Position numbers and translations under genes: made by a program. This document shows positions 1 through 64,000 of a stretch of DNA of 64,000 nt, piece after piece. Each line of letters starts with the position of its first letter. The stretch's first letter is position 1. Source of the DNA: a virus (taxonomy: Duplodnaviria; Caudoviricetes). A model generated the notes under the pieces. The model was not told where the DNA came from. It worked only from the letters and a program-made list of their open reading frames with translations, and searched no databases. Location of the stretch: the IMG/VR virus record IMGVR_UViG_3300016476_001378; one strand, written 5' to 3'.

Positions 1-116
1 TTAAGAACTACACAGCTCTTATGAATCAGATCGTCTCAGTTGGCGCTCCATCTGCAAGCCGCTACCCATCAGGTTGGAACAGAGGCTGGAACTCCAGCGC
101 TACTTCCTACTCATAA
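1..116 (+). CDS. 3' end of a truncated CDS (…KNYTALMNQIVSVGAPSASRYPSGWNRGWNSSATSYS*), probably highly expressed
   Basis: Open frame from nt 3 to TAA at 114-116. It has C-ending codon bias (AAC, TAC, ATC) like the 25625 gene and is followed by a strong hairpin. Confidence 0.6.
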   Translation, partial: KNYTALMNQIVSVGAPSASRYPSGWNRGWNSSATSYS

Positions 117-140
117 TTCAGTTTCTAAACAAAGGTTCAA

Positions 141-180
141 AAATAAAAATGGGGGCTTCTCGGAGCCCCCATTTTTATTT
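141..180. terminator. Bidirectional intrinsic terminator
   Basis: AAATAAAAATGGGGGCT-tctcgg-AGCCCCCATTTTTATTT, a 17-bp inverted repeat between convergent genes. Confidence 0.9.
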
Positions 181-870
181 GTCTCTATATTCTATTAATG
201 CTTGTTTTGCATCCATAATTTTGTCTATAATCCAAACTTTGCCCTTATTATATTTTGGCGTATTTGGCATTTCAAATATATTATCCCAATCGGATCTTTT
301 TAATGAAATAAACTTTTCTATGTAAGGATTCAGGTCTCTCATCATTTCTTTGTCTAGCTCTAAAAGATATTCTTCATAGTCTCGTTTGAATAAATCTTGT
401 CTTTCATCACCAGCTAAATAAAGAGCTAAATCAAATTCAAACATACAATTAGAATTAAAAGATTTTTTAAATTTATTATCTTCTATAAATCCAGCTGGCT
501 CATCATTGTATGTGTTGCCACCCAAGAGCTCTATGAATAAAATATTACATTCAAGCTCTAATTTATTGTGTATACCTTTGAATAATTCGTCATCACCAAA
601 CAAACACCATTCTTTATTTAAATCAAATTGACTTACAGTTACAAATGTATCTTTGTAGCCCCTAAGATCTGTTGCCCATTTTACAGGCTCATGAAAAAGA
701 TCTAGTGTTTCACAAATCTTTGAATAGCAATAATCAATTAAGCCATCATAAAATTCTGGATTAGCTATATATTCAATTTCATTTGTGATTTCATTGATTA
801 AATATCTAGGTGTTGAAAATTGCTGGGCTGGGAGCACCTTGTAATAAGAAAGGTCTAAAAGCTCTTCCAT
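175..870 (-). CDS. Hypothetical acidic protein (231 aa)
   Basis: Long ORF overlapping the upstream gene, with a GGGGA RBS. No motif recognised. Confidence 0.7.
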   Translation of the reverse strand: MEELLDLSYYKVLPAQQFSTPRYLINEITNEIEYIANPEFYDGLIDYCYSKICETLDLFHEPVKWATDLRGYKDTFVTVSQFDLNKEWCLFGDDELFKGIHNKLELECNILFIELLGGNTYNDEPAGFIEDNKFKKSFNSNCMFEFDLALYLAGDERQDLFKRDYEEYLLELDKEMMRDLNPYIEKFISLKRSDWDNIFEMPNTPKYNKGKVWIIDKIMDAKQALIEYRDK

Positions 871-1226
871 GTTTGTTCCCCTTTGTATACTTCACTAGCT
901 CTCATGCTTAAATATCGTCTTTTTTGCTTCTTGTGAAGATAGTCTTTAAATTCTTTTTTGGTATTTCTGAACACTGTGATAACAACGCCTTCTGAAGACA
1001 CAACTACACAGTGGCTATTGTCTTCATGTTCAATCTTGAAACATACTGCATAAGGGAATCCTCTGGAATCTTTGTCGCAATCAAATAGCTTTGCTTCGGC
1101 GGGAATTTCTGTTAAAATTGGGATTTCTCTTTCAACACATCTAGCGTGTGCGTGATTTGAATATTGTAATGTAATATCTTGCCAGGACTTGGGATCAGAT
1201 AAGTTTTTTAAAAAAAGAGCCTGCAT
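855..1226 (-). CDS. DUF4258-like (RelE/BECR-fold) small protein, putative RNase
   Basis: N-terminal 'YSNHAHARCVEREI' and C-terminal 'HCVVVSSEGVVITVF' match the HAxxRxxER...VITV[FY] pattern. Confidence 0.5.
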   Translation of the reverse strand: MQALFLKNLSDPKSWQDITLQYSNHAHARCVEREIPILTEIPAEAKLFDCDKDSRGFPYAVCFKIEHEDNSHCVVVSSEGVVITVFRNTKKEFKDYLHKKQKRRYLSMRASEVYKGEQTWKSF

Positions 1227-1266
1227 AATAGTAACCTTTCTTGTCTATGTTACTATTATAGCAGGC
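1219..1266 (-). promoter_or_regulatory. Extended -10 promoter (TGcTATAAT) inside a 17-bp hairpin covering the start codon
   Basis: GCCTGCATAATAGTAAC (1219-1235) pairs with GTTACTATTATaGCAGGC (1249-1266), one bulge. Confidence 0.65.
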
Positions 1267-1309
1267 CCGAATTTATTTTTAAGATGGAAACCTTGACGAT
1301 TCTACCTTG

Positions 1310-2050
1310 TTAGGGTTTCCACAGTGGGCCTCTCTTATTGATTTGGGTTTTCCATGTTTCAGGATTGCCATTCTTAATTCGAGTGTAGACCAAGTGTGCT
1401 CTTCGGACATAGGAACTCCTAGATCCTGCACCATTGTATCTACCCCACATGCGCGAGAGTCCGCCACGGCTTGCCAGAGCAATTCGGGATGACGACCTAT
1501 TTTTAGCTTTTAAAGCCAATTCCCACGCACCGAGTCGTATGTTGTCTTCTAAATCCATAGGATTTAATCCGCTCTTGGCGAGATCAGATCTATAGGTTCT
1601 TCTTTCAATTTGCATGATTCCCATGCAAGGTCCAGATTTCATAGAAAACTCTGATTCAATGTAGGCTGTTGTTGCTACAACATAGGGGTCTAAGTTATAG
1701 CGTTTAGCTTCTTGAATAATAATATCTGCAACATGATCAGCATACGATGATCCTTTACGGGGCTGTACCATTTTGATAAGACCCGCGATCTTCTTCTTTA
1801 CCCCGCTATCGTCACCTTTAGAAGATTTTGTAGTTTTACTTAAAACTGGCTTTGCTTGAGGCTTGTTCTGGGGCTTTGATGTTACCTTGGCAACAGCCTT
1901 AACCTCAACAGTTTTATGCTCTTCTGCATACTTCTTAATAGATGCCTGGGCGGATACGAGAGGCAAAGGGCGCTCCTCGTTTGTAACGGGCTGGGCCAGG
2001 AAAGCTGATCCCAGCGTGAATGCAGCCAATAAACCTAGTATTGCTTTCAT
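1310..2050 (-). CDS. Secreted lytic transglycosylase (SLT domain)
   Basis: Signal peptide MKAILGLLAAFTLGSAFLA and SLT motifs 'IESEF', 'GIMQI' and 'YNG'. Start moved to 2050, behind an AAGGGGA RBS. Confidence 0.85.
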   Translation of the reverse strand: MKAILGLLAAFTLGSAFLAQPVTNEERPLPLVSAQASIKKYAEEHKTVEVKAVAKVTSKPQNKPQAKPVLSKTTKSSKGDDSGVKKKIAGLIKMVQPRKGSSYADHVADIIIQEAKRYNLDPYVVATTAYIESEFSMKSGPCMGIMQIERRTYRSDLAKSGLNPMDLEDNIRLGAWELALKAKNRSSSRIALASRGGLSRMWGRYNGAGSRSSYVRRAHLVYTRIKNGNPETWKTQINKRGPLWKP

Positions 2051-2206
2051 TCTATCCCCTTTCCGTCGCTGTGTGTTTGAGATTCGCGTACAGCGCACAC
2101 AGCCTTTGCCAGTTAGGCATAATATTTATCGTGTCAAAACTCTAAATAAAATACTTAAAATGGCAAATCCAGTTCTTTCCCAAATAGAAAGAAAATAAAT
2201 TTTTGC

Positions 2207-2234
2207 AGGTGTTTTACCTCCCAAGCCTGTAAAA
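2207..2234 (+). promoter_or_regulatory. Putative late promoter AGG-N20-TAAAA
   Basis: Member of a recurring motif upstream of structural or orphan genes. Confidence 0.5.
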
Positions 2235-2254
2235 AATAAAAATAGAGGTTAATT

Positions 2255-3334
2255 ATGTCTTTGGAAAAACAGGCTCTTACGAATTACTATAATTTTGCTG
2301 TTAAAGGCGCTAAGCCTGATAAATGCCCATATTGCAATGATGTAATAAAAGGATGGGCGAGGACGAGATGCGTCGATTGTAATAGAATATTCTGCCGAAG
2401 TCACATGGAACCCTCTTTAGGCCAGAATAAGAGATGCCCCTTCTGCCGCGAGAAGAGAAAAAGCTTCTTGAACAAGGATGCTGTGACTGCATCCTTAAGA
2501 GTTGCAGAAAGCCTAAGAGAAGAATTTGCACTTGGTGCTGCACAAGAGCTGGAAGATAAAATCTTCGCTTCAATTTTTGGCAATAAAGAGTTGATAAAAT
2601 TCGCACAAGTAGAAGAAAACAAAGAAGAGGCCCCAGAAGAGCCAGCAGAAGCCCCTGCCCCAGAACAACCCCAGCAGCCAGATCAACCTCAGCCTGAAAA
2701 AATTGACCCAAATCAAGCGCTTAATGAATTAGTCAGTTCTTTATCCAATGACATTTTAAGTACATTGTCAGAAGATTCTGTTGTCACACCAGAAATTTTA
2801 AATGATACATTCCAAAGCATGTTGTCACAATTAAGCAATGTAGTACCCAGCACAAGAACTAGTGCCAGCACAGACCTTAGAAGCTTATTTACTGATACCT
2901 CATCAGAAGGTATAAGCTTAGGCAAGCTCATTACTTACTTTGATAAAGATGGCAATTTGATCACAGAAGCTTATAAGGGCGGTTTACAAGATGCAGAAAT
3001 GGCAGGAGGAGTTGTTCCACCTGAATTTGCAGAAAAATTCAACGAACTTAGTGATTTTGTAAGACAACTCCCAGACCCAAGTGATCCTAAATTCTTCGAA
3101 GAGGCAGCCAAGGCAGCCCAGTCTATTAATGGTATCACAGAAATGCTTTATAGAATGAAAATGTCTCCTGATGTATTAAGAAAAAATCTCATTTTACAAG
3201 GTGGCAAACCACCCATAGTAGATACTTTAATAGACATGAGCAAGGGTAGCAAAGTAGCGCCCGACACACGCAGAAGAGAGCCACCCCCAATAGACCCTAC
3301 ACGAGGCTTCAATTTTATGGGGCCTGGCAGATAA
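2255..3334 (+). CDS. Hypothetical protein with an N-terminal cross-brace zinc finger; candidate head/internal protein
   Basis: CxxC-x11-CxxC-x4-CxxH-x10-CxxC, an E/P/Q-rich linker and several [RK]xA sites. Confidence 0.6.
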   Translation: MSLEKQALTNYYNFAVKGAKPDKCPYCNDVIKGWARTRCVDCNRIFCRSHMEPSLGQNKRCPFCREKRKSFLNKDAVTASLRVAESLREEFALGAAQELEDKIFASIFGNKELIKFAQVEENKEEAPEEPAEAPAPEQPQQPDQPQPEKIDPNQALNELVSSLSNDILSTLSEDSVVTPEILNDTFQSMLSQLSNVVPSTRTSASTDLRSLFTDTSSEGISLGKLITYFDKDGNLITEAYKGGLQDAEMAGGVVPPEFAEKFNELSDFVRQLPDPSDPKFFEEAAKAAQSINGITEMLYRMKMSPDVLRKNLILQGGKPPIVDTLIDMSKGSKVAPDTRRREPPPIDPTRGFNFMGPGR

Positions 3335-3351
3335 AATCCACTTTATTAATT

Positions 3352-3384
3352 AAACCCAGCCGATGGCTGGGTTTTTTGTATAAT
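3352..3384 (+). terminator. Intrinsic terminator followed directly by a TATAAT -10 box
   Basis: AAACCCAGCC-gat-GGCTGGGTTT, then TTTG and TATAAT at 3379-3384. Confidence 0.85.
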
Positions 3385-3418
3385 TAATACAAAATAAAAT
3401 TTTCAAAAAGAATAAAAA

Positions 3419-4294
3419 ATGAAAATACAATTAACCAATATTGATGATGCCCTCGAGTGCCCCTTTTATGTTAAAGCAGGTAAGAAACACACTTGCTTCA
3501 TGAAACTTAATATGTCAGCAGGGCAAGCTATGAATTTAGTGGACAACCCTGACTTTGACACAACTTCATGGAATGATAACTGCGAAGGCAAATTTGAAAA
3601 TTGCAACTTTGTTAGTCTTTTATATAAAATTGATGCAGAGCCAGCAACAGCTGTCCAAGCTGAAGACTATGAAGACTTTAATCCTTTCGAAGAGTATGAG
3701 GAAGAAGATGAAGTGCAGCCTGAGCCTGAAGCAAAACAACCAGAAGTTGCTCCAGAAGATTTAATTCATGTAAGAGTACATCCTGTTGAAAACATTTATA
3801 GTGTCAAAGTTGATGCTTTGATTTATCCAAATAATCAAATGTTATTGATTGATGATGAAGAATTAAATTATAGGAGCCAAGATAGAATTCAAGCTGAATT
3901 AGATAAGATCGCCCCTCCTGTTGCAATGGGCTCTGTTTTTAAAACATCAAATGGTGGAAACCACAAGGGTGGTGTAATACCAAAAATTATTTATCATGCT
4001 GTCGTTGCCGCACAGTCAAGATTAGTCAGTGAAGCTGCCATTTCAAAAGCAACAATCAAATCTTTGACTCAAGCAGATGAAGATGGTTGCAAAGTTGTTG
4101 CTATGATGCCTATGGACTGTGGTAACTTTGACTTACATCAAACAGCAAACGCGCAATTAAATGCCATTTATAAATTCTTACAAACTGTATCAACTAAAAA
4201 TATCAGACATATTTTTATTATCACAACCAAAAGCGACAAGGTGACACTGGACATTTTCAACGAAAAATTCGATAGGATCTTTGGCGAAGAATAA
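3419..4294 (+). CDS. Macrodomain protein (degenerate) with an N-terminal Cys motif
   Basis: C-terminal half has 'VDALIYPNN', 'VFKTSNGG', 'IIYHAV' and 'SLTQADEDGCKVVAMMPMDCG', which follow the macro/A1pp fold pattern. Confidence 0.7.
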   Translation: MKIQLTNIDDALECPFYVKAGKKHTCFMKLNMSAGQAMNLVDNPDFDTTSWNDNCEGKFENCNFVSLLYKIDAEPATAVQAEDYEDFNPFEEYEEEDEVQPEPEAKQPEVAPEDLIHVRVHPVENIYSVKVDALIYPNNQMLLIDDEELNYRSQDRIQAELDKIAPPVAMGSVFKTSNGGNHKGGVIPKIIYHAVVAAQSRLVSEAAISKATIKSLTQADEDGCKVVAMMPMDCGNFDLHQTANAQLNAIYKFLQTVSTKNIRHIFIITTKSDKVTLDIFNEKFDRIFGEE

Positions 4295-4312
4295 ATCCTA
4301 GGGAGATTTTTA

Positions 4313-4633
4313 ATGGATATCATAGCATCTAAACTGCTTCAAGCTTGCTTGGATACGTCCCATCACAATCCAGTATGGATAATTGATCAATTTGGCTCTA
4401 TCGTTGCATCTAATTGCAGAGCTGAAGAATTCAATTTCCATGACATTGATTTTAATTCAGCACTTGTTAAAATCAATAATTCAGTTTGGAAAGTTTCCAT
4501 CAAAGAATTAAATCATGGTACAAATTGTTACCTTTACGAACTAGAAAATGAAGAAGACAATAGATTGCAAAATTCAGTAGATAAGCTTGCTGAATATCTA
4601 GAAAAAAGAACTTTCAAATCAGCCAAAATGTAA
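4313..4633 (+). CDS. Small PAS-like domain protein
   Basis: 'PVWIIDQFGSIVASNCRAEEF' matches the PAS N-terminal signature. Confidence 0.5.
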   Translation: MDIIASKLLQACLDTSHHNPVWIIDQFGSIVASNCRAEEFNFHDIDFNSALVKINNSVWKVSIKELNHGTNCYLYELENEEDNRLQNSVDKLAEYLEKRTFKSAKM

Positions 4634-4654
4634 TTTAAACATTATTTTAAACTG

Positions 4655-4709
4655 ATCAAACCTGCTGTTTTCCCTAGGTGGCAGGTTTGATTTTTGTCAA
4701 AGTCCAAAC
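4655..4709 (+). terminator. Terminator hairpin overlapping an AGG-N19-CAAAC element
   Basis: ATCAAACCTGC (4655-4665) pairs with GCAGGTTTGAT (4681-4691), followed by a T tract. AGG is at 4683. Confidence 0.6.
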
Positions 4710-4725
4710 TAAGGAGCGAAACCTT

Positions 4726-5268
4726 ATGGACAACAGAGATTTAACACAAGTCGAATTATTAGTTGAAATTGTCAGCGAAAAGATCAACGCACAGGTTTCA
4801 GCTCATGAAAAGTATAGCCAAGCTTTTATAAAGATTTTAGAAGCGCTTGAAGCTATTATAGAAAACCAAGAAACTGGACAAACAGTGTTCTTGCAAAGCG
4901 TCGTAAATAAACTTGCTGACATTGAAGAACTTTCAACTCAAATTGATGACAATGTTGCCCGCCAAAAAGAATTAGCCTCCAATCTTTCAGAAAAGCTAAA
5001 AGACTTTGAAACGGTAAGCGAAGCTCAAATAAATGGCCTCAAGACAAAAATAGATGGCTTAAATGACTCAAATGAAGAGTTCAATAGTGCCATGCTAGGT
5101 AAATTGGCCGATGTTGTATCTAAGCTCGATGATCTTACAGCTGCTAAAAAAGCATGGAAGAAATTTGGTGAAAGAATTTTAATTTATGTTGGGGCCGCTG
5201 CCACATTGATTGGTCTTTTAGCCACCTTGGTTCAATTTGGCATTGTAACTTTAAAATGGGGTAATTAA
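4726..5268 (+). CDS. Coiled-coil protein with a C-terminal transmembrane helix
   Basis: ATG at 4726 after TAAGGAG, heptad-rich body, hydrophobic 'ILIYVGAAATLIGLLATLVQFGIV'. Confidence 0.7.
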   Translation: MDNRDLTQVELLVEIVSEKINAQVSAHEKYSQAFIKILEALEAIIENQETGQTVFLQSVVNKLADIEELSTQIDDNVARQKELASNLSEKLKDFETVSEAQINGLKTKIDGLNDSNEEFNSAMLGKLADVVSKLDDLTAAKKAWKKFGERILIYVGAAATLIGLLATLVQFGIVTLKWGN

Positions 5269-5308
5269 TTTTACTTTATAAATAAATCTATAAGGAGGAG
5301 AATCAAAA

Positions 5309-5929
5309 ATGAACACTCCAAGAGATCCAATACAAAATAATGTCATAGCCATTTCAAATGGAATACATGTATTTATCCCACATCCCAATTACATGATTGG
5401 GCTTTCTAATTTTTCGCACTCTGAAGATTACATTGATTTACAAAAATGGTTTTTGAAGGCCAAGCACAGCCCAAGGCACATTAAGATGCTCTTTGAAGAA
5501 AATGATGTTACATCCACATGGTGGGAATTTGTCAAAGAACATAGAAATCAATTCTTAAGCAAAATGTTTATTGAGAATAATTTGATTGTTCTCAAAAGCT
5601 TCTACAACAAATTGATGTATGAAAATCAATTTAATGGGGGCCCTATTAATTCTGAAAATCCAGAAATAATTAGTTTCTTTAATGAATATGATTTTTGTAA
5701 TCAAGTTTTAGCTGCTGGTAAATACATTCCTAATCCCCCAGTGAATGAAGCTATTAGTCTTCTATCCGAAAAACAAATAGCAGATTTAATGAAAAACCAC
5801 ATTGTTGTATTAGAAGACAAACTACATAGATCTACATTGCAAAACATAGCACAACACGATGTTTTAAATAATATTCTTACCCATACTATTTTAAGTTATT
5901 GGGAGTGGCAGAACTGGATTTCTGTATAA
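5309..5929 (+). CDS. Hypothetical protein
   Basis: Strong AGGAGG RBS, preceded by TGG-N19-TAAAT (5257-5283). Confidence 0.7.
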   Translation: MNTPRDPIQNNVIAISNGIHVFIPHPNYMIGLSNFSHSEDYIDLQKWFLKAKHSPRHIKMLFEENDVTSTWWEFVKEHRNQFLSKMFIENNLIVLKSFYNKLMYENQFNGGPINSENPEIISFFNEYDFCNQVLAAGKYIPNPPVNEAISLLSEKQIADLMKNHIVVLEDKLHRSTLQNIAQHDVLNNILTHTILSYWEWQNWISV

Positions 5930-6324
5930 TTACAGCTATGAATAATGTTATTATCTCTGGATCAGGCCCCCTTTTTGATAGATTAACAAATCAAATTAAT
6001 CAAACCCAATTTAGATCATTATCTGATACCGATGATGCATTAAAAGTTTGGGCTGGAGAAGGAACCCCAGGCGATGATTATCAAATCTGGATTAAAAAAA
6101 CTAATCACACTGATTTTCACCTCATAATCAAAGAGCTTAAAGAAATTATTAAAAATAACCCCAACCTTGAAATGGTTGGGGTTGATAATATTCATTCAAT
6201 TCCAGTCATGCCCAACATGTGTGCAATAATGGGCAGAGACAATGTGATGAGAACATTTCAAAATCAATTTGATTTAGATAATTATTTAATAGAAAGATTT
6301 GCTGTCAGCACTGTGGACTTTTAA
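5899..6324 (+). CDS. Hypothetical protein
   Basis: ORF within a tight operon. Start uncertain (TTG 5899 or ATG 5938). Confidence 0.6.
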   Translation: MGVAELDFCIITAMNNVIISGSGPLFDRLTNQINQTQFRSLSDTDDALKVWAGEGTPGDDYQIWIKKTNHTDFHLIIKELKEIIKNNPNLEMVGVDNIHSIPVMPNMCAIMGRDNVMRTFQNQFDLDNYLIERFAVSTVDF

Positions 6325-6564
6325 ATGTCATTAAACTCAAGATGTCAATGCCAAAAATGTGGTTGTACATTTTCTTTATTCACAGAAGAAATGAAACTAT
6401 TACCAACCATGAAAATAGGCTCATTACAGCCAAAGAAGATTTTAAAAACATGGACAGACTGGGTAGCACACATTGCTACAAATTGCCCCGATTGCAGAAT
6501 TAGATTTACCCCCAAAGATTGTTTAGACGATTATGAAAAGCACAAAAACCTCTTGCAAAAATAA
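6325..6564 (+). CDS. Small zinc-ribbon protein
   Basis: CQKC...CPDC; starts immediately after the upstream stop codon. Confidence 0.6.
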   Translation: MSLNSRCQCQKCGCTFSLFTEEMKLLPTMKIGSLQPKKILKTWTDWVAHIATNCPDCRIRFTPKDCLDDYEKHKNLLQK

Positions 6565-7204
6565 AATTCCAGTAGCTATAGTATTTTTAGGACCGCCTGC
6601 ATCTGGCAAGGGTACAGCCGCTGCTTATTTTCATAAAGAATTTAATTATCAATCTGTAAGCCCTGGGGCTATTTTTAAAAAATTAAGAGAAGAAGATTCT
6701 GAAACTGCCCAACTTGTCAGAGAAACAGTAAAAGATGGTGGACTCTGCCCAGATTGGCTTACAGACAAATTAGTGCTAGAAGAGGCTACTAAATTAATCA
6801 AAAAGGGGGCCAAATCTATTACCTTAGATGGCTACCCTAGAACAGTTGAACAATTAGATTTCTTAATAGAAAATTATGATGTCAAACTATTTGTTCATTC
6901 CAATACACATTGGATGACCATGAAGAAAATGGTTGTCAATAGAAGAAATTGCAAACAATGTAAAGCATTATTTTCTGCTTTAGAACCAATTGAATGCTGT
7001 TCTAAAAAAGAATGTGGAATAAATGATCAATCTAATTGGGAAATGAGATGGGATGATACAGCAGAATTCTTTGGCAAAAGATACAATGTATATAAAAAAG
7101 AAACCTTGCCTGTAATAGACAAGGTTAAAAACTTTAATAATTACATTAAGCTTGATCTAATTAAAGATGATTTAGCTTATTCAAAGATTATTGAATTAAT
7201 TTAA
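6533..7204 (+). CDS. adk: Adenylate kinase family NMP kinase with a Zn-type LID
   Basis: P-loop GPPASGKGT, 'LDGYPRT', Cys-rich LID (CKQC…C…C), 'RWDD'. Confidence 0.88.
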   Translation: MKSTKTSCKNKIPVAIVFLGPPASGKGTAAAYFHKEFNYQSVSPGAIFKKLREEDSETAQLVRETVKDGGLCPDWLTDKLVLEEATKLIKKGAKSITLDGYPRTVEQLDFLIENYDVKLFVHSNTHWMTMKKMVVNRRNCKQCKALFSALEPIECCSKKECGINDQSNWEMRWDDTAEFFGKRYNVYKKETLPVIDKVKNFNNYIKLDLIKDDLAYSKIIELI

Positions 7205-7206
7205 AT

Positions 7207-7587
7207 TTATTCCAAAGATTCAACAGGGGCTGTTGCCTGAGTTGTTGCCTGAGTTGTTGGCTTTTGGGCAGCTTGTAAATTTTGTTGTTGCTGGGCCTGC
7301 ATTACATTTTGTACTTTTCTGGTTCCCATGATAGAGCTTATGTCTTCAACCAAATCATTCATAATTGAATTTATTTTTTGCATATTATTAATTTGATTTT
7401 CTATTTCACTCGTATTAGTATTATTTTTAATCCATTCTTGCCTTTGTGCTGGCGGCAAAGACATGTAGGTTTGTATCATTTCATCTGAAATCATTGGTTT
7501 TTCTAATAAATTATTTAGTTCTTTAATCCTAGGGACGAGAGAAATCAAAGAACTGGTTTGGATTTCAAATTGGGAATTGTCAGGCAT
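7207..7587 (-). CDS. Hypothetical Q/T-rich protein
   Basis: Starts one base after the upstream stop; low-complexity C-terminus. Confidence 0.65.
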   Translation of the reverse strand: MPDNSQFEIQTSSLISLVPRIKELNNLLEKPMISDEMIQTYMSLPPAQRQEWIKNNTNTSEIENQINNMQKINSIMNDLVEDISSIMGTRKVQNVMQAQQQQNLQAAQKPTTQATTQATAPVESLE

Positions 7588-7588
7588 A

Positions 7589-8509
7589 TTATTTTCCTTC
7601 GTTTAGCTGTTTTTTTCGTTCCAAAACATTTATTGTATTTCTAGCTTCCTTTGAGGCTGTCAATGCTTGGTTGAATTTTTCTTGATTTTCTGGTGTGAGA
7701 GCTCTCATAACAGCATTGTGATTTGCGGGTTTTGTAATCCACTCTTCATAGCTTCCAACTTGACTAACACTAAGCATTTTTAGTGTCTCATTGGCTTTTG
7801 CAAGGTCCCGAACGGCGTTCGATAATTTTGCCTGATCGCTGAACGATAGTCCTACAACAACGCTGTGTATAGCAGCCCCACCTGCGCCTACAATTAATGC
7901 ACTCAAGGCTTTGTCTTTTCTTGCTAGAATTTCGATTTCATTAATATCTTTTAATATTTCATTAAATACAGCTTCACTTTGAGGTGCTAATTTCTGTCCA
8001 TTTATCGAAACTTGTTTTCCGGTTGCCACTTGTGTTAGTATGCTTTCCAGGGATGGAGCTGTCTCTTGTACTATAGTATTTCCTTTGCCATACACATTTA
8101 AAACATAGCTTTTTTGAAGTATTTGTGCAATTTTGTCGTTTTTCCTAAACGCAGGAAGAAATTTAACTATACTTAAAATAAGCTGAATGCCTTTAGACTG
8201 CACAAGGCCGCTGACAAGCTGAAAAATTGGATTTGAACCCAAGGTCTTTTCTGCCCTTGAAGCAACATTTAAAAATTTTAGAACTGAACCCAAGTTTTTT
8301 ATAGCCAATTGGCCCCTTGCGTCTGTGTAAATATCGCCCGCAGCAAAAAGCTTTCGTAATTCTGGTTTTGTAAGCTTGCCCAAGGCATTTAATGCCCATT
8401 CCCTGATACCTGCTGTTCTAATAGAATTCGAAGTCAAAGCATTAATATTTACATTTCTTGAAGCTTTAGAAACTCTTTGATTGTTATCTTCTTTAAAATA
8501 CTTACCCAT
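7589..8509 (-). CDS. Hypothetical basic helical protein; candidate internal virion protein
   Basis: AAAGGTG RBS, leader ending 'SIRTA', upstream AGG-N19-GAATAT (8556-8583) inside the clpX 3' end. Confidence 0.6.
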   Translation of the reverse strand: MGKYFKEDNNQRVSKASRNVNINALTSNSIRTAGIREWALNALGKLTKPELRKLFAAGDIYTDARGQLAIKNLGSVLKFLNVASRAEKTLGSNPIFQLVSGLVQSKGIQLILSIVKFLPAFRKNDKIAQILQKSYVLNVYGKGNTIVQETAPSLESILTQVATGKQVSINGQKLAPQSEAVFNEILKDINEIEILARKDKALSALIVGAGGAAIHSVVVGLSFSDQAKLSNAVRDLAKANETLKMLSVSQVGSYEEWITKPANHNAVMRALTPENQEKFNQALTASKEARNTINVLERKKQLNEGK

Positions 8510-8533
8510 GACAAATTTACACCTTTTTGAGTT

Positions 8534-9988
8534 TTAAACAACTACAGATAATTCAATATTCTTATCTTCAATATAGTCATCCTTCAAAGAATAAGAAGCT
8601 GGGAATGTTAAAGCAGATTCATCAATAATAACAGTGCCCTTGAAATTAATAATTTCGTTATCTTCATCAATTTCTTCATCATCATACTCGCCAAGTAAAT
8701 CAAATGCCGCTTCTGAAACAGATAATCTAACAATAGACTTTAATGCACGAGCCCCGGTTGCCATAGCAAATGCCTTTTCAACACAAGTTTCAATATAGGC
8801 CTCTGTAAATATTAAATTGTAGCCATTGTCTGCAAAGAGTTTCTTTTGAATTCTGATTGGCGAATGCTCAGTTTCAACCAAGATCTTTCTAAGCTCTTCC
8901 TTAGTGAGAGGCGCGAGAGCTACAATAGATGGGATTCTTCCAAGCAACTCGGTTAAGATTCCATAATCACCAAGGCTTTCAAGCAATACATCATAAGAGG
9001 CCTGGGACAGAATTTCATGAGTTCTCATTGCACGATCATACTCAGATTCTTTAGAATCATTTGATCGGAAACCAATCTTCTTTCCGCCATAGCCCATCTT
9101 CTTGGCTACAATGTCAGACAATCCAATAAAGGCCCCGCCGAACAAGAATAACATCTTACCTGTGTGCACAACAATTGAATCATGTGGATCCTTAGCCAAG
9201 CGAACTTGGCGCCCCTCTACAAGACGAAGTAGTGAGCTCTGAGTGCTCTTATTCATTACTTCACTCTTGCCTTCATGATGATAACTTGCAAGCTTGTCCA
9301 ACTCATCTACAAATACGATACCACGCTCAGCCAAAGTACTGATGCCCTTGGCCTTTTGAACGATTTCCATAATCATAGAATCAACATCAGCACCCTGGAA
9401 ACCAGTTGGTGAAAAAATAGTAGAATCAGATGATACAAATGGAACATTCAGCTTGCTTGCTATTGTATTCGCAAGAAGAGTCTTTCCACTCCCAGAAGGC
9501 CCAATCATTAAAACATGATGCGAGTTAGGAATTGTGTATGAATCATACTCAGATTCATTAGCGTAGTGCTCATGAACTGCAACACTAACAATCTTCTTAG
9601 GTGTAATTTGACCAACTACTGTTTTATCAATAGCTGAAAAAATCTCACGGGGATTTGGGACAATGTTGTCTTGCATGTGCTTCTTGATAAAAGAATTACG
9701 CTTAGATGCTGGAATAAGATCTAAAACCTTTTCCTTAAGCCTCCAGCCAGTCTCAGCCTCTTCAATAGAAGACAAACATTGCACAACCTTGGAGTTCAAT
9801 TCTATTTGACCAATTCTGCGACCACGCTCAAATGGAGCTAGGCATTCTTTACAAACCCAAATGTCACGATTCTGAATTGTCAGTTCTTTGCCTTTGTTTT
9901 GAACATCACCCTCTTGTGATGGCTTTTTGCAAATTAAACAGAGATTTGTATCGATGTCATCTGTTGGTGGATCTATTTTTACTTTCAA
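8534..9988 (-). CDS. clpX: ATP-dependent Clp protease ATPase subunit ClpX
   Basis: N-terminal C4 zinc finger, 'VVGQ', Walker A GPSGSGKT, 'DELDK', IGF loop 'KIGF', 'ELLGR', 'TGARAL'. Confidence 0.92.
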   Translation of the reverse strand: MKVKIDPPTDDIDTNLCLICKKPSQEGDVQNKGKELTIQNRDIWVCKECLAPFERGRRIGQIELNSKVVQCLSSIEEAETGWRLKEKVLDLIPASKRNSFIKKHMQDNIVPNPREIFSAIDKTVVGQITPKKIVSVAVHEHYANESEYDSYTIPNSHHVLMIGPSGSGKTLLANTIASKLNVPFVSSDSTIFSPTGFQGADVDSMIMEIVQKAKGISTLAERGIVFVDELDKLASYHHEGKSEVMNKSTQSSLLRLVEGRQVRLAKDPHDSIVVHTGKMLFLFGGAFIGLSDIVAKKMGYGGKKIGFRSNDSKESEYDRAMRTHEILSQASYDVLLESLGDYGILTELLGRIPSIVALAPLTKEELRKILVETEHSPIRIQKKLFADNGYNLIFTEAYIETCVEKAFAMATGARALKSIVRLSVSEAAFDLLGEYDDEEIDEDNEIINFKGTVIIDESALTFPASYSLKDDYIEDKNIELSVVV

Positions 9989-10034
9989 TTTGAACTCCTA
10001 ATAGTTTGATAGTTTATTATGGTATTTTGCAACC

Positions 10035-12248
10035 TTATTTCTTAATTCTATTTGCAATTTTCTCTTGCAAAGTTGTATTTCTTCGGGCCTCTTTTGTATT
10101 ATTAATAGCGCTTCTTACAGCGTTAGAGGTTCCTACTACAATACAGATTCTTTTGGCTCTTGTAATGCCTGTGTAAAATAAATTTCTTTGCAGCATAGTT
10201 GTTTGTGAATCGTGCGCTAAAATAATAACAGCTGGAAATTCTCCACCTTGAGATTTATGAACTGTGATACACCAAGCATGTTGTAAATCATCTAATTCGT
10301 GCTGCTTATAGATTGTAACATCATTTAAGTCTGGAAACTTTACTCCTATTTGTACAGGAGAAACACTTTTATTTATACCTACAATTTTGCCCATGTCTCC
10401 GTTAAAGACATTTTTGTCATAGTCATTTTTAATCTGCATGACTTTGTCACCAACTCTAAAAATTCTGGGGCCACCTGAAAGCATACCAGCCTGAACCTCT
10501 TCTTTATTTGGAGCTGAAGGGTTTAGTACTTCTTGCAACTTAGGATTGATGTCATTTACACCTAAACCCTTTTCTCTCATAGGTGTGAGAATTTGAATGT
10601 CGTCAACAGTGATGTTTCTTTCATTCACCTTGACAGCAGGAAGAGTTTTTTGCACAAGATGTTTAACAATCTGAATAACATCATCAATCTTCTCAGCTCC
10701 AGCAAATAAAAAGTTTCTGCCCTTAGCTTGGCTTGGGACAACAAGATCTGGCATTTGTCCAGTAATAACATTATGGGCTGCCATGACAATAGCAGACTTA
10801 GCGTCCTGCCGGAACACTTTGTTCAATCTTACATAAGGTATCCTGTCGCTGTTAATCAAATCTTTCAAGATGTTACCAGGCCCCACAGAAGGCAACTGAT
10901 CAGCATCGCCCACAAGAATCAATCTGTCATTAGATTCCATGGCCTTAAGAAGATTATTAAACAATAGCAGATCAACCATAGATGTTTCATCAACAAGCAC
11001 ACAATCTGTTTTTAAAGGATTTGATTCATTAAATTCAAAACCGCCCTCTTGAGATACTTTTAGAAGTCTATGAATGGTTTTAGCATCTCTCATCGTAGAT
11101 TCACACAGTCTTTTAGCAGCTCTACCTGTGGGAGAACATAACTCAAATGTAATCTTATGATATTCCATTAAGGAACAAATAGCTCTAGTGATAGTTGTCT
11201 TGCCAGAACCAGGGCCACCTGTGATGATAAAGATACGATTGTTCAAAGCAGACATGATTGCCGTTTTCTGCTCATCGGAGAATGTAAAATTACCCATTCC
11301 AATAGTGGCCAAATCAGTTTCTAAATCTTGGGTGGTTTTATAGTAAGTTCTTCCCATGTACTTTGACATGTCAGATAGCATTTCCACTACATTGTTTTCA
11401 GCTTGGTTTATAGAGGAAAGATAGATCTTATCATCCTTAATAACAAGGGGCCCCTTTTTTGCCAATGCTTTCATTGCGTTTAATACATCTAATAGATTAA
11501 CATCATTCTGCAAAAGATAAGTTGCCTGTTCTCCTACAGTTTGATGATCAAGATAGCAATGACCACCCTGCATTAAAGCTGTTTCCATGATGAACATGAT
11601 TGCAGCTTCAGTCCGCGCAGGAGAATCTCTTTTAATGCCTGACTTTAATGCAATCTCATCAGCTTTGTGGAATCCAATACCACTAACTTCTGTCAGACGA
11701 TAAGGATCCTTGTCAACAACGTATTGTGAGTTCTCTTCAAAATGTGCATGAATCTTCATCGCAGCATTCACACTGATGCCAAATTTCATAAGATAAGACA
11801 TTAGCTTGTGGGCAGAGCGATTTGCAATCCATTGCTCTTCAATTAGTCTAGCCTTATTCTCTGGCAACCCAACAACTTTGTAGACCTTGGAGATGTCTTC
11901 ATCAAGAATAGAAAGCGCATTGGCCCCAAAATGTTCAGCTACTAAGCGAGCCATAGCTTTACCAATTCCATTAAATGAGGGGCCCGAAAGATAATTCACA
12001 ACGCCTTCAATGGAAGAGAATCCCTTTTCTTCAATCTCTTTGACTTTAAATTGGAGACCATACTTTGGGTGTTCTATCTTTTGGCCATAGGCACTGATAA
12101 CAACACCTGGTGCAAAATTAGGCATGTCGCCAACCAGTGTTGCAACATTGCCGCCGCTATCAACCTCTACACGAAGGATTGCGTATCCACTGTCAAAAGT
12201 TTTTTGGCTAAGAACTTCGCCCTTGATTAATTGGAAATCTGTATCCAT
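10035..12248 (-). CDS. recD2: RecD2-like SF1B DNA helicase
   Basis: HhH N-terminus, TGGPGSGKT, 'PTGRAA', 'DETSM', 'GDADQLPSVG', 'TVHKSQG', 'YTGITRA'. Confidence 0.95.
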   Translation of the reverse strand: MDTDFQLIKGEVLSQKTFDSGYAILRVEVDSGGNVATLVGDMPNFAPGVVISAYGQKIEHPKYGLQFKVKEIEEKGFSSIEGVVNYLSGPSFNGIGKAMARLVAEHFGANALSILDEDISKVYKVVGLPENKARLIEEQWIANRSAHKLMSYLMKFGISVNAAMKIHAHFEENSQYVVDKDPYRLTEVSGIGFHKADEIALKSGIKRDSPARTEAAIMFIMETALMQGGHCYLDHQTVGEQATYLLQNDVNLLDVLNAMKALAKKGPLVIKDDKIYLSSINQAENNVVEMLSDMSKYMGRTYYKTTQDLETDLATIGMGNFTFSDEQKTAIMSALNNRIFIITGGPGSGKTTITRAICSLMEYHKITFELCSPTGRAAKRLCESTMRDAKTIHRLLKVSQEGGFEFNESNPLKTDCVLVDETSMVDLLLFNNLLKAMESNDRLILVGDADQLPSVGPGNILKDLINSDRIPYVRLNKVFRQDAKSAIVMAAHNVITGQMPDLVVPSQAKGRNFLFAGAEKIDDVIQIVKHLVQKTLPAVKVNERNITVDDIQILTPMREKGLGVNDINPKLQEVLNPSAPNKEEVQAGMLSGGPRIFRVGDKVMQIKNDYDKNVFNGDMGKIVGINKSVSPVQIGVKFPDLNDVTIYKQHELDDLQHAWCITVHKSQGGEFPAVIILAHDSQTTMLQRNLFYTGITRAKRICIVVGTSNAVRSAINNTKEARRNTTLQEKIANRIKK

Positions 12249-12413
12249 TTTGCTAGAACCTCTTTTATTCGTTGCTATGTTATCGTGTGCCTTGAGGTAA
12301 AATAGGTTTTCAGTTTTTTGAACCCCTACTTAGAGGTATATTATCTCTTAATATTTGTTATTAATTTATTATTAAATTATTATTAAATAGGTATTTATAA
12401 ATCCGGTTTTAGA

Positions 12414-12441
12414 AGGAGTAGGATAGGAGACTCTGTAAAAT
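12414..12441 (+). promoter_or_regulatory. Putative late promoter AGG-N19-TAAAAT
   Basis: Recurring motif in the divergent intergenic region. Confidence 0.5.
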
Positions 12442-12518
12442 AGTAATACGTGTATTAATTGAAATTATTTATCAATTATGACCTTGCTTTAAAAAACAAA
12501 TTATGAGGTTAATTCTTT

Positions 12519-12800
12519 ATGGGTGGTAATTATAATATGAGTGCTCCTGGAAGCAATGTAATAACCGATCATGGTTATGGTGAGTGGGTAGTTGTACTCT
12601 ATAACCCAAGTGGCCCCTGTGGTTTGTTCCGTGGCAATTTATTAGTTGCAAAGGACTTTCACACAATCTATGGTTATAGAACTTTAAAAAATGGTGATAA
12701 AGAAAAGAAGATTTTGGCCTCATTCCCAAGCCAAAATGTAGCTTTTGTTTATGACTCAAGATTTATCGAAGATGTAGATGGTGAGGACGTAGAGGAATAA
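12519..12800 (+). CDS. Hypothetical protein
   Basis: GAGG RBS; acidic tail. Confidence 0.65.
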   Translation: MGGNYNMSAPGSNVITDHGYGEWVVVLYNPSGPCGLFRGNLLVAKDFHTIYGYRTLKNGDKEKKILASFPSQNVAFVYDSRFIEDVDGEDVEE

Positions 12801-12809
12801 TCTGCAATT

Positions 12810-13076
12810 ATGTGGTATTTTTCTAAAACAATCAGAACAGCCGCAAGCTCTTATGAAGAGAAAATCATAAGAGCTGATGCTGAACGCATAGCTCGAAGAC
12901 GATTATATTATCAGGGAGATGCAAATCCCAATTTACAAAAGGTTGCAAAAATCGTAGAATTAGCAATTTCAAATTTAAAAGACAAATTTGGAAACTTAGA
13001 TAAAATCAGAAGAGCTTCGTCTTCTGAAAATTTAAATTCAATAATCGAAGAGGCCGTGATAGAAATTTTGCCTTAA
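12810..13076 (+). CDS. Small protein with an MWY…RTA leader
   Basis: Begins MWYFSKTIRTAAS. Confidence 0.7.
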   Translation: MWYFSKTIRTAASSYEEKIIRADAERIARRRLYYQGDANPNLQKVAKIVELAISNLKDKFGNLDKIRRASSSENLNSIIEEAVIEILP

Positions 13077-13087
13077 AAAAACATACA

Positions 13088-13792
13088 ATGGCATCGGCAC
13101 TTGAAAAGGTGGTACAGGCGATGTCAATTTTATCAAACATTGAACAGAAACTCTATAGGACAAACTTTAAGTCAGAAGATTTAAGACAACAAGCTTATTT
13201 AGCAGTACATGCTACAGTTTCTAGAAACAAAGAGGTTTCTAGAACATACATTGTAAATAAACAACACAGCGCAAATGAGTTAGATAAAGTTCTCACTCAT
13301 TTGCTTTTCATAGACCACACTAAATGTGTAGAATTAACAAATAAGTTAATTGCAAGCTTTCAAATCTCAACTAAGCAAATCTTTTCACTCAACGCAGAGG
13401 AAAAAGAAGAATTGCTTCTTATGGTTGAAGATTTACTTTTGAATGGCTGGGGCAAAGGTGAAGTTTGTTATGAAAAACTCAGACTGTCTCCAAATAACAA
13501 ATGCAGTTTAAGCCTTTGGTTAAACACCCAAAGCATTTTAAAATCAGAAAAATATGCAAAATTATTATCATTGCTCTCTAAAAGAATAGATGATAGTGAA
13601 GTGTATTTAGACACACTTAATAAAGTTTTTACTTCAGGGAACCGAAGATACAATCCATCGATACTTTCTAAATCTTATGAATTATTATTAGAAAAGAATT
13701 GGCGCAGCAATTGGGCCCATAATTCTAATTATTTTATTTTACCAGATGAAGAGGCTCTTTTATCTAATTTAGTTTTCATGGAGGAAATTTAA
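13088..13792 (+). CDS. Hypothetical protein
   Basis: 234-aa ORF within an operon. Confidence 0.65.
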   Translation: MASALEKVVQAMSILSNIEQKLYRTNFKSEDLRQQAYLAVHATVSRNKEVSRTYIVNKQHSANELDKVLTHLLFIDHTKCVELTNKLIASFQISTKQIFSLNAEEKEELLLMVEDLLLNGWGKGEVCYEKLRLSPNNKCSLSLWLNTQSILKSEKYAKLLSLLSKRIDDSEVYLDTLNKVFTSGNRRYNPSILSKSYELLLEKNWRSNWAHNSNYFILPDEEALLSNLVFMEEI

Positions 13793-14377
13793 ATGAGAAG
13801 CAAGTTGATTTTAATTACAGCTGTTAGAAATGAAAAAAATCAAACTTTTATTACCCTTAATGGTAGTCAAGAAATAGTTTTAGAAAATTATTCTGGAGCC
13901 CCTATTAAAAGTGGTAGATTTTGCATAGTTTGTTTTTCCTCAAAGGGTAAATTGTTGTCATTCTATTTAATAGACTCCAAACATAAGCCTTTCCAAGTCT
14001 ATGGCAGCATTGACGCTTTAACAGAAGGCAGCAATATTTGTGATGATACAATCGCATTATTGAAAGAAAATGCTTATGCTACGCAGATTTGCGTTAGCAG
14101 CTTTAACACCTTGAATAAAAATCAGATTGAAGATAACAAGATAAAGTTATTAGAATTTGAAAGTCAAGTTTTTGATAGTTTATTGTCTCACAAAACAGGC
14201 TGGAAAACAGCTAAGAGAAAGATTATAGGCTTGCTTCAAACTGCAGATCTGCAAGATTCTATTAAGAATAGTTTTTTAGGGGCCATCAGCATAGCTCCAA
14301 TGCCCAAAGTTGCCATAAACAAAACTATAGAATTAAATTTAGAAGATTATCCGTACAGTAAGATTATTAGGTACTAG
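13793..14377 (+). CDS. Hypothetical protein
   Basis: 194-aa ORF with a GGAGG RBS. Confidence 0.65.
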   Translation: MRSKLILITAVRNEKNQTFITLNGSQEIVLENYSGAPIKSGRFCIVCFSSKGKLLSFYLIDSKHKPFQVYGSIDALTEGSNICDDTIALLKENAYATQICVSSFNTLNKNQIEDNKIKLLEFESQVFDSLLSHKTGWKTAKRKIIGLLQTADLQDSIKNSFLGAISIAPMPKVAINKTIELNLEDYPYSKIIRY

Positions 14378-14768
14378 GGAATAAAGCTTCTTGAGCCCTG
14401 TTAAATTGCACAGCTTGGTTTTTGCAAATTGGGCATGCACTATCTAAATTCCAAATCATTTTCCCTGATGGTAGGGTTTCAATTCTCTGCTGGCATTTAC
14501 ATCCATCATGTGGTGCTATAGGCATTACAGGATTTGGCGCTGGCCTTACTGACTGCGGTGCTGGCTCTGGAGCTTCTATAGGTGCTGTGCCAATGTCTGT
14601 ATTGATTTCCTCTGGTATTGCTTGCTCTAAATCAGGTATGGGTGATACTACATCACCAGGTGTATTTGGATCATCAACCTCTTCTTCTTCGGCAAAAGGT
14701 AAAACGCCACGCTTCTTTTCGAGAAGTTTTTTAGTTAAAGGTTTGTAAGCAATTCTTGTGTACCACAT
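14367..14768 (-). CDS. Small protein with an MWY…RIA leader and an HxxCxC/CxxC motif resembling MuF-type head morphogenesis proteins
   Basis: MWYTRIA, 'PHDGCKC' and 'CPIC'. Confidence 0.6.
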   Translation of the reverse strand: MWYTRIAYKPLTKKLLEKKRGVLPFAEEEEVDDPNTPGDVVSPIPDLEQAIPEEINTDIGTAPIEAPEPAPQSVRPAPNPVMPIAPHDGCKCQQRIETLPSGKMIWNLDSACPICKNQAVQFNRAQEALFPST

Positions 14769-14774
14769 AATTTT

Positions 14775-14802
14775 ATTTTACATTTACATTTATCTAATCC
14801 CT
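14775..14802 (-). promoter_or_regulatory. Putative late promoter AGG-N19-TAAAAT, probably giving a leaderless mRNA
   Basis: The -10-like box ends 6 nt before the ATG at 14768. No Shine-Dalgarno sequence. Confidence 0.55.
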
Positions 14803-14833
14803 GTACAAATGTAATTAATTATGAGGTACAACA

Positions 14834-15883
14834 ATGTCTAATCATTTCAATCCAGAAAAAGTAATCGATTTTAATATTGACTATTATGCCATCTTAGGCT
14901 TAGAAAAGGGCTGCTTGCCTGATGGCAACACCAAATCAGAGCGTGAAAGAATCACAGACATTCTGAACAGAGCTTATAAGAAAGCGGCTTTTGGAACCCA
15001 CCCTGATTTTGCAAGATCTACTGAAGAGCGTGAGATTTTAAACGAGAAGTTTAAAATGGTTGTTAGAGCCCATACAATTCTATCAAACCCTCTTTATAGA
15101 GACTATTACGAGAGTGGCGGAGAAGTTAGACCATCAACTGTAGAAGACGGTAATTCTATGGAAGTTGATTGGAGTAAGATTGGAACTTACCGCGAGGGTA
15201 TGTTGGAAGATACTGTTGGAAACACAATCTTTTTAAACATTTGTAATAGGGCCTCTAATTTAAATTTGGTTCCTGCTTTTAAGCCTTCTATGGAAGCTCA
15301 CAACTTTGAATGGGACTGGGTTGTATCAGGTGTTGAAATCCGCCCTGGGGAACCTACCAAGCTGGCCTTGGCATGTGTCAATGATGAAAGCAGTGTATTA
15401 AAGCTAACTACTGGTGAAAGCCTTGAAGATTCTTTACCTTTTAAGATTTACTTTTGCATACCGCGCGGGGCTTTACATTTTCTAAGAGAACCTGCTAAAG
15501 AGTATAGTCTTGGTGATGGCCCAGACGCCCCTAAATTCAGTCTTTCAGGCACTTTCAAGGCTGCTGTTTATTCCGACATCAATTTATTAGAATCTACTTC
15601 TATGAATGAAGTTTTAGAATACATTAAAGAAGGGGGCCAATTAGAAAAAGATCTTGAGGCCCTAAGAGATGGCACACTTGTTGAGAAACAAAGACAACTC
15701 GATAGGCAAACAAACCAATCACAATGGCTTACAACTGATCAAGTTAAAGAACTGGATGCCAAAAAGCTTAGGAATATTTTAATTGCTAAGACTTTTGTTA
15801 CAAAGAAAGATGAAAATGCAGCAAATTTCATCGACAATCTTCCTGATAATATAGTCAGGAAGAAGGCCAAATATCAGCGTTGA
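14834..15883 (+). CDS. J-domain protein (class C) with an uncharacterised C-terminal domain
   Basis: 'DYYAILGL', 'AYKKAA…THPD', 'AHTILSNP…RDYY'. Confidence 0.85.
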   Translation: MSNHFNPEKVIDFNIDYYAILGLEKGCLPDGNTKSERERITDILNRAYKKAAFGTHPDFARSTEEREILNEKFKMVVRAHTILSNPLYRDYYESGGEVRPSTVEDGNSMEVDWSKIGTYREGMLEDTVGNTIFLNICNRASNLNLVPAFKPSMEAHNFEWDWVVSGVEIRPGEPTKLALACVNDESSVLKLTTGESLEDSLPFKIYFCIPRGALHFLREPAKEYSLGDGPDAPKFSLSGTFKAAVYSDINLLESTSMNEVLEYIKEGGQLEKDLEALRDGTLVEKQRQLDRQTNQSQWLTTDQVKELDAKKLRNILIAKTFVTKKDENAANFIDNLPDNIVRKKAKYQR

Positions 15884-15974
15884 TCTTTGGCTTTTAACAG
15901 GACCAAACCCCATTTAGAAAGAAACTTGATACTGGGATAATCAAATCAGTCCTACAAAGGCAGGAGGAAAAGAA

Positions 15975-17348
15975 GTGGCCAAACCACGACATATTTTTGT
16001 TATAGATACATGTGTAGTTCTCCATGACCCATTAGCTTTATATAAGTTCGGTGAGCATGATATCTATTTGCCGTTAGCCGTTATTGATGACTTAGATGAC
16101 ATTAAAACTAGACCAGGAAACATTAGCTGGAGTGCAAGAGAAGTATTTAGAATATTAGATAAAATAGATCTCAAAACAATGGTTGACAAGGGCGTTGTTA
16201 TTAATGAAGAAAAGGGCAAGCTTTTCATTTATAATACCGAAGCACCTCTTACTAAAAATGAGACCCCAAACATTGTTAAAGTTAATAGTGATAACGCTAT
16301 AATCAACGCTGCCATTTCTTTAAAGAATAAATTCCCAAACAGACCTGTAACAATTATTACCAAGGATACTGGGCTTCGTGTAAGAGCAAACGCTTGGGGA
16401 TGCAATGCTGAAAATTATCAAGCAGATTTAATTGATGTAAAGCCTTTCACAGGCATGTCAGAGTATGAAGTAACAGAAGAGTCAGACTGGACAACACTCT
16501 GGCAGAATGAATTAGTTGAAATTAACAAGCTTTCTTCTGGTTTAAAAGAAAGATTGAAAGACATTTATCCAAATGAATTTGCCATTTTTGTCTATGGTGA
16601 TTCAAAGTGTCCAACCTATCACAAGGATGGCACTCTTAAAGTTTTGAAGGAAAAATACACTGGGAAGCAAGCTTACTCTGGTGTAACTGGTAAAAACTTG
16701 GAGCAAAAATGCGCCCTTGAAATTTTAAACGATAATACTGTACCACTTGTAACATTAATTGGTGCTGCGGGAACTGGTAAATCATTCTTGGCTATTGCAG
16801 CTGCATTGCAGATGATTAATGATCAACATTCTGGCTACGAGAAAATTGTAGTTATGAAGCCTTTGATCCCAGTTGGTGGTAAAGACATTGGTGCATTGCC
16901 AGGCGATAAATTTGAAAAGATTTCTGCTTGGTTGGGCCCCATTAAAGATAACATTGATCAAATTCTTGGCTCAAAATCCATGACTGCAGAAAACATGTTT
17001 GAAGAAATGGTAAGAGAAGGAATGATTGAGGTAGAGGCCATGGCTTTTATCCAGGGAAGATCAATCGCAAATGCCATCATTATTCTTGACGAATCTCAAA
17101 ATATCACACCTAGAGAAGCTAGAATGGTTGTCGAGAGATGTGGAAAGAATTCTAAGGTAATTTTACTAGGCGACCCTTCACAGGTTGAGAATTCTTACTT
17201 AGATGCGCGCTCAAACGGCTTAGCACATGCTGTTATGGGTGGAAAGAAATTAAAAGAATGTGCTACAGTAACATTAACTAAGGTGGAAAGATCTGTTTTG
17301 GCTTCTGTAGCTTCAACAATCTTTAACGCACCAGAGGCTAGAAGATAA
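15975..17348 (+). CDS. phoH: PIN-PhoH (PhoH2/YlaK-type) ATPase
   Basis: PIN motifs 'VIDTCVVLHDP' and 'ITKD'. PhoH motifs GAAGTGKS, 'IGALPG', 'QGRSI', 'DESQN', 'GDPSQ'. Upstream AGG-N19-GAAAC (15899-15925). Confidence 0.92.
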   Translation: MAKPRHIFVIDTCVVLHDPLALYKFGEHDIYLPLAVIDDLDDIKTRPGNISWSAREVFRILDKIDLKTMVDKGVVINEEKGKLFIYNTEAPLTKNETPNIVKVNSDNAIINAAISLKNKFPNRPVTIITKDTGLRVRANAWGCNAENYQADLIDVKPFTGMSEYEVTEESDWTTLWQNELVEINKLSSGLKERLKDIYPNEFAIFVYGDSKCPTYHKDGTLKVLKEKYTGKQAYSGVTGKNLEQKCALEILNDNTVPLVTLIGAAGTGKSFLAIAAALQMINDQHSGYEKIVVMKPLIPVGGKDIGALPGDKFEKISAWLGPIKDNIDQILGSKSMTAENMFEEMVREGMIEVEAMAFIQGRSIANAIIILDESQNITPREARMVVERCGKNSKVILLGDPSQVENSYLDARSNGLAHAVMGGKKLKECATVTLTKVERSVLASVASTIFNAPEARR

Positions 17349-17350
17349 AA

Positions 17351-18556
17351 ATGGCAGCAACAACGTCTTGGGTATCTTATGACAATGCACCTAGTTTTGG
17401 TGTTTTACAAGAAGATTTACCTTTTGTTTCATTAGATTTAACAAATGATATCAAAGTGGTAGGACTTAAATTCCACGGGTCTGAAATAGACTACGTTGAT
17501 ATTTTCCTCCAAGACAAGTTTGCCGACATTTATTATAGTGACTCTACTCCAAATGAATACAGTGTAGATTTAACATTAAAAAGCATTTCTTTAGAAGCTG
17601 CAAAGTTTTGGACAAAAAATGTTTATGCTATGGCAACTAGCGCAGATGCATTGTCAGCTACTTATGACAATGGGGCATCTGGCGTTGGTGCAACATTAAC
17701 AAACTCTGGAACCCAGGCCCCTTTAGAAATTGATGGAATCAAGTTGTCAATTAATGACATTGTTTTTATCAAATATTTGTCTTCGACAAACAGTGCTCAT
17801 TATGGTATCTACACTGTAACTAATTTGGGAAGTGACACAACAAACTGGGTTTTAACAAGGACAGAAGACACAGATTCTGGTAAAGAACTATTAGACATGG
17901 TTGTTGTTGTCACAGCTGGCACATCATATGCTGGCACCAATTGGAAAATCAACAACACAAGTATCACAGTAGGTACAACTGGACTTACCTTTACTGAAAT
18001 TACAAGTACAGCAGATCTAGAAGCAAATGTAACATGGACAGAGCTAATTGCTGAAAGCACAGGAAGTATGGTAAGATTTTCTGTTAACAAGACTGCAAAT
18101 GACAGAACTTTAAGGTTAGACCGCAAGTTTGAAGCTTATTCTTACAAAATAGCACTTAGATTGACTACATCTTTAGCGAATTTTCAAGTAAGAAATTGGA
18201 AGTTAAATACAGAATTTAAAACTATAGTTCCAGAAACCAGTAGCAGACCTGTTAAAATTTTCTCGTCTCCAGATTTCCCTGTATTGAGACAAACAATGAC
18301 TGTAGAATATTATCAACCAACTACAACGAGCGATAATGTAACGTATTCTACAGGAAAAACTTGGACTTCCGTTGATAAAATAGAAGTATTCAAGCAACCA
18401 AGCGGTGGGGCAATAACTCCTGTTTCTGCAAATACTTATGTTGCGAATGGAATGTTGGGAACTATTTCGTTCCTAGTGGCTCAGCTGCCAACAGACACCA
18501 TAACTGTAACAATTAGTAGACCTTTAACAACTGAGCAAACTACAACACCAATTTAA
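17351..18556 (+). CDS. Virion structural protein sharing two modules with the giant tail proteins
   Basis: Contains the 'IDG.L…GIY.V…W.L.R' fibre module and the 'PTTTSDN.TY…W' module. Confidence 0.75.
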   Translation: MAATTSWVSYDNAPSFGVLQEDLPFVSLDLTNDIKVVGLKFHGSEIDYVDIFLQDKFADIYYSDSTPNEYSVDLTLKSISLEAAKFWTKNVYAMATSADALSATYDNGASGVGATLTNSGTQAPLEIDGIKLSINDIVFIKYLSSTNSAHYGIYTVTNLGSDTTNWVLTRTEDTDSGKELLDMVVVVTAGTSYAGTNWKINNTSITVGTTGLTFTEITSTADLEANVTWTELIAESTGSMVRFSVNKTANDRTLRLDRKFEAYSYKIALRLTTSLANFQVRNWKLNTEFKTIVPETSSRPVKIFSSPDFPVLRQTMTVEYYQPTTTSDNVTYSTGKTWTSVDKIEVFKQPSGGAITPVSANTYVANGMLGTISFLVAQLPTDTITVTISRPLTTEQTTTPI

Positions 18557-18557
18557 A

Positions 18558-18650
18558 AGGTTAAATGATAAATTATTTTGTAAATATAAGTGTAATAAAA
18601 AATTAAAAGTAATGGAATACAAAGGTAATTTTAGATTACACTTATAAAAT
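18558..18650 (+). promoter_or_regulatory. Tandem putative late promoters
   Basis: AGG-N20-TAAATA (18558-18586) and AGG-N19-TAAAAT (18623-18650). Confidence 0.55.
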
Positions 18651-18689
18651 TTTAATAAATTGATTACTTTAGGCACCAGAGAGAATTCT

Positions 18690-19187
18690 ATGCGAACTAT
18701 CGAAGCACAACTACATGACATTCTTTTAGACTTAGTACCCGATCAGTACTCTGCAATTAGCCAGGCGAAAATCGTAGCTGAGGCTGCAGATATTTACTAC
18801 AAGGCTAACAAGGCTAACACTAGAACCTCAGCTGCTAAAAGAGGCGAAACTGGCTTGGTAAAAGCCCTCTGGACTGCATTAGCTTCCTTGTCTTTGGAAG
18901 AAGATTATGAGTATGATGAGCCTAGCTATGTAGACGGATTTGGCATGGATCCAAATCAAATCGTTAGAAGTGCTGTAAGTAAAAGTAATAAAGTTAATTT
19001 CAAAATGTCCAAGAAAGCTATGGAAATCCTCAATGATGAAGATCTTTCAGTTTTCTTAGACGAAGAAATAGAAAACGAATACAATTTTGATGATGCAACA
19101 GATGATTATCTTCATCCTATGGAAAACTTTAAATCTCCTGGAGATCCAAAGCATCACACTGATTCCAGAATTATTCCAGGTTTCTAA
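18690..19187 (+). CDS. Hypothetical acidic protein; candidate head or scaffold-associated protein
   Basis: ATG at 18690; internal RTSA, RSA and KKA sites. Confidence 0.6.
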   Translation: MRTIEAQLHDILLDLVPDQYSAISQAKIVAEAADIYYKANKANTRTSAAKRGETGLVKALWTALASLSLEEDYEYDEPSYVDGFGMDPNQIVRSAVSKSNKVNFKMSKKAMEILNDEDLSVFLDEEIENEYNFDDATDDYLHPMENFKSPGDPKHHTDSRIIPGF

Positions 19188-19870
19188 TGGGCAAATTGTT
19201 TAGAGCAGCTCAATACGCTTCAGCTCCAACTGAACCAGCTCCAGCCCCTCCTCCAGCGCCAGCTGCAGATCCTTTGGCTGGATTAGGTGGTGGTATGCCT
19301 CCAATGCCACCGTCTATGGGCATGCCTACAGATCCTATGGCTTCTTCCGCGCCTGCGCCAATGCCTCCTCCACCTACTGGTGAGAGACAAGAAATCATTG
19401 GCCCCATTTCTTCACCATCGCAAATGTTTTATGACATGGATCTTGCAAGATACATACAAAATAATTTGCAACTAGATGCTGATGCTTTAGCCAAGAAGGT
19501 CTGGGAAGCTTACGGCGGTAAGCCAAACGGTCAACCAGATGCAAGTAAAGTAGGGGCCAGAACAGACAGCTACACTGATCATACACCAGAGCAAGCTCAG
19601 GCTGAGCGCAAGGCAACTGAAAACTCAAAATGGAAAAGACTTGAAGCTGGCAAAACAATTGCAGACATCGTGTCTTACGATGACCTTGGCAAAATTGTTT
19701 CTGGGCTCATTTTTGGTGTAATTCAAAAGGTCATAACCCAGTCTATGGCACCTCCAGGTGGTGCTGCAATGGCCTCAAATAGAGCAAGAATTATTATTGC
19801 AAAAAATTTAGAAAAAGAATATCTTTTCAAACAATCCGATGCGATAATTAAAGAAATATTTAAAAATTAA
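19187..19870 (+). CDS. Pro-rich protein with an 'LFRAAQ' leader; candidate head protein
   Basis: TAATG coupling to the upstream gene; Pro/Met-rich N-terminus. Confidence 0.65.
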   Translation: MGKLFRAAQYASAPTEPAPAPPPAPAADPLAGLGGGMPPMPPSMGMPTDPMASSAPAPMPPPPTGERQEIIGPISSPSQMFYDMDLARYIQNNLQLDADALAKKVWEAYGGKPNGQPDASKVGARTDSYTDHTPEQAQAERKATENSKWKRLEAGKTIADIVSYDDLGKIVSGLIFGVIQKVITQSMAPPGGAAMASNRARIIIAKNLEKEYLFKQSDAIIKEIFKN

Positions 19871-19899
19871 GCCCCAAATCAGGGGCTTAATGCTTTTTT
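19866..19899 (+). terminator. Intrinsic terminator
   Basis: ATTAAGCCCC-aaatca-GGGGCTTAAT then gcTTTTTT. Confidence 0.75.
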
Positions 19900-19969
19900 G
19901 CCTTGATTCAAACGATAATCTAGTATCTTAGATAAGAGATTCCGTTTTTGGAATCAGTAAGGCAAAAAA
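19894..19969 (+). promoter_or_regulatory. gyrB promoter (ACGATAAT) within a long-range RBS-sequestering inverted repeat
   Basis: TTTTTTGCCTTGATTC (19894-19909) pairs with GAATCA-gta-AGGCAAAAAA (19951-19969). Confidence 0.5.
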
Positions 19970-21925
19970 ATGACTAAAACTCAAGACACAATCCAAGTAC
20001 TAAAAGGGCTAGAGGCAGTAAGGCTTCGCCCAGGTATGTACATCGGAGGAACAGACAAGAAGGCCCTCCACCACATCTTGTGGGAAGTATTTGATAACTC
20101 TGTTGATGAACACATGGCAAAAGATGCCAAGGGTAATCCATACTGCACAACAATTCAAGTTACAATTCACGAAGATGGTGAAACTGTCACTGTTTCCGAT
20201 AATGGTCGTGGAATTCCTGTAACTGTCCATAGCGAATATCAAGCAGAAGGTATTACGCAGCTTGAGTTAGCACTTACAAAGCTCCATGCAGGTGGTAAAT
20301 TCACTCACGATACTGCAACAGGTGGCCTTCACGGAGTTGGTGTAAGTTGTGTCAATGCTGTTTCTGATAATTTTACTGCAACTATTTATCGCGATGGTGG
20401 AGTTTTTCAACAGACATTTGCACAGGGTATCCCTACTTCAAAGACTGAAAGAGTTGGTGATTCCAATAATCATGGAACCACTATTACATTTCATCCTGAT
20501 AAAGAAATTTTTACAGATACAATCAAGTATGATGAGGAAATCATTATTGCGAGACTGAGAGAGTCTGCAATGCTTAATGGGGGCCTCTCAATTAAGTTTG
20601 TAAACAAGGCAACTGGTCGCAAAGAGAACTTCATCTATCAAAGCGGAATTGCAGATTATGTCAAGTATTTGACAACTAATAAGAATGGCATCTATCCCTC
20701 TGAGCCAGTTAGTGGAAGCGGTGATTATAGCCATCCTCAAACAGGCAAAAAAGTTCATGTTCAGTTTGCAATGCAATACGCAGAAGATGATGCAGAAACC
20801 ATTAAGGTGTTCGCGAATAACATTCACAATCCCGATGGTGGAACCCATCTTTCTGGCTTTAAGACCTGTTTGACAAGAATTATTAATCAGTACGCACGTT
20901 CTTCTGGAGCATTAAAGGAAAAGTCCCCAAACTTATCTGGTGATGACATTAGAGAAGGCATTATTTGTGTAATCTCTGTTCGTATTCCCCAACCTCAGTT
21001 TGAATCACAGACTAAAGTCAAGCTTGTTAGTGGCGAAGCAGAAAGTGCTGTAAACACAGTTGTATCTGAGTACCTTATTGATTTCTTTGATAAGAATCCA
21101 GCTATTATTTCACAAATTGTAAAGAGAGCTGTTACTGCACAAGAAGCTCGTGAGGCTGCAAAGAAGACTCAAGAAATGATTAAAAGAAAGTCAGTTCTTG
21201 GTAAGTCTTATCGTCTCCCGGGGAAGCTTTCTGATTGTAATAGTGAAGACAGATCACGTACTGAATTATTCCTAGTTGAAGGAGATTCGGCTGCTGGACC
21301 TGCTGTCAATGGCAGAGATGCAGAATTTCAGGCTGTATTACCACTTCGTGGTAAAATTATCAATGCAGAAAAGCATGATTTGGCCTCTTTATTAAAAAAT
21401 ACTGAAATTCAAGATCTTATTTCAGCCATAGGAACAGGCATTTCTATCGGCAGTGAAGATAATGACTTTGACATCAATAAGCTTCGTTATGACAAGATTG
21501 TTATATTAACTGACGCTGACGTTGATGGAGCACACATTTCAACTCTTATCTTGGCTTTCTTCTACAGATTGATGCCAGAGTTAGTTCTCAAGGGACACAT
21601 TTATCTTGCCAAGCCACCTCTATTTAGAGTCAAGTATGGTAAAGAATCCCATTATGCATTCACTATTGAGGAAAGAGATTCTATCATCGCAAAAGCCAAA
21701 GGCAAAGTAGAAGTAACACGCTTTAAAGGCCTTGGCGAAATGAACTTTGATGAACTTCGCGATACCACTATGGATGTACAGACACGAAGATTAATAAGGA
21801 TTGAAGTAGAAGACAAGATTGAAGCCGATAGCATGCTTTCTATTTTAATGGGTAACAACATCGCCGCAAGAAAAGAGCACATTGTAGAGAAATCTCTTAC
21901 ACGCTCAACCCAAATGGCAAATTAA
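19970..21925 (+). CDS. gyrB: DNA gyrase subunit B
   Basis: 'VRLRPGMYIG', 'EVFDNSVDE', 'GGLHGVG', 'VEGDSA', 'PLRGKI', 'TDADVDG', 'FKGLGEM'. Confidence 0.96.
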   Translation: MTKTQDTIQVLKGLEAVRLRPGMYIGGTDKKALHHILWEVFDNSVDEHMAKDAKGNPYCTTIQVTIHEDGETVTVSDNGRGIPVTVHSEYQAEGITQLELALTKLHAGGKFTHDTATGGLHGVGVSCVNAVSDNFTATIYRDGGVFQQTFAQGIPTSKTERVGDSNNHGTTITFHPDKEIFTDTIKYDEEIIIARLRESAMLNGGLSIKFVNKATGRKENFIYQSGIADYVKYLTTNKNGIYPSEPVSGSGDYSHPQTGKKVHVQFAMQYAEDDAETIKVFANNIHNPDGGTHLSGFKTCLTRIINQYARSSGALKEKSPNLSGDDIREGIICVISVRIPQPQFESQTKVKLVSGEAESAVNTVVSEYLIDFFDKNPAIISQIVKRAVTAQEAREAAKKTQEMIKRKSVLGKSYRLPGKLSDCNSEDRSRTELFLVEGDSAAGPAVNGRDAEFQAVLPLRGKIINAEKHDLASLLKNTEIQDLISAIGTGISIGSEDNDFDINKLRYDKIVILTDADVDGAHISTLILAFFYRLMPELVLKGHIYLAKPPLFRVKYGKESHYAFTIEERDSIIAKAKGKVEVTRFKGLGEMNFDELRDTTMDVQTRRLIRIEVEDKIEADSMLSILMGNNIAARKEHIVEKSLTRSTQMAN

Positions 21926-21936
21926 GGAAAATACAA

Positions 21937-24459
21937 ATGGCAAAAATTAAAGAACCTGTAGTAGTGCAAAACATTACTGAAGTTATTGAGAATGCACCTT
22001 TCTCTAAGATCATAGATGAAAGATACATGAATTACACCTTTCATGTCATGGAAGATCGTGCAATTCCTGATGCTAGAGATGGACTAAAGCCTGTTCAGCG
22101 CCGCATTCTTTTTGGCATGAAGGACCTCAATAGCAAGGCCAGTGGAACAACTACAAAGTCTGCCAAGATTGTGGGCCATGTTATGGGTAACTACCATCCG
22201 CATGGAGATGCTGCAATCTATGACACACTGGTCAACATGACTCAGGACTGGAAAGCACGTCATCCTCTAACTATTGGCCAGGGCAACTGGGGTTCACTCC
22301 ATGGGCATCCTGCTGCTGCTCAGCGTTATACTGAGTGTAAGTTATCGCGTTTTGGAGAGGCTGTTCTTGACGATGTTAATCAAGACGTAGTACCTTTTGA
22401 GCCAAACTACAATGATGAAATGAAGATGCCAACAGTTCTTCCATCAAAGCTTCCTAACTTACTTGTGAATGGCACTGCTGGCATCGCTGTAGGTGTAGCT
22501 ACAAAGATACCACCGCATAATCTTAAAGAAGTCTCAGCCCTTATTTCTAAATACATTGAAAGCAATGGTAAATTAAACACCGATGAAATTATTTCTATTA
22601 TGCCTGGTCCAGACTTTCCAACAGGAGGCGTTATCAGGGGTCAAAAAGGCATTAGAGATTATTACGAGACCGGGAGAGGCTCTGTTGTCATTGACGGTAT
22701 TTACGAAATTGAGGTTGATGACAAAGGCCGCCAAAAGATTGTCATTACCGGCTTACCGTACGGCGCTAATCCTTCAGAATTGGCTGAAAAAATCGAAGAG
22801 CTCGTAAGAGAAAAGCGCATCGATGGCATTGAAGATCTCAAAGACTTATCGCATGGCAAGAATGGTCAAACCATTGTCAAGGTAGTGGTTTATGTTTCCA
22901 AGACTGGAAATGCAAATCTTATTATCAACCAACTTTTGAAGGCAACTAATTTAAGAATGTCTTTCAATGTGAACAATACTGTTACAGTTGAAAAGCGAAT
23001 CATTGAAAATGCACCAGTTCTTAAGCTTGTAGAAATCTTTGTAGACCACAGAAAGCAAGTTCTTACAAATCGTTTCCAGTCAGAATTAAATGATAATGAA
23101 GCAAGAATGCACATTCTCGAAGGTCTCATTGCAGTTAGTTCTAGGATAGATGAAGCCATTGCTTTGATTAGGGCTTCTGATAGTCCTGCAGAGGCTTCAC
23201 AGAACCTGATTAGCAAGGGCTTAGTGAAGTCTGAAGAGCAAGCCAAGGCTGTTTTGGCTATCACATTGTCAAGATTGACAAAGCTTGAAGCTGACAGACT
23301 CTTGGTTGAAAAGGATGAACTTTCAAAGCGTAATGAATGGCTCCAAGGAGTGCTTGCTAATGAGAAGAAAATTCTTAAGATTGTAGCAAAGGAAACTGAA
23401 GACCTTGCAAAGGTTATGGGAACAGAAAGAGCAACTGCAATTGGGACATCTCCAGACGAAATTACAACTGAAGATTTGATTCCCGAAGAGAAGTGTGTTA
23501 TCTCTTTGACAAAAGATGGATACATCAAGCGCCTTCCACTTTCTGCATACCGTGTACAGAGTCGTGGTGGCCGTGGTGTAACAAACCTTTCAAAGGCAAA
23601 TGAAGAGGCCTCTGAATTATTTATTGCATCAACACACGAATTAATCTTGTTCTTCACCAATACTGGCCTCATGTTTAAGAAGAAGGGCTATGAGATTCCT
23701 GAATTTACTCGCACCCACAAGGGTATCCATCTTGCCAATCTGCTCGACCTTGGTCAAGAAGAAAAGATTGCTGGTTTCATTCCTCTGAAGTCTTTGGATG
23801 CAGATGGTTACATTGTGATGGTTACTCGCTATGGAAAGATTAAGCGTAGCTACATCCGTGATTACAATACTAATCTAAAGACTAAGGGCCTCAAGGCTAT
23901 TCTTCTAAGTGAAGGTGATGAAGTTGCTTATGTTGGAGAGACAAACGGCAACAAGGACATTTTCCTTGTAACGACTTTGGGCAAAGCAGTTAGATACTCA
24001 GAAGAGAATGTGACAATCACAGGCCGCGCAACCCAGGGTGTCAAGGCCATGAATCTTGCAGATGGTGATGCTGTAGCTCAGTTGTTAGTATTGTCTGCAG
24101 ATGAAAATCCAGACATTCTAGTGGCAACATCGCAAGGTTATGCAAAGAGAACAAATGCAAGTGAGTACCGATCAACATCTGGGCGAAATGTCAGAGGAGT
24201 CAATACAATCGATCAGATTAAATTTGACAGAAATGGCTCAATCGTTTCTGCAAGTACAGTGAGCGATGGTGATACTCTTATCGTACTAACGAAAAAGGGT
24301 CAAATTATACAGATACCAGTTGATGACATCAGATCCACAGGGCGAAACACAATGGGTGTTAGAATAGTTAGGCTAGACTTAACTGACTCACTCACTGCGA
24401 TCGCAAAGGTGACAGATGGAGTTGCCCAAGCCGAAAGGGTGGCAGAAGAAACCCTATAA
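21937..24459 (+). CDS. gyrA: DNA gyrase subunit A
   Basis: 'DGLKPVQRR', 'YHPHGD', catalytic 'AAQRYTE', GyrA box QSRGGRG and pinwheel repeats. Confidence 0.96.
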   Translation: MAKIKEPVVVQNITEVIENAPFSKIIDERYMNYTFHVMEDRAIPDARDGLKPVQRRILFGMKDLNSKASGTTTKSAKIVGHVMGNYHPHGDAAIYDTLVNMTQDWKARHPLTIGQGNWGSLHGHPAAAQRYTECKLSRFGEAVLDDVNQDVVPFEPNYNDEMKMPTVLPSKLPNLLVNGTAGIAVGVATKIPPHNLKEVSALISKYIESNGKLNTDEIISIMPGPDFPTGGVIRGQKGIRDYYETGRGSVVIDGIYEIEVDDKGRQKIVITGLPYGANPSELAEKIEELVREKRIDGIEDLKDLSHGKNGQTIVKVVVYVSKTGNANLIINQLLKATNLRMSFNVNNTVTVEKRIIENAPVLKLVEIFVDHRKQVLTNRFQSELNDNEARMHILEGLIAVSSRIDEAIALIRASDSPAEASQNLISKGLVKSEEQAKAVLAITLSRLTKLEADRLLVEKDELSKRNEWLQGVLANEKKILKIVAKETEDLAKVMGTERATAIGTSPDEITTEDLIPEEKCVISLTKDGYIKRLPLSAYRVQSRGGRGVTNLSKANEEASELFIASTHELILFFTNTGLMFKKKGYEIPEFTRTHKGIHLANLLDLGQEEKIAGFIPLKSLDADGYIVMVTRYGKIKRSYIRDYNTNLKTKGLKAILLSEGDEVAYVGETNGNKDIFLVTTLGKAVRYSEENVTITGRATQGVKAMNLADGDAVAQLLVLSADENPDILVATSQGYAKRTNASEYRSTSGRNVRGVNTIDQIKFDRNGSIVSASTVSDGDTLIVLTKKGQIIQIPVDDIRSTGRNTMGVRIVRLDLTDSLTAIAKVTDGVAQAERVAEETL

Positions 24460-24525
24460 AAAGAGGCCCAGCATAAGCTGGGCCTCTTTTGTTTTACAGG
24501 ACAAACACTCTCTTAAAATTAAATA
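24459..24525 (+). terminator. Terminator followed by a putative late promoter
   Basis: AAAAGAGGCCCAGC-ataa-GCTGGGCCTCTTTT, then AGG(24498)-N19-TAAATA. Confidence 0.85.
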
Positions 24526-24535
24526 ATAAACTATT

Positions 24536-25531
24536 ATGGCCAGAAGAAAAAAATCATCTAATGTTTTTCAGGCAATGTCCGACCCAACAACAATAGCTCC
24601 AGGCTTGAATTCAAGAATGGAAGTCGGATCAGGCTTGCTTATTAGATCAATTCGAGTAAATGGTAATTATCTCTTAGTAAGCAATTGCGAAATACAAAGA
24701 AAACAAGACATAGATGTAAAGTGGTTTATCCAAGGCGGACCAAGATCTTCTATAGCAGACATAGGTAAAAAATGGATTGAAGGTCAAATTACATTTCCTT
24801 TAAGAGTTGATCGCAATGGCGATGTGTTGACCCCAATAAGAGAACTGCTTCTTAATGCAGAAAATCCAGCAAGTACTTTAAAAATAGATACTAATCATTT
24901 ATTGTCGCACTTGACTTTAACAGCTGAAGATGGTGGTTCAGATAATAATTCACTAGTGTCTCTCGATGGATTAGTTGTAAAATCTTTGACCATTTCTGCA
25001 GCTCCAGAAAAGGATGTTGAAATTGTGTGTCAACTTTATGGCACCATAGATTTGAGAACTCCTGGAGATTATGTCAATCCAGAAGATGTGGCTATAACAA
25101 GAAAAATAACCTGGGCAGATTGCGACGCAAGTAGATTTAGTTCGGCAATGAGAACTGTTTCCAACATGGAATTTAAAATAGAGAATACTATTCAAGAAAC
25201 AGTTTTTCTAACAAACATGTATGAGCAAAGAGATGATCAAATTAAATACTTTGGTGTAAAAGAGGTCAGATGGCAAGGCGCATACGAAGAATTTTTAAGA
25301 TTGGGTGCAGAAACGGAAAATTACTTCCATGGTGGTTGGAAAGTCGGAGAAAATGTAATTTTTAATTTTGGGGCAGTCAGATTTTTGTCCAGAGTCCCAC
25401 TTTTTCAAGTTTCAGAACAGCCATTAACTTCCAAGTTTTTGATAAGAAAATCAAAATTTTTATCCTTAACATCACCTGACCCAAACAATTCAACAGGTAA
25501 ATTAATTTATTTTGCAGAAGATGTAATTTGA
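24536..25531 (+). CDS. Tail-tube-like protein (minor paralog)
   Basis: Beta-rich; shares the 'RK.D…K…QG…S.I.DIG…E…IT.P' motif with the next gene. Confidence 0.55.
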   Translation: MARRKKSSNVFQAMSDPTTIAPGLNSRMEVGSGLLIRSIRVNGNYLLVSNCEIQRKQDIDVKWFIQGGPRSSIADIGKKWIEGQITFPLRVDRNGDVLTPIRELLLNAENPASTLKIDTNHLLSHLTLTAEDGGSDNNSLVSLDGLVVKSLTISAAPEKDVEIVCQLYGTIDLRTPGDYVNPEDVAITRKITWADCDASRFSSAMRTVSNMEFKIENTIQETVFLTNMYEQRDDQIKYFGVKEVRWQGAYEEFLRLGAETENYFHGGWKVGENVIFNFGAVRFLSRVPLFQVSEQPLTSKFLIRKSKFLSLTSPDPNNSTGKLIYFAEDVI

Positions 25532-25571
25532 ACCTTTGTTATATCTTAGTTTGTTTCCGGTCGAAATAAAA

Positions 25572-25598
25572 AGGTATTTTAAAAATAGACCAGAAATA
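25572..25598 (+). promoter_or_regulatory. Putative late promoter AGG-N18-GAAATA
   Basis: Upstream of the TAAGGAG RBS of a highly expressed gene. Confidence 0.45.
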
Positions 25599-25624
25599 AT
25601 CGTTTTGTAAGGAGAAAATATCCA

Positions 25625-26764
25625 ATGCCAATTAGAAATCAGCTATTCGGTGTATATAAGTTGCTTCAACTTAAGGGTGCCGATGGTAACTACAGACCAT
25701 ACGTTGTAGACCGTGCTTCCCGCAACAGAAAGATGGACGTCGAGGCTAAGAACTATGTTCAAGGCACTGCAAAGTCAAGAATCCTTGACATCGGCGCTAT
25801 CAGCGAAGAGATCGAAATCACTCTTCCTATCCTTTTGGGTGGCGCACAGGTCATGGACGGCAGAAGCCTTGTTAGCTATTATTTAACACAGGCTCTCAAT
25901 GAGACAACCACAGTTCTTCCTCTCATTACATCAGCTACAATCACAATTTCCAGTGACGCTGGTGCATCTGTTAACGTTAGAATGCTCTCTGATGGTCGTC
26001 CATCTACAGGTGCTTTCCGTGTAACAAACTTGCCAATCGACGCGCTTACAGTCAGTGGTGTAACATCCCCATTAGACCCAACTGCAACAGGTGCTGGCAA
26101 CGGTCCTTCAAGAGTTGCTAAGTTCTATGACTTTAGAGCTAAGATCGGTAAGTATGTTTACTACATCATGGAAGCGTCCATTACCATTACCGTTAAGACA
26201 GAAAAGAAGTACTTTATCGCTGGTGTCAAGGATGCCAACGCATGGACAACAACACAGCAGTACGTTGCATCTGCTATGGGTTCTGGTGCTACTGGTAACC
26301 CACTCAAGTCCACAGACTCAAACAACTTCTACAACTTCAACACACAGTTCCCATTCATCGGTGTATCTGGTATCTCCGTTGAAGGCAAGGGCAAAGCTGC
26401 TGTAGAACTTACAGACGCTTCTACACCTAAAGACTACGACTTCGAAGACTATAACACTCCTGCTGCACAGTGGGAAGCTGTTAACGTTGACCTTTCCCCA
26501 GATGGTGGTGGCGATGGTAAGCAATACGAACTCACATGGCAGAGACCAGGTGAAGTTCTTACAGCTGCTTACATGGCTGGCGACCCATCACAGGCAGGCT
26601 TTATGCTTCAGATTTGGGATCCAACATCTGGCGTTTCTGGTGCATGGACAAACCTCTTGGGTGACGTTCTTGACCTCAGCGCAAGCGTTGTTAAGTCATC
26701 CAACTTCATTGTTACTACCGGTGTTCTTACCGCTGACTTTGAGTTCACCAACTGGGTTAAGTAA
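25625..26764 (+). CDS. Major structural protein, probably tail tube
   Basis: Strong C-ending codon bias, strong RBS, its own terminator, and a tube-like beta pattern. Confidence 0.6.
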   Translation: MPIRNQLFGVYKLLQLKGADGNYRPYVVDRASRNRKMDVEAKNYVQGTAKSRILDIGAISEEIEITLPILLGGAQVMDGRSLVSYYLTQALNETTTVLPLITSATITISSDAGASVNVRMLSDGRPSTGAFRVTNLPIDALTVSGVTSPLDPTATGAGNGPSRVAKFYDFRAKIGKYVYYIMEASITITVKTEKKYFIAGVKDANAWTTTQQYVASAMGSGATGNPLKSTDSNNFYNFNTQFPFIGVSGISVEGKGKAAVELTDASTPKDYDFEDYNTPAAQWEAVNVDLSPDGGGDGKQYELTWQRPGEVLTAAYMAGDPSQAGFMLQIWDPTSGVSGAWTNLLGDVLDLSASVVKSSNFIVTTGVLTADFEFTNWVK

Positions 26765-26789
26765 TCTTACTTTTCTCGTTGGCTTAATG

Positions 26790-26822
26790 AAAATAACCTC
26801 CCGAAAGGGAGGTTATTTTTTA
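26790..26822. terminator. Bidirectional intrinsic terminator
   Basis: AAAATAACCTCCC-GAAA-GGGAGGTTATTTT between convergent genes. Confidence 0.92.
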
Positions 26823-27326
26823 TTCTTCATCTTCTTGACCATACTCATTTTCAAAGTTACTATAGTCATCCATTTGCTCTAGTGCTATTTTAGTAATTTT
26901 CATAGGGGCCTCTGTCATATTTGCCAAGACTAGTCCATCCCCTGCACTGCAAACTTTGTAAATAGTTCTACCTTTGTGATCTTTCCAATGCATTCTGGCG
27001 TACAGCATGTCGCCCTTTTTTGATTCTATAACTGCTTGAATCAATTTAAATTGAACCATTTCCATAGTGTCTAAATACATTTGATAAATAGTTCTTAAAT
27101 GAGAATTATCTAAACATCCAGAGGCAGCAAATGTAAACATCGTCCCCTCTATGCCGTTTAACTCAATTCCAACCATTTTATTATTTGCAGTTAAAAGGAC
27201 AAGTGCTTGTCCTTCTTGAGTATCAACTGTGAGCTTGTAAAATTCCAAATCATAAAGCTCTAAATCTTGGGTAGATTTAAGATGCTTTAAAAATTCACTA
27301 TCATCTGGAACTTTGGAATAAATCAT
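26820..27326 (-). CDS. Bifunctional nuclease (DUF151/BFN)-like protein, divergent
   Basis: 'LVLL…IEL…E', 'VIESKKGDMLYARM', 'SAGDGLVLA…APM.I…ALE' (canonical RPSDAIALA…PI). Confidence 0.65.
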   Translation of the reverse strand: MIYSKVPDDSEFLKHLKSTQDLELYDLEFYKLTVDTQEGQALVLLTANNKMVGIELNGIEGTMFTFAASGCLDNSHLRTIYQMYLDTMEMVQFKLIQAVIESKKGDMLYARMHWKDHKGRTIYKVCSAGDGLVLANMTEAPMKITKIALEQMDDYSNFENEYGQEDEE

Positions 27327-27335
27327 ATTAATCTC

Positions 27336-27719
27336 CTAGTGATGACAAACTTTACAAGTCTGACACAATTTATTGTTCAACCAATGCGAAGCAGCTATTA
27401 CCAAGCCTCCACAAACAAGCAAAAGAACACCTTTTAGGCCCCAATCATTTTCATGGGCGTATCTGCCAAGCGCCAGCAGAGCCAGGCCTATGCTCATTAT
27501 GCTGTAAACTCTTTTGTCTTTATGCTGGCGGTATCCTAGACAGATTGAACCTATTGCCAGTGTAGCTGACAAAATAAAAACAAGCCATTCAAACCCTTCT
27601 GTTGCCAAAATTCCCAATCCAAAATAAGGTAAAAAAGTAACAATTAGGGGCATTACAGCACAATGAACTGCACAGGTTATACTAGTTGTCATTCCAAACT
27701 TATCTAAAATACTATTCAT
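27336..27719 (-). CDS. MerC-domain membrane protein
   Basis: 'LDKFG…S..CAVHC…P', four TM helices, 'GYRQH', C-terminal Cys/His tail. Confidence 0.85.
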   Translation of the reverse strand: MNSILDKFGMTTSITCAVHCAVMPLIVTFLPYFGLGILATEGFEWLVFILSATLAIGSICLGYRQHKDKRVYSIMSIGLALLALGRYAHENDWGLKGVLLLVCGGLVIAASHWLNNKLCQTCKVCHH

Positions 27720-28380
27720 CTATTAAATCCATCATACTTATTTGCTTTGGCTTATTAAAGCCAGCTACGACGTAAGAAGTTCTATGAACTCCTGGAATTA
27801 GACCATACTTATTAACAGCTTCTACATGAACTTTATTAATATAACCCTTGTGATCATAAAAATTATATTCTGGATATTGTTCTGCTATTTCTGCAACTTT
27901 GGCATCTCTGTAGTTTTTAGCAAGAATAGAAGCTGCTGCAACACAAGCACTTGTTGAATCTGCCTTTGGCATCATGATTTGTGGTTGTAGTTTCTTGCAA
28001 GGTGATTGATCAATTATAAATAGATCAACATTATCAAGGGTGAGGCCTATGCTTTTTACTGCGTTTTCTGCTGCATTGTACATAGCCATTTCATTAGCCC
28101 AGGTCAGGCCCCTTTTATCTATTTCATCGGGCGAAATTTCAGCAATTCCCCAACAATAAGAATTTTCTTTAATGTCCTTTTCAATAGACAATCTAGTTTT
28201 TTCATTTAGTTTTTTGCTATCATTAAGGCCTTGAATCATAACATCTGAATTTAAAATTACAGCTGCTGCAACTAGGGGACCACTCCAGCACCCTCTGCCT
28301 GTTTCGTCTGTTCCACAAATAAGCTTAATTCTTCTTTGTTTGCGGATCTTATTATCATAATCAAATAGTGCTTTGGACAT
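27712..28380 (-). CDS. rnhB: Ribonuclease HII
   Basis: 'GTDETGRG', 'GPLVAAAV', 'DSKKL', 'AAASILAK', 'HKGY', 'HRTSY'. Confidence 0.93.
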   Translation of the reverse strand: MSKALFDYDNKIRKQRRIKLICGTDETGRGCWSGPLVAAAVILNSDVMIQGLNDSKKLNEKTRLSIEKDIKENSYCWGIAEISPDEIDKRGLTWANEMAMYNAAENAVKSIGLTLDNVDLFIIDQSPCKKLQPQIMMPKADSTSACVAAASILAKNYRDAKVAEIAEQYPEYNFYDHKGYINKVHVEAVNKYGLIPGVHRTSYVVAGFNKPKQISMMDLIDE

Positions 28381-28385
28381 AGTTT

Positions 28386-28427
28386 ATTATCGTTTAAAAA
28401 AGCAGAGATCTATAAAAGACCTCTGCT
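28386..28427 (-). terminator. Terminator followed by an ACGATAAT -10 box (near-leaderless rnhB)
   Basis: AGCAGAG…CTCTGCT stem and T tract; GATAAT ends 5 nt before the ATG. Confidence 0.7.
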
Positions 28428-28433
28428 AGTAGA

Positions 28434-28637
28434 TTACAAGATGTAAGTCAATTCTGTGTTGCCACAGACAGGACATGCATCATTTGAGTCATCGAGTAAA
28501 ATTGTCTGCATGAAGTTGCCTTCCCACTTGCAGTAGTCGCAGCAAGTATCTACTCTCAACTGTCTTCTTGTATTTTTCTTTTCTGGAATGAGGAACTTAC
28601 TCTTAATCAAGTTGATTAAACGAAATAAAATATCCAT
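28434..28637 (-). CDS. Small zinc-ribbon protein
   Basis: GGAGG RBS; CDYC…CPVC. Confidence 0.65.
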   Translation of the reverse strand: MDILFRLINLIKSKFLIPEKKNTRRQLRVDTCCDYCKWEGNFMQTILLDDSNDACPVCGNTELTYIL

Positions 28638-28653
28638 TTATTAACCTCCAGAA

Positions 28654-30423
28654 CTATTTGATTTGTCGCGCTGCCTCCTCGTTAACCAACTTAGAAGCAA
28701 GCTTGATTGTTTCTTTGGCTGACATATTCAATGAACCAAGCATTTCCAGCTTGTTTTCCCCATCGATTGCTTCCTTAAGTGAAATTTCTAAATCTGTAAG
28801 ATCTTCAATTAACACGTCATCAAATAAATCAGAGGAGTCTCTAAGCAATGCTTCAACTTGAATCAGCCTATCGTGCAGTTGTTCTTTTAAGTTTGTGGCC
28901 TCTTTAAAAATACCATCTTCGACTTGGGAATCTTCTGCCTCATGAATCATTCTGCTTATCTCATCAGATGTAAGGCTTGCACTTCCAGTGATTGTGGCTT
29001 CAGTTTTCACGCCCCTGAGCAGATCCATTGCACTAACATTTATTATTCCGTTTGCGTCAATGTCAAACCTCACTTCAATCTGAGGCAAACCTCTAGGAGC
29101 TGGTGGAATGTTATCTAATTTACAAACACCTAAGAACCTATTGTGAATAACTTGGGGCCGCTCTCCCTGATAAACTTTAATATCAACAAAAGGTTGAGAA
29201 TCTTCAGCAGTGGTGAAAACCTGTGAATAATCGGTTGGGATGGTGGTGTTTCTGTAAATCATAGGAGTCATAACACCACCAAGGGTCTCAATACCCAGAG
29301 TCAAAGGAGTTACATCCAAAAGCAGAACATCCTTTTCTCTAGAACCAGACAAAATGGCTGCTTGAACCGCGGCTCCAGCAGCTACAGCTTCATCAGGATT
29401 GATAGTTTTATTTGGCTTTTTGCACAACCACTCTTCAATTAAATCAGAAATGGCAGGAACGCGCGTTGAGCCTCCAACGAATACAACCTCATTGATGTCA
29501 TCTGGCCCCATTTTAGCGTCTTTTAGGGCTTGTTCGACACATAGCTTGGTTTTCATCAACAAAGGGCGAATTGCGGCCTCAAATTCAATTTTACTAATAG
29601 ACACATTGACATGAATAGGTGCGTTATTCTCAAAAATAAAATAAGGCACATTGATTTCAGCTGTAGAGCTAGATGTTAAACTTCTTTTGGCCTGTTCACA
29701 TTGTTGCCACAACCTAGCTTTGGCAGTAGCGTCTAAAGTTGTTTCAAACTTTGGCAGCTTTGATAAGACTAAATTAAAAACCATCTCATCAAAATCATCA
29801 CCACCCAGCTGAGTGTCTCCAGATGTTGACTTTACTTCAAAAACACCTATCTCACTGATAGCAAGAATTGTAACATCAAATGTGCCACCGCCCAAGTCAT
29901 AAACAAGAATTGTTTCATTGCGGCGATTATCTAAGCCATAAGCGAGGGCCGCAGCGGTAGGCTCGTTAATAATTCTTAAAACTTCTAGTCCAGCAAGTTC
30001 ACCTGCGGTTTTTGTGGCTTGTCTTTGATTGTGATCAAAATAAGCAGGTACAGTAATAACAGCTTGTGTTACCTTTTTGCCAAGTGCAGTTTCGCAGTCT
30101 CGTTTAATTTTCTTTAGAATCTCACTTGAGATTTCTTCTGGAGACCATTCAACATCACCAAAGTCAAATCTTTTATTTGTTCCCATCCAGCGCTTTACAG
30201 ATCTGATTGTATTGTCTGCGTTGGTTGCTTCTTGGTCTGCTGCTGATTTACCAATAATAATACTTTTGTCTTGCTTTATTGCAAAAACAGATGGAGTGGT
30301 TCTAAAACCTTCAGAATTAGCAATGATTTCAACATTACCAGAGGGATTGACATAAGCGGCACAAGAATTTGTAGTACCTAAATCAATTCCTATTGCAATT
30401 GATTCATCATTCATTTTTAACAC
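28654..30423 (-). CDS. dnaK: Hsp70 chaperone DnaK
   Basis: 'GIDLGTTNS', 'TVPAYF', 'NEPTAAA', 'DLGGGTFD', linker 'DVLLLDV', 'GLPQIEV'. True start may be ATG 30414. Confidence 0.97.
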
Positions 30424-30448
30424 CTATTTTGTTTTTATGTTTAATTAA

Positions 30449-30486
30449 ATTATACAAAAAAAGAAGCCAGAGATAAACTCTGGCTT
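30449..30486 (-). terminator. Terminator followed directly by a TATAAT box upstream of dnaK
   Basis: AAGCCAGAG-tttat-CTCTGGCTT, then cTTTTTTTg and TATAAT. Confidence 0.8.
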
Positions 30487-30667
30487 ACAGTTTATAATCG
30501 TTTGAATAAAATCCGGGCCCCTTAAAAGCAATACCCACAGGGTAAATTTTCTTTTTAAGGTCACCTTCTTTACATTCATGGCACTTCTTCAAAGGTTCTT
30601 CAGTAATCTTTTGTTCCTTATCGAATTCCAGGCCACACTTCTTACAGATGTAAGTGTAAATTGGCAT
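30485..30667 (-). CDS. FmdB-family zinc-ribbon protein
   Basis: MPIYTY.CxxC…CxxC…'FKGPGFYSND'. Confidence 0.88.
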   Translation of the reverse strand: MPIYTYICKKCGLEFDKEQKITEEPLKKCHECKEGDLKKKIYPVGIAFKGPGFYSNDYKL

Positions 30668-30674
30668 TTAATCC

Positions 30675-31031
30675 TCAGTCTTCAGATGGCAAATCTATTG
30701 CTCCTGGAACTCTACCTTCGTAAAGGCTTGCCAAGGGATTAAATTTATCATCTGATAATTTTTTATTAATACTTTCGATTTCTTTTTGAGTAATCGGAGT
30801 GCGCTTCGCAGTCTTTTTTGGATCTTTTGGTAACTTATCCTTGTACTCATGCACCATTGATACAGATTGTACAATCGCAAATGTATCCTTGCATTTAGGA
30901 CACTTCATAATTGTATAAACTTCAAGTTCATTTTTGGGATAGTACCCTAAATGAGATTCACGATAAAAATTAGCCTTGCAGGTTCTATTGATACACTGCA
31001 TAGGGGTGCCTACGATTGTCTGTTTAAACAT
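30675..31031 (-). CDS. Hypothetical zinc-binding protein
   Basis: GGAGGAG RBS; Cx4C and CPKC. Confidence 0.65.
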   Translation of the reverse strand: MFKQTIVGTPMQCINRTCKANFYRESHLGYYPKNELEVYTIMKCPKCKDTFAIVQSVSMVHEYKDKLPKDPKKTAKRTPITQKEIESINKKLSDDKFNPLASLYEGRVPGAIDLPSED

Positions 31032-31071
31032 TTTGACACTCCTCCATTACATGGAAAGAAAAACCACATAC

Positions 31072-32868
31072 CTATTTTTTAACATCTCTAAGATCAAAAC
31101 CTGCCTCTGACTGATAAACACGCTTTCTCGCAAGAGAATGTTTACGCATGTGTTTGTCTGAATCCATAAAATCAATAACTACAGCTTCTGATTTACCACT
31201 ATCTTTATGTGATCTAATAACTCTTCCAATAGTTTGTAAAACAGTTGCTGAAGCTTGTGTAGATCCAGCCATTATAAGAACACTAATAGCTGGCGCATCG
31301 ATTCCGGTGTTGAGCCATTGTGTTCCTATAAGTATTATATCGTTACTTTCACAAGAATTAAGCATTCTTCTCCGATAATCTTGCTCTTGGTCATCTGGAT
31401 CATCTTCTCCTTTATCGCTCCCAGGAACAAAAACAGAGTTTTTAATCATTGCTTCTAAAATATTGCCATGCTCTACTCTGTCAACAATAATCATAACTGG
31501 CCTTCCAGCTTCTTGAAATGCTTCAGCAAATTGCTTAATCCTATAATTCCTCTCCCAGCATTTTGTAATGTGCTTTGTATAGGAATCTGCGTAATTGCTG
31601 ACCTCTTCTGTATGCTTGATTGGAATCATGTAGATTCTTGGCGGAACAAGGAAACCTCTATTTATAAGAAATGTCGGGCTAACTTCTATAAGTTTTCTTC
31701 CCATGCATCCTTCTAGGCGAATTTCTTGATTGTCTTCACGCCAAGGTGTTGCTGATAATCCAAATCTATAGTAAGCCCTAGACGCATGATTTGCTAAAGT
31801 TTCAATAACGATAGCAGCAAGATGAGCCTCGTCGACAATAATTGCCTGAGCATTTTTAAATAGCTCTCTAATTTGTTTCTTATTTTCTATAGATTGCAAT
31901 CTATTATCTAAAGCACTTTTGGCTTTTTTATAATTTGTGATTTCATTTTTCACAAAACTATTAAAGGACTTATCAAAATCCTTTTCAAGGGAGGTTAAAG
32001 TTTTTTCTAATATTTTAGCTTCTTTGGGTTCAGCTTTAGCAATCTTTTCTTTTGTGAGATCTATGTGTAAGCTTGTTTCTGCCAATCTGTTAGTGGCCTC
32101 TTCTTTTTTAGAATTAAAGGCTTTTTCAGCTATTTCAAATTCAGCTTTAAGTTGGTCTAAGGTCTTTTTAGTTCCTTCTCCAGCAAGTTCATCTATCTCT
32201 ATTTTATTTTTAGATTCACTAAATTTTTCATTGAAGGCAGCCAGCGCTGTTTGATAGGTACAAACATTTATACCACTGGGCTCTATATTATAAATGCCAT
32301 CACCCATCATGCCAATAGAGGCTTCTTTACCATCTATTTTAAGATACTTAGAAAACTCTTTTTGGGTCTGCTTAAGCAACGATCTGGAAGGAACTGTAAA
32401 AATAACGGGGCCAACACCCATTTGCGCGATCAATTCGCATGCTGTCATAGTTTTTCCAGCACCTGTGGCCAAAGCCAAGACGCCTCTGGAAACTTTAATG
32501 GCCTTGTCTACAGCCTCTATTTGATAATCATAGAGCGATCTGTTAAATTCTTCAAATCTAGTCTCAACATTTAAATTTTTAACTGGTTTGATTCTATTAT
32601 CAATTAATTTAAAAGAGACCCCTTGTAATTTAAGGGCATTGAGAACAGAGCTTAAAAGCCCTGTTGGAAAAGTTTGCGTTCTCTTATCGTAAAGAGTTAT
32701 AATACCATCCCACTGATGGCTTTTATAAGCAGCAGACCATTCGGCATTAGGCACCATGTAACCACACTTCTCTCGAAGCATGTTATGAAATGCATGCTGA
32801 TGTTCTTTATCGGGGTGTAATTCACCGATAATTTGGCATTTGGTATTAGTAATGCTAATAGACACCAT
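31072..32868 (-). CDS. SF2 DEAH helicase (UvsW/Res-like) with a coiled-coil insertion
   Basis: 'LYDYQ', ATGAGKT, 'DEAH', 'GLSATP', 'TGID.P', 'QTIGRVIR'. Confidence 0.9.
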   Translation of the reverse strand: MVSISITNTKCQIIGELHPDKEHQHAFHNMLREKCGYMVPNAEWSAAYKSHQWDGIITLYDKRTQTFPTGLLSSVLNALKLQGVSFKLIDNRIKPVKNLNVETRFEEFNRSLYDYQIEAVDKAIKVSRGVLALATGAGKTMTACELIAQMGVGPVIFTVPSRSLLKQTQKEFSKYLKIDGKEASIGMMGDGIYNIEPSGINVCTYQTALAAFNEKFSESKNKIEIDELAGEGTKKTLDQLKAEFEIAEKAFNSKKEEATNRLAETSLHIDLTKEKIAKAEPKEAKILEKTLTSLEKDFDKSFNSFVKNEITNYKKAKSALDNRLQSIENKKQIRELFKNAQAIIVDEAHLAAIVIETLANHASRAYYRFGLSATPWREDNQEIRLEGCMGRKLIEVSPTFLINRGFLVPPRIYMIPIKHTEEVSNYADSYTKHITKCWERNYRIKQFAEAFQEAGRPVMIIVDRVEHGNILEAMIKNSVFVPGSDKGEDDPDDQEQDYRRRMLNSCESNDIILIGTQWLNTGIDAPAISVLIMAGSTQASATVLQTIGRVIRSHKDSGKSEAVVIDFMDSDKHMRKHSLARKRVYQSEAGFDLRDVKK

Positions 32869-32892
32869 AATAATTAAATTATGGTGTCTATT
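32857..32892 (-). promoter_or_regulatory. Perfect 15-bp inverted repeat joining the -10 box to the helicase start codon
   Basis: AATAGACACCATAAT-aattaa-ATTATGGTGTCTATT. Confidence 0.75.
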
Positions 32893-32918
32893 TTAAGATA
32901 AAAATACTAAAATTTAAA

Positions 32919-33257
32919 TTAAACTAAGCCAGCGTCTTTTAAAGCTTGAGCTAATTCTAATCTAAAGAGATCTGCCTTTGCTGGCTCGTGAGCTATCAAG
33001 TTAGCAAAGTTGGACTCAATGTCCTCACGAGTTCTCTTGATTTCAGCTGCCTTTTCTGCTGCAGACTTTCTGCCTCTTCTTGACATTGCCTCTACCTCAG
33101 GCTCAGCTGCTTCAGTTTCTGCAATCTCTTCAGCCTTTGCTTCAACAACCTCTACTACAGGTTCTGCTGCAGGTACTTCAACTACTTCTTCGACAACTGG
33201 TTCTACAATTGGCTCCTTAGCTTTTGGAGCTTCTTTCTTTGGTCTTTCTACTGCCAT
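32919..33257 (-). CDS. Hypothetical E/V/A-rich protein
   Basis: AAAGG RBS; low-complexity acidic N-terminus. Confidence 0.7.
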   Translation of the reverse strand: MAVERPKKEAPKAKEPIVEPVVEEVVEVPAAEPVVEVVEAKAEEIAETEAAEPEVEAMSRRGRKSAAEKAAEIKRTREDIESNFANLIAHEPAKADLFRLELAQALKDAGLV

Positions 33258-33269
33258 TTTTATACCTTT

Positions 33270-33686
33270 TTATTTCTTAGATAAGATTTGTACTGCTATT
33301 TTATTTTTTTGACCATTAAGCGAACTTATAGTCATTTGTGCTGCTTCTTCAACAGCAGCTTCTTCTTCTTTATTCAGCGGAGCAACAGAAGATGCTTTCA
33401 TTTTAATTATTTTCATAAATTCATCGAGCATTTCCTGGTCTGTGAAATCACCATCTTTGATAGCGTTCAAACCATCTAGCCAAATATCGAATATCAAAGA
33501 ACCCTTGTCACCCAGCCTGTCGCCTAGTAAGCCTTTGACTTTTAAAAGCGAAGATTCTACAGAATTAATCTGTTTTTGCCTTCCAGCCAAATAGCTAAAG
33601 GACAGAACTGTTCCTAAGGCGAACAAAATCCACCAACCATAAATAGACAAATAATATTCTATTAAATGTTTGATAGTATTAAGCAT
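33270..33686 (-). CDS. Membrane-anchored hypothetical protein
   Basis: N-terminal TM segment 'IYGWWILFALGTVLSFSYLA'. Confidence 0.7.
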   Translation of the reverse strand: MLNTIKHLIEYYLSIYGWWILFALGTVLSFSYLAGRQKQINSVESSLLKVKGLLGDRLGDKGSLIFDIWLDGLNAIKDGDFTDQEMLDEFMKIIKMKASSVAPLNKEEEAAVEEAAQMTISSLNGQKNKIAVQILSKK

Positions 33687-33687
33687 G

Positions 33688-33924
33688 TTAGCACTTTACA
33701 GCAACGACATCGTCGTCATCATCGTCAGCTAATGCATCAGGAATGTCAACCTTTTCAAGGCTGGCGTGGACGTTTCTGTGGCAAAATGGGCAATTGTTAT
33801 TGGGCCCTAAATTTACCTTAAAAATTACATGGGAGCAAGCTTTACAAACTACAACACCATTTGTGTCATTGTTCTGCTCTGCTACGTTTTCAATGCGGCC
33901 AGTGGCCCTTCTAATCATAGACAT
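33688..33924 (-). CDS. Small zinc-finger protein
   Basis: CKAC…CPFC, acidic tail; upstream TGG-N19-TAAAAT (33951-33978). Confidence 0.65.
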   Translation of the reverse strand: MSMIRRATGRIENVAEQNNDTNGVVVCKACSHVIFKVNLGPNNNCPFCHRNVHASLEKVDIPDALADDDDDDVVAVKC

Positions 33925-33958
33925 TTTTTATTTCCTTTTCCTGTTGGGCTATTTTATT

Positions 33959-34939
33959 TTATTTACCAATCAAGGCCAGATACTGCTTGAGTGCAGCTTC
34001 CTGTTCTGAATTCAGATCTGTTGGTATCTTATGATTTATCTCAATGATAAAATCCGAGCGTTGTATCGGATGGACATAAAATCCCTTGCCTCTGAATTTT
34101 AATTTTTGCCCAGACTTTGCAGCCTTAGGCACCTTAATTAATATTTCTGTGTTTTCTAGGGTCTTGACCTTCTTTTCAGCACCGATCATAGCCTCAACAG
34201 GATCCACGTCAAGAGTGACACAACAACACATGTTGTCGTCAATCTTAAAATAATCATCGTGTTTTAATTTGCAAATAATGATTAAGGGGCCAGGTTGTTG
34301 TTCTGGATCTTCTTGAGAACCAGAGCCTTGTAAGATAAATTGTTTATGCAAGCAACCAAGTGGGAAATTTAATTCAGAATCTTTCTTTTCTTTTTTGACC
34401 CCAAAGCCCTGACAAGTATTGCAAACTACTTTGTGTAAGAACCCTCTGGTTCTACATCTTTTACAGGGGCCAAAATCTTGTTGCATGTTAAACATGCCAT
34501 CATTCCAGATTTTAATAATTCTGCCAAGGCCTTGGCAGTCTGGACATACGCTTGGTACTTGGCCTTCAGAAGCACCGCCTTCGCCATTACAATCAGAGCA
34601 AAAAATTACACGTTCGTAATTTACAGATCTCGTAAAAGGCTTCATACTCTCAAGAGGACTAATCTCAACAACAATCTGCACTGCAGAATTGGGCTCTTTA
34701 TGAATGTGCCTTTGTTGGCGCATTTGAGAAAATATATTGTCTCTGTTATCATACTCAGATCTTTTTCTTGGATCTGACAAAGTTTCATAAGCTTCAGTAA
34801 CTTGTTTGAACTTTTCTTCTGCGCCAGTGGCTTTGTTTACATCTGGATGAAATTCCTTTGCAAGCTTCCTGTAAGCACTTTTGATTTCATCGGGTGTGGC
34901 ATTTTTAGAAACACCCAGGACAGAATAAAAATCAGACAT
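33959..34939 (-). CDS. dnaJ: DnaJ chaperone
   Basis: J domain with HPD, four CxxCxGxG-type motifs, C-terminal domain. The G/F-rich region is absent. Confidence 0.93.
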
Positions 34940-34967
34940 AATTCGAACTACCTCGAATTACATTATA
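34936..34967 (-). promoter_or_regulatory. dnaJ -10 box plus a hairpin over the RBS and start codon
   Basis: Minus strand reads TATAAT-g-TAATTCGA-ggtagt-TCGAATTA-TG. Confidence 0.55.
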
Positions 34968-35687
34968 CTATTTTTGTATAGATTGAAGCAATCTTTGAAT
35001 TTTATTAGAAGGACAAATTGCCCGCTCACCAATGCCTATGTCTGCGTGTTGGCCAGTTACACCCATGATGCTTCCATAAATCAAACCATCTGTGCCTATG
35101 GCCATTCCACCACTTGAACCTTGAAGAATATCAGCATCAATGAAGATTATATCATTCCATGCTTGGCTAGGAGCATTTTCGCCCATAGATTGGTGAACAT
35201 TTGAAATTCTGCCAACTGTGGCTGTGTCATGCCATCCCTCTGGAGAGCTAATTACGGCAACAATGTCGCCAAGTTGGGCTTTATTGCTATCTGCCAAATT
35301 GGCTGCAGGAATAGTTTTTGCAACTTGTGCGTTATAAATAATTCCAGAATCTATGCTAGGATCAGAAATAACGAACTGCATAGGAAATAAAACTTTACCA
35401 TCAAATGTGGCCGAAATTTCAGCGCCAGAACCCTGAAGCTCAGGTGGAACTACGTGACCAGCTGTGGCAACATAACCGTTACCTAAATGGAAACCGCTGC
35501 CTGTCCATTGTTTTCTGCCAGATTTAACAAAGATAGTACACGAAGACTGTAAAGATTTTTGAATAATGTCAAAAATGGGATCATGAATCTTTTGGGGCTG
35601 CTCTTGATTTAGTGCAGGTGTAGCTGCTGGAGCTTCCTGTGCTAATCTCAAACGCCATTCAAGTGAATTAATATCTAATTTAAACAT
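34968..35687 (-). CDS. Trypsin-like (S1, HtrA-type without PDZ) serine protease
   Basis: 'GSGF', His in 'TAGHVV', Asp in 'IDSG', Ser in 'QGSSGG'. Confidence 0.88.
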   Translation of the reverse strand: MFKLDINSLEWRLRLAQEAPAATPALNQEQPQKIHDPIFDIIQKSLQSSCTIFVKSGRKQWTGSGFHLGNGYVATAGHVVPPELQGSGAEISATFDGKVLFPMQFVISDPSIDSGIIYNAQVAKTIPAANLADSNKAQLGDIVAVISSPEGWHDTATVGRISNVHQSMGENAPSQAWNDIIFIDADILQGSSGGMAIGTDGLIYGSIMGVTGQHADIGIGERAICPSNKIQRLLQSIQK

Positions 35688-35690
35688 AAT

Positions 35691-36176
35691 TTATCGCCCA
35701 ATAATCTTCGCTTTGATGTTTTTGATTGGCACAGGTCCGAATGTTCTAGAATCTTCAGATTCTCCCTCATTGTCACCCAGTACATAAACATATTCTTTAG
35801 GAATTTCTAAAACAAATGCATGTATGCCATATTTAGCCAAAGTTTGTATTTCTCTATCTACATCAGGCAAAGCTGGCATAGGCGAGAATTTTCTTTCACC
35901 CAAATCTGCACAAACTAATTTTTGTCCAGAAGTATAAGCTACTCTCTTTATTATAAATTCCGAATCTTGATCTATAACCACTACATCGCCAACTTGAAAA
36001 TTTCTATCTAGCGAATTTGCAAAAACAATGCTATTCGCATGAAAATTTGGTTCCATTGAAACACCAACTACTTTGGTTATAAAAATTGGTCTAAAACATA
36101 CAAATACACAAGCTAAAATTAAAATGAAAATTTGAATCCCAGTTTTAATTATCTTTTTTTGAGTCTTTTTTATCAT
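35691..36176 (-). CDS. lepB: Signal peptidase I (S26)
   Basis: N-terminal TM helix, 'GVSMEP', 'IIKRV', 'GDN…SEDSR.FG'. Confidence 0.9.
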   Translation of the reverse strand: MIKKTQKKIIKTGIQIFILILACVFVCFRPIFITKVVGVSMEPNFHANSIVFANSLDRNFQVGDVVVIDQDSEFIIKRVAYTSGQKLVCADLGERKFSPMPALPDVDREIQTLAKYGIHAFVLEIPKEYVYVLGDNEGESEDSRTFGPVPIKNIKAKIIGR

Positions 36177-36420
36177 GAGCTAAGCCTTCAGCAACTTTTA
36201 AAGCTTTTTTCAAATCTTCTTCTTTGCTAACTTCTTCTCGATTCTTTCTGATCAAATAGATTGTTACCGGGACATTTTTGCTATTTAGCTCACTGCTCTT
36301 GTAAACATCAAAATCAGTATTTCGTAATAGCCATACATTTTCAGGCACAATTTCAAACCAAACCTCATTTATAAGAGGTTTGGTTTCTTGTTTCTTCTTC
36401 TTTGCTATTCTATACCACAT
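36145..36420 (-). CDS. Small protein with an MWYRIA leader
   Basis: Begins MWYRIAKKKK. Confidence 0.7.
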   Translation of the reverse strand: MWYRIAKKKKQETKPLINEVWFEIVPENVWLLRNTDFDVYKSSELNSKNVPVTIYLIRKNREEVSKEEDLKKALKVAEGLAHDKKDSKKDN

Positions 36421-36429
36421 AATTTATGA

Positions 36430-37344
36430 TTAAATATTGTTACAATCTTTTGGAATTCCGAAACCAATGTTTCCTTCTTTCCCAGTAACAACTTTACCCT
36501 TTGGGTCACACAATCTATCTAATTCTCTATACATATCTTGTAAAGTTTTTAATTCTGGAAGTGAAGAATCATTTCTATGCTTTGCCAAGATCAACGCACA
36601 TAAGCCAGCTACAAAAGGTGAAGCTTGGCTGGTGCCTCTTAAGATTGCATACTGATTGTTTAAATATGTGCTGTAAATGTTATCGCCAGGAGCAATAACA
36701 CTAATTTGGGGCCCTAAAGAAGAGAAGTTCGTAAGATTGCCATTCTGATCTATCGCACCAACTGCAATAACCTCTGGGTATCTAGCTGGCCAGTTTACAG
36801 CACCTGAATCATTACCCGCTGCGGCAACAATAAAAATGCCTTGATTTGCAGCATCAATAATTGCCTGATGGAAAGACTGGGGTGGCTCAATTGGCGAACC
36901 AAGGCTCATGTTGATAATGTCAACACCCTCTGCCATAGCGGCTCGAATGCCTTGCTCAATATTTGAGTATCCACCATGTCCGCCATTGTCAAGAACTTTA
37001 ATAGCAACAAGCTTTGACTCTGGAGCTACACCCAAGATTCCAAAATCATTATCACAAGCAGCAACAATGCCTGCTACATGAGTGCCATGTCCTTGAAGGT
37101 CATTCGCATCGCCATCGCCCGAGCAGTCGATAGCCTTGATAAGGTTAGGATTGACATCATTATGATTTGGGGCCCCAGTGTCTAAAATAGCAACTGTAAT
37201 CCCGGCACCTTTTGTTACTTTATGAGCTGCAGGGATATTTGCTTGCATCAAACCCCAGTCAGTGCTTTGTGAAAGCTGTGTAAAAGGCTTGAAGATTGGA
37301 ATCAAATCATCTTCAGGTAAAAATTTAATATTCTCTTCTGACAT
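36430..37344 (-). CDS. Subtilisin-like S8 protease (intracellular type)
   Basis: 'ILDTG', 'HGTHVAG', 'AAAGN', 'GTSQASP'. No signal peptide; N-terminal 'LIPIF'. Confidence 0.93.
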   Translation of the reverse strand: MSEENIKFLPEDDLIPIFKPFTQLSQSTDWGLMQANIPAAHKVTKGAGITVAILDTGAPNHNDVNPNLIKAIDCSGDGDANDLQGHGTHVAGIVAACDNDFGILGVAPESKLVAIKVLDNGGHGGYSNIEQGIRAAMAEGVDIINMSLGSPIEPPQSFHQAIIDAANQGIFIVAAAGNDSGAVNWPARYPEVIAVGAIDQNGNLTNFSSLGPQISVIAPGDNIYSTYLNNQYAILRGTSQASPFVAGLCALILAKHRNDSSLPELKTLQDMYRELDRLCDPKGKVVTGKEGNIGFGIPKDCNNI

Positions 37345-37358
37345 TTTCTTTTCTCCTA

Positions 37359-37616
37359 CTATTGCAATTGAGTCTGCACATCATAACTAAAACTAACATG
37401 AACTTGCGGGTAGCGCTTAAGCAAAATTGTGTAAACATCTCCTGGCTTGTTGAATTCATAGCCAATAATTGTTTGAATATCGCCAGAAGATTGATACTCT
37501 GCTATAAGCTTTGTAACGATATCACCTTGATTTTGATAAGCAACATTAACTATTAGGCCTTTTGCCCAATAGTGGCCCCCAAAATACTTATTGGTAAAAT
37601 ATCTAGATGGAAACAT
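37359..37616 (-). CDS. Small putative virion accessory protein
   Basis: Aromatic-rich N-terminus; tightly spaced within the structural operon. Confidence 0.55.
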   Translation of the reverse strand: MFPSRYFTNKYFGGHYWAKGLIVNVAYQNQGDIVTKLIAEYQSSGDIQTIIGYEFNKPGDVYTILLKRYPQVHVSFSYDVQTQLQ

Positions 37617-37617
37617 A

Positions 37618-38220
37618 TTATGTTAAGTCCCTAGTGACAGCAGTTCTATTTCCATAAGAGTCTACTGTTGCAACAATTCTGTTCTTGGAATCATTAATGT
37701 CTCTGATAGTAATTGTATTTGTTGCAGCGCCAGAAACCTTGCCAGCAGAAGCTGCGACAATAAGCTTAAGTGCTTCTCTTAAGGTCAAATCTGTTTCGAT
37801 GCTATCTGCAAGATCCAAAAGTGCATTGGCTGCATTATCTGCGCCTGTAGCATCCAATTGGACACCACCTGTTGAAGAAACCGATGTCAAGTAAGAAACT
37901 GTAAGCATTCTACTCACTGGAACATGATTATCTGCAGCTGACTTTGCATACTCTAAACAAACTTCTCCATTTGTCCAAGGAGATGCAGACAAGGTAATTG
38001 TCCAATGTCCATCAGCCTGATGAGTCATGGCATTTGCTGTTTCGCTTGCTTGCCAAGTGCCGTCAGAATTTCTCCACCACTTGCCAGCATTTGCACCCGA
38101 AATGTTCTTTAAATACCAGTTAACTGTACCACTAGTTAAGCCAGAGCCACTAGTCTTGTCGATGATCGTAAAAGCTCTTGGCAGAGTACTACCAGCGCCC
38201 TGTGTTCTAAATTCACTCAT
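37618..38220 (-). CDS. Putative tail/fibre-associated protein
   Basis: S/T/A/G-rich; C-terminal 'RIVATVDSYGNRTAV'. Confidence 0.6.
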   Translation of the reverse strand: MSEFRTQGAGSTLPRAFTIIDKTSGSGLTSGTVNWYLKNISGANAGKWWRNSDGTWQASETANAMTHQADGHWTITLSASPWTNGEVCLEYAKSAADNHVPVSRMLTVSYLTSVSSTGGVQLDATGADNAANALLDLADSIETDLTLREALKLIVAASAGKVSGAATNTITIRDINDSKNRIVATVDSYGNRTAVTRDLT

Positions 38221-39074
38221 AATGCAACTCCGTATGCGTTTTGTAGCATTGTGTAATAAAGCCAGGGAGAAGCAAGAGGGAAAGCTTTGCCCAAGCTAAA
38301 TCTATTCAATGTTGTAGGATAATCAGATCGGCCCTCGTTGTAAATTCTCTGAGGATAATTGGTGCCAAGGGCTATGTTATAAATACTTACATCATCTATG
38401 TAGCCTTGCAAGTATTGATGGGTTGAAGCGTTTGTGACCATTTCGCCAAGCAAGACACTTTGAGAGCCGCTACTTATGTCTAAAACTATTGCAGAAGTAC
38501 CACTGGCTACTAATTTCCCGTTTACATAAAGATAAGCGTTGATGCCTTGTCTCACAGCAACAAAATGATACCAAGTATTTGCCGCAATGGTTGAGTTGGA
38601 TGATGAAAACTCACTGCCAATTGCTGCACTTTGTTGTATTTTAAAAATTATGGCCCCGCTTGTATTAATATCTATACTAAAACCTTTGCTAGAAGCTGAT
38701 TCGTATCTAGAAATAACAGTCTGTCTTCCGTTTGAATTAGTATTATTCAAAGTTTCTAAATTAAACCAACCAGAAATACTAAAATTATTAGTGCTAAATT
38801 GAAAAATTGAAGAGTCTGCAATTGAAACATAATCGCCATTTCCGCTCAATCTTACATTACCAAATCCACCTGGCCTGCTGCTTGACACCCATCCATAAGA
38901 GCCTGAAGGTATGCTTGTCAATGTACCGTTGTTCAGTTCAAAAAGATCATAAAAATATTTACCACCTGAAGTATTTGGCAAACTTAACCACCAGGCGATT
39001 TTATTTTGATTTAAAACCGCCTGAGTGTTCACAACATTATCATACTGCAATAAAAGTGGTGAAATATAATACAT
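38217..39074 (-). CDS. LamG/concanavalin A-like domain virion protein
   Basis: 'FSISGWF', 'WYHFVAV', 'LYVNG', 'GYIDDVSIYN'. Confidence 0.88.
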   Translation of the reverse strand: MYYISPLLLQYDNVVNTQAVLNQNKIAWWLSLPNTSGGKYFYDLFELNNGTLTSIPSGSYGWVSSSRPGGFGNVRLSGNGDYVSIADSSIFQFSTNNFSISGWFNLETLNNTNSNGRQTVISRYESASSKGFSIDINTSGAIIFKIQQSAAIGSEFSSSNSTIAANTWYHFVAVRQGINAYLYVNGKLVASGTSAIVLDISSGSQSVLLGEMVTNASTHQYLQGYIDDVSIYNIALGTNYPQRIYNEGRSDYPTTLNRFSLGKAFPLASPWLYYTMLQNAYGVAL

Positions 39075-39077
39075 TAT

Positions 39078-39515
39078 TTACACGCTTTGCAAGGTTAGAG
39101 GTCTGATTTTTAAAGTATGCCCAGAAGATGTAAAAGCTTGGCCTGTGCCATCATTTCTGACAAGTGGTTTGAAAGTTCCAGGAGGCAAAACACAAGTTTT
39201 AATAATTCTTTGTGCCAAACTTGTCGACCTAACAGGTAAAACTATATCGGGGTTCCTTGGCGGGGTGATTGCAGAACCGCCATCTTCATAATTTGAACCA
39301 TCTACTTCACGCAAAAACCAAATGCTTACACTGGTGTTTGCTGTAGGAGCTGACGCAAAAGTTACATACAATTCAACTTCTGCCAAAGCATATTGAGCGG
39401 TTGTCAAAGAAACAGCAGAGCCCTTGACGACATTGGAGTTATTAGCCAAAGAATTTAACTCAGTAGACATTACAGTGTCTATAGTACCCCTTGACCATTG
39501 TTGTGTTGTTGCCAT
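39078..39515 (-). CDS. Small beta-sandwich virion protein
   Basis: Composition and operon context. Confidence 0.55.
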   Translation of the reverse strand: MATTQQWSRGTIDTVMSTELNSLANNSNVVKGSAVSLTTAQYALAEVELYVTFASAPTANTSVSIWFLREVDGSNYEDGGSAITPPRNPDIVLPVRSTSLAQRIIKTCVLPPGTFKPLVRNDGTGQAFTSSGHTLKIRPLTLQSV

Positions 39516-39982
39516 TATACGTTACCCTCATTCAAAGAATCGCTAACTTCATCAACTTTCACAAGAGAACCAAATAATTTCTCTGATCTTGTTCCCTGTC
39601 TCAACGTAATTAAGTCTTTGTCCTGTTGAGTCAACACAGAGTCGTCCATCATTTGGTCCAAGAGTGTAATGAAATTTGGATCTTCTGTATTAATTGTATC
39701 TGAATTAGCAACCAATCTATCAAAAACAGAAAGCCAAAATGTTGCTTGAGCATCACTAAGGTGTGTCATCTGCATAATTCTAAACACAATAGCAGAAGTA
39801 ATATCTAAAAATGAATCTTTACTGATTCTGCCACGAGAAATTACATGTTCGGAATCTTGTCTGATCTCATTGAGTATAGAAGCGATAGCAACATCATTTC
39901 TGATCGCTAAAAATTGAGAATAGCCTAAATTAATAGGATCGTTCTCAATTTCTTGTTTTAATAAATTTAAATTGATAGCCAT
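39515..39982 (-). CDS. Hypothetical helical protein (possible fibre assembly chaperone)
   Basis: Acidic helical protein, TAATG-coupled to the next gene. Confidence 0.5.
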   Translation of the reverse strand: MAINLNLLKQEIENDPINLGYSQFLAIRNDVAIASILNEIRQDSEHVISRGRISKDSFLDITSAIVFRIMQMTHLSDAQATFWLSVFDRLVANSDTINTEDPNFITLLDQMMDDSVLTQQDKDLITLRQGTRSEKLFGSLVKVDEVSDSLNEGNV

Positions 39983-39989
39983 TTTTATT

Positions 39990-40739
39990 TTATCCTAAAT
40001 CTACTGCACTAACAGTTAATTGTGCCTGATAAACACCAGTTGGGTCTGTTGAGCTTACTACTTGTCTTACCCAGAATCTAAAGAATCCTGTTACTTCTGA
40101 CAATGTTATGCTAGAGCTACCAGAATTGCTACCAGCCAAATAAAGCTCGGATCTGCCAGCTATAGGTGTCAAGTAATAATTTATGCCTGTTGCATTAGTT
40201 GCCAAAGAAATAGAAGCCACAGTTATAGACTGTCCGCTTGTAATTGTAATACTTGTAGTTGGGCTTACTAGTGTTTCACCATTCGCATTGGTAAAAGAAT
40301 AAGCAACTTTGTATGTACCAGCTGCAAGATTGGAAGCAGTGGAACTAGATGACAAAGATGGGCCCGTTGAAGGATTTGTGATGTCCACGCTTGTATTAAC
40401 TGTTGGCTCAGATTGGCTGGGAGCTAATTCTCCAGAATAAACAAGGACATTATTTCCCAATGTGCCGTATGCCCCAGGAGTGCCATAGGAATCAGGAGCT
40501 ATTTGCATGTTGCTTACAAAGTCAGAGCCGTGAACTCCAGTGCCAGCTGTTGGCTGAATGTAAACATCCAACATGGTAGTAGTACCAGTGTTCAAGCCAT
40601 AGCCAGCCACCCCAGAAGAAGTAACTGTACCACTAACTGGAACAGTTGTGGTTGGTAAAATGATTGACTGAACCCAAGAACTATTTGATAAATCCTGTGT
40701 CAATGCAGAGTTCTTGTAAAGCGTTATGATTCCTGACAT
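39990..40739 (-). CDS. Virion structural protein
   Basis: S/T-rich; shares the 'AAGTYKVAYSFTN..GET' module with the upstream gene. Confidence 0.7.
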   Translation of the reverse strand: MSGIITLYKNSALTQDLSNSSWVQSIILPTTTVPVSGTVTSSGVAGYGLNTGTTTMLDVYIQPTAGTGVHGSDFVSNMQIAPDSYGTPGAYGTLGNNVLVYSGELAPSQSEPTVNTSVDITNPSTGPSLSSSSTASNLAAGTYKVAYSFTNANGETLVSPTTSITITSGQSITVASISLATNATGINYYLTPIAGRSELYLAGSNSGSSSITLSEVTGFFRFWVRQVVSSTDPTGVYQAQLTVSAVDLG

Positions 40740-40772
40740 TTATGACCACCTGTAATAAGATCTTATTTTAAC

Positions 40773-40800
40773 TATTTATATAATTGAAATCAAGATTCCT
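40773..40800 (-). promoter_or_regulatory. Putative late promoter AGG-N19-TAAATA
   Basis: Recurring motif containing TATAAATA. A 14-bp palindrome AATAAGATCTTATT (40754-40767) lies just downstream. Confidence 0.55.
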
Positions 40801-43800
40801 ATGTCATTAAGATGGTTGAACTCCAAACTGGAACCCCATAACGCACTCCATTATAAGGTGTTGCCTTAAAAATGTAAACTTCATTTTTCTTTGTTGAATT
40901 TGCAGGTACTGTTTTGCCAACAAACTTCACAACATTTGGATTGTCTTGCAAATACCATTCAATAAGAGTTTCATCTGGTGTGTTGTCAACATTGCCAGGA
41001 TTTCTATAAGTGTATCTGGCTGTCAATTCATCCTTGATAGATGCAGAAGCCAATCCAGTTATTGAGTCTACAGACAAGCTTGGAGAAGAAATAAATACAG
41101 CTTCAGACATCTCTGACAGAGTCGTATTAATCCCGCCGCTATTGCTTTGAGATAGATAAACAATACTGCTTCCAGGCACTAAAGAAACATAATAATTGAC
41201 ACCTGTCGCATTTGTTGTCAATGCTATAGGAGAAACAACAATTGACTGACCTGCAGTAATTACTATAGTTGCCAAATTACTTATTACTGTTTCGCCGCTG
41301 TTATTGGTGAAAGAATAAGCAACTTTGTATGTGCCAGCTGCAAAATTGCTCGTAGTACTGCTAGAAGCAGATACAGTTGGTGCTGTTGCAGGAGGCGCAA
41401 TAACAGGGCTTGAGGTATTGGTTGTCACCGGCTTCTTTAATGATAAAATATAAGGGGGCTCATCATTATCAAGAGTTACCACTTGCGATGCAACTTTTGA
41501 GCCTATTTTATATCCATCAGAAGGTATGACTTCTACAAAAATTTTGTCAGCATTTCCAAAAACAGAGCCTGTACCAACGTCAGACTTCTTTTCTGTGACC
41601 CTGTTGTTGTAATCAGTTAAAAGAATATAAGTTTGTCCATTGTATGTTTGTGTTGCTTGGCCAACAGTACTCTGCCCAGATCTGTATCTCCACCATTTAA
41701 TTTGGGTACCATTTTCACTGGCCCCTTCATTTGAATTAAATGTGTATCCTACAGTCAGCCTCTCATAAATTGTTGGGTTAATAACTGAACCAACAGAATC
41801 TAAATGTATTGGCAACAATTTAACATCAGTGGCGTAAGGAGCTGTTGTATTTTCATATTCTCCTATAAGCTGTGGGTTATCCAAAACACTATAGAACAAT
41901 GTAAAATTTTTAATGTCTAAAGGTATTGCATTACCAAAAGAGTCTACCGTTGGATCAAAATTTCTAATTTCAACACCAACTTTATAAACTCCAGAATGTT
42001 CTACAAATACAGATACTGTATCAGTTAATTCTCTTTCTTTGTGGAATGTTATCGTTCCGTCATCTGGACTTGACCAATAACCACCTCTAAAGATTTCCTG
42101 GTTTATCAAAACAACAATAGAAGCGTCGTGTGGCCATCTCCCGTTAGACAAATAATAAGTTTTATAATCTAACGTGGATGTTGTTTCACCCCTTGTGGCA
42201 TAAAGACCAGGTGGTGTTGTAATGGTTACTCTAATTGTTGTTCCAGATTGACTTGTTGAAAAAGTTATAAGGCCCAAATTATTATTATAAATATAGGCCG
42301 TTGGAGGTACAACCACTTCCAAGCCAGACCCTATCTGTTGGTAAACTTTTACCACATCAGTAGTAGCCCAAGTTTTTATTGTGGCATAAGTAGTGTCGGT
42401 GTAAACATAATATTGCTTACCTTCTGAATCTGTTCTTGTTGGCAATCTGTCAACAACCACTTCCTTAGTAAACAAAACGCCCTGTTGCCTATTTGGCAAT
42501 GCACTTTTACGGGTTGTGTGTACTGGTGAAAAATCAGCAAAATCTGTAGATTCTCCTCGACAAATACCCCATGTTGCCCTCGCTGTCTCTGGCAAAAATT
42601 GAGTGGCCGTAAGAAGAGTTTCAAACATCATACCATTAATTGGCTGCGAAGGAGTAAACAAATATTGAATTGATGGGCTTACGACAGTGTGGGTCAAAGA
42701 TGTAATAAATGGCTTATCTGGTGCAGAACCAGTCCATCCATCTTTTAGCGTTATCTTATATTCTAATACCAAAATTTCTTCTTTAATAATAAATGGAACT
42801 GCTGTTTCAATAGTTACCCAAGGCGTGAAATTTAATCTGTCAAAAGACCATCTGGCTTGAACAATACAAGTTTTGCCATTAATACTTGGGGTTGAAGGAG
42901 AATAAACTGCATCAATTTGACTGATCCATGTTGGGTCATCATAATCAAATGTCTTACTCCAAGTTGCAGCAAATAAAGAATTAGTACCATTGTGCAAAAG
43001 TGAAGTCTTGGCATCATCCCAGTCATTGCCAGATGCAATGTGAAAATGTCTACCAAAACTTTCAGAAGACATAGTTCTTAAATAAGTTTCTTTGTGCGAA
43101 GAGCCTATGCCAAAAGTAAATACAGGGGCCCCTGTATCATTCCAAGCGCCCTGCGCCGCCTGAACAGATTGACCCACAGAATCAGGGCTTGAATTGTCTC
43201 CATCTGCTATTATCATAGCCATTGGAGTAAATGAGTTAGCCCATCTGCTAACAACGAATTCGGAAACATCGTTATAAAAACAGATAGTGTCAGCTGTTTG
43301 ATTGCCGCCACTCACATCTCCCCATGTACTTCTGGTTACTGGGGGTAAAGATTCCCAATAAGCTATAATGTCGTTAAGTCTCAAGCATCCTATTTCTTGC
43401 AAATACAAGACCAATTCATTTACTCTTGTAGCATTATTTAAATCATCATTCGGTTTGATAAATGCATCTAAAACACTCTGGTAATTTAAGCCATTGATGA
43501 CAAGCGGGGCGGTTCCTAAAAGAGTTGATGTAAGTCCTCTTTGGAAGAGCGATGTTGAAAACGTGCTAATGTCTGTGGCAGAATTTGTGTATCCAGAAGA
43601 TCTATTGATTTCTGCAGAACTGTAAATCCAAAAATCTAAATAAGAAACAGAATATGGGGACGAGGCACCAGGCAATGTCACCGTTGCTGTTCTATCAAAA
43701 ATATCACTTATGAATGTTGGCAAAGTATCTTTTAAAGAATAGGATAAAGTCGAAGGGTCGCTCCAAGACATAGACACAGTATCATCAACTAGCATTGCAA

Positions 43801-44005
43801 CTAAAAATTTTGCATCTGTAGTCATTTGGCCGCTGTCATCAACAATGGCACCACGATAAGTGCCAGAAGCAAAATCTGCATCTACTTCTACATAGGTGGG
43901 TGTAACAGGCGTGTCAAAATAGGCCTTAAAGAAGAAATCCTCGGACGAACTGGCTGTCCAGCTGCTTCCTGAGTATCTTATTAATTTTCCGTCTGAATAT
44001 GGCAT
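40799..44005 (-). CDS. Large virion protein with a vWA-like domain
   Basis: MIDAS-like 'VDDTVSMS', 'IIADG', 'VFTFGIG'; shared tail modules. Confidence 0.7.
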   Translation of the reverse strand: MPYSDGKLIRYSGSSWTASSSEDFFFKAYFDTPVTPTYVEVDADFASGTYRGAIVDDSGQMTTDAKFLVAMLVDDTVSMSWSDPSTLSYSLKDTLPTFISDIFDRTATVTLPGASSPYSVSYLDFWIYSSAEINRSSGYTNSATDISTFSTSLFQRGLTSTLLGTAPLVINGLNYQSVLDAFIKPNDDLNNATRVNELVLYLQEIGCLRLNDIIAYWESLPPVTRSTWGDVSGGNQTADTICFYNDVSEFVVSRWANSFTPMAMIIADGDNSSPDSVGQSVQAAQGAWNDTGAPVFTFGIGSSHKETYLRTMSSESFGRHFHIASGNDWDDAKTSLLHNGTNSLFAATWSKTFDYDDPTWISQIDAVYSPSTPSINGKTCIVQARWSFDRLNFTPWVTIETAVPFIIKEEILVLEYKITLKDGWTGSAPDKPFITSLTHTVVSPSIQYLFTPSQPINGMMFETLLTATQFLPETARATWGICRGESTDFADFSPVHTTRKSALPNRQQGVLFTKEVVVDRLPTRTDSEGKQYYVYTDTTYATIKTWATTDVVKVYQQIGSGLEVVVPPTAYIYNNNLGLITFSTSQSGTTIRVTITTPPGLYATRGETTSTLDYKTYYLSNGRWPHDASIVVLINQEIFRGGYWSSPDDGTITFHKERELTDTVSVFVEHSGVYKVGVEIRNFDPTVDSFGNAIPLDIKNFTLFYSVLDNPQLIGEYENTTAPYATDVKLLPIHLDSVGSVINPTIYERLTVGYTFNSNEGASENGTQIKWWRYRSGQSTVGQATQTYNGQTYILLTDYNNRVTEKKSDVGTGSVFGNADKIFVEVIPSDGYKIGSKVASQVVTLDNDEPPYILSLKKPVTTNTSSPVIAPPATAPTVSASSSTTSNFAAGTYKVAYSFTNNSGETVISNLATIVITAGQSIVVSPIALTTNATGVNYYVSLVPGSSIVYLSQSNSGGINTTLSEMSEAVFISSPSLSVDSITGLASASIKDELTARYTYRNPGNVDNTPDETLIEWYLQDNPNVVKFVGKTVPANSTKKNEVYIFKATPYNGVRYGVPVWSSTILMT

Positions 44006-44019
44006 TAAAATTCACCTGT

Positions 44020-47000
44020 TTATAAATTGGATTTAAACCACTTAATAATGTTAGTTGGAGATGGCCCCGTAATTGGATTTTCACTGCTATCAAGTTCTCT
44101 TGCAACTAACGCGTATGTAGTTGTGGTTGTAAGACCAGTAACATTAATTATAAATGATTTAAAGCCAGGATATTCTATTTCTGAAGCAATTAATTTTTCA
44201 GGAAGAGTGTATTGAATAGAATTATTATAAACCCTAAAATCCCCAATCCTTGCTATTCTTGTTGGAGGCGTGTCAAGATTAGTATCAACACTGTCCTTGA
44301 GAGCTATTCTCCAATATTGATGGCTTGCTAAATTTGCAGATGTGTTGATAGACGGAGGAGAAGCCGCTCCACCAGCTGGTCCTACACCCTTATCAAGATA
44401 GACGGTGGTGGCAGAATTTCCAAGATAAACTTCAGAACCACCAACTCTTCCATAGATGTTATAAGAAATAGCTCCAGCAACTGCTGACCATTGAATAATG
44501 TTATAGTTTGAAACATCCAAGGTAGAATTTAAACCTGACCTTGACACTGTTGCCGCAGTAGTTTCGCCCAAATAACTCACAGCTGTAATCTTGTAAGAAT
44601 AGGAGCCAAGTCCATCGATGGTGCCAATACCATTAAGGGTTACATTTGCTGGTAAGTCTAATGGAGCATCAAATAACTTCCAAGTGACATCTTCCCATTT
44701 TCCAGCACCACCATGGATCGGAGCAATAAATTCATGAACTAGAGTCCAATCTGTTCCATTGTCTGAGTACTCAAAAATAAATGTAGGATTCTGTGTGTAA
44801 TAAACCTGAGCAGTCATTTGGTTTACATTTTTGCTTGATGTTAAATTGTAAATGGCTGTGATGCCAGCGTATGCAAGTGGGTCACCAATTAATGTATTAG
44901 TTGACTCTTCATAAGTTTTCTTGTCATTTAAGTAATTATCAGTTAAATTTTTTGTAGCCGAGCCAGAATTATTTCTATAATCGGGGCCCCAAATCAATGT
45001 ATTAGTTGATAAATTATTAATTGTCAAAGGTGAAGATAAGTTTGGCAAATATTCTCCACCTGATAAAACAGTATTATAAATACCCACTGTCAAAACATTA
45101 TCGAGTGATGGATCTGTTGGATCAACATCGTCTCTTCCAAGGTATAAAGACACCTTATTTAAAGTACTTGATTTTGGCTTAAATGTTTGTGCCAAATAAC
45201 CATTGGTAAAATATTCACCAGAGTCTATGCTGCTTCTAAAGCTAACGCATGGGTCACCTTCATCAGGTAATTCATTTGTTTTGTACCAAGAGTCACCTTC
45301 GTCATTTGAATACCAAAGGCCTTGATCCGTAGCGACAAGCAAGCAATCACCGCCCAAAGATTTGATATCATGTATTGCTAAATCTTGACCGTTGATTCTT
45401 TCGCATCTTTCAAATGTTCTAGCATCATCGAAACTGCGATAGACACCCTTGTCCGTTCCTACAAAAATCTTGTAAATGAACTTGTCTTCTCCAATAAGCT
45501 CACTGGCAGTTGCATAACATGTACATGAAAGCCCTTCAAGGTTATGGTTTGCAACTACAAAATCTCCCGAAGAAGCATCATTTGGATCACACCAGCGCCA
45601 ATTTATAACAGTAAACACTCCATTCGAAGATAAAATTATAATTGGTACAGGCGGCTGGTTGTTCTTAGTGGGCTTGGGGCTATTAAAGACCTTATAGTAT
45701 TTAACACTTACCTGTTTTGTGCCGCCATCAGGAAGATTTACAGTTACTAAGTTTGGATTGGCCCCAAACATTTCTCTACCAGAAAGCAATGAAGAATAGT
45801 CACTGCTACGAGCACCATCACAAACTCCATAGAGTCCGTTGTTGGTGCACAGGAACAAAACATCTACTAGTGTTTGTTTTTGTCCACCTTGGCCGTCGTC
45901 GACCAAACGATAGAATTTATTTTTATAAAGACCATAAACATTCTTTTCATCAACTGCATCAAAGTGGTCTGAAATAAATGAACCATCTGACTTTTGTCGA
46001 ACAAAAGACAAACCGTCATTTTTACCATAGGCTATAAACGTATAATTTGTGCCCCAAGCACCTGTAGCATGATCAAATATTGCTTGTGGGAATGTTGCGT
46101 TTAAAGACCAAGATAAATCATCTTGCTGTTCAAATAATCCAATATCTGTCCCAGCCATGAGCGAAGAACTACCATCTTGTGGCTTGATAAAATACACCTT
46201 GCCAGCATTATTTAAAGCTGTTTCTTTTTTCCACAAGCCAGCAGATGATGAGTAAATCCAAATACCCTTGTCTGTTCCGATTCTTAAGTTATCACCAGAA
46301 TACGATGGGTTATAGATGTAATAAAAAGATCTTGGTGGAGCAGCAGAGTTTGTTTCTGAAGGAACCAAACCTACATAATATGAGGATGAAGAACCTCTTA
46401 CATCTGGCGGTGTTGTTGAAAAATCATAGAATAATGAATTAACGGGGCCCCTTTTTGCAAATTCAGCATAAACAGGAACTGGCTCAGAGAAAAAGTTCGT
46501 AAAGAGCTTAGGAAAAATCAAATTATCACTTAGGTCTTTTGCAGACATAGCGGCCAAACTCAATTGAGACAAGTTTGCTCCAGCTACAGAATTAAAATGA
46601 TAATATTGATTTGCCTGTGCAAGTGTAATTTGGTCTTCTATTCCTGGAACAGAACCAGCGGCGACAGCATAAACTTCTGTATTTGTTGCTGGTAGAGTCA
46701 AAGATGTTGAAGGTCTTGTACTTAATAAGAAGATTTCCCTAATGCCTGTTTTTGAATTTACAGAAACCTTAACAGGTGTGCGCTCATAAACCGCACCTGC
46801 TGTCCAGACCAAGTCTAATAGAGTGGTATTTAAAGGAATAGAATTTGGCTCTGACACAAAAATCTGAGTATTGCTTGGTGCTGCAGAAATTAAATCTGAT
46901 GCAAGTTTAGTGAGCAAAGCACCTCTTACAAGAGAGTTAGGCTGTTCTGCATGTGGAGTCACACCTGTATTTTTTATGTACTTATTTAATTTAATTATTG

Positions 47001-50000
47001 TAATTTTAACAACATCAGCAGGTGCCAAATTTGCCAAGAAAATAATCTGTCCCGTTGTTGGATAAACTGTGTATGGCTTTGTGGTTGCCACTTCATTCAC
47101 ATAAACAAAAACCTGGGCATCTGAATCCCAAGGATCTGTATAGAATGCAGTGAAATCATTTTCGTAAAGAAAACTTTTGCCAATTTCTGCAGCAGATGAA
47201 AATTTTACAAGCTGAAAAGCTTCATTTATAGAATAATCTGCACTATCTACAAGGCCCTCTAAGGTAGTGCCATCTGAAGAAATTGCCAATAATGATTCAG
47301 AATAAATATTAGGTGGATTTACAGCTAAGAACTTTGTAGATAATCTTTTCCAAGTTATGTTTGTAACTTTTCTATCATCTTCTAAAACTTCAACTATTGT
47401 ATTTGCTATAGAGAATACTGAAGTTCTAGTTGGAGAACTAATGATATCAATAGAGTAAATGTCAACACCATTTATGGTTGAAACATTGACATCAATTCCC
47501 AATTCTACAGAGTCTGTCGTTGATGTTAAAACAACCTTAGTATAGCCAAATAATTTGCTGGGTTCTGTGACTATAAGAATAGTATCTGTTGTATTTAATT
47601 GTGCGCCCAGGGCTAATGTCAGCAAATTGTCGGGGTTTGCAGTGTAATACAAACCCTCTTTGGTTGCAGCATAAAGATATGAAGAGTTAGAAGTGTTGAA
47701 GAAAGCCGATTTAATCTCTGCTTGGTCTTCGCTCCAATTGCCTTTATAAACGTAAGGATAATCCCACGCATAATCTTGTCCAACAATTTTCCTATCCGTT
47801 ATCAGCCATGTATTTGCTGTGCTGGTAACAACATATTTATTAGTGCCAACGCGCTCTAAAGCGTCTACGAATGGATAATCCGAAGTTGGCAAAACAATAG
47901 GATTGATTAAAATTTCTGTGAAATTTATTAAATCTACACCAAGGTTGATGGATGAATTTTGTGGATCGCTCTGCTCTGTGTAAAATAAAGCCCAAACACT
48001 TCTTGCCCAGTTAGTTCCTGCAGTAATTTGAACCCAAGTAGAAGTCGTAAGAGTGTCTGAAGATCTTGCCCAAACACCATTAGAGCCTGTACCAGCGCTA
48101 GTTACAGAATAAATTCCATTTTGTTTTTGGTCTGTTTGTCCCTTGACTAAAATTTTATTACCGTTACTAAGAGTTATTCCATCTACAATTAATGGGGCCG
48201 CATTTAAATTTATATTGCTTGTGGTAATAGTCAGACAGCTAATTTTATTAGCCAAAGAAAATCTAGTAGTGCTATAATCTGATAATGGGTGTAACCATTC
48301 AGATGTGTATGAATTAGTTCCTCTAGTTTCAATTCTACGAGCTGTGTGGGAAATGTTTACTTTGGTATCTGTAAACCACAATAAATCATTCGTTGAGGTT
48401 CCCCTTATCCAAAGGAATCCCTTTGGAATCTCTGTGGACACAAGCCTGGTTGAAACATAAGCACCGCTGTCAGAAGCTACTGAGAATCCTTTATCAGAAC
48501 CAATGTAAATGGTTCTGTCGTACGAATATGTTGTGCTTCCTTCAACTGTGTTTACTCGCTGGGTAACAACCTCTGCGAGTGCATAAATTTTCTTATCACC
48601 TGACACATTGGACCAAGCATCTGACCAAGCCCAATCTGCATCTGATTGATTTTCTTGTATGATTGCTGTAAATAATCCGACATTGGTTCCAAGGTACAAA
48701 AGTGTGTACCATTTATACTTTATTAATCCATTTTCTTCATAAGACTCTATCTGAGTGCTTGCCAAAAACGCAGTGGCAACAACAGAAGAACTAGTTGCGC
48801 CTATAACTGGCATTTTTAATTTTTGCCATGTAACACCCTTATCATAAGACTTATAAACTCTGCCCTGATTTGTTAAAACATAAATGGTTTCAAATCTATT
48901 GGAAGATACATTAACTTCACTAGCTCTCATGATATCATCTACCACAGAGATGATTTCACCATTGTCAGGGTTCCAAGAAGAATCAAAGTTTACATTTGTA
49001 AGAGCTGTGCCTTGCATCAGCCCTCTTTTTGTGCCAAAATAAAATGTTCCAGCTTTATTAACAGATGTTGAAATTCTCAAAATTTCAGTGTTGTATTGTA
49101 AATCTTGTGTTGTATCTTCTGGATAAAATTTTTGGTGGTCGCCTGCTGAAAAAAGTTTTTTAGTCGGTCTTAAAAGAGCACTTTCAAAATATCTAACCTG
49201 ACCAACGTGATCCATGGGTGAAATTCTTCTAGGATCTAATTGATTTTTAGTAAATAATGAACCATTGATGTTTTTTAATCTTGTTCCTGGTAACAAGCCA
49301 GTAATTTCTCTGCCAACTTTTTCAAGTACTACATACAGATTTAATGTTGGATCTGTCAAAATTGGATCGAAAGCGATTGTGCCTTGTCCTGGCACTAAGG
49401 TATACAAATCAGAAGAGACAACTACATCATTTAAATAAACAGTAGGCTCTAAATATTCTCCAGAATCCCAAGTTTGTGTTAAAAAGATTAAATTGTCTGT
49501 TACAGTTGAGCCTTGCTTTATTGTTAATTTAATTTGTGGTGATAATGGCAAAATAATTTGAATGACAGAATCAACAGTTAATGAATTTTTTAAATAAATG
49601 CGGCCTGTGGCAGGGTCTAAAGTGTATGCACTTGCAGGAAGTAAAGTATTGTTTAATCTAACTTCTGGGAAGCCATAGTTTGCCGCCACCCAACTCGACA
49701 CTCTGCTGTCATTTTCGTCATAGGTTAAGAAGATGGTGGATCCAATGGGGCCCTTTGCAAAAAGCGTTCTTGTTGTTGAAAGATTGATCTTGCTTGGATG
49801 GTCTGCACCACCCAGGTGGACATGCTTGTAAAATCCACGTCTAAGAGCAGCTTCAAATGCGCCCTCTAGATTTTGCAAAGCATTTCTGCGATCATCGTAC
49901 TCTACATAATCAACATAGACATTGAATAGTCCACCAGTTTTTGTATTAACCTGCACATTGGCAAGATAAGTTGCTAGATGATAACTATCATAATTATAAT

Positions 50001-50859
50001 CTGGATCAGATGGACTGACTATTAAAGCCTTGCCTTCTGTTGCCAAACATGGACTACTAGAAGCCCAAACATAATAAACGTTTGATGCGTAGTATCTAAA
50101 GTAAACAGTTTCTTCTGTGTAAGCCTTGTAAAGACCAACTATTCCTTCACCAGGGGTAACTCGCACACATTGCTCAAAAGCATTTTGGAAATTTATAGCA
50201 GTTGAGCCAAGAGTAAAAGAAGGGTTGATATCTAATGTCCAAATAGTCTTGCCATTAGTGTCGCCAGACAATGACCAATAACAATAAAAAGCGGCCTTAG
50301 ACGCTAAAAATTCACTCCCTGAATTTAAACTGGAGTGTCGAGTCAAGACCCAATTCTGGCTTTCAGATCCTTGATTTGTTACTGTATAGATACCGTTTTG
50401 TTGTGGTGTGCTTTGGTTTTTTACAATGACATTGTTGCCATTTGAAAGTGTAACACCATCAATTGCAAGTCTGGCTTGTGTGCTATTGTTGGTAAGGGTA
50501 CCTAAGCCATTATCGTAATTAGCAGAAAGGCTGCCAACAGTAGCAGCGGAGCAGCTTATAATAGGCTGCATGTTCATAGCTATAATTCTGCGACCCAAAT
50601 AAGAATCCAAGCTACTAATAGCCCCATCGAATAAAGCTATCTGTTCATTCCTAATGGCTGTATTTAATGATTCAGAATAGCTGGGATCAGATACCATTTT
50701 AGTAACATCCCAGCCTGTTCGAACACCGACACCAATAAATCCATAAAGGCCCCCAAATTGATTATCGCTGGTGACCATGTTTTTCTCATCGTTGTAAGGG
50801 TAAACGATGTCGCCCCTCTCATGAGTATAAAATTGATAAATTGGTGTTATTTTTGCCAT
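44020..50859 (-). CDS. Giant tail/baseplate protein (2279 aa) with Asp-box beta-propellers and fibre modules
   Basis: Asp-boxes SYDKGVTW, SFDDARTF and SNDEGDSW; many 'GT..GL' blades; two fibre modules. Confidence 0.75.
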   Translation of the reverse strand: MAKITPIYQFYTHERGDIVYPYNDEKNMVTSDNQFGGLYGFIGVGVRTGWDVTKMVSDPSYSESLNTAIRNEQIALFDGAISSLDSYLGRRIIAMNMQPIISCSAATVGSLSANYDNGLGTLTNNSTQARLAIDGVTLSNGNNVIVKNQSTPQQNGIYTVTNQGSESQNWVLTRHSSLNSGSEFLASKAAFYCYWSLSGDTNGKTIWTLDINPSFTLGSTAINFQNAFEQCVRVTPGEGIVGLYKAYTEETVYFRYYASNVYYVWASSSPCLATEGKALIVSPSDPDYNYDSYHLATYLANVQVNTKTGGLFNVYVDYVEYDDRRNALQNLEGAFEAALRRGFYKHVHLGGADHPSKINLSTTRTLFAKGPIGSTIFLTYDENDSRVSSWVAANYGFPEVRLNNTLLPASAYTLDPATGRIYLKNSLTVDSVIQIILPLSPQIKLTIKQGSTVTDNLIFLTQTWDSGEYLEPTVYLNDVVVSSDLYTLVPGQGTIAFDPILTDPTLNLYVVLEKVGREITGLLPGTRLKNINGSLFTKNQLDPRRISPMDHVGQVRYFESALLRPTKKLFSAGDHQKFYPEDTTQDLQYNTEILRISTSVNKAGTFYFGTKRGLMQGTALTNVNFDSSWNPDNGEIISVVDDIMRASEVNVSSNRFETIYVLTNQGRVYKSYDKGVTWQKLKMPVIGATSSSVVATAFLASTQIESYEENGLIKYKWYTLLYLGTNVGLFTAIIQENQSDADWAWSDAWSNVSGDKKIYALAEVVTQRVNTVEGSTTYSYDRTIYIGSDKGFSVASDSGAYVSTRLVSTEIPKGFLWIRGTSTNDLLWFTDTKVNISHTARRIETRGTNSYTSEWLHPLSDYSTTRFSLANKISCLTITTSNINLNAAPLIVDGITLSNGNKILVKGQTDQKQNGIYSVTSAGTGSNGVWARSSDTLTTSTWVQITAGTNWARSVWALFYTEQSDPQNSSINLGVDLINFTEILINPIVLPTSDYPFVDALERVGTNKYVVTSTANTWLITDRKIVGQDYAWDYPYVYKGNWSEDQAEIKSAFFNTSNSSYLYAATKEGLYYTANPDNLLTLALGAQLNTTDTILIVTEPSKLFGYTKVVLTSTTDSVELGIDVNVSTINGVDIYSIDIISSPTRTSVFSIANTIVEVLEDDRKVTNITWKRLSTKFLAVNPPNIYSESLLAISSDGTTLEGLVDSADYSINEAFQLVKFSSAAEIGKSFLYENDFTAFYTDPWDSDAQVFVYVNEVATTKPYTVYPTTGQIIFLANLAPADVVKITIIKLNKYIKNTGVTPHAEQPNSLVRGALLTKLASDLISAAPSNTQIFVSEPNSIPLNTTLLDLVWTAGAVYERTPVKVSVNSKTGIREIFLLSTRPSTSLTLPATNTEVYAVAAGSVPGIEDQITLAQANQYYHFNSVAGANLSQLSLAAMSAKDLSDNLIFPKLFTNFFSEPVPVYAEFAKRGPVNSLFYDFSTTPPDVRGSSSSYYVGLVPSETNSAAPPRSFYYIYNPSYSGDNLRIGTDKGIWIYSSSAGLWKKETALNNAGKVYFIKPQDGSSSLMAGTDIGLFEQQDDLSWSLNATFPQAIFDHATGAWGTNYTFIAYGKNDGLSFVRQKSDGSFISDHFDAVDEKNVYGLYKNKFYRLVDDGQGGQKQTLVDVLFLCTNNGLYGVCDGARSSDYSSLLSGREMFGANPNLVTVNLPDGGTKQVSVKYYKVFNSPKPTKNNQPPVPIIILSSNGVFTVINWRWCDPNDASSGDFVVANHNLEGLSCTCYATASELIGEDKFIYKIFVGTDKGVYRSFDDARTFERCERINGQDLAIHDIKSLGGDCLLVATDQGLWYSNDEGDSWYKTNELPDEGDPCVSFRSSIDSGEYFTNGYLAQTFKPKSSTLNKVSLYLGRDDVDPTDPSLDNVLTVGIYNTVLSGGEYLPNLSSPLTINNLSTNTLIWGPDYRNNSGSATKNLTDNYLNDKKTYEESTNTLIGDPLAYAGITAIYNLTSSKNVNQMTAQVYYTQNPTFIFEYSDNGTDWTLVHEFIAPIHGGAGKWEDVTWKLFDAPLDLPANVTLNGIGTIDGLGSYSYKITAVSYLGETTAATVSRSGLNSTLDVSNYNIIQWSAVAGAISYNIYGRVGGSEVYLGNSATTVYLDKGVGPAGGAASPPSINTSANLASHQYWRIALKDSVDTNLDTPPTRIARIGDFRVYNNSIQYTLPEKLIASEIEYPGFKSFIINVTGLTTTTTYALVARELDSSENPITGPSPTNIIKWFKSNL

Positions 50860-50861
50860 TT

Positions 50862-51527
50862 TTAGTAAATCTTAATGAAGCCCTGTATTACTTTAAAGGG
50901 TCTGTCTCTTCTTGCAACAGCCCCGCCATTTGTGTTATCTGTATCTGAAGTATTAAATTCAACTGTTTTAACACTATCCGAATCTATAGAATCAACAATA
51001 CCCACATGGTCTGGCAAAGAATCAGAATCGAATTGGAACAAAACGATGTATCCTGGTTTTACCAATGCTCTGTTTTTTGCATTATTGACCAAATATCTAC
51101 CTTGGTTTATAGCTACATCTCTCATTTGGTAACATGATGGACTTGGTAAAAAGAATCTGTTTTTTATAGTTAATAAAACAGTTCTAAAAACCCTTAGTGC
51201 ATTATTTGCATTGTATTTTATGCCTGATAAATTACAAAAAGCCTTGGCTGCTGCAAAGCTTAGGCCAGCCGCACAATATGGCATCCACTTATTGCCGTCT
51301 TTTACTCCCAGATTAAATAAGGCTAAAAATCTGCCAACTTGATCAATGTTGTTAGCGCGGTCAATGCCAACATATTCTTTTGCTGTGTTTAACAACGCCA
51401 TTGCAAATGTCTTATTATCGAAGGCCGCCAAAGCAGACAAATCGACTTCAAACTCTTCACTTTTAACGAGTTCTTCTAAATTAATTTCTGGAATATCTCT
51501 GTCTAAAACTTCATCATCTCGTAACAT
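50862..51527 (-). CDS. CHAP-domain peptidoglycan hydrolase
   Basis: 'PYCAAG' (Cys), 'PGYIVLF', 'DHVGIV' (His), 'VEFNT'; AAGGAGG RBS. Confidence 0.85.
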   Translation of the reverse strand: MLRDDEVLDRDIPEINLEELVKSEEFEVDLSALAAFDNKTFAMALLNTAKEYVGIDRANNIDQVGRFLALFNLGVKDGNKWMPYCAAGLSFAAAKAFCNLSGIKYNANNALRVFRTVLLTIKNRFFLPSPSCYQMRDVAINQGRYLVNNAKNRALVKPGYIVLFQFDSDSLPDHVGIVDSIDSDSVKTVEFNTSDTDNTNGGAVARRDRPFKVIQGFIKIY

Positions 51528-51548
51528 GGTTAAACCTCCTTGACAATA

Positions 51549-54500
51549 CTAAGGAACATCTGGATTCATCCAGTATAGATCTTTATCGCCCGTTTCTAAT
51601 TGTACTGCAAATTCGTCAACAATGGCGGCTGAGTTAGGGTCAAGCGAATCGCCTGCAGACACCAATTGTATGGCAAATCTGATGTATCTAGATGGAGTCG
51701 GTAAAGTAAACACAGTATTAGGCGTGATGTCAGTGTATTTGGCAACTTCGAATGCGTTAGCAGGATCTGCGTCTGCCAAATATTTAAATTGAATGTTGCC
51801 ACCATTGGCTGTTCCATTGAATGTAACGAGGCCTCTTTTAATTGTTGGATAAGGCAGCGCTGGATCTTCTGTGCTAGTATCAAACTGTCTTGTAAAGAAG
51901 TATGTATCTCTAGCTGAGAAATAGCTTAATGCAACATAGTTAACCTTTGGAGAAACACTTGATGTTGCGGTTGTCATTACAACTTTAAACTGTAGCCATT
52001 TGCCAGTATAGGAATGAATGTTGTATTGAGTTGTGATAATCCCCAAAGCAGATGTTGTATTGATCGTTGAATAGGTGAATGGATTTCCCCAATCTGCAGT
52101 TAAACAATCATCTCTGTTGCTTGCGGTTCTTACATAAACATCAATTTTGAGGCCAGATTCCAATCCTGCAGGTGCAGATGGTGTAGAAACAAACTGCGAC
52201 TGTATTGACAATTCATTCCATCTGTTAAGTGAAGGCGCATAGAATGGCTCTGATTCATAGAAGCCTGTTTGTCTTGTTGTTCTACTTGGCGCATAAAGGG
52301 CGGATGTTGCTGATGGCGTCTGATAAACACTAACTTGTGTCAGGCCCTGACTTGCAGGAGTCATCAAGGTGATGAAAATTGTTATGTTAACACCCTGGAT
52401 TGTTGCAAATGTTACAGTCCCATTATTGTTATTTGTATATTCGCTAGAATTAACTAAAATCTTAGCACCGCCCGAAGTAGATCTGTAAACTTCTATTGCA
52501 TCGGAAGAAGACCATTTTTGCACTGAGGTGTAGGTGTAGTTATCCGATGTGGTTGTAGGCAAATAGTAATAAGTTGTTGGAACCTTAATCTGGAAAATTT
52601 GACCAGCAGCAGGTTGGGTTCCTGATGTATTAGTTGTGTCCTTGGGCGCTGGTAAGCCAAAAATAATGTTATCTATTAAAGATGTTGTTGATTTATTTCC
52701 TGCCAAATCTCGTAATTGAACATAAACATTACGCTCTGCTGTTTGGAATAAAGTTAAATCTAATAAATAAATTTTACCATCAGTTGCTATACCATAAACA
52801 TTATTATTTAAATACGCCAATCCATTTATTGTATTTGGTGATGGTTGATAAACTTCATAATATGAGCCCAGATCTCTGGCGTAAACTAGTACACCTTCAA
52901 CATTTTTGTTAGTGATAATCCAAAAGAATGTTCCATCAGAACTGTCAACAAAATCTAAAAATTTGAATCCTGACCCGCCAGTTGATAACTGCTTGACCCT
53001 AGAGGTAGACCTAACAGTGCCATCTGTATTAAATTTAAATGAATAGATTGTTCCATCTGAGGCACCTGCCCAAACTTCGCCAAAGATTGTGTTAAATTGA
53101 ATAATCTCTACTCTATCCTGGCCGGTGTTGTATGCTTGTGTAAAGGTATTGCCATCAGTTAAATAAATGAGGCCCTTTTGTGAAGAAACCACATCTGACC
53201 CAAGTCCCATGAATAGGTAATTTGAACTAGAGCCCATCGACAATACTTGAGAATCTGCAAATGTACGCTTTAATCTCAAAGATACCCCATTGTAAGAATA
53301 AACATGGCCAAGGTTGTCTGCGTCTAATCCTGTTCCAATCCATAACCTGCCAGAAAACACACCTAATGTTTTTACTGGTGGTAAATTTGACAAAACAGAA
53401 GGCGTTGTAAAGCTAATACCAGTTGTAGATTGAATTACATTACCACTCTCAAGGGCTACATACAATTTGTTATCGTAGATAGCAAAATCATTAATTATTG
53501 TAGAAGAGGCATCATGAACTAAAGTTGCCAAGCCAGCTGAACTAACAGAATAAATTTTATTATCAGAAACAGCCATCAAAGAGTCGGCAAAATAAAATAA
53601 TTTAGTTCCTGCTTCCAATGTATTTAAATCTACAAATTCACTCCAAATCTTACTTTGATTGACAATATCCCAATCGAATGAAGAAACACCATCATTAAAG
53701 GCTATCCAGCCCTCGTCGGATGGGTCTAATAAATTTTCCACAGGAAAATTTGCTTCTGCAAATTCCTTGGCATCTCTAAAGTCAGAAAAGTGCGAAACTC
53801 GTACAGCATCTACATTAGAAACTGTGTCACGGGCCGCTATTGTTGTTAAACCTGAATTATTTTGATAATAATAATCGCCTCTGTATCTAATTCTTACAGC
53901 ATACAAAGAAAGTGCTGCAAGGAAAGCATAGCGATAATATTCTAACGTGACATTGCTTGCATACATGTATACAAGTTGAGTCCATGAACTTGTGGGAGTC
54001 TCTTTGACTTCAATTACATAGTTTTTAGGATTAGATGCTGTAATGCCAAATTCTATTGATTTTACAGTTGGATAAACCCCAGAAGAATTTGGAGTTAAAT
54101 AATTTACCAAATAATAATTATAGCCATCACCTATTGTTTCTGTTTGCTCTGGATAAACAGAACCTCCTAAACTTCTTGCAGCTCTTACTGTGTTCTCTTG
54201 AATGTCTAGAACAAAATACTTACCAGCTATAATATTTGCGCTTGTTTCAGTATTTCCATTTGTGGAATAGCACCCAAAGTAATGGACTTGCATGCCATCA
54301 AAAGTTTGTGTTTCGCCTTGGTGCAAAACTACATCGCCCACAGGAGGAACGATGTCATAAATAACAGGAGGGGACATAAATCCCACTCTTCTTTCAAGAA
54401 TTTGTCCATTGGGGATGGTGCCAGAGTAACCGTTTACAGCCCAATCAATAGGATCAAAGAATCCCAGTGGATATTTAACACCAGACACATCTACAATTTC

Positions 54501-55379
54501 ATCTGCGAAAGAAGCAAGTGCGTCGGGGGTGGATAATTTATTATTGGTTACAAAGTTTGTTAATCCAGGAAAATAAGAAAGCTTAACAGTAACATCGTGA
54601 GAAATAGGGGCCCCTAATTGAATAATATAATTGGAGCCAACACCAGAATCTAATTTTGTATAGATTAGTCCCGTAGAACCCATTGTGATAGAGCCTGTAG
54701 TTGTCAATCCCCAGGGGCCCTGATTTACCAATGTGCCTGATGTGCAGTAGGTAAACATGGAAGCAATTTCTGCTGCGGTGTCAGCATCTGTAGCTCTTTT
54801 CAAAACCCAAGGAGTACTGCCATCACCAACAGTCATTACATAATAGATGCCGTTTTGTTGTGGATCCACATCTTGATTTTTAACAAGGACACGGTTGTTT
54901 AAGGCCAAGCTTACACCATCTATAACAATTGCACCATTAGTTGTACTTGTCAATGTAGCATTTACGCCAGATGTACCATTGCTATAAGTTGCAGACAGAG
55001 TTGCAGTTGTAACAACTCTTACATCAGCTTTGTAATTAGTGTAATCACGTTGAATTTTGATAATTGGAACAGGTATGCCGTCATACTCTACTAAAAAAGT
55101 AGAAGGATCTACGGCTGGCAAAATTGGCAATGGAGATACACTATCAAAATAAACTGTAATAGATAGTCCATCTTCTGATGCTACAGCTCTGTTAAAAACA
55201 GGAGCTGTGTCTGCTAGAGCCACAAAGTTTACATCGCCGCTGCCTTCTGAAAGAAGACTTGCAGTTGAATTCCCTTGTTCTTCGAATGAATTTTGATTAT
55301 TTTCGAGGGAGTTCTGATTTGAATTTTGTTTTTCTACGTTATTTTTGCTATTTTTATTATTGTTTTTATTCCAACTCAT
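51549..55379 (-). CDS. Large virion protein: SwmB-like domain, fibre module and beta-propeller
   Basis: 'DTAP…A…DG..ITVYF…F.V..DG…V.LSY', propeller blades and shared modules. Confidence 0.7.
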   Translation of the reverse strand: MSWNKNNNKNSKNNVEKQNSNQNSLENNQNSFEEQGNSTASLLSEGSGDVNFVALADTAPVFNRAVASEDGLSITVYFDSVSPLPILPAVDPSTFLVEYDGIPVPIIKIQRDYTNYKADVRVVTTATLSATYSNGTSGVNATLTSTTNGAIVIDGVSLALNNRVLVKNQDVDPQQNGIYYVMTVGDGSTPWVLKRATDADTAAEIASMFTYCTSGTLVNQGPWGLTTTGSITMGSTGLIYTKLDSGVGSNYIIQLGAPISHDVTVKLSYFPGLTNFVTNNKLSTPDALASFADEIVDVSGVKYPLGFFDPIDWAVNGYSGTIPNGQILERRVGFMSPPVIYDIVPPVGDVVLHQGETQTFDGMQVHYFGCYSTNGNTETSANIIAGKYFVLDIQENTVRAARSLGGSVYPEQTETIGDGYNYYLVNYLTPNSSGVYPTVKSIEFGITASNPKNYVIEVKETPTSSWTQLVYMYASNVTLEYYRYAFLAALSLYAVRIRYRGDYYYQNNSGLTTIAARDTVSNVDAVRVSHFSDFRDAKEFAEANFPVENLLDPSDEGWIAFNDGVSSFDWDIVNQSKIWSEFVDLNTLEAGTKLFYFADSLMAVSDNKIYSVSSAGLATLVHDASSTIINDFAIYDNKLYVALESGNVIQSTTGISFTTPSVLSNLPPVKTLGVFSGRLWIGTGLDADNLGHVYSYNGVSLRLKRTFADSQVLSMGSSSNYLFMGLGSDVVSSQKGLIYLTDGNTFTQAYNTGQDRVEIIQFNTIFGEVWAGASDGTIYSFKFNTDGTVRSTSRVKQLSTGGSGFKFLDFVDSSDGTFFWIITNKNVEGVLVYARDLGSYYEVYQPSPNTINGLAYLNNNVYGIATDGKIYLLDLTLFQTAERNVYVQLRDLAGNKSTTSLIDNIIFGLPAPKDTTNTSGTQPAAGQIFQIKVPTTYYYLPTTTSDNYTYTSVQKWSSSDAIEVYRSTSGGAKILVNSSEYTNNNNGTVTFATIQGVNITIFITLMTPASQGLTQVSVYQTPSATSALYAPSRTTRQTGFYESEPFYAPSLNRWNELSIQSQFVSTPSAPAGLESGLKIDVYVRTASNRDDCLTADWGNPFTYSTINTTSALGIITTQYNIHSYTGKWLQFKVVMTTATSSVSPKVNYVALSYFSARDTYFFTRQFDTSTEDPALPYPTIKRGLVTFNGTANGGNIQFKYLADADPANAFEVAKYTDITPNTVFTLPTPSRYIRFAIQLVSAGDSLDPNSAAIVDEFAVQLETGDKDLYWMNPDVP

Positions 55380-55389
55380 CGTAATAATA

Positions 55390-55417
55390 ATTTTACAGCT
55401 TAAAGGCTTAAAACCCT
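55390..55417 (-). promoter_or_regulatory. Putative late promoter AGG-N19-TAAAAT
   Basis: Recurring motif, 10 nt before the ATG. Confidence 0.55.
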
Positions 55418-55425
55418 ATTGCAAC

Positions 55426-58400
55426 TTATTCAGTTGGGATGTTTTTTTGATTATTAATAAAACCAACTTGTCCAGATACCACCAGTGTGTCTTTGAAAGA
55501 AGTTACAGCAAAAGGTCTGATCAAACCCTTTCCTGCAATTGTCCTAGGTGTTGCAGGGCTTTCATAACGCCAAACTTCCTTGCCCGGCAGATAAGACCAA
55601 GCCTTGAAAGTTCGGTCATCTGGATTGTTGGTTATTTTATTCAAATAATAACCATCTGTCAGTGCCCAAATAGTGCCCTTGTGTTCAGAGAATCTTCTGA
55701 CTCCGCCAGCTGATGGGAATCTATAGGATGGATAAAACTCTTTAACCTCAGGAACTACAGGAGGAATCACATGTCCTATGTGATATTTAAAGCTGCCCCA
55801 TGCCCAAGTACTATTTGCCTGATCTGTCGATGTTTTACCAAATCTCACATAAGATAAGATAGTTTCTTGATTCATGAAATCATCTTCTTCAATTATAGGC
55901 TGTTCAAAATTACCAACCCAAAGTTTGATGTCTTTTCTTGTTGAACCACCAACAGACAATCTTACTGGAGTCAAATCTCTAATGACAGAATAGTAACCAC
56001 TTGAAGTACTCACTGCAACATAATCTATTTCAATAAGAGGCTTAGTTGCATAAGTGTATTTAGTATAATCTTCAAACTCAAAATACAAACTACGAACTGC
56101 ACCACGCCAGCTTGGCTTAATCATGTAAGTCAAATAATCATCTGAATAAGAGATTGGTGTTTCAGAGTATTCGTATTCTGTAAAATTAAGAATCTGACTA
56201 CTTAAACTCCAATAAGTTTTCAATTTCATTCTTGGAGCCATGACTGAAGAATAATAATTTACGTTGGAAGTACCAAGCACAAATGGTTCATCATAATGCA
56301 TGTAGAATGTTAAATTTTTATTCTGTATACCACCAGTTACTTTAACTCTTGGTGCTGCAATCATTTCTTCTGTTGTGTTAAAGCCTGCAGATCTTGTCCA
56401 GACACCATTTGAGCCAGTACCAACTGTAGTAACTTGATAAATACCATTTAGCTTGGAATCTTCTTGATTTTTAACGAGAATCAAATCCAAAGCTGACACT
56501 GTTTTGCCATCAACAACACTAGGTGCGCCTGTTGCTAAATTCACAATATTTGCGGTAGTAGCATAGTCTACAGTTGTATCATACCCATCGCCAAGATCTA
56601 ACTGGCGATTGATTCTCATCCTAACCAGCAGATAAGTATGAGTGTCGGTGACAAAAGGAGTAAAATTAGAGGCCCCTATAATTGGATCTCCTGTTCTAGT
56701 GCCCACTGCGTTGTATGTGACTTCAAGATAGTGGCTTGTGCCTGAACCTGTTGCAGGCTCAGCTGTAAAGTAAAGATCTGAAGTGCCAATAACAATAAAT
56801 TCACTATTGGATAAGTAGAATGTTTTGCCTTTGTTCACAGTACCATTTTCAGCTGTTGATACATTGCCAACAGCAATATATGTATTCTTTAGCATTTCTG
56901 ATTGCTCATCGAATAAATTCGAGCGAGTCAGAACACACTTAACACCTGTAGTGCCTACAGTAGATACATTATAGATGCCATTTTGCGCTCTGTTAGTTTG
57001 GTCTTTGACCAAAATGGTATTCTGGGTGTATGATGCAGCCAAAACAACAGATGTTGCTGATTCTGTTGGATAATCCACTAAAGTTATGGATGTGCCTGTC
57101 GAAGGCAATGTAGCAATCTCACCTACGATTCTATCATTATCAACATCATAAATAAAGCCTCCAACAGTTAGGCCAAAGTACTCAACATCGCCTAAGTCAA
57201 TAGACAAATCAACTTGCTTACTTGTTGTGCTGTATGTCATGGTTGGAGAAAATAAAGTATACAATGTATAAGTGTATCTTCTGGATAAAGCAACTCCATC
57301 TATAGATACTGCACCTGCTGTGTTGTATGTCAACTTTGCGCCAATAGCTGGGGCAGTTGGTTCAGGTCCAGCGGAATAAGCTGCATCTAAATTAGCAGTT
57401 GTTGCTAATTTTACATTTATACTTCTACCAGTTGCTGGTGTTGTTTTTGCTGCAACTGTACAGAATTCAACAGCGCCCCAATCTTGTACAGAAGCTACAC
57501 CCTGACCTTCAGGTTGGATTGGGTTTGTATCTTCTATTGAATCTGTAAGCGCAAAATTCCACATTTTTAGCAAACCGCGATCTGGGAATTTTTGCTCAAT
57601 TACAGAATATGGTGTGAAAATACTATCTCTGTTTAAGAAAGTTTTAGTTGTGGTATTATTACCACTGGTCACTGTAACGCCGGTTGTTGTCAATTGAACA
57701 TTGATTAAATAATGACCATCTCCAATTTCAAAACCTTGTGAACCGCTACCAGACTCGTGACGCATCTCAAACTCTAAAGTATAAGGTTCTAAATTAGTTT
57801 GTTGCCTATTGACAGCTTGCTCCCAGTCGGAACCTGTTTCTTGAGTAAACACAGTGGACTTGCCCAAGAAACCATTGATGTAAATGTACTCTTTTGTTCC
57901 GCTCTCGGCATACTTGCTGTCTATTGTCTTTGCGCCAACAACATTTAATTTGTTTCTTGAATTGGTTTCACCATCATGATAAAATTGCCAAGCCCAACCC
58001 GCAGGGTCTGTTACAAATGCCTTGCTAAATTCAAGCACATTCCAGCTTGAATTATAGAAAGCAAATGAAGTTTGGTTAGCAGACCAAGAATTGGCACTAG
58101 AGTTAATGACAATTGGCTCTGTAGTGTTAAGGTAGAAAGTTAAATTAGCATTTGTGCTTCCTGCTGTAACAAATACATTTGTGTTTGGCAAGGCTTTATA
58201 ATTTGTATCAAAATCTAAGGCCCTTGTTAGTTCAGTTTTTACACTCCCTGTGCCAAGTCTTGTGACTGTATAAATGCCATTTTGTATAGCAGATGCTTGA
58301 TTCTTAATTAAAATTCTATTCCCAAGGGCTACTGACACACCATCTATGCTTAAAGTGCCTACAGCTGGCGCCACAAGCTTACCAGAGGCATAAACCCAAG

Positions 58401-61400
58401 TGCCTGACAGAGCAGCAGTTGTTGCGAGTCTTACATTTGTAAGCTTGTGTGTAAAGAAATTATTAACAACTTCATTATTAATGCCTGGGAGAGATCTAAG
58501 CTGCTCAGAGTAGCTATGAATTTCAGGCCTATCACCTATAGCTGCGACCACCTGATTTGCATAACTAATAATATCTGAAACTTGAAGAACGGAAGATTCA
58601 TAATCATCTATGCCACTCTTGTTTAGATCTAGAACAAAAGTATATTGCGATTCAGTGGTCGCATTTGTTTTGTTTAGTCTACGGGTGTATTTAAACACTT
58701 TGCCTTGCTTCGTGCCAAAGAACAAAGCATCGTATGCACTGGTTATGCTGGTCAAATCATAATTTGCGTCATACATTGGCTCTGACTTAATGCGCTCCCA
58801 TGAATTTGAAAGAACATAATTATCAATAGGGGCCCTAAATATATAACTCTTTGATGCAGTGCCAATATAAATGTATGATTTTGTTTCATGCATAAATTGG
58901 TGGAGAGTCATGCAGCTAATAGGCAGCGGATTCAAATCAACATCGGATGCTGTAAAAATAGGACCAACTATTTCTTTGCCATCAAATGACCAAACCTTGC
59001 CATTGCCTGACCCCAATAAAATCTTGTCACTAAGCGCAACCATGCTTAAGATAGCACGTTCTCCTAAAGGACCAAGATCGACTACTCTTTCCAGCGTATT
59101 GTAATCCCATTTCCAAATTTGTGCGGCTGATCTCTCAACTACACAATTAAATGTCGATGTGTAAGTGCCAGAAGGTAAGTTTTGGAATACTAAGTAACCA
59201 GTTTCATTATCAACATAGAACTTAGGCTCTGCTGTAATTGAATCTGTGGCAGATGCTGCTCTGTTCCAAGTCGTGCCATTGACAGTCATAGTTATAGTGT
59301 CAATGTCGCCCAAAAATATCTTTCTATTATAAGTACCAGTAGATAAGGAAACAAGCTTGTATGCTGTCTCACCAGATGTTGACCAAGTTACACTATCAAA
59401 TCTAATATTTGGTGTTGCAAATTCATTAAATTTAATAGCGGCCATGTACACAGCTTCTTTTGCCTGTGTTGGATCTGTCCATTTGATCGAATTATTTACA
59501 AGAATGTTCTTTGGAAATTCAGTAACGCCAAAAATGCTAAAACTATTTCTAGTTAAATAAGTGTCTCGGGACAGTGTGTTCCAAACGCTGCTTGGTTGAG
59601 CGGCATTATTCCCATAATCTCTAACCTGAACTTCAATTCTTTTAATGCCATTTGGGTCTACAGATGTTGTTGTGCCACCACCTGAGCCACCTGAGCCACC
59701 TGAGCCACCTGAGCCACCTGTAGAGCCGCCTGCGTCTGTATTTCCTGTGTTGCCTGTATTGCCACCTATAGGGTCAGGATTAGGATTGGTGCCAGGATCT
59801 CCTGAGGGCAGTGGTGGTTCTTCTGATCCAGAAACGGCGCCACCAGATCCAGCAAATGCACTAAAGCCACCATTAAATGATGCGGAAACAACATCAAATG
59901 CTATTGGCTTCTTTGAAATTTCGGCATAAGGCTCCCAGTTACTCCATGCACCTATGCCATTGCCATCAATAAGCCTAAAACGCATGTCTTTGACAGACGA
60001 TACAGCATCCTGGCCCTCTATTTTTACATTAACAATTGTTTTGTTAGTATATTCAGACACAACACCATCTGGATCAATTATTGTAACTTCTGCTGATGGT
60101 GGCACAGTGTCGACCAATGAAATTAATTGAGCATTGACAGTTATAGGATAAGATTCAGATAAATTACCAGCATTATCAATAACTTCAACCCAAACTTTTC
60201 TGGGGCCATCTGTGCCCATGTTTTGCGGTGTATAGTTTGGATCATCGACATAAGGATCTGTTGTTCCATCGGGATTTTTCCACCATGAACCATAATGATA
60301 GATAGTATAAACTATTTCATCATCTATAAGATTTCCAGAGAGATCTCTTTTCTTAAAAGAATCCCACTCAAGCCAATCTGTGTAAGAAATTTTACCAAAG
60401 TCAGTTTCCTTGCCAACCCTGAAAAGCCAGTTACCAGAATCTGCATCTGTCGCTCTTACATCCAACATTGTAGTTCTTACGGTTGGGTGAAGAACTGTAG
60501 TTACATAAGGTCTGTCAGATTCAGTGTTTACAGACAGGGTAGAAAGAATGGAAGGCGTATAGTACGGTGCAGAAATATCAACAGTCACTGCATCTGACAA
60601 ACCCGAGGCATCAGATGAAACTAGAGCGTGGCTTTCTGCACATACTCTGAATTGCAAAGAAGCCTGATGAAAAACATTGTCATATCTTTCTCTAAAGCTA
60701 TGGAAAAGCTTATACCAAAGAAGTGGAACAATTTGCCAACCAGTGCCCTGAACTTGACCAGCAGGTATGCCAGGCAATGCACTTCCACTGTAATTTACAA
60801 AAATTTCTGTTGAAATTTGATCAAATCCCTTTGCCCTTGCCAGACTCATGCCTCTTGGCAATTTGACAACCATCCAATATTTCGTACCCGCTGTTAGATT
60901 TGGTGCAGTGTCGTTGCCTAAGTTAAATTGAACTAAATTATTATTTGGAATTTTATATCCAGTAAGTGCAAAGTCGGTTGAAGTCTCTTTTGCTGGTGCT
61001 ATCCAGTCAGTGACAGCAGCGCCAATGTAACTATTACCAGCTGTTGTAGGTGTGGTGTATGCATAAATTCTAACTTCAGGATGTCTTGGTAAAACATTAG
61101 GGTCGGTTAAAGCATCTGTATCTTCAACCATAACTTCCAAAAGTTGAGGATATAAAGCAGTTTCTGTCAATGTTCTAGATCTAGGAATAAACTCCTGAAC
61201 AATGTATTTATATTCAAGTGTGGAAGCCACAGAGGCCTTATAGACATAGTCTCTAAACTCTGTATTGCCAGCAAGCATTAATTGGCCCAATAATGGCTTT
61301 TGGTATGCCGACCCACCAGTGCCTTTGATAAAATGTCTTTGATTTGGCAGATCACTATTGCCAACAACTGCCTTGGGAACAAGCCCTGTAATTGAAATGT

Positions 61401-63708
61401 TCTTTAAAATAGCTCTTGAATTAACTGAGGTTGGAGAATCTACCGCACCTCCAAAATCTAAATACAACTGGCTTCTAACACCCACTGCAACATGCCAACC
61501 CATACCCATTCGAGCCGTTGGTAAATCAGAAGTATGTTTAAAGTTAGCTATTGTTTCTCCATTGCGATTAATTATAATCCAAAGACCTTCACCGACAGAA
61601 GGAGTGTTACTGACAAGTATTTCAATGTTCTCACTTGTAGCGTCTGCTAGATATTCATAGGTTGAAATAATTTCGCTACTGACACTATTATCATTTTTGC
61701 GATGAATAAGACTGATGTTTTTATTAGTTTGATCAAATTTGATCATGACAGTTGGCTTGTTTAAATTGCTGCTTGAATTTACATAGGCATCATCACATCT
61801 TGTACCCATGGGCTCTTCTGAAGCAAAAACTGGCCTTGGACTTAATGCTACATAAAACTGGCCCTGAATCATTTGATAATCAAATGTAATCTTGGCTCTG
61901 TCAGAAAATGTTGGCATTTGTGAAAGTAACTCAGCATAAGATCTGCCTGTGCCACTCGAAGTTTTCTTATCGACATCAAGGTCTGCCTTTAAGAAATAGC
62001 CCAATAATTCATCTACGCCAGAGCCAGAAGCTGGATCTGCGTCATAAACCGGGTCATTAAAACTAAGCTCTGTCCAAGTTCCATTATCTAATGCAGCTTG
62101 CCAACCCTCTTTAGTGGTATTCGTACTGACATTTGTATCTATTTGTATGTCGTCATCTTTACAGTCGCCAAGATCTACATCTAATAAAATTCTTGCCGTA
62201 CCTTGAGCCAATTCTTCAAGGGCATAAGTTAAACTGCCCGCGACAGATTCTATCAAAACATTTGCTTGGACATTGGTGGAAACACCCTCCCAGTCAGACA
62301 TCGAATCCAAAGTTGCAGTGCCTAGTAAAAACGATTTAGTTTTATCAGAGAAAGGTGTGAAATATGATTTCACAATTCTTTTATTATCAAAAGCATTTGT
62401 TGGAGAAATTGCTGCTGGTCGAGCCAACTTAGTCATGTAAAGTTCAATGACGCCACCTTCTCTTAATTCTTTGACTATTGACTTAGATAATGTTGTAGTT
62501 TGTATTGTTGTTGCAGTAGTGCCAGTTCTCTTGATAATTTTAGCTGTAGGATAAGTATTCAAACCGTCATTCTGGCATTCGATCTTTATCTCAACTTCTT
62601 TGCAAGTAGAAGAGTTTGCAGCCTCATCTGCATTTCGAATATTAAGCCTCAAAGAAACAGCATAATGAGATTGTTGATCCTTGTCAGCATTAATCGACAA
62701 AACTGTTTGAGCAAATAAATCTGGCTGTATTGTCAAATTCGGATCTGAATAGACAGCAGAGGGCGAATTAAATGCCACACCAGAATCTGATGACAAAGTG
62801 GCAGTGACAGTTGTATTAATTGAAACACTAGAGCTTGAAGCATAAGTTCTAGTACTAGGGGTAAAATTTCTTTTTACAAGCGCAGGGGATGGAGTATTTG
62901 CACTAAAATTAGGGGCCAATGTTCTATTGGAATTTGAAGACAAATTCGATGTTATCACATAAGCCAAGGGAGTAGCTGTGTCTGGCCCCCTTAATTCAAT
63001 TAAATCACCTGTGTATCTAGCAACACCTGTGCCATAAAGAGCAGTAGCAGCCTCGTTGGCAGCATTAAATTTCCATAAAGCCTTACGGCCTGCATAATCT
63101 GGATTTCTTGCAATAATTTGTGGTAAACCTGGTCTAATGCCAGACTCAGGCTGCCAATAAATCTGATCAAAAACACCCATGTTGTTAGGGTATGTGCTTT
63201 GATCTCCGACAATAGACTCGGCTATTATCCTAAAATAAACTGTTGATAATCCACCATTACCAGAAAGCGGCCAGTTATTAATGATAAATAAATCATTACC
63301 AGCTTCTTCACTTCTTGCTCCTAAAGAAGTGTTATCTGGATCAAAAAAGGCGACTGGGTCTATGTCAAAAATGTAATTTTTATTACTGCCAGTAACTTTA
63401 TTTCCAATATTTGGGTCATACTCTGTTGAGTCGTAAGGCCAGTCAGTAATTGTTATTGTAGACGAAGGCAAGAAAAGTGGATCGTTGGAAAGCCGAATTG
63501 ACTTAATAGTCTTAAGCTTAACAGGGTCTCTATTTTCAACATCTACGAGTTCCAATCCAAATTTTAAAGTAACTTTATTGTTGTCAATGTAGGGTGAAAG
63601 ATTTAACTTACCAGTAAAATAATTCTCGCCCTCGTTAAGGACGAAATCATTGTTTAAAAAAGTATTGTTAAGATTTGGTGGAAGAACAAGTCTGATAGCA
63701 TTGGGCAT
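55426..63708 (-). CDS. Giant virion protein (2760 aa) with Ig-like repeats, a propeller and three fibre modules
   Basis: 'D.AGN' Ig-like repeats, a Gly/Ser linker and three 'DG…KNQ…NGIY' modules. Confidence 0.75.
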   Translation of the reverse strand: MPNAIRLVLPPNLNNTFLNNDFVLNEGENYFTGKLNLSPYIDNNKVTLKFGLELVDVENRDPVKLKTIKSIRLSNDPLFLPSSTITITDWPYDSTEYDPNIGNKVTGSNKNYIFDIDPVAFFDPDNTSLGARSEEAGNDLFIINNWPLSGNGGLSTVYFRIIAESIVGDQSTYPNNMGVFDQIYWQPESGIRPGLPQIIARNPDYAGRKALWKFNAANEAATALYGTGVARYTGDLIELRGPDTATPLAYVITSNLSSNSNRTLAPNFSANTPSPALVKRNFTPSTRTYASSSSVSINTTVTATLSSDSGVAFNSPSAVYSDPNLTIQPDLFAQTVLSINADKDQQSHYAVSLRLNIRNADEAANSSTCKEVEIKIECQNDGLNTYPTAKIIKRTGTTATTIQTTTLSKSIVKELREGGVIELYMTKLARPAAISPTNAFDNKRIVKSYFTPFSDKTKSFLLGTATLDSMSDWEGVSTNVQANVLIESVAGSLTYALEELAQGTARILLDVDLGDCKDDDIQIDTNVSTNTTKEGWQAALDNGTWTELSFNDPVYDADPASGSGVDELLGYFLKADLDVDKKTSSGTGRSYAELLSQMPTFSDRAKITFDYQMIQGQFYVALSPRPVFASEEPMGTRCDDAYVNSSSNLNKPTVMIKFDQTNKNISLIHRKNDNSVSSEIISTYEYLADATSENIEILVSNTPSVGEGLWIIINRNGETIANFKHTSDLPTARMGMGWHVAVGVRSQLYLDFGGAVDSPTSVNSRAILKNISITGLVPKAVVGNSDLPNQRHFIKGTGGSAYQKPLLGQLMLAGNTEFRDYVYKASVASTLEYKYIVQEFIPRSRTLTETALYPQLLEVMVEDTDALTDPNVLPRHPEVRIYAYTTPTTAGNSYIGAAVTDWIAPAKETSTDFALTGYKIPNNNLVQFNLGNDTAPNLTAGTKYWMVVKLPRGMSLARAKGFDQISTEIFVNYSGSALPGIPAGQVQGTGWQIVPLLWYKLFHSFRERYDNVFHQASLQFRVCAESHALVSSDASGLSDAVTVDISAPYYTPSILSTLSVNTESDRPYVTTVLHPTVRTTMLDVRATDADSGNWLFRVGKETDFGKISYTDWLEWDSFKKRDLSGNLIDDEIVYTIYHYGSWWKNPDGTTDPYVDDPNYTPQNMGTDGPRKVWVEVIDNAGNLSESYPITVNAQLISLVDTVPPSAEVTIIDPDGVVSEYTNKTIVNVKIEGQDAVSSVKDMRFRLIDGNGIGAWSNWEPYAEISKKPIAFDVVSASFNGGFSAFAGSGGAVSGSEEPPLPSGDPGTNPNPDPIGGNTGNTGNTDAGGSTGGSGGSGGSGGSGGGTTTSVDPNGIKRIEVQVRDYGNNAAQPSSVWNTLSRDTYLTRNSFSIFGVTEFPKNILVNNSIKWTDPTQAKEAVYMAAIKFNEFATPNIRFDSVTWSTSGETAYKLVSLSTGTYNRKIFLGDIDTITMTVNGTTWNRAASATDSITAEPKFYVDNETGYLVFQNLPSGTYTSTFNCVVERSAAQIWKWDYNTLERVVDLGPLGERAILSMVALSDKILLGSGNGKVWSFDGKEIVGPIFTASDVDLNPLPISCMTLHQFMHETKSYIYIGTASKSYIFRAPIDNYVLSNSWERIKSEPMYDANYDLTSITSAYDALFFGTKQGKVFKYTRRLNKTNATTESQYTFVLDLNKSGIDDYESSVLQVSDIISYANQVVAAIGDRPEIHSYSEQLRSLPGINNEVVNNFFTHKLTNVRLATTAALSGTWVYASGKLVAPAVGTLSIDGVSVALGNRILIKNQASAIQNGIYTVTRLGTGSVKTELTRALDFDTNYKALPNTNVFVTAGSTNANLTFYLNTTEPIVINSSANSWSANQTSFAFYNSSWNVLEFSKAFVTDPAGWAWQFYHDGETNSRNKLNVVGAKTIDSKYAESGTKEYIYINGFLGKSTVFTQETGSDWEQAVNRQQTNLEPYTLEFEMRHESGSGSQGFEIGDGHYLINVQLTTTGVTVTSGNNTTTKTFLNRDSIFTPYSVIEQKFPDRGLLKMWNFALTDSIEDTNPIQPEGQGVASVQDWGAVEFCTVAAKTTPATGRSINVKLATTANLDAAYSAGPEPTAPAIGAKLTYNTAGAVSIDGVALSRRYTYTLYTLFSPTMTYSTTSKQVDLSIDLGDVEYFGLTVGGFIYDVDNDRIVGEIATLPSTGTSITLVDYPTESATSVVLAASYTQNTILVKDQTNRAQNGIYNVSTVGTTGVKCVLTRSNLFDEQSEMLKNTYIAVGNVSTAENGTVNKGKTFYLSNSEFIVIGTSDLYFTAEPATGSGTSHYLEVTYNAVGTRTGDPIIGASNFTPFVTDTHTYLLVRMRINRQLDLGDGYDTTVDYATTANIVNLATGAPSVVDGKTVSALDLILVKNQEDSKLNGIYQVTTVGTGSNGVWTRSAGFNTTEEMIAAPRVKVTGGIQNKNLTFYMHYDEPFVLGTSNVNYYSSVMAPRMKLKTYWSLSSQILNFTEYEYSETPISYSDDYLTYMIKPSWRGAVRSLYFEFEDYTKYTYATKPLIEIDYVAVSTSSGYYSVIRDLTPVRLSVGGSTRKDIKLWVGNFEQPIIEEDDFMNQETILSYVRFGKTSTDQANSTWAWGSFKYHIGHVIPPVVPEVKEFYPSYRFPSAGGVRRFSEHKGTIWALTDGYYLNKITNNPDDRTFKAWSYLPGKEVWRYESPATPRTIAGKGLIRPFAVTSFKDTLVVSGQVGFINNQKNIPTE
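59678..59720. repeat. 9-bp tandem repeat (CCACCTGAG) x4.8 encoding (GGS)n
   Basis: Perfect nucleotide repeat in frame. Confidence 0.95.
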
Positions 63709-63749
63709 TTTTATTAAACCAGAGATGAAGTTTTGTTTTCTAAGTTTAA

Positions 63750-63778
63750 TTATTCTTTATACAAGATGGCTTGTACCT
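63750..63778 (-). promoter_or_regulatory. Putative late promoter AGG-N20-GAATAA
   Basis: Recurring motif. Confidence 0.45.
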
Positions 63779-63785
63779 GTTAGAA

Positions 63786-64000
63786 TTAAAATAAATCTAT
63801 CTCTGTTGTTGAAGATGCAAAGACCGCTGCGGGATCGTCAGCTTTCAAAGCTATTGAGGCTTGTTGAACAATGTCTGTGTATACTGAAAAATAAACAAAG
63901 CCATCTACAGAATAAACGGTATCTTCTTCATAGAAAGTGTATTCTCCAACATAGACCGATGGAACACTTGTGCCTGAAATCAATGTTAAATTAATAAAAT
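63786..64000 (-). CDS. 3' end of a truncated CDS, probably structural
   Basis: Frame stays open to the window edge. Confidence 0.6.
   Translation of the reverse strand, partial: FINLTLISGTSVPSVYVGEYTFYEEDTVYSVDGFVYFSVYTDIVQQASIALKADDPAAVFASSTTEIDLF

Follow-up and report, generated by a model that had tools for sequence, protein, structure and literature searches.

The 64,000-nucleotide stretch of DNA analysed here (the window) derives from an uncultured giant freshwater phage and holds 58 called genes, three of which encode small proteins that start with nearly the same peptide. Their N-termini read MWYFSKTIRTA (12810-13076, plus strand), MWYTRIA (14367-14768, minus strand) and MWYRIA (36145-36420, minus strand), and the label common to the three open reading frames is the six-residue stretch Met-Trp-Tyr-Lys/Arg-x-Ala/Ser. 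The family A gene (12810-13076) encodes 88 residues, of which codons 1-11 (12810-12842) form the tag as MWY, a five-residue spacer and R-T-A. It has no Pfam or PHROG match. In its AF2 model pLDDT lies below 50 at residues 1-12, helices begin from residue 15 and a four-helix body is predicted, which places the tag outside the predicted fold. In the family C protein (14367-14768; 133 residues), MWYTRIA occupies codons 1-7 (14748-14768) and is followed by a predicted short helix, a long disordered stretch that is acidic and Pro-rich, and a predicted C-terminal Cys4/His zinc-ribbon-like domain; the AF2 model is weak at the tag region. The gene divergently adjoins a J-domain gene (14834, plus strand), and the gene order A, C, J-protein, PhoH also occurs in two related genomes, G001 and G002. 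The family B gene (36145-36420) encodes a very basic protein of 91 residues with MWYRIA at codons 1-6 (36403-36420). It is a lineage-specific gene inserted between those for the S8 subtilisin and the S26 signal peptidase; G001 and G002 lack it, and there the S8 and S26 genes are neighbours. The residue that follows the tag is Ala, Tyr or Lys in the three carriers of the window, while the commonest elsewhere is Gln. None of the three has a recognisable function or lies next to head genes.

Three MWY starts contrast with the 0.027 expected by composition for the 58 called genes (Poisson probability of at least three about 3e-6, by our own arithmetic from the window counts). M-W-Y is found internally in none of the called genes of the window, and no further ATG, GTG or TTG start there carries an MWY-type tag. 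Pairwise BLAST of the three bodies, minus the first 12 residues, gives no match below E = 0.1. These counts and comparisons bear out the preliminary description of three scattered, unrelated small genes with a near-identical start. Short peptides on small orphan carriers would suit diverged paralogues or coincident short N-termini, but chance or shared ancestry is already refuted by the Poisson value in the window alone, by the lack of similarity between the bodies and by the finding that elsewhere the tag heads no fewer than 16 unrelated families, which differ in Pfam fold.

The AATT context that had been noted for the three genes holds, and it forms part of an exact 12-nt string, AATTATGTGGTA (AATT-ATG-TGG-TA), which occurs exactly three times in the window, always at an MWY start. 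Such an element could act in DNA or mRNA as a start-site, coupling or promoter signal, the peptide being a by-product. Two of the three genes lack a Shine-Dalgarno sequence, two of the three start 9 nt past the TAA of the upstream gene and a near-copy, AATTATGAGGT, constitutes the ribosome-binding region of two neighbouring genes. However, AATT is the second commonest context at -4 to -1 in the window (6/58 genes). In L004, L005, G001-G007 and the IMG/VR loci the DNA upstream of tagged genes differs and GTG is the start codon of some, and M-W-Y-[KR]-x-[AS] nevertheless persists. Synonymous codons also vary inside the tag, with TAT or TAC for Tyr and GCT, GCA or GCC for Ala, and Ile, Leu and Val interchange; residue 6 is conserved without a fixed codon. 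A signal at the nucleic-acid level is, on this evidence, hardly credible. As for the AGG-N19 element, which had been placed upstream of most of these genes, a guessed form of it (CAGG-N17-21-TAAAAT) matches upstream of only one of them.

Since orthologues keep the tag while codons and upstream DNA change, selection acts on the tag peptide. Family A orthologues retain both W-Y and [KR]-x-A, set 0-5 residues apart; the tag is built of two parts, the MWY cap and [KR]-x-A, separable by a variable spacer in this family. In family C, M1, W2 and Y3 are invariant, like the Cys ligands, in eight sequences down to 27% identity, while the seven family B orthologues (80-97% identity) all begin with MWY[RK][ITL]A. 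The tag is portable, strictly N-terminal, common to unrelated proteins and selected as a peptide. A portable leader of this kind is what the preliminary description had proposed; its conservation in orthologues, its position outside the predicted fold and its presence on many enzyme families in relatives agree with that proposal.

The comparison covered seven related IMG/VR records (G001-G007), five of which span 300-479 kb and carry a phage-G-type capsid gene, with G002 complete and DTR-bounded, and further loci including L001, L002, L004 and L005. Each of the seven records contains 3-13 genes with an MWY-type start, and the consensus in these relatives is M-W-Y-[KR]-x-[AS] followed by Q, K or I. 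Six MWY starts occur in G002 and three in G001, against 0.37 and 0.028 expected by composition. In five further genomes of 300-379 kb the codon pattern of the tag is found 6-13 times each, versus 0-1 for the reversed control; 39 of these 51 matches are ORF starts, and all those with N or H at position 4 are non-starts. Of 39 independent tags, 36 have Ala or Ser at residue 6 and only 16 have Gln at residue 7. An IMG/VR scan with the codons of MWYKxAQ returned 56 matches, 42 of them at ORF starts in 16 unrelated clusters. The tagged IMG/VR proteins include the Pfam domains ART-PolyVal, GNAT, PcfJ, AAA_33 kinase and NUDIX+HAD_SAK_2, which begin 10-60 residues in, and tagged genes of G001 and G002 include CCA-adding enzymes and a 2H phosphoesterase. 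Phage G, the only cultured relative, has no MWY-start gene; its five codon matches equal the control and none is at a gene start, so its virion proteome is uninformative on the tag. Among the phage-G-like giant freshwater phages, it is a sub-lineage that uses the tag. No paper on the MWY tag was found in the literature.

The basic-x-Ala half of the tag also occurs in leaders devoid of MWY. The 227-residue protein encoded at 19187-19870 (plus strand) begins with an eight-codon leader (19187-19210) ending in F-R-A-A, then Gln, which is followed by a Pro-, Ala- and Met-rich linker some 55 residues long and by a conserved C-terminal domain. The leaders of its orthologues all end in F-[KR]-x-A-Q (M..F-[KR]-x-A-Q, then a Pro-rich linker). 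In this family, [KR]-x-[AS]-Q is present in the first 30 residues of 54 of 95 representatives (below 50% identity), against about 0.02 expected per protein, the rest being mostly N-terminally truncated calls, and the basic-x-Ala core lies up to 27 residues from the N-terminus. Similarly, the trypsin-like S1 protease (34968-35687, minus strand; 239 residues) has a 16-residue leader (35640-35687) ending in W-R-L-R-L-A, then Gln, a low-complexity linker and a Pfam Trypsin_2 domain at residues 63-203; its orthologues in G001 and G002 carry [KR]-x-A-Q at the same place, about residue 16-20. Of the related leaders listed earlier, these two stand with a conserved [KR]-x-A-Q, while the third, that of a 306-residue protein (7589-8509, minus strand), was not accepted as part of the tag system. 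Only one relative of the latter is available (L001, 35% identity), in which the first ~45 residues including SIRTA are conserved and VSKA is not kept.

Internal versions of the motif had been claimed for two further proteins. TRTSA and LIKFA do not fit [RK]-x-A, and the motif is no commoner in the window than chance predicts (146 [KR]-x-A versus 147.5 expected in its proteome). The RING-like low-complexity protein (2255-3334, plus strand) has seven [KR]-x-A where 3.3 would be expected (p = 0.05, uncorrected for 58 proteins) and no orthologue in any fetched locus; its internal sites were not accepted. The second protein (18690-19187, plus strand) truly starts at the ATG at 18690, the Met at which its orthologues begin. 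Its IVRSA sits inside a conserved block, and its TRTSA reads V-K-T-A in relatives and has no counterpart in G002; these sites are indistinguishable from ordinary sequence and were likewise set aside. To assign the internal sites of both proteins to the same code as the tag is an overreach. Within the first 12 residues of the window proteins the excess of [KR]-x-A is not significant (8 versus 4.9, p = 0.12). The longer [KR]-x-A-Q is N-terminally biased in relatives, with 25 of 76 sites in the first 40 residues in G002 (p = 2e-4) and 4 of 10 in the first 12 residues in G001 (p = 6e-5); control motifs show no N-terminal bias in these two genomes. Motif counts for single proteins are noisy: in G002 the strongest enrichment is seen in an NAD synthetase, which is not a head protein.

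A connection of the tag with the phage head emerges from the related genomes. The head module is phage-G-like: its major capsid protein shares 49% identity with gp27, its portal is of the Mu type and its protease matches gp19 and phrog_18299. Immediately upstream of the portal lies a gene whose product starts with MWY[KR] in five of six genomes (G002, G003, G004, G006 and G007) and has (V)IAQ at this place in G005. Portal N-termini in G003, G004, G006 and G007 display [IFM]-[KR]-[TV]-A-A, and the G002 head-protease polyprotein contains five [KR]-x-A-Q against 0.66 expected, the shorter [KR]-x-A being at chance in the window. The tag is best read as a T4-like capsid-targeting signal, with a probability of roughly 0.55. 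The link to the head, through the portal-upstream carrier, the motifs in portal and protease and the types of enzyme known to be delivered by virions, is circumstantial, and because all tagged phages belong to one lineage the co-occurrence with the head module may only reflect descent.

The steps that we infer for such a signal are docking, packaging, cleavage at a defined position and ejection. The aromatic fMet-Trp-Tyr cap, whose Met would be out of reach of methionine aminopeptidase, would dock the new protein onto some part of the prohead core during assembly, with the scaffold/protease polyprotein, the portal and the inside of the shell as candidates. At the basic-x-Ala/Ser half, the head-maturation protease would then release the cargo within the head, and the cargo would exit with the DNA at the next infection. 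Given Ala or Ser at residue 6 in nearly all independent tags and Gln at residue 7 in fewer than half, a cut after Ala/Ser would fit better than one after Gln; in the 19187 family, unlike at residue 7 of the MWY tags, the Gln is nearly invariant. In the window, the predicted cargo with the full tag comprises the three small orphan proteins of families A, B and C, and the 19187 protein and the S1 protease, through their basic-x-Ala-Gln cores, would be cargo with longer leaders.

As previously stated, there is no prohead protease, the putative cutter of the tag, in the window; the proteases found there are S8, S26 and S1, plus a ClpX. The S26 enzyme (35691-36176, minus strand; Pfam Peptidase_S26, E = 1.5e-18) is a signal peptidase I with an N-terminal membrane anchor. 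Signal peptidase I follows the Ala-x-Ala rule, with small residues at -3 and -1. The tags, of 6-11 residues, have no hydrophobic core of at least seven residues and carry Lys or Arg at -3, so S26 was rejected as the tag-removing enzyme and the tags do not qualify as Sec signal peptides. The same properties disfavour an export route, one form of the explanation in which the tag is an unremoved docking peptide for a machine other than the capsid, be it Hsp70 with its J-protein, a tail or baseplate line or an unknown compartment. Genes for DnaK and two J-proteins are present in the window, in G001 and in G002, family C always has a J-domain gene as its divergent neighbour, and family B lies within an S8-S26-S1-DnaJ module at the end of a run of giant virion-protein genes. 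Hsp70-binding cores typically contain aromatic and basic residues, as does the tag. An Hsp70 site, however, need be neither at the extreme N-terminus nor constant in Ala/Ser at position 6, and the only conserved structural-module carrier adjoins portal and head-protease genes, not tail genes. Docking outside the capsid is accordingly the less favoured option, although it deserves some weight.

ClpX, encoded by the window itself (8534-9988, minus strand) with orthologues in L001, L002, L004 and G001, raises the question of whether the tag is an N-degron or adaptor signal read by phage or host ClpX or another AAA+ protease, by which early enzymes would be removed on schedule. The tag is short and strictly N-terminal, and its hydrophobic-hydrophobic-basic-hydrophobic pattern resembles ClpX N-motif-1, which Flynn et al. 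are said to have described in 2003 as polar-T/phi-phi-basic-phi. Against this, the complete genome G002 has seven tags and neither ClpP (PF00574) nor a ClpX homologue, for which reason a degron for phage ClpXP is disfavoured. Phage G, conversely, packages ClpP and ClpX (bioRxiv 10.1101/2024.12.16.628780) yet has no tag; as far as phage-encoded ClpXP is concerned, these two genomes show that it does not accompany the tag wherever the latter is used. The basic-x-Ala core also lies deep in the 19187 leaders, in the head-protease polyprotein and in portal N-termini, a placement unsuited to a degron, and a conserved head-module gene bears the tag. A degradation signal is consequently improbable.

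Among known systems, the peptides that load encapsulins and bacterial microcompartments resemble the MWY tag in being short and portable and in docking unrelated enzymes inside a shell, which in encapsulins has the HK97 fold. Encapsulin cargo-loading peptides are usually C-terminal, microcompartment encapsulation peptides are amphipathic helices of about 18 residues and neither is removed; in contrast, the MWY tag is N-terminal and unrelated to them in sequence. Herpesvirus assemblin, whose fold is shared by phage prohead proteases, cleaves at (V/L/I)-x-A followed by Ser. These sites resemble the tag in the Ala before the presumed cut and the preferred polar residue after it, a likeness by site description only, and differ in being internal or C-terminal in scaffold proteins.

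The closest parallel is the T4 capsid-targeting sequence (CTS), a ten-residue leader carried by IPI, IPII, IPIII and Alt and removed by the prohead protease gp21 (Mullaney and Black 1996, reviewed in PMC9026906). It is common to unrelated internal proteins, is sufficient to package foreign proteins, targets through its N-terminal part and is processed at residues 8 and 10 (PMC9026906). Like the CTS, the MWY tag is a short N-terminal leader on unrelated, fast-changing proteins of one phage, with a proposed targeting half preceding a processing half. Tagged genes are often scattered or in small arrays, cargo sets vary between relatives and an ADP-ribosyltransferase is among the carriers in both systems. 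T4 Alt is an ADP-ribosyltransferase packaged in the head, and ART and 2H domains are found in virion-delivered polyvalent proteins (PMC5512222). In contrast, the T4 leader ends in I-A-E and the MWY tag, of 6-7 residues, in [KR]-x-[AS], the two sequences being unrelated. The head module is phage-G/Mu-like, and its protease polyprotein matches phrog_18299 and not gp21; neither a related leader nor a gp21-type S77 protease, as homology to the CTS/gp21 system would entail, was found. Packaging and cleavage are demonstrated in T4, whereas the MWY tag is known here from sequence. The phiKZ-like phages are also giants, with many head-internal and ejected proteins, and cleavage by the phiKZ gp175 and SPN3US gp245 proteases, with S/A/G-x-E as the site, is established by mass spectrometry (PMC10052503, PMC7411985). 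Their propeptides are N-terminal, end in the protease consensus and contain multiple sites but, unlike the portable six-residue tag, are long, protein-specific and of a different motif.

For the polyvalent proteins that phages and conjugative elements encode, entry into the host together with the DNA is predicted (Iyer et al. 2017, PMC5512222). They comprise the same enzymes (ART, 2H, NUDIX/HAD RNA-repair, kinases) joined in one peptidase-cut chain, whereas in the tagged phages every domain has a gene to itself and bears a small tag of its own. We tentatively suggest, as a possibility clearly behind capsid targeting itself, that the six-residue tag is the smallest known natural capsid-loading signal, and that it mimics the N-terminal [KR]-x-A-A/Q arm which the lineage's own portal, and possibly its capsid protein, would show to the scaffold/protease polyprotein. 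Were this so, any gene gaining six codons would become virion cargo, and the lineage would swap a large and rapidly changing set of injected enzymes (ADP-ribosyltransferases, kinases, acetyltransferases and tRNA and RNA-end repair enzymes) as single-gene cassettes in place of polyvalent fusions. The commonest tagged ART has a homologue inside a polyvalent protein of ~1,360 residues, encoded beside a tail gene in the cultured Tunturiibacter phage Tunturi_5.

Three ORFs of the window, 12810-13076 (+) (family A), 14367-14768 (-) (family C) and 36145-36420 (-) (family B), start with Met-Trp-Tyr, followed after 5, 1 and 0 spacer residues, respectively, by a basic residue-x-Ala box. Composition predicts 0.027 MWY starts among the 58 window genes against the 3 observed, and neither further starts of this kind nor internal M-W-Y were found in the window proteins. 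The three bodies, with the first 12 residues removed, display no similarity to each other; thus the leader shared by three unrelated ORFs, as proposed in the preliminary description, stands. Searches for the function of the three carriers gave no Pfam or PHROG match, nothing usable in the ESM Atlas and no fold match. IMG/VR searches with the small tagged proteins returned no matches, as did the family C scan of genome contigs; the metagenome scan retrieved five loci. In the AF2 models, residues 1-12 of family A have a pLDDT <50 with helices from residue 15, and residues 1-9 of family C form a low-confidence coil.

The evidence points to a tag acting as a peptide and not as nucleic acid, since orthologues in the protein database and in the five metagenome loci retain it. 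Family C orthologues retain MWYTR[IVL]A to 41% identity and MWY to 27% identity, where M1, W2 and Y3 are invariant to the same degree as the zinc ligands. Similarly, MWY[RK][ITL]A is found in 7 family B orthologues, and in family A both the W-Y cap and the basic-x-Ala box are kept, with an intervening spacer that shortens from five residues to zero. The AATT context described for the three starts is exact, in that the 12-mer AATTATGTGGTA occurs in the window three times only, at the MWY starts, but AATT before ATG is commonplace in the window (6/58 genes). Together with the synonymous variation of the tag codons, the differing upstream bases of more distant relatives and the use of GTG as tag start codon in some relatives, this led to the rejection of an RNA-level signal. 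Genes 12519+ and 14834+ have in their ribosome-binding regions a common string, AATTATGAGGT (window 12500-12518 and 14817-14833 (+)), which differs by one base from AATTATGTGGT at the MWY starts; the resemblance may be a coincidence.

The window (G+C 38%, ~58 genes) encodes ClpX, PhoH, two J-proteins, Hsp70, GyrB/GyrA and RNase HII, as well as an S8-S26-S1 protease module and a series of giant virion-type proteins that range in length from 1,068 to 2,760 residues. Gene order across 3.4-44 kb is shared with two IMG/VR relatives, G001 (84 kb) and G002 (478,840 bp, with terminal repeats, 100% complete). The G002 capsid protein is 49% identical to phage G gp27, its portal is related and its head protease is gp19-like, and kinship of the window phage to the phage G lineage is confirmed indirectly, via this synteny. 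The tag census covers the relatives' genomes plus the 64-kb window of this phage. Complete G002 displays MWY[KR] at seven starts, six with ATG and one with GTG (0.37 expected), and G001 has three MWY starts (0.028 expected). In five further records of 300-379 kb (G003-G007), each with a phage-G-type capsid gene, the tag codon pattern is present in 6-13 copies against 0-1 for the reversed control; 39 of the 51 matches are clean ORF starts, and no match whose fourth residue is Asn or His is a start. The unbiased consensus (n=39), to which the window's MWYRIA-K is an exact fit, has R 20 and K 19 at position 4, A or S at position 6 (36/39), and Q 16, K 6, I 5 and A 3 at position 7. An IMG/VR-wide scan with the codons of MWYKxAQ gave 56 matches, and the 42 of these that lie at ORF starts form 16 unrelated clusters. 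Pfam-assigned carriers comprise ART-PolyVal (the largest cluster), GNAT, PcfJ, an AAA_33 kinase and NUDIX+HAD_SAK_2, with CCA-adding enzymes and a 2H phosphoesterase as additional carriers in G001 and G002. The carrier enzyme domains start 10-60 residues in, and the tag is therefore an add-on. Enrichment of the tag was looked for in the cultured Tunturiibacter phage Tunturi_5 and was absent, and no paper on the MWY tag was found in the phage literature. The MWY-tagged CCA-adding enzyme of G002 (162578-165646; L022:2578-5643, a stretch of that genome) comprises PolyA_pol head, RNA-binding and HD domains and is split by what is probably an intein, a LAGLIDADG domain, whereas the tagged G001 orthologue is uninterrupted.

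The tag is best read as a T4-like capsid targeting sequence, in which, as we infer from analogy for every functional step, the MWY cap would serve for docking and the basic-x-Ala/Ser box for processing. The T4 leader needs only ten N-terminal residues to bring foreign proteins into heads; its N-terminal part is responsible for targeting, and residues 8 and 10 are the sites of processing (PMC9026906); this leader is common to unrelated, poorly conserved internal proteins and to the ADP-ribosyltransferase Alt (PMC9026906; PMC5512222). Tagged genes are often clustered, with three to five small genes in tandem on the same strand (G006 226885-229228 and 236345; G007 270234-273818; G003 343509-344821), and these clusters resemble T4 internal-protein loci. 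A degron for phage ClpXP is an alternative explanation, and the window and G001 encode ClpX in their syntenic block; this explanation is weakened by G002, which is tagged yet has neither ClpP nor ClpX in its whole genome, and by phage G, which has ClpXP and no tag. The tag may instead dock to another machine, e.g. Hsp70/J-proteins or tail assembly. Signal peptidase S26 was rejected as the processing enzyme, as the tags are devoid of a hydrophobic core and carry K/R at -3. If the tag is a capsid targeting sequence, a putative cut after A/S is more likely than one after Q, because residue 6 is far more conserved than residue 7, although the near-invariant Q of the 19187 family tempers this preference. 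Tags might also dock without being cut.

Wider forms of the leader had been described on other genes, and the strongest case among these is 19187-19870 (+), whose orthologues in three relative loci (L001-L003), G001 and G002 display a short leader that ends in F-[KR]-x-A-Q and precedes a Pro-rich linker. Among 95 representatives of this family at <50% identity, [KR]-x-[AS]-Q lies within the first 30 residues in 54, against ~0.02 expected per protein; members without the motif are mostly visibly truncated gene calls, and leader length ranges from 5 to 27 residues. Similarly, the S1 protease (34968-35687 (-)) carries [KR]-x-A-Q at residues 16-20 in the window, G001 and G002. The leader of 7589-8509 (-) could be followed in only one relative (L001). 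This gene, which adjoins ClpX, is 35% identical to its L001 orthologue against 94-99% for the flanking genes, with the first ~45 residues conserved, as would be expected of a hypervariable protein in which an N-terminal module is kept. The internal versions of the motif did not hold: the window has 146 [KR]-x-A where 147.5 are expected, and several of the quoted sites are off-motif; those in 18690-19187 (+) fall in ordinary conserved or variable sequence.

A link to the head comes from the gene directly upstream of the portal, which starts with MWY[KR] in G002 and G003 (both GTG), G004, G006 and G007, and in G005 has (V)IAQ at its start; a common C-terminal motif places these genes in one head-module family. 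Portal N-termini display [IFM]-[KR]-[TV]-A-A in four genomes, and the family A tag of the window ends with the same residues as the portal string I-R-T-A-A. The G002 head-protease polyprotein (1,428 residues; phrog_18299, E = 3e-20) contains five [KR]-x-A-Q against 0.66 expected, the first just past the protease domain, which spans approximately residues 50-320. [KR]-x-A-Q is concentrated within the first 12-40 protein residues in G002 (p = 2e-4) and G001 (p = 6e-5), and control motifs are not. Internal counts are noisy, as the most 'enriched' single G002 protein is an NAD synthetase, and per-protein enrichment was rejected as a detector of head proteins. A hint that the tags might mimic an N-arm motif of the capsid or portal comes from the capsid proteins. 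Those of G002 (467015-467875) and phage G (gp27, L043:23289-24137) have in common the N-terminal segment E-G-R-V-A-L-A-Q-A-M, which resembles the end of some tags, e.g. K-R-V-L-A-Q in G001 family C.

Should the tag indeed load cargo, sequence alone would reveal which proteins a large clade of uncultured giant phages injects, namely the products of all genes starting M-W-Y-[KR]-x-[AS]. The tagged-gene lists, rich in host-takeover and RNA-repair enzymes, would then point to what these phages have to overcome within seconds of infecting a cell. Candidate virion cargo in the window would be the three orphan genes, the 19187+ protein and the S1 protease. The tag also sets a testable candidate specificity for the phage G gp19-like head-maturation protease family, and a six-residue loading signal would be a compact tool to package foreign proteins into large capsids.

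Phage G was rejected as a proteomic test bed since it has no MWY-start gene, and the phage G literature consulted for the comparison gives no cleavage sites. A different basic leader, M-(x)-[KR]-R-L-[IK]-K, is common to seven of its small proteins near the portal and head-protease genes (gp5, gp9, gp10, gp12, gp13, gp17 and gp20; L043, JN638751 1-42000), and this may be the N-terminal leader that phage G uses instead of MWY. In gp13, just before the portal, the basic leader is followed by S-K-T-A-A.

In the window, a module of S8 subtilisin, S26 signal peptidase, S1 protease and DnaJ (33959-37344 (-)) closes the run of giant virion proteins, with its order kept in G001 (37024-40395) and G002 (76035-79307); the MWY gene 36145-36420 is an insertion into this module, present only in the window's closer relatives. 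The fibre-like protein 17351-18556 (+) (401 residues), compared via its near-identical L001 orthologue, has a ~120-residue module in common with two giant proteins, 44020-50859 (-) and 51549-55379 (-), at 40-44% identity, and also matches tail-fibre genes of Pelagibacter and Roseobacter phages.
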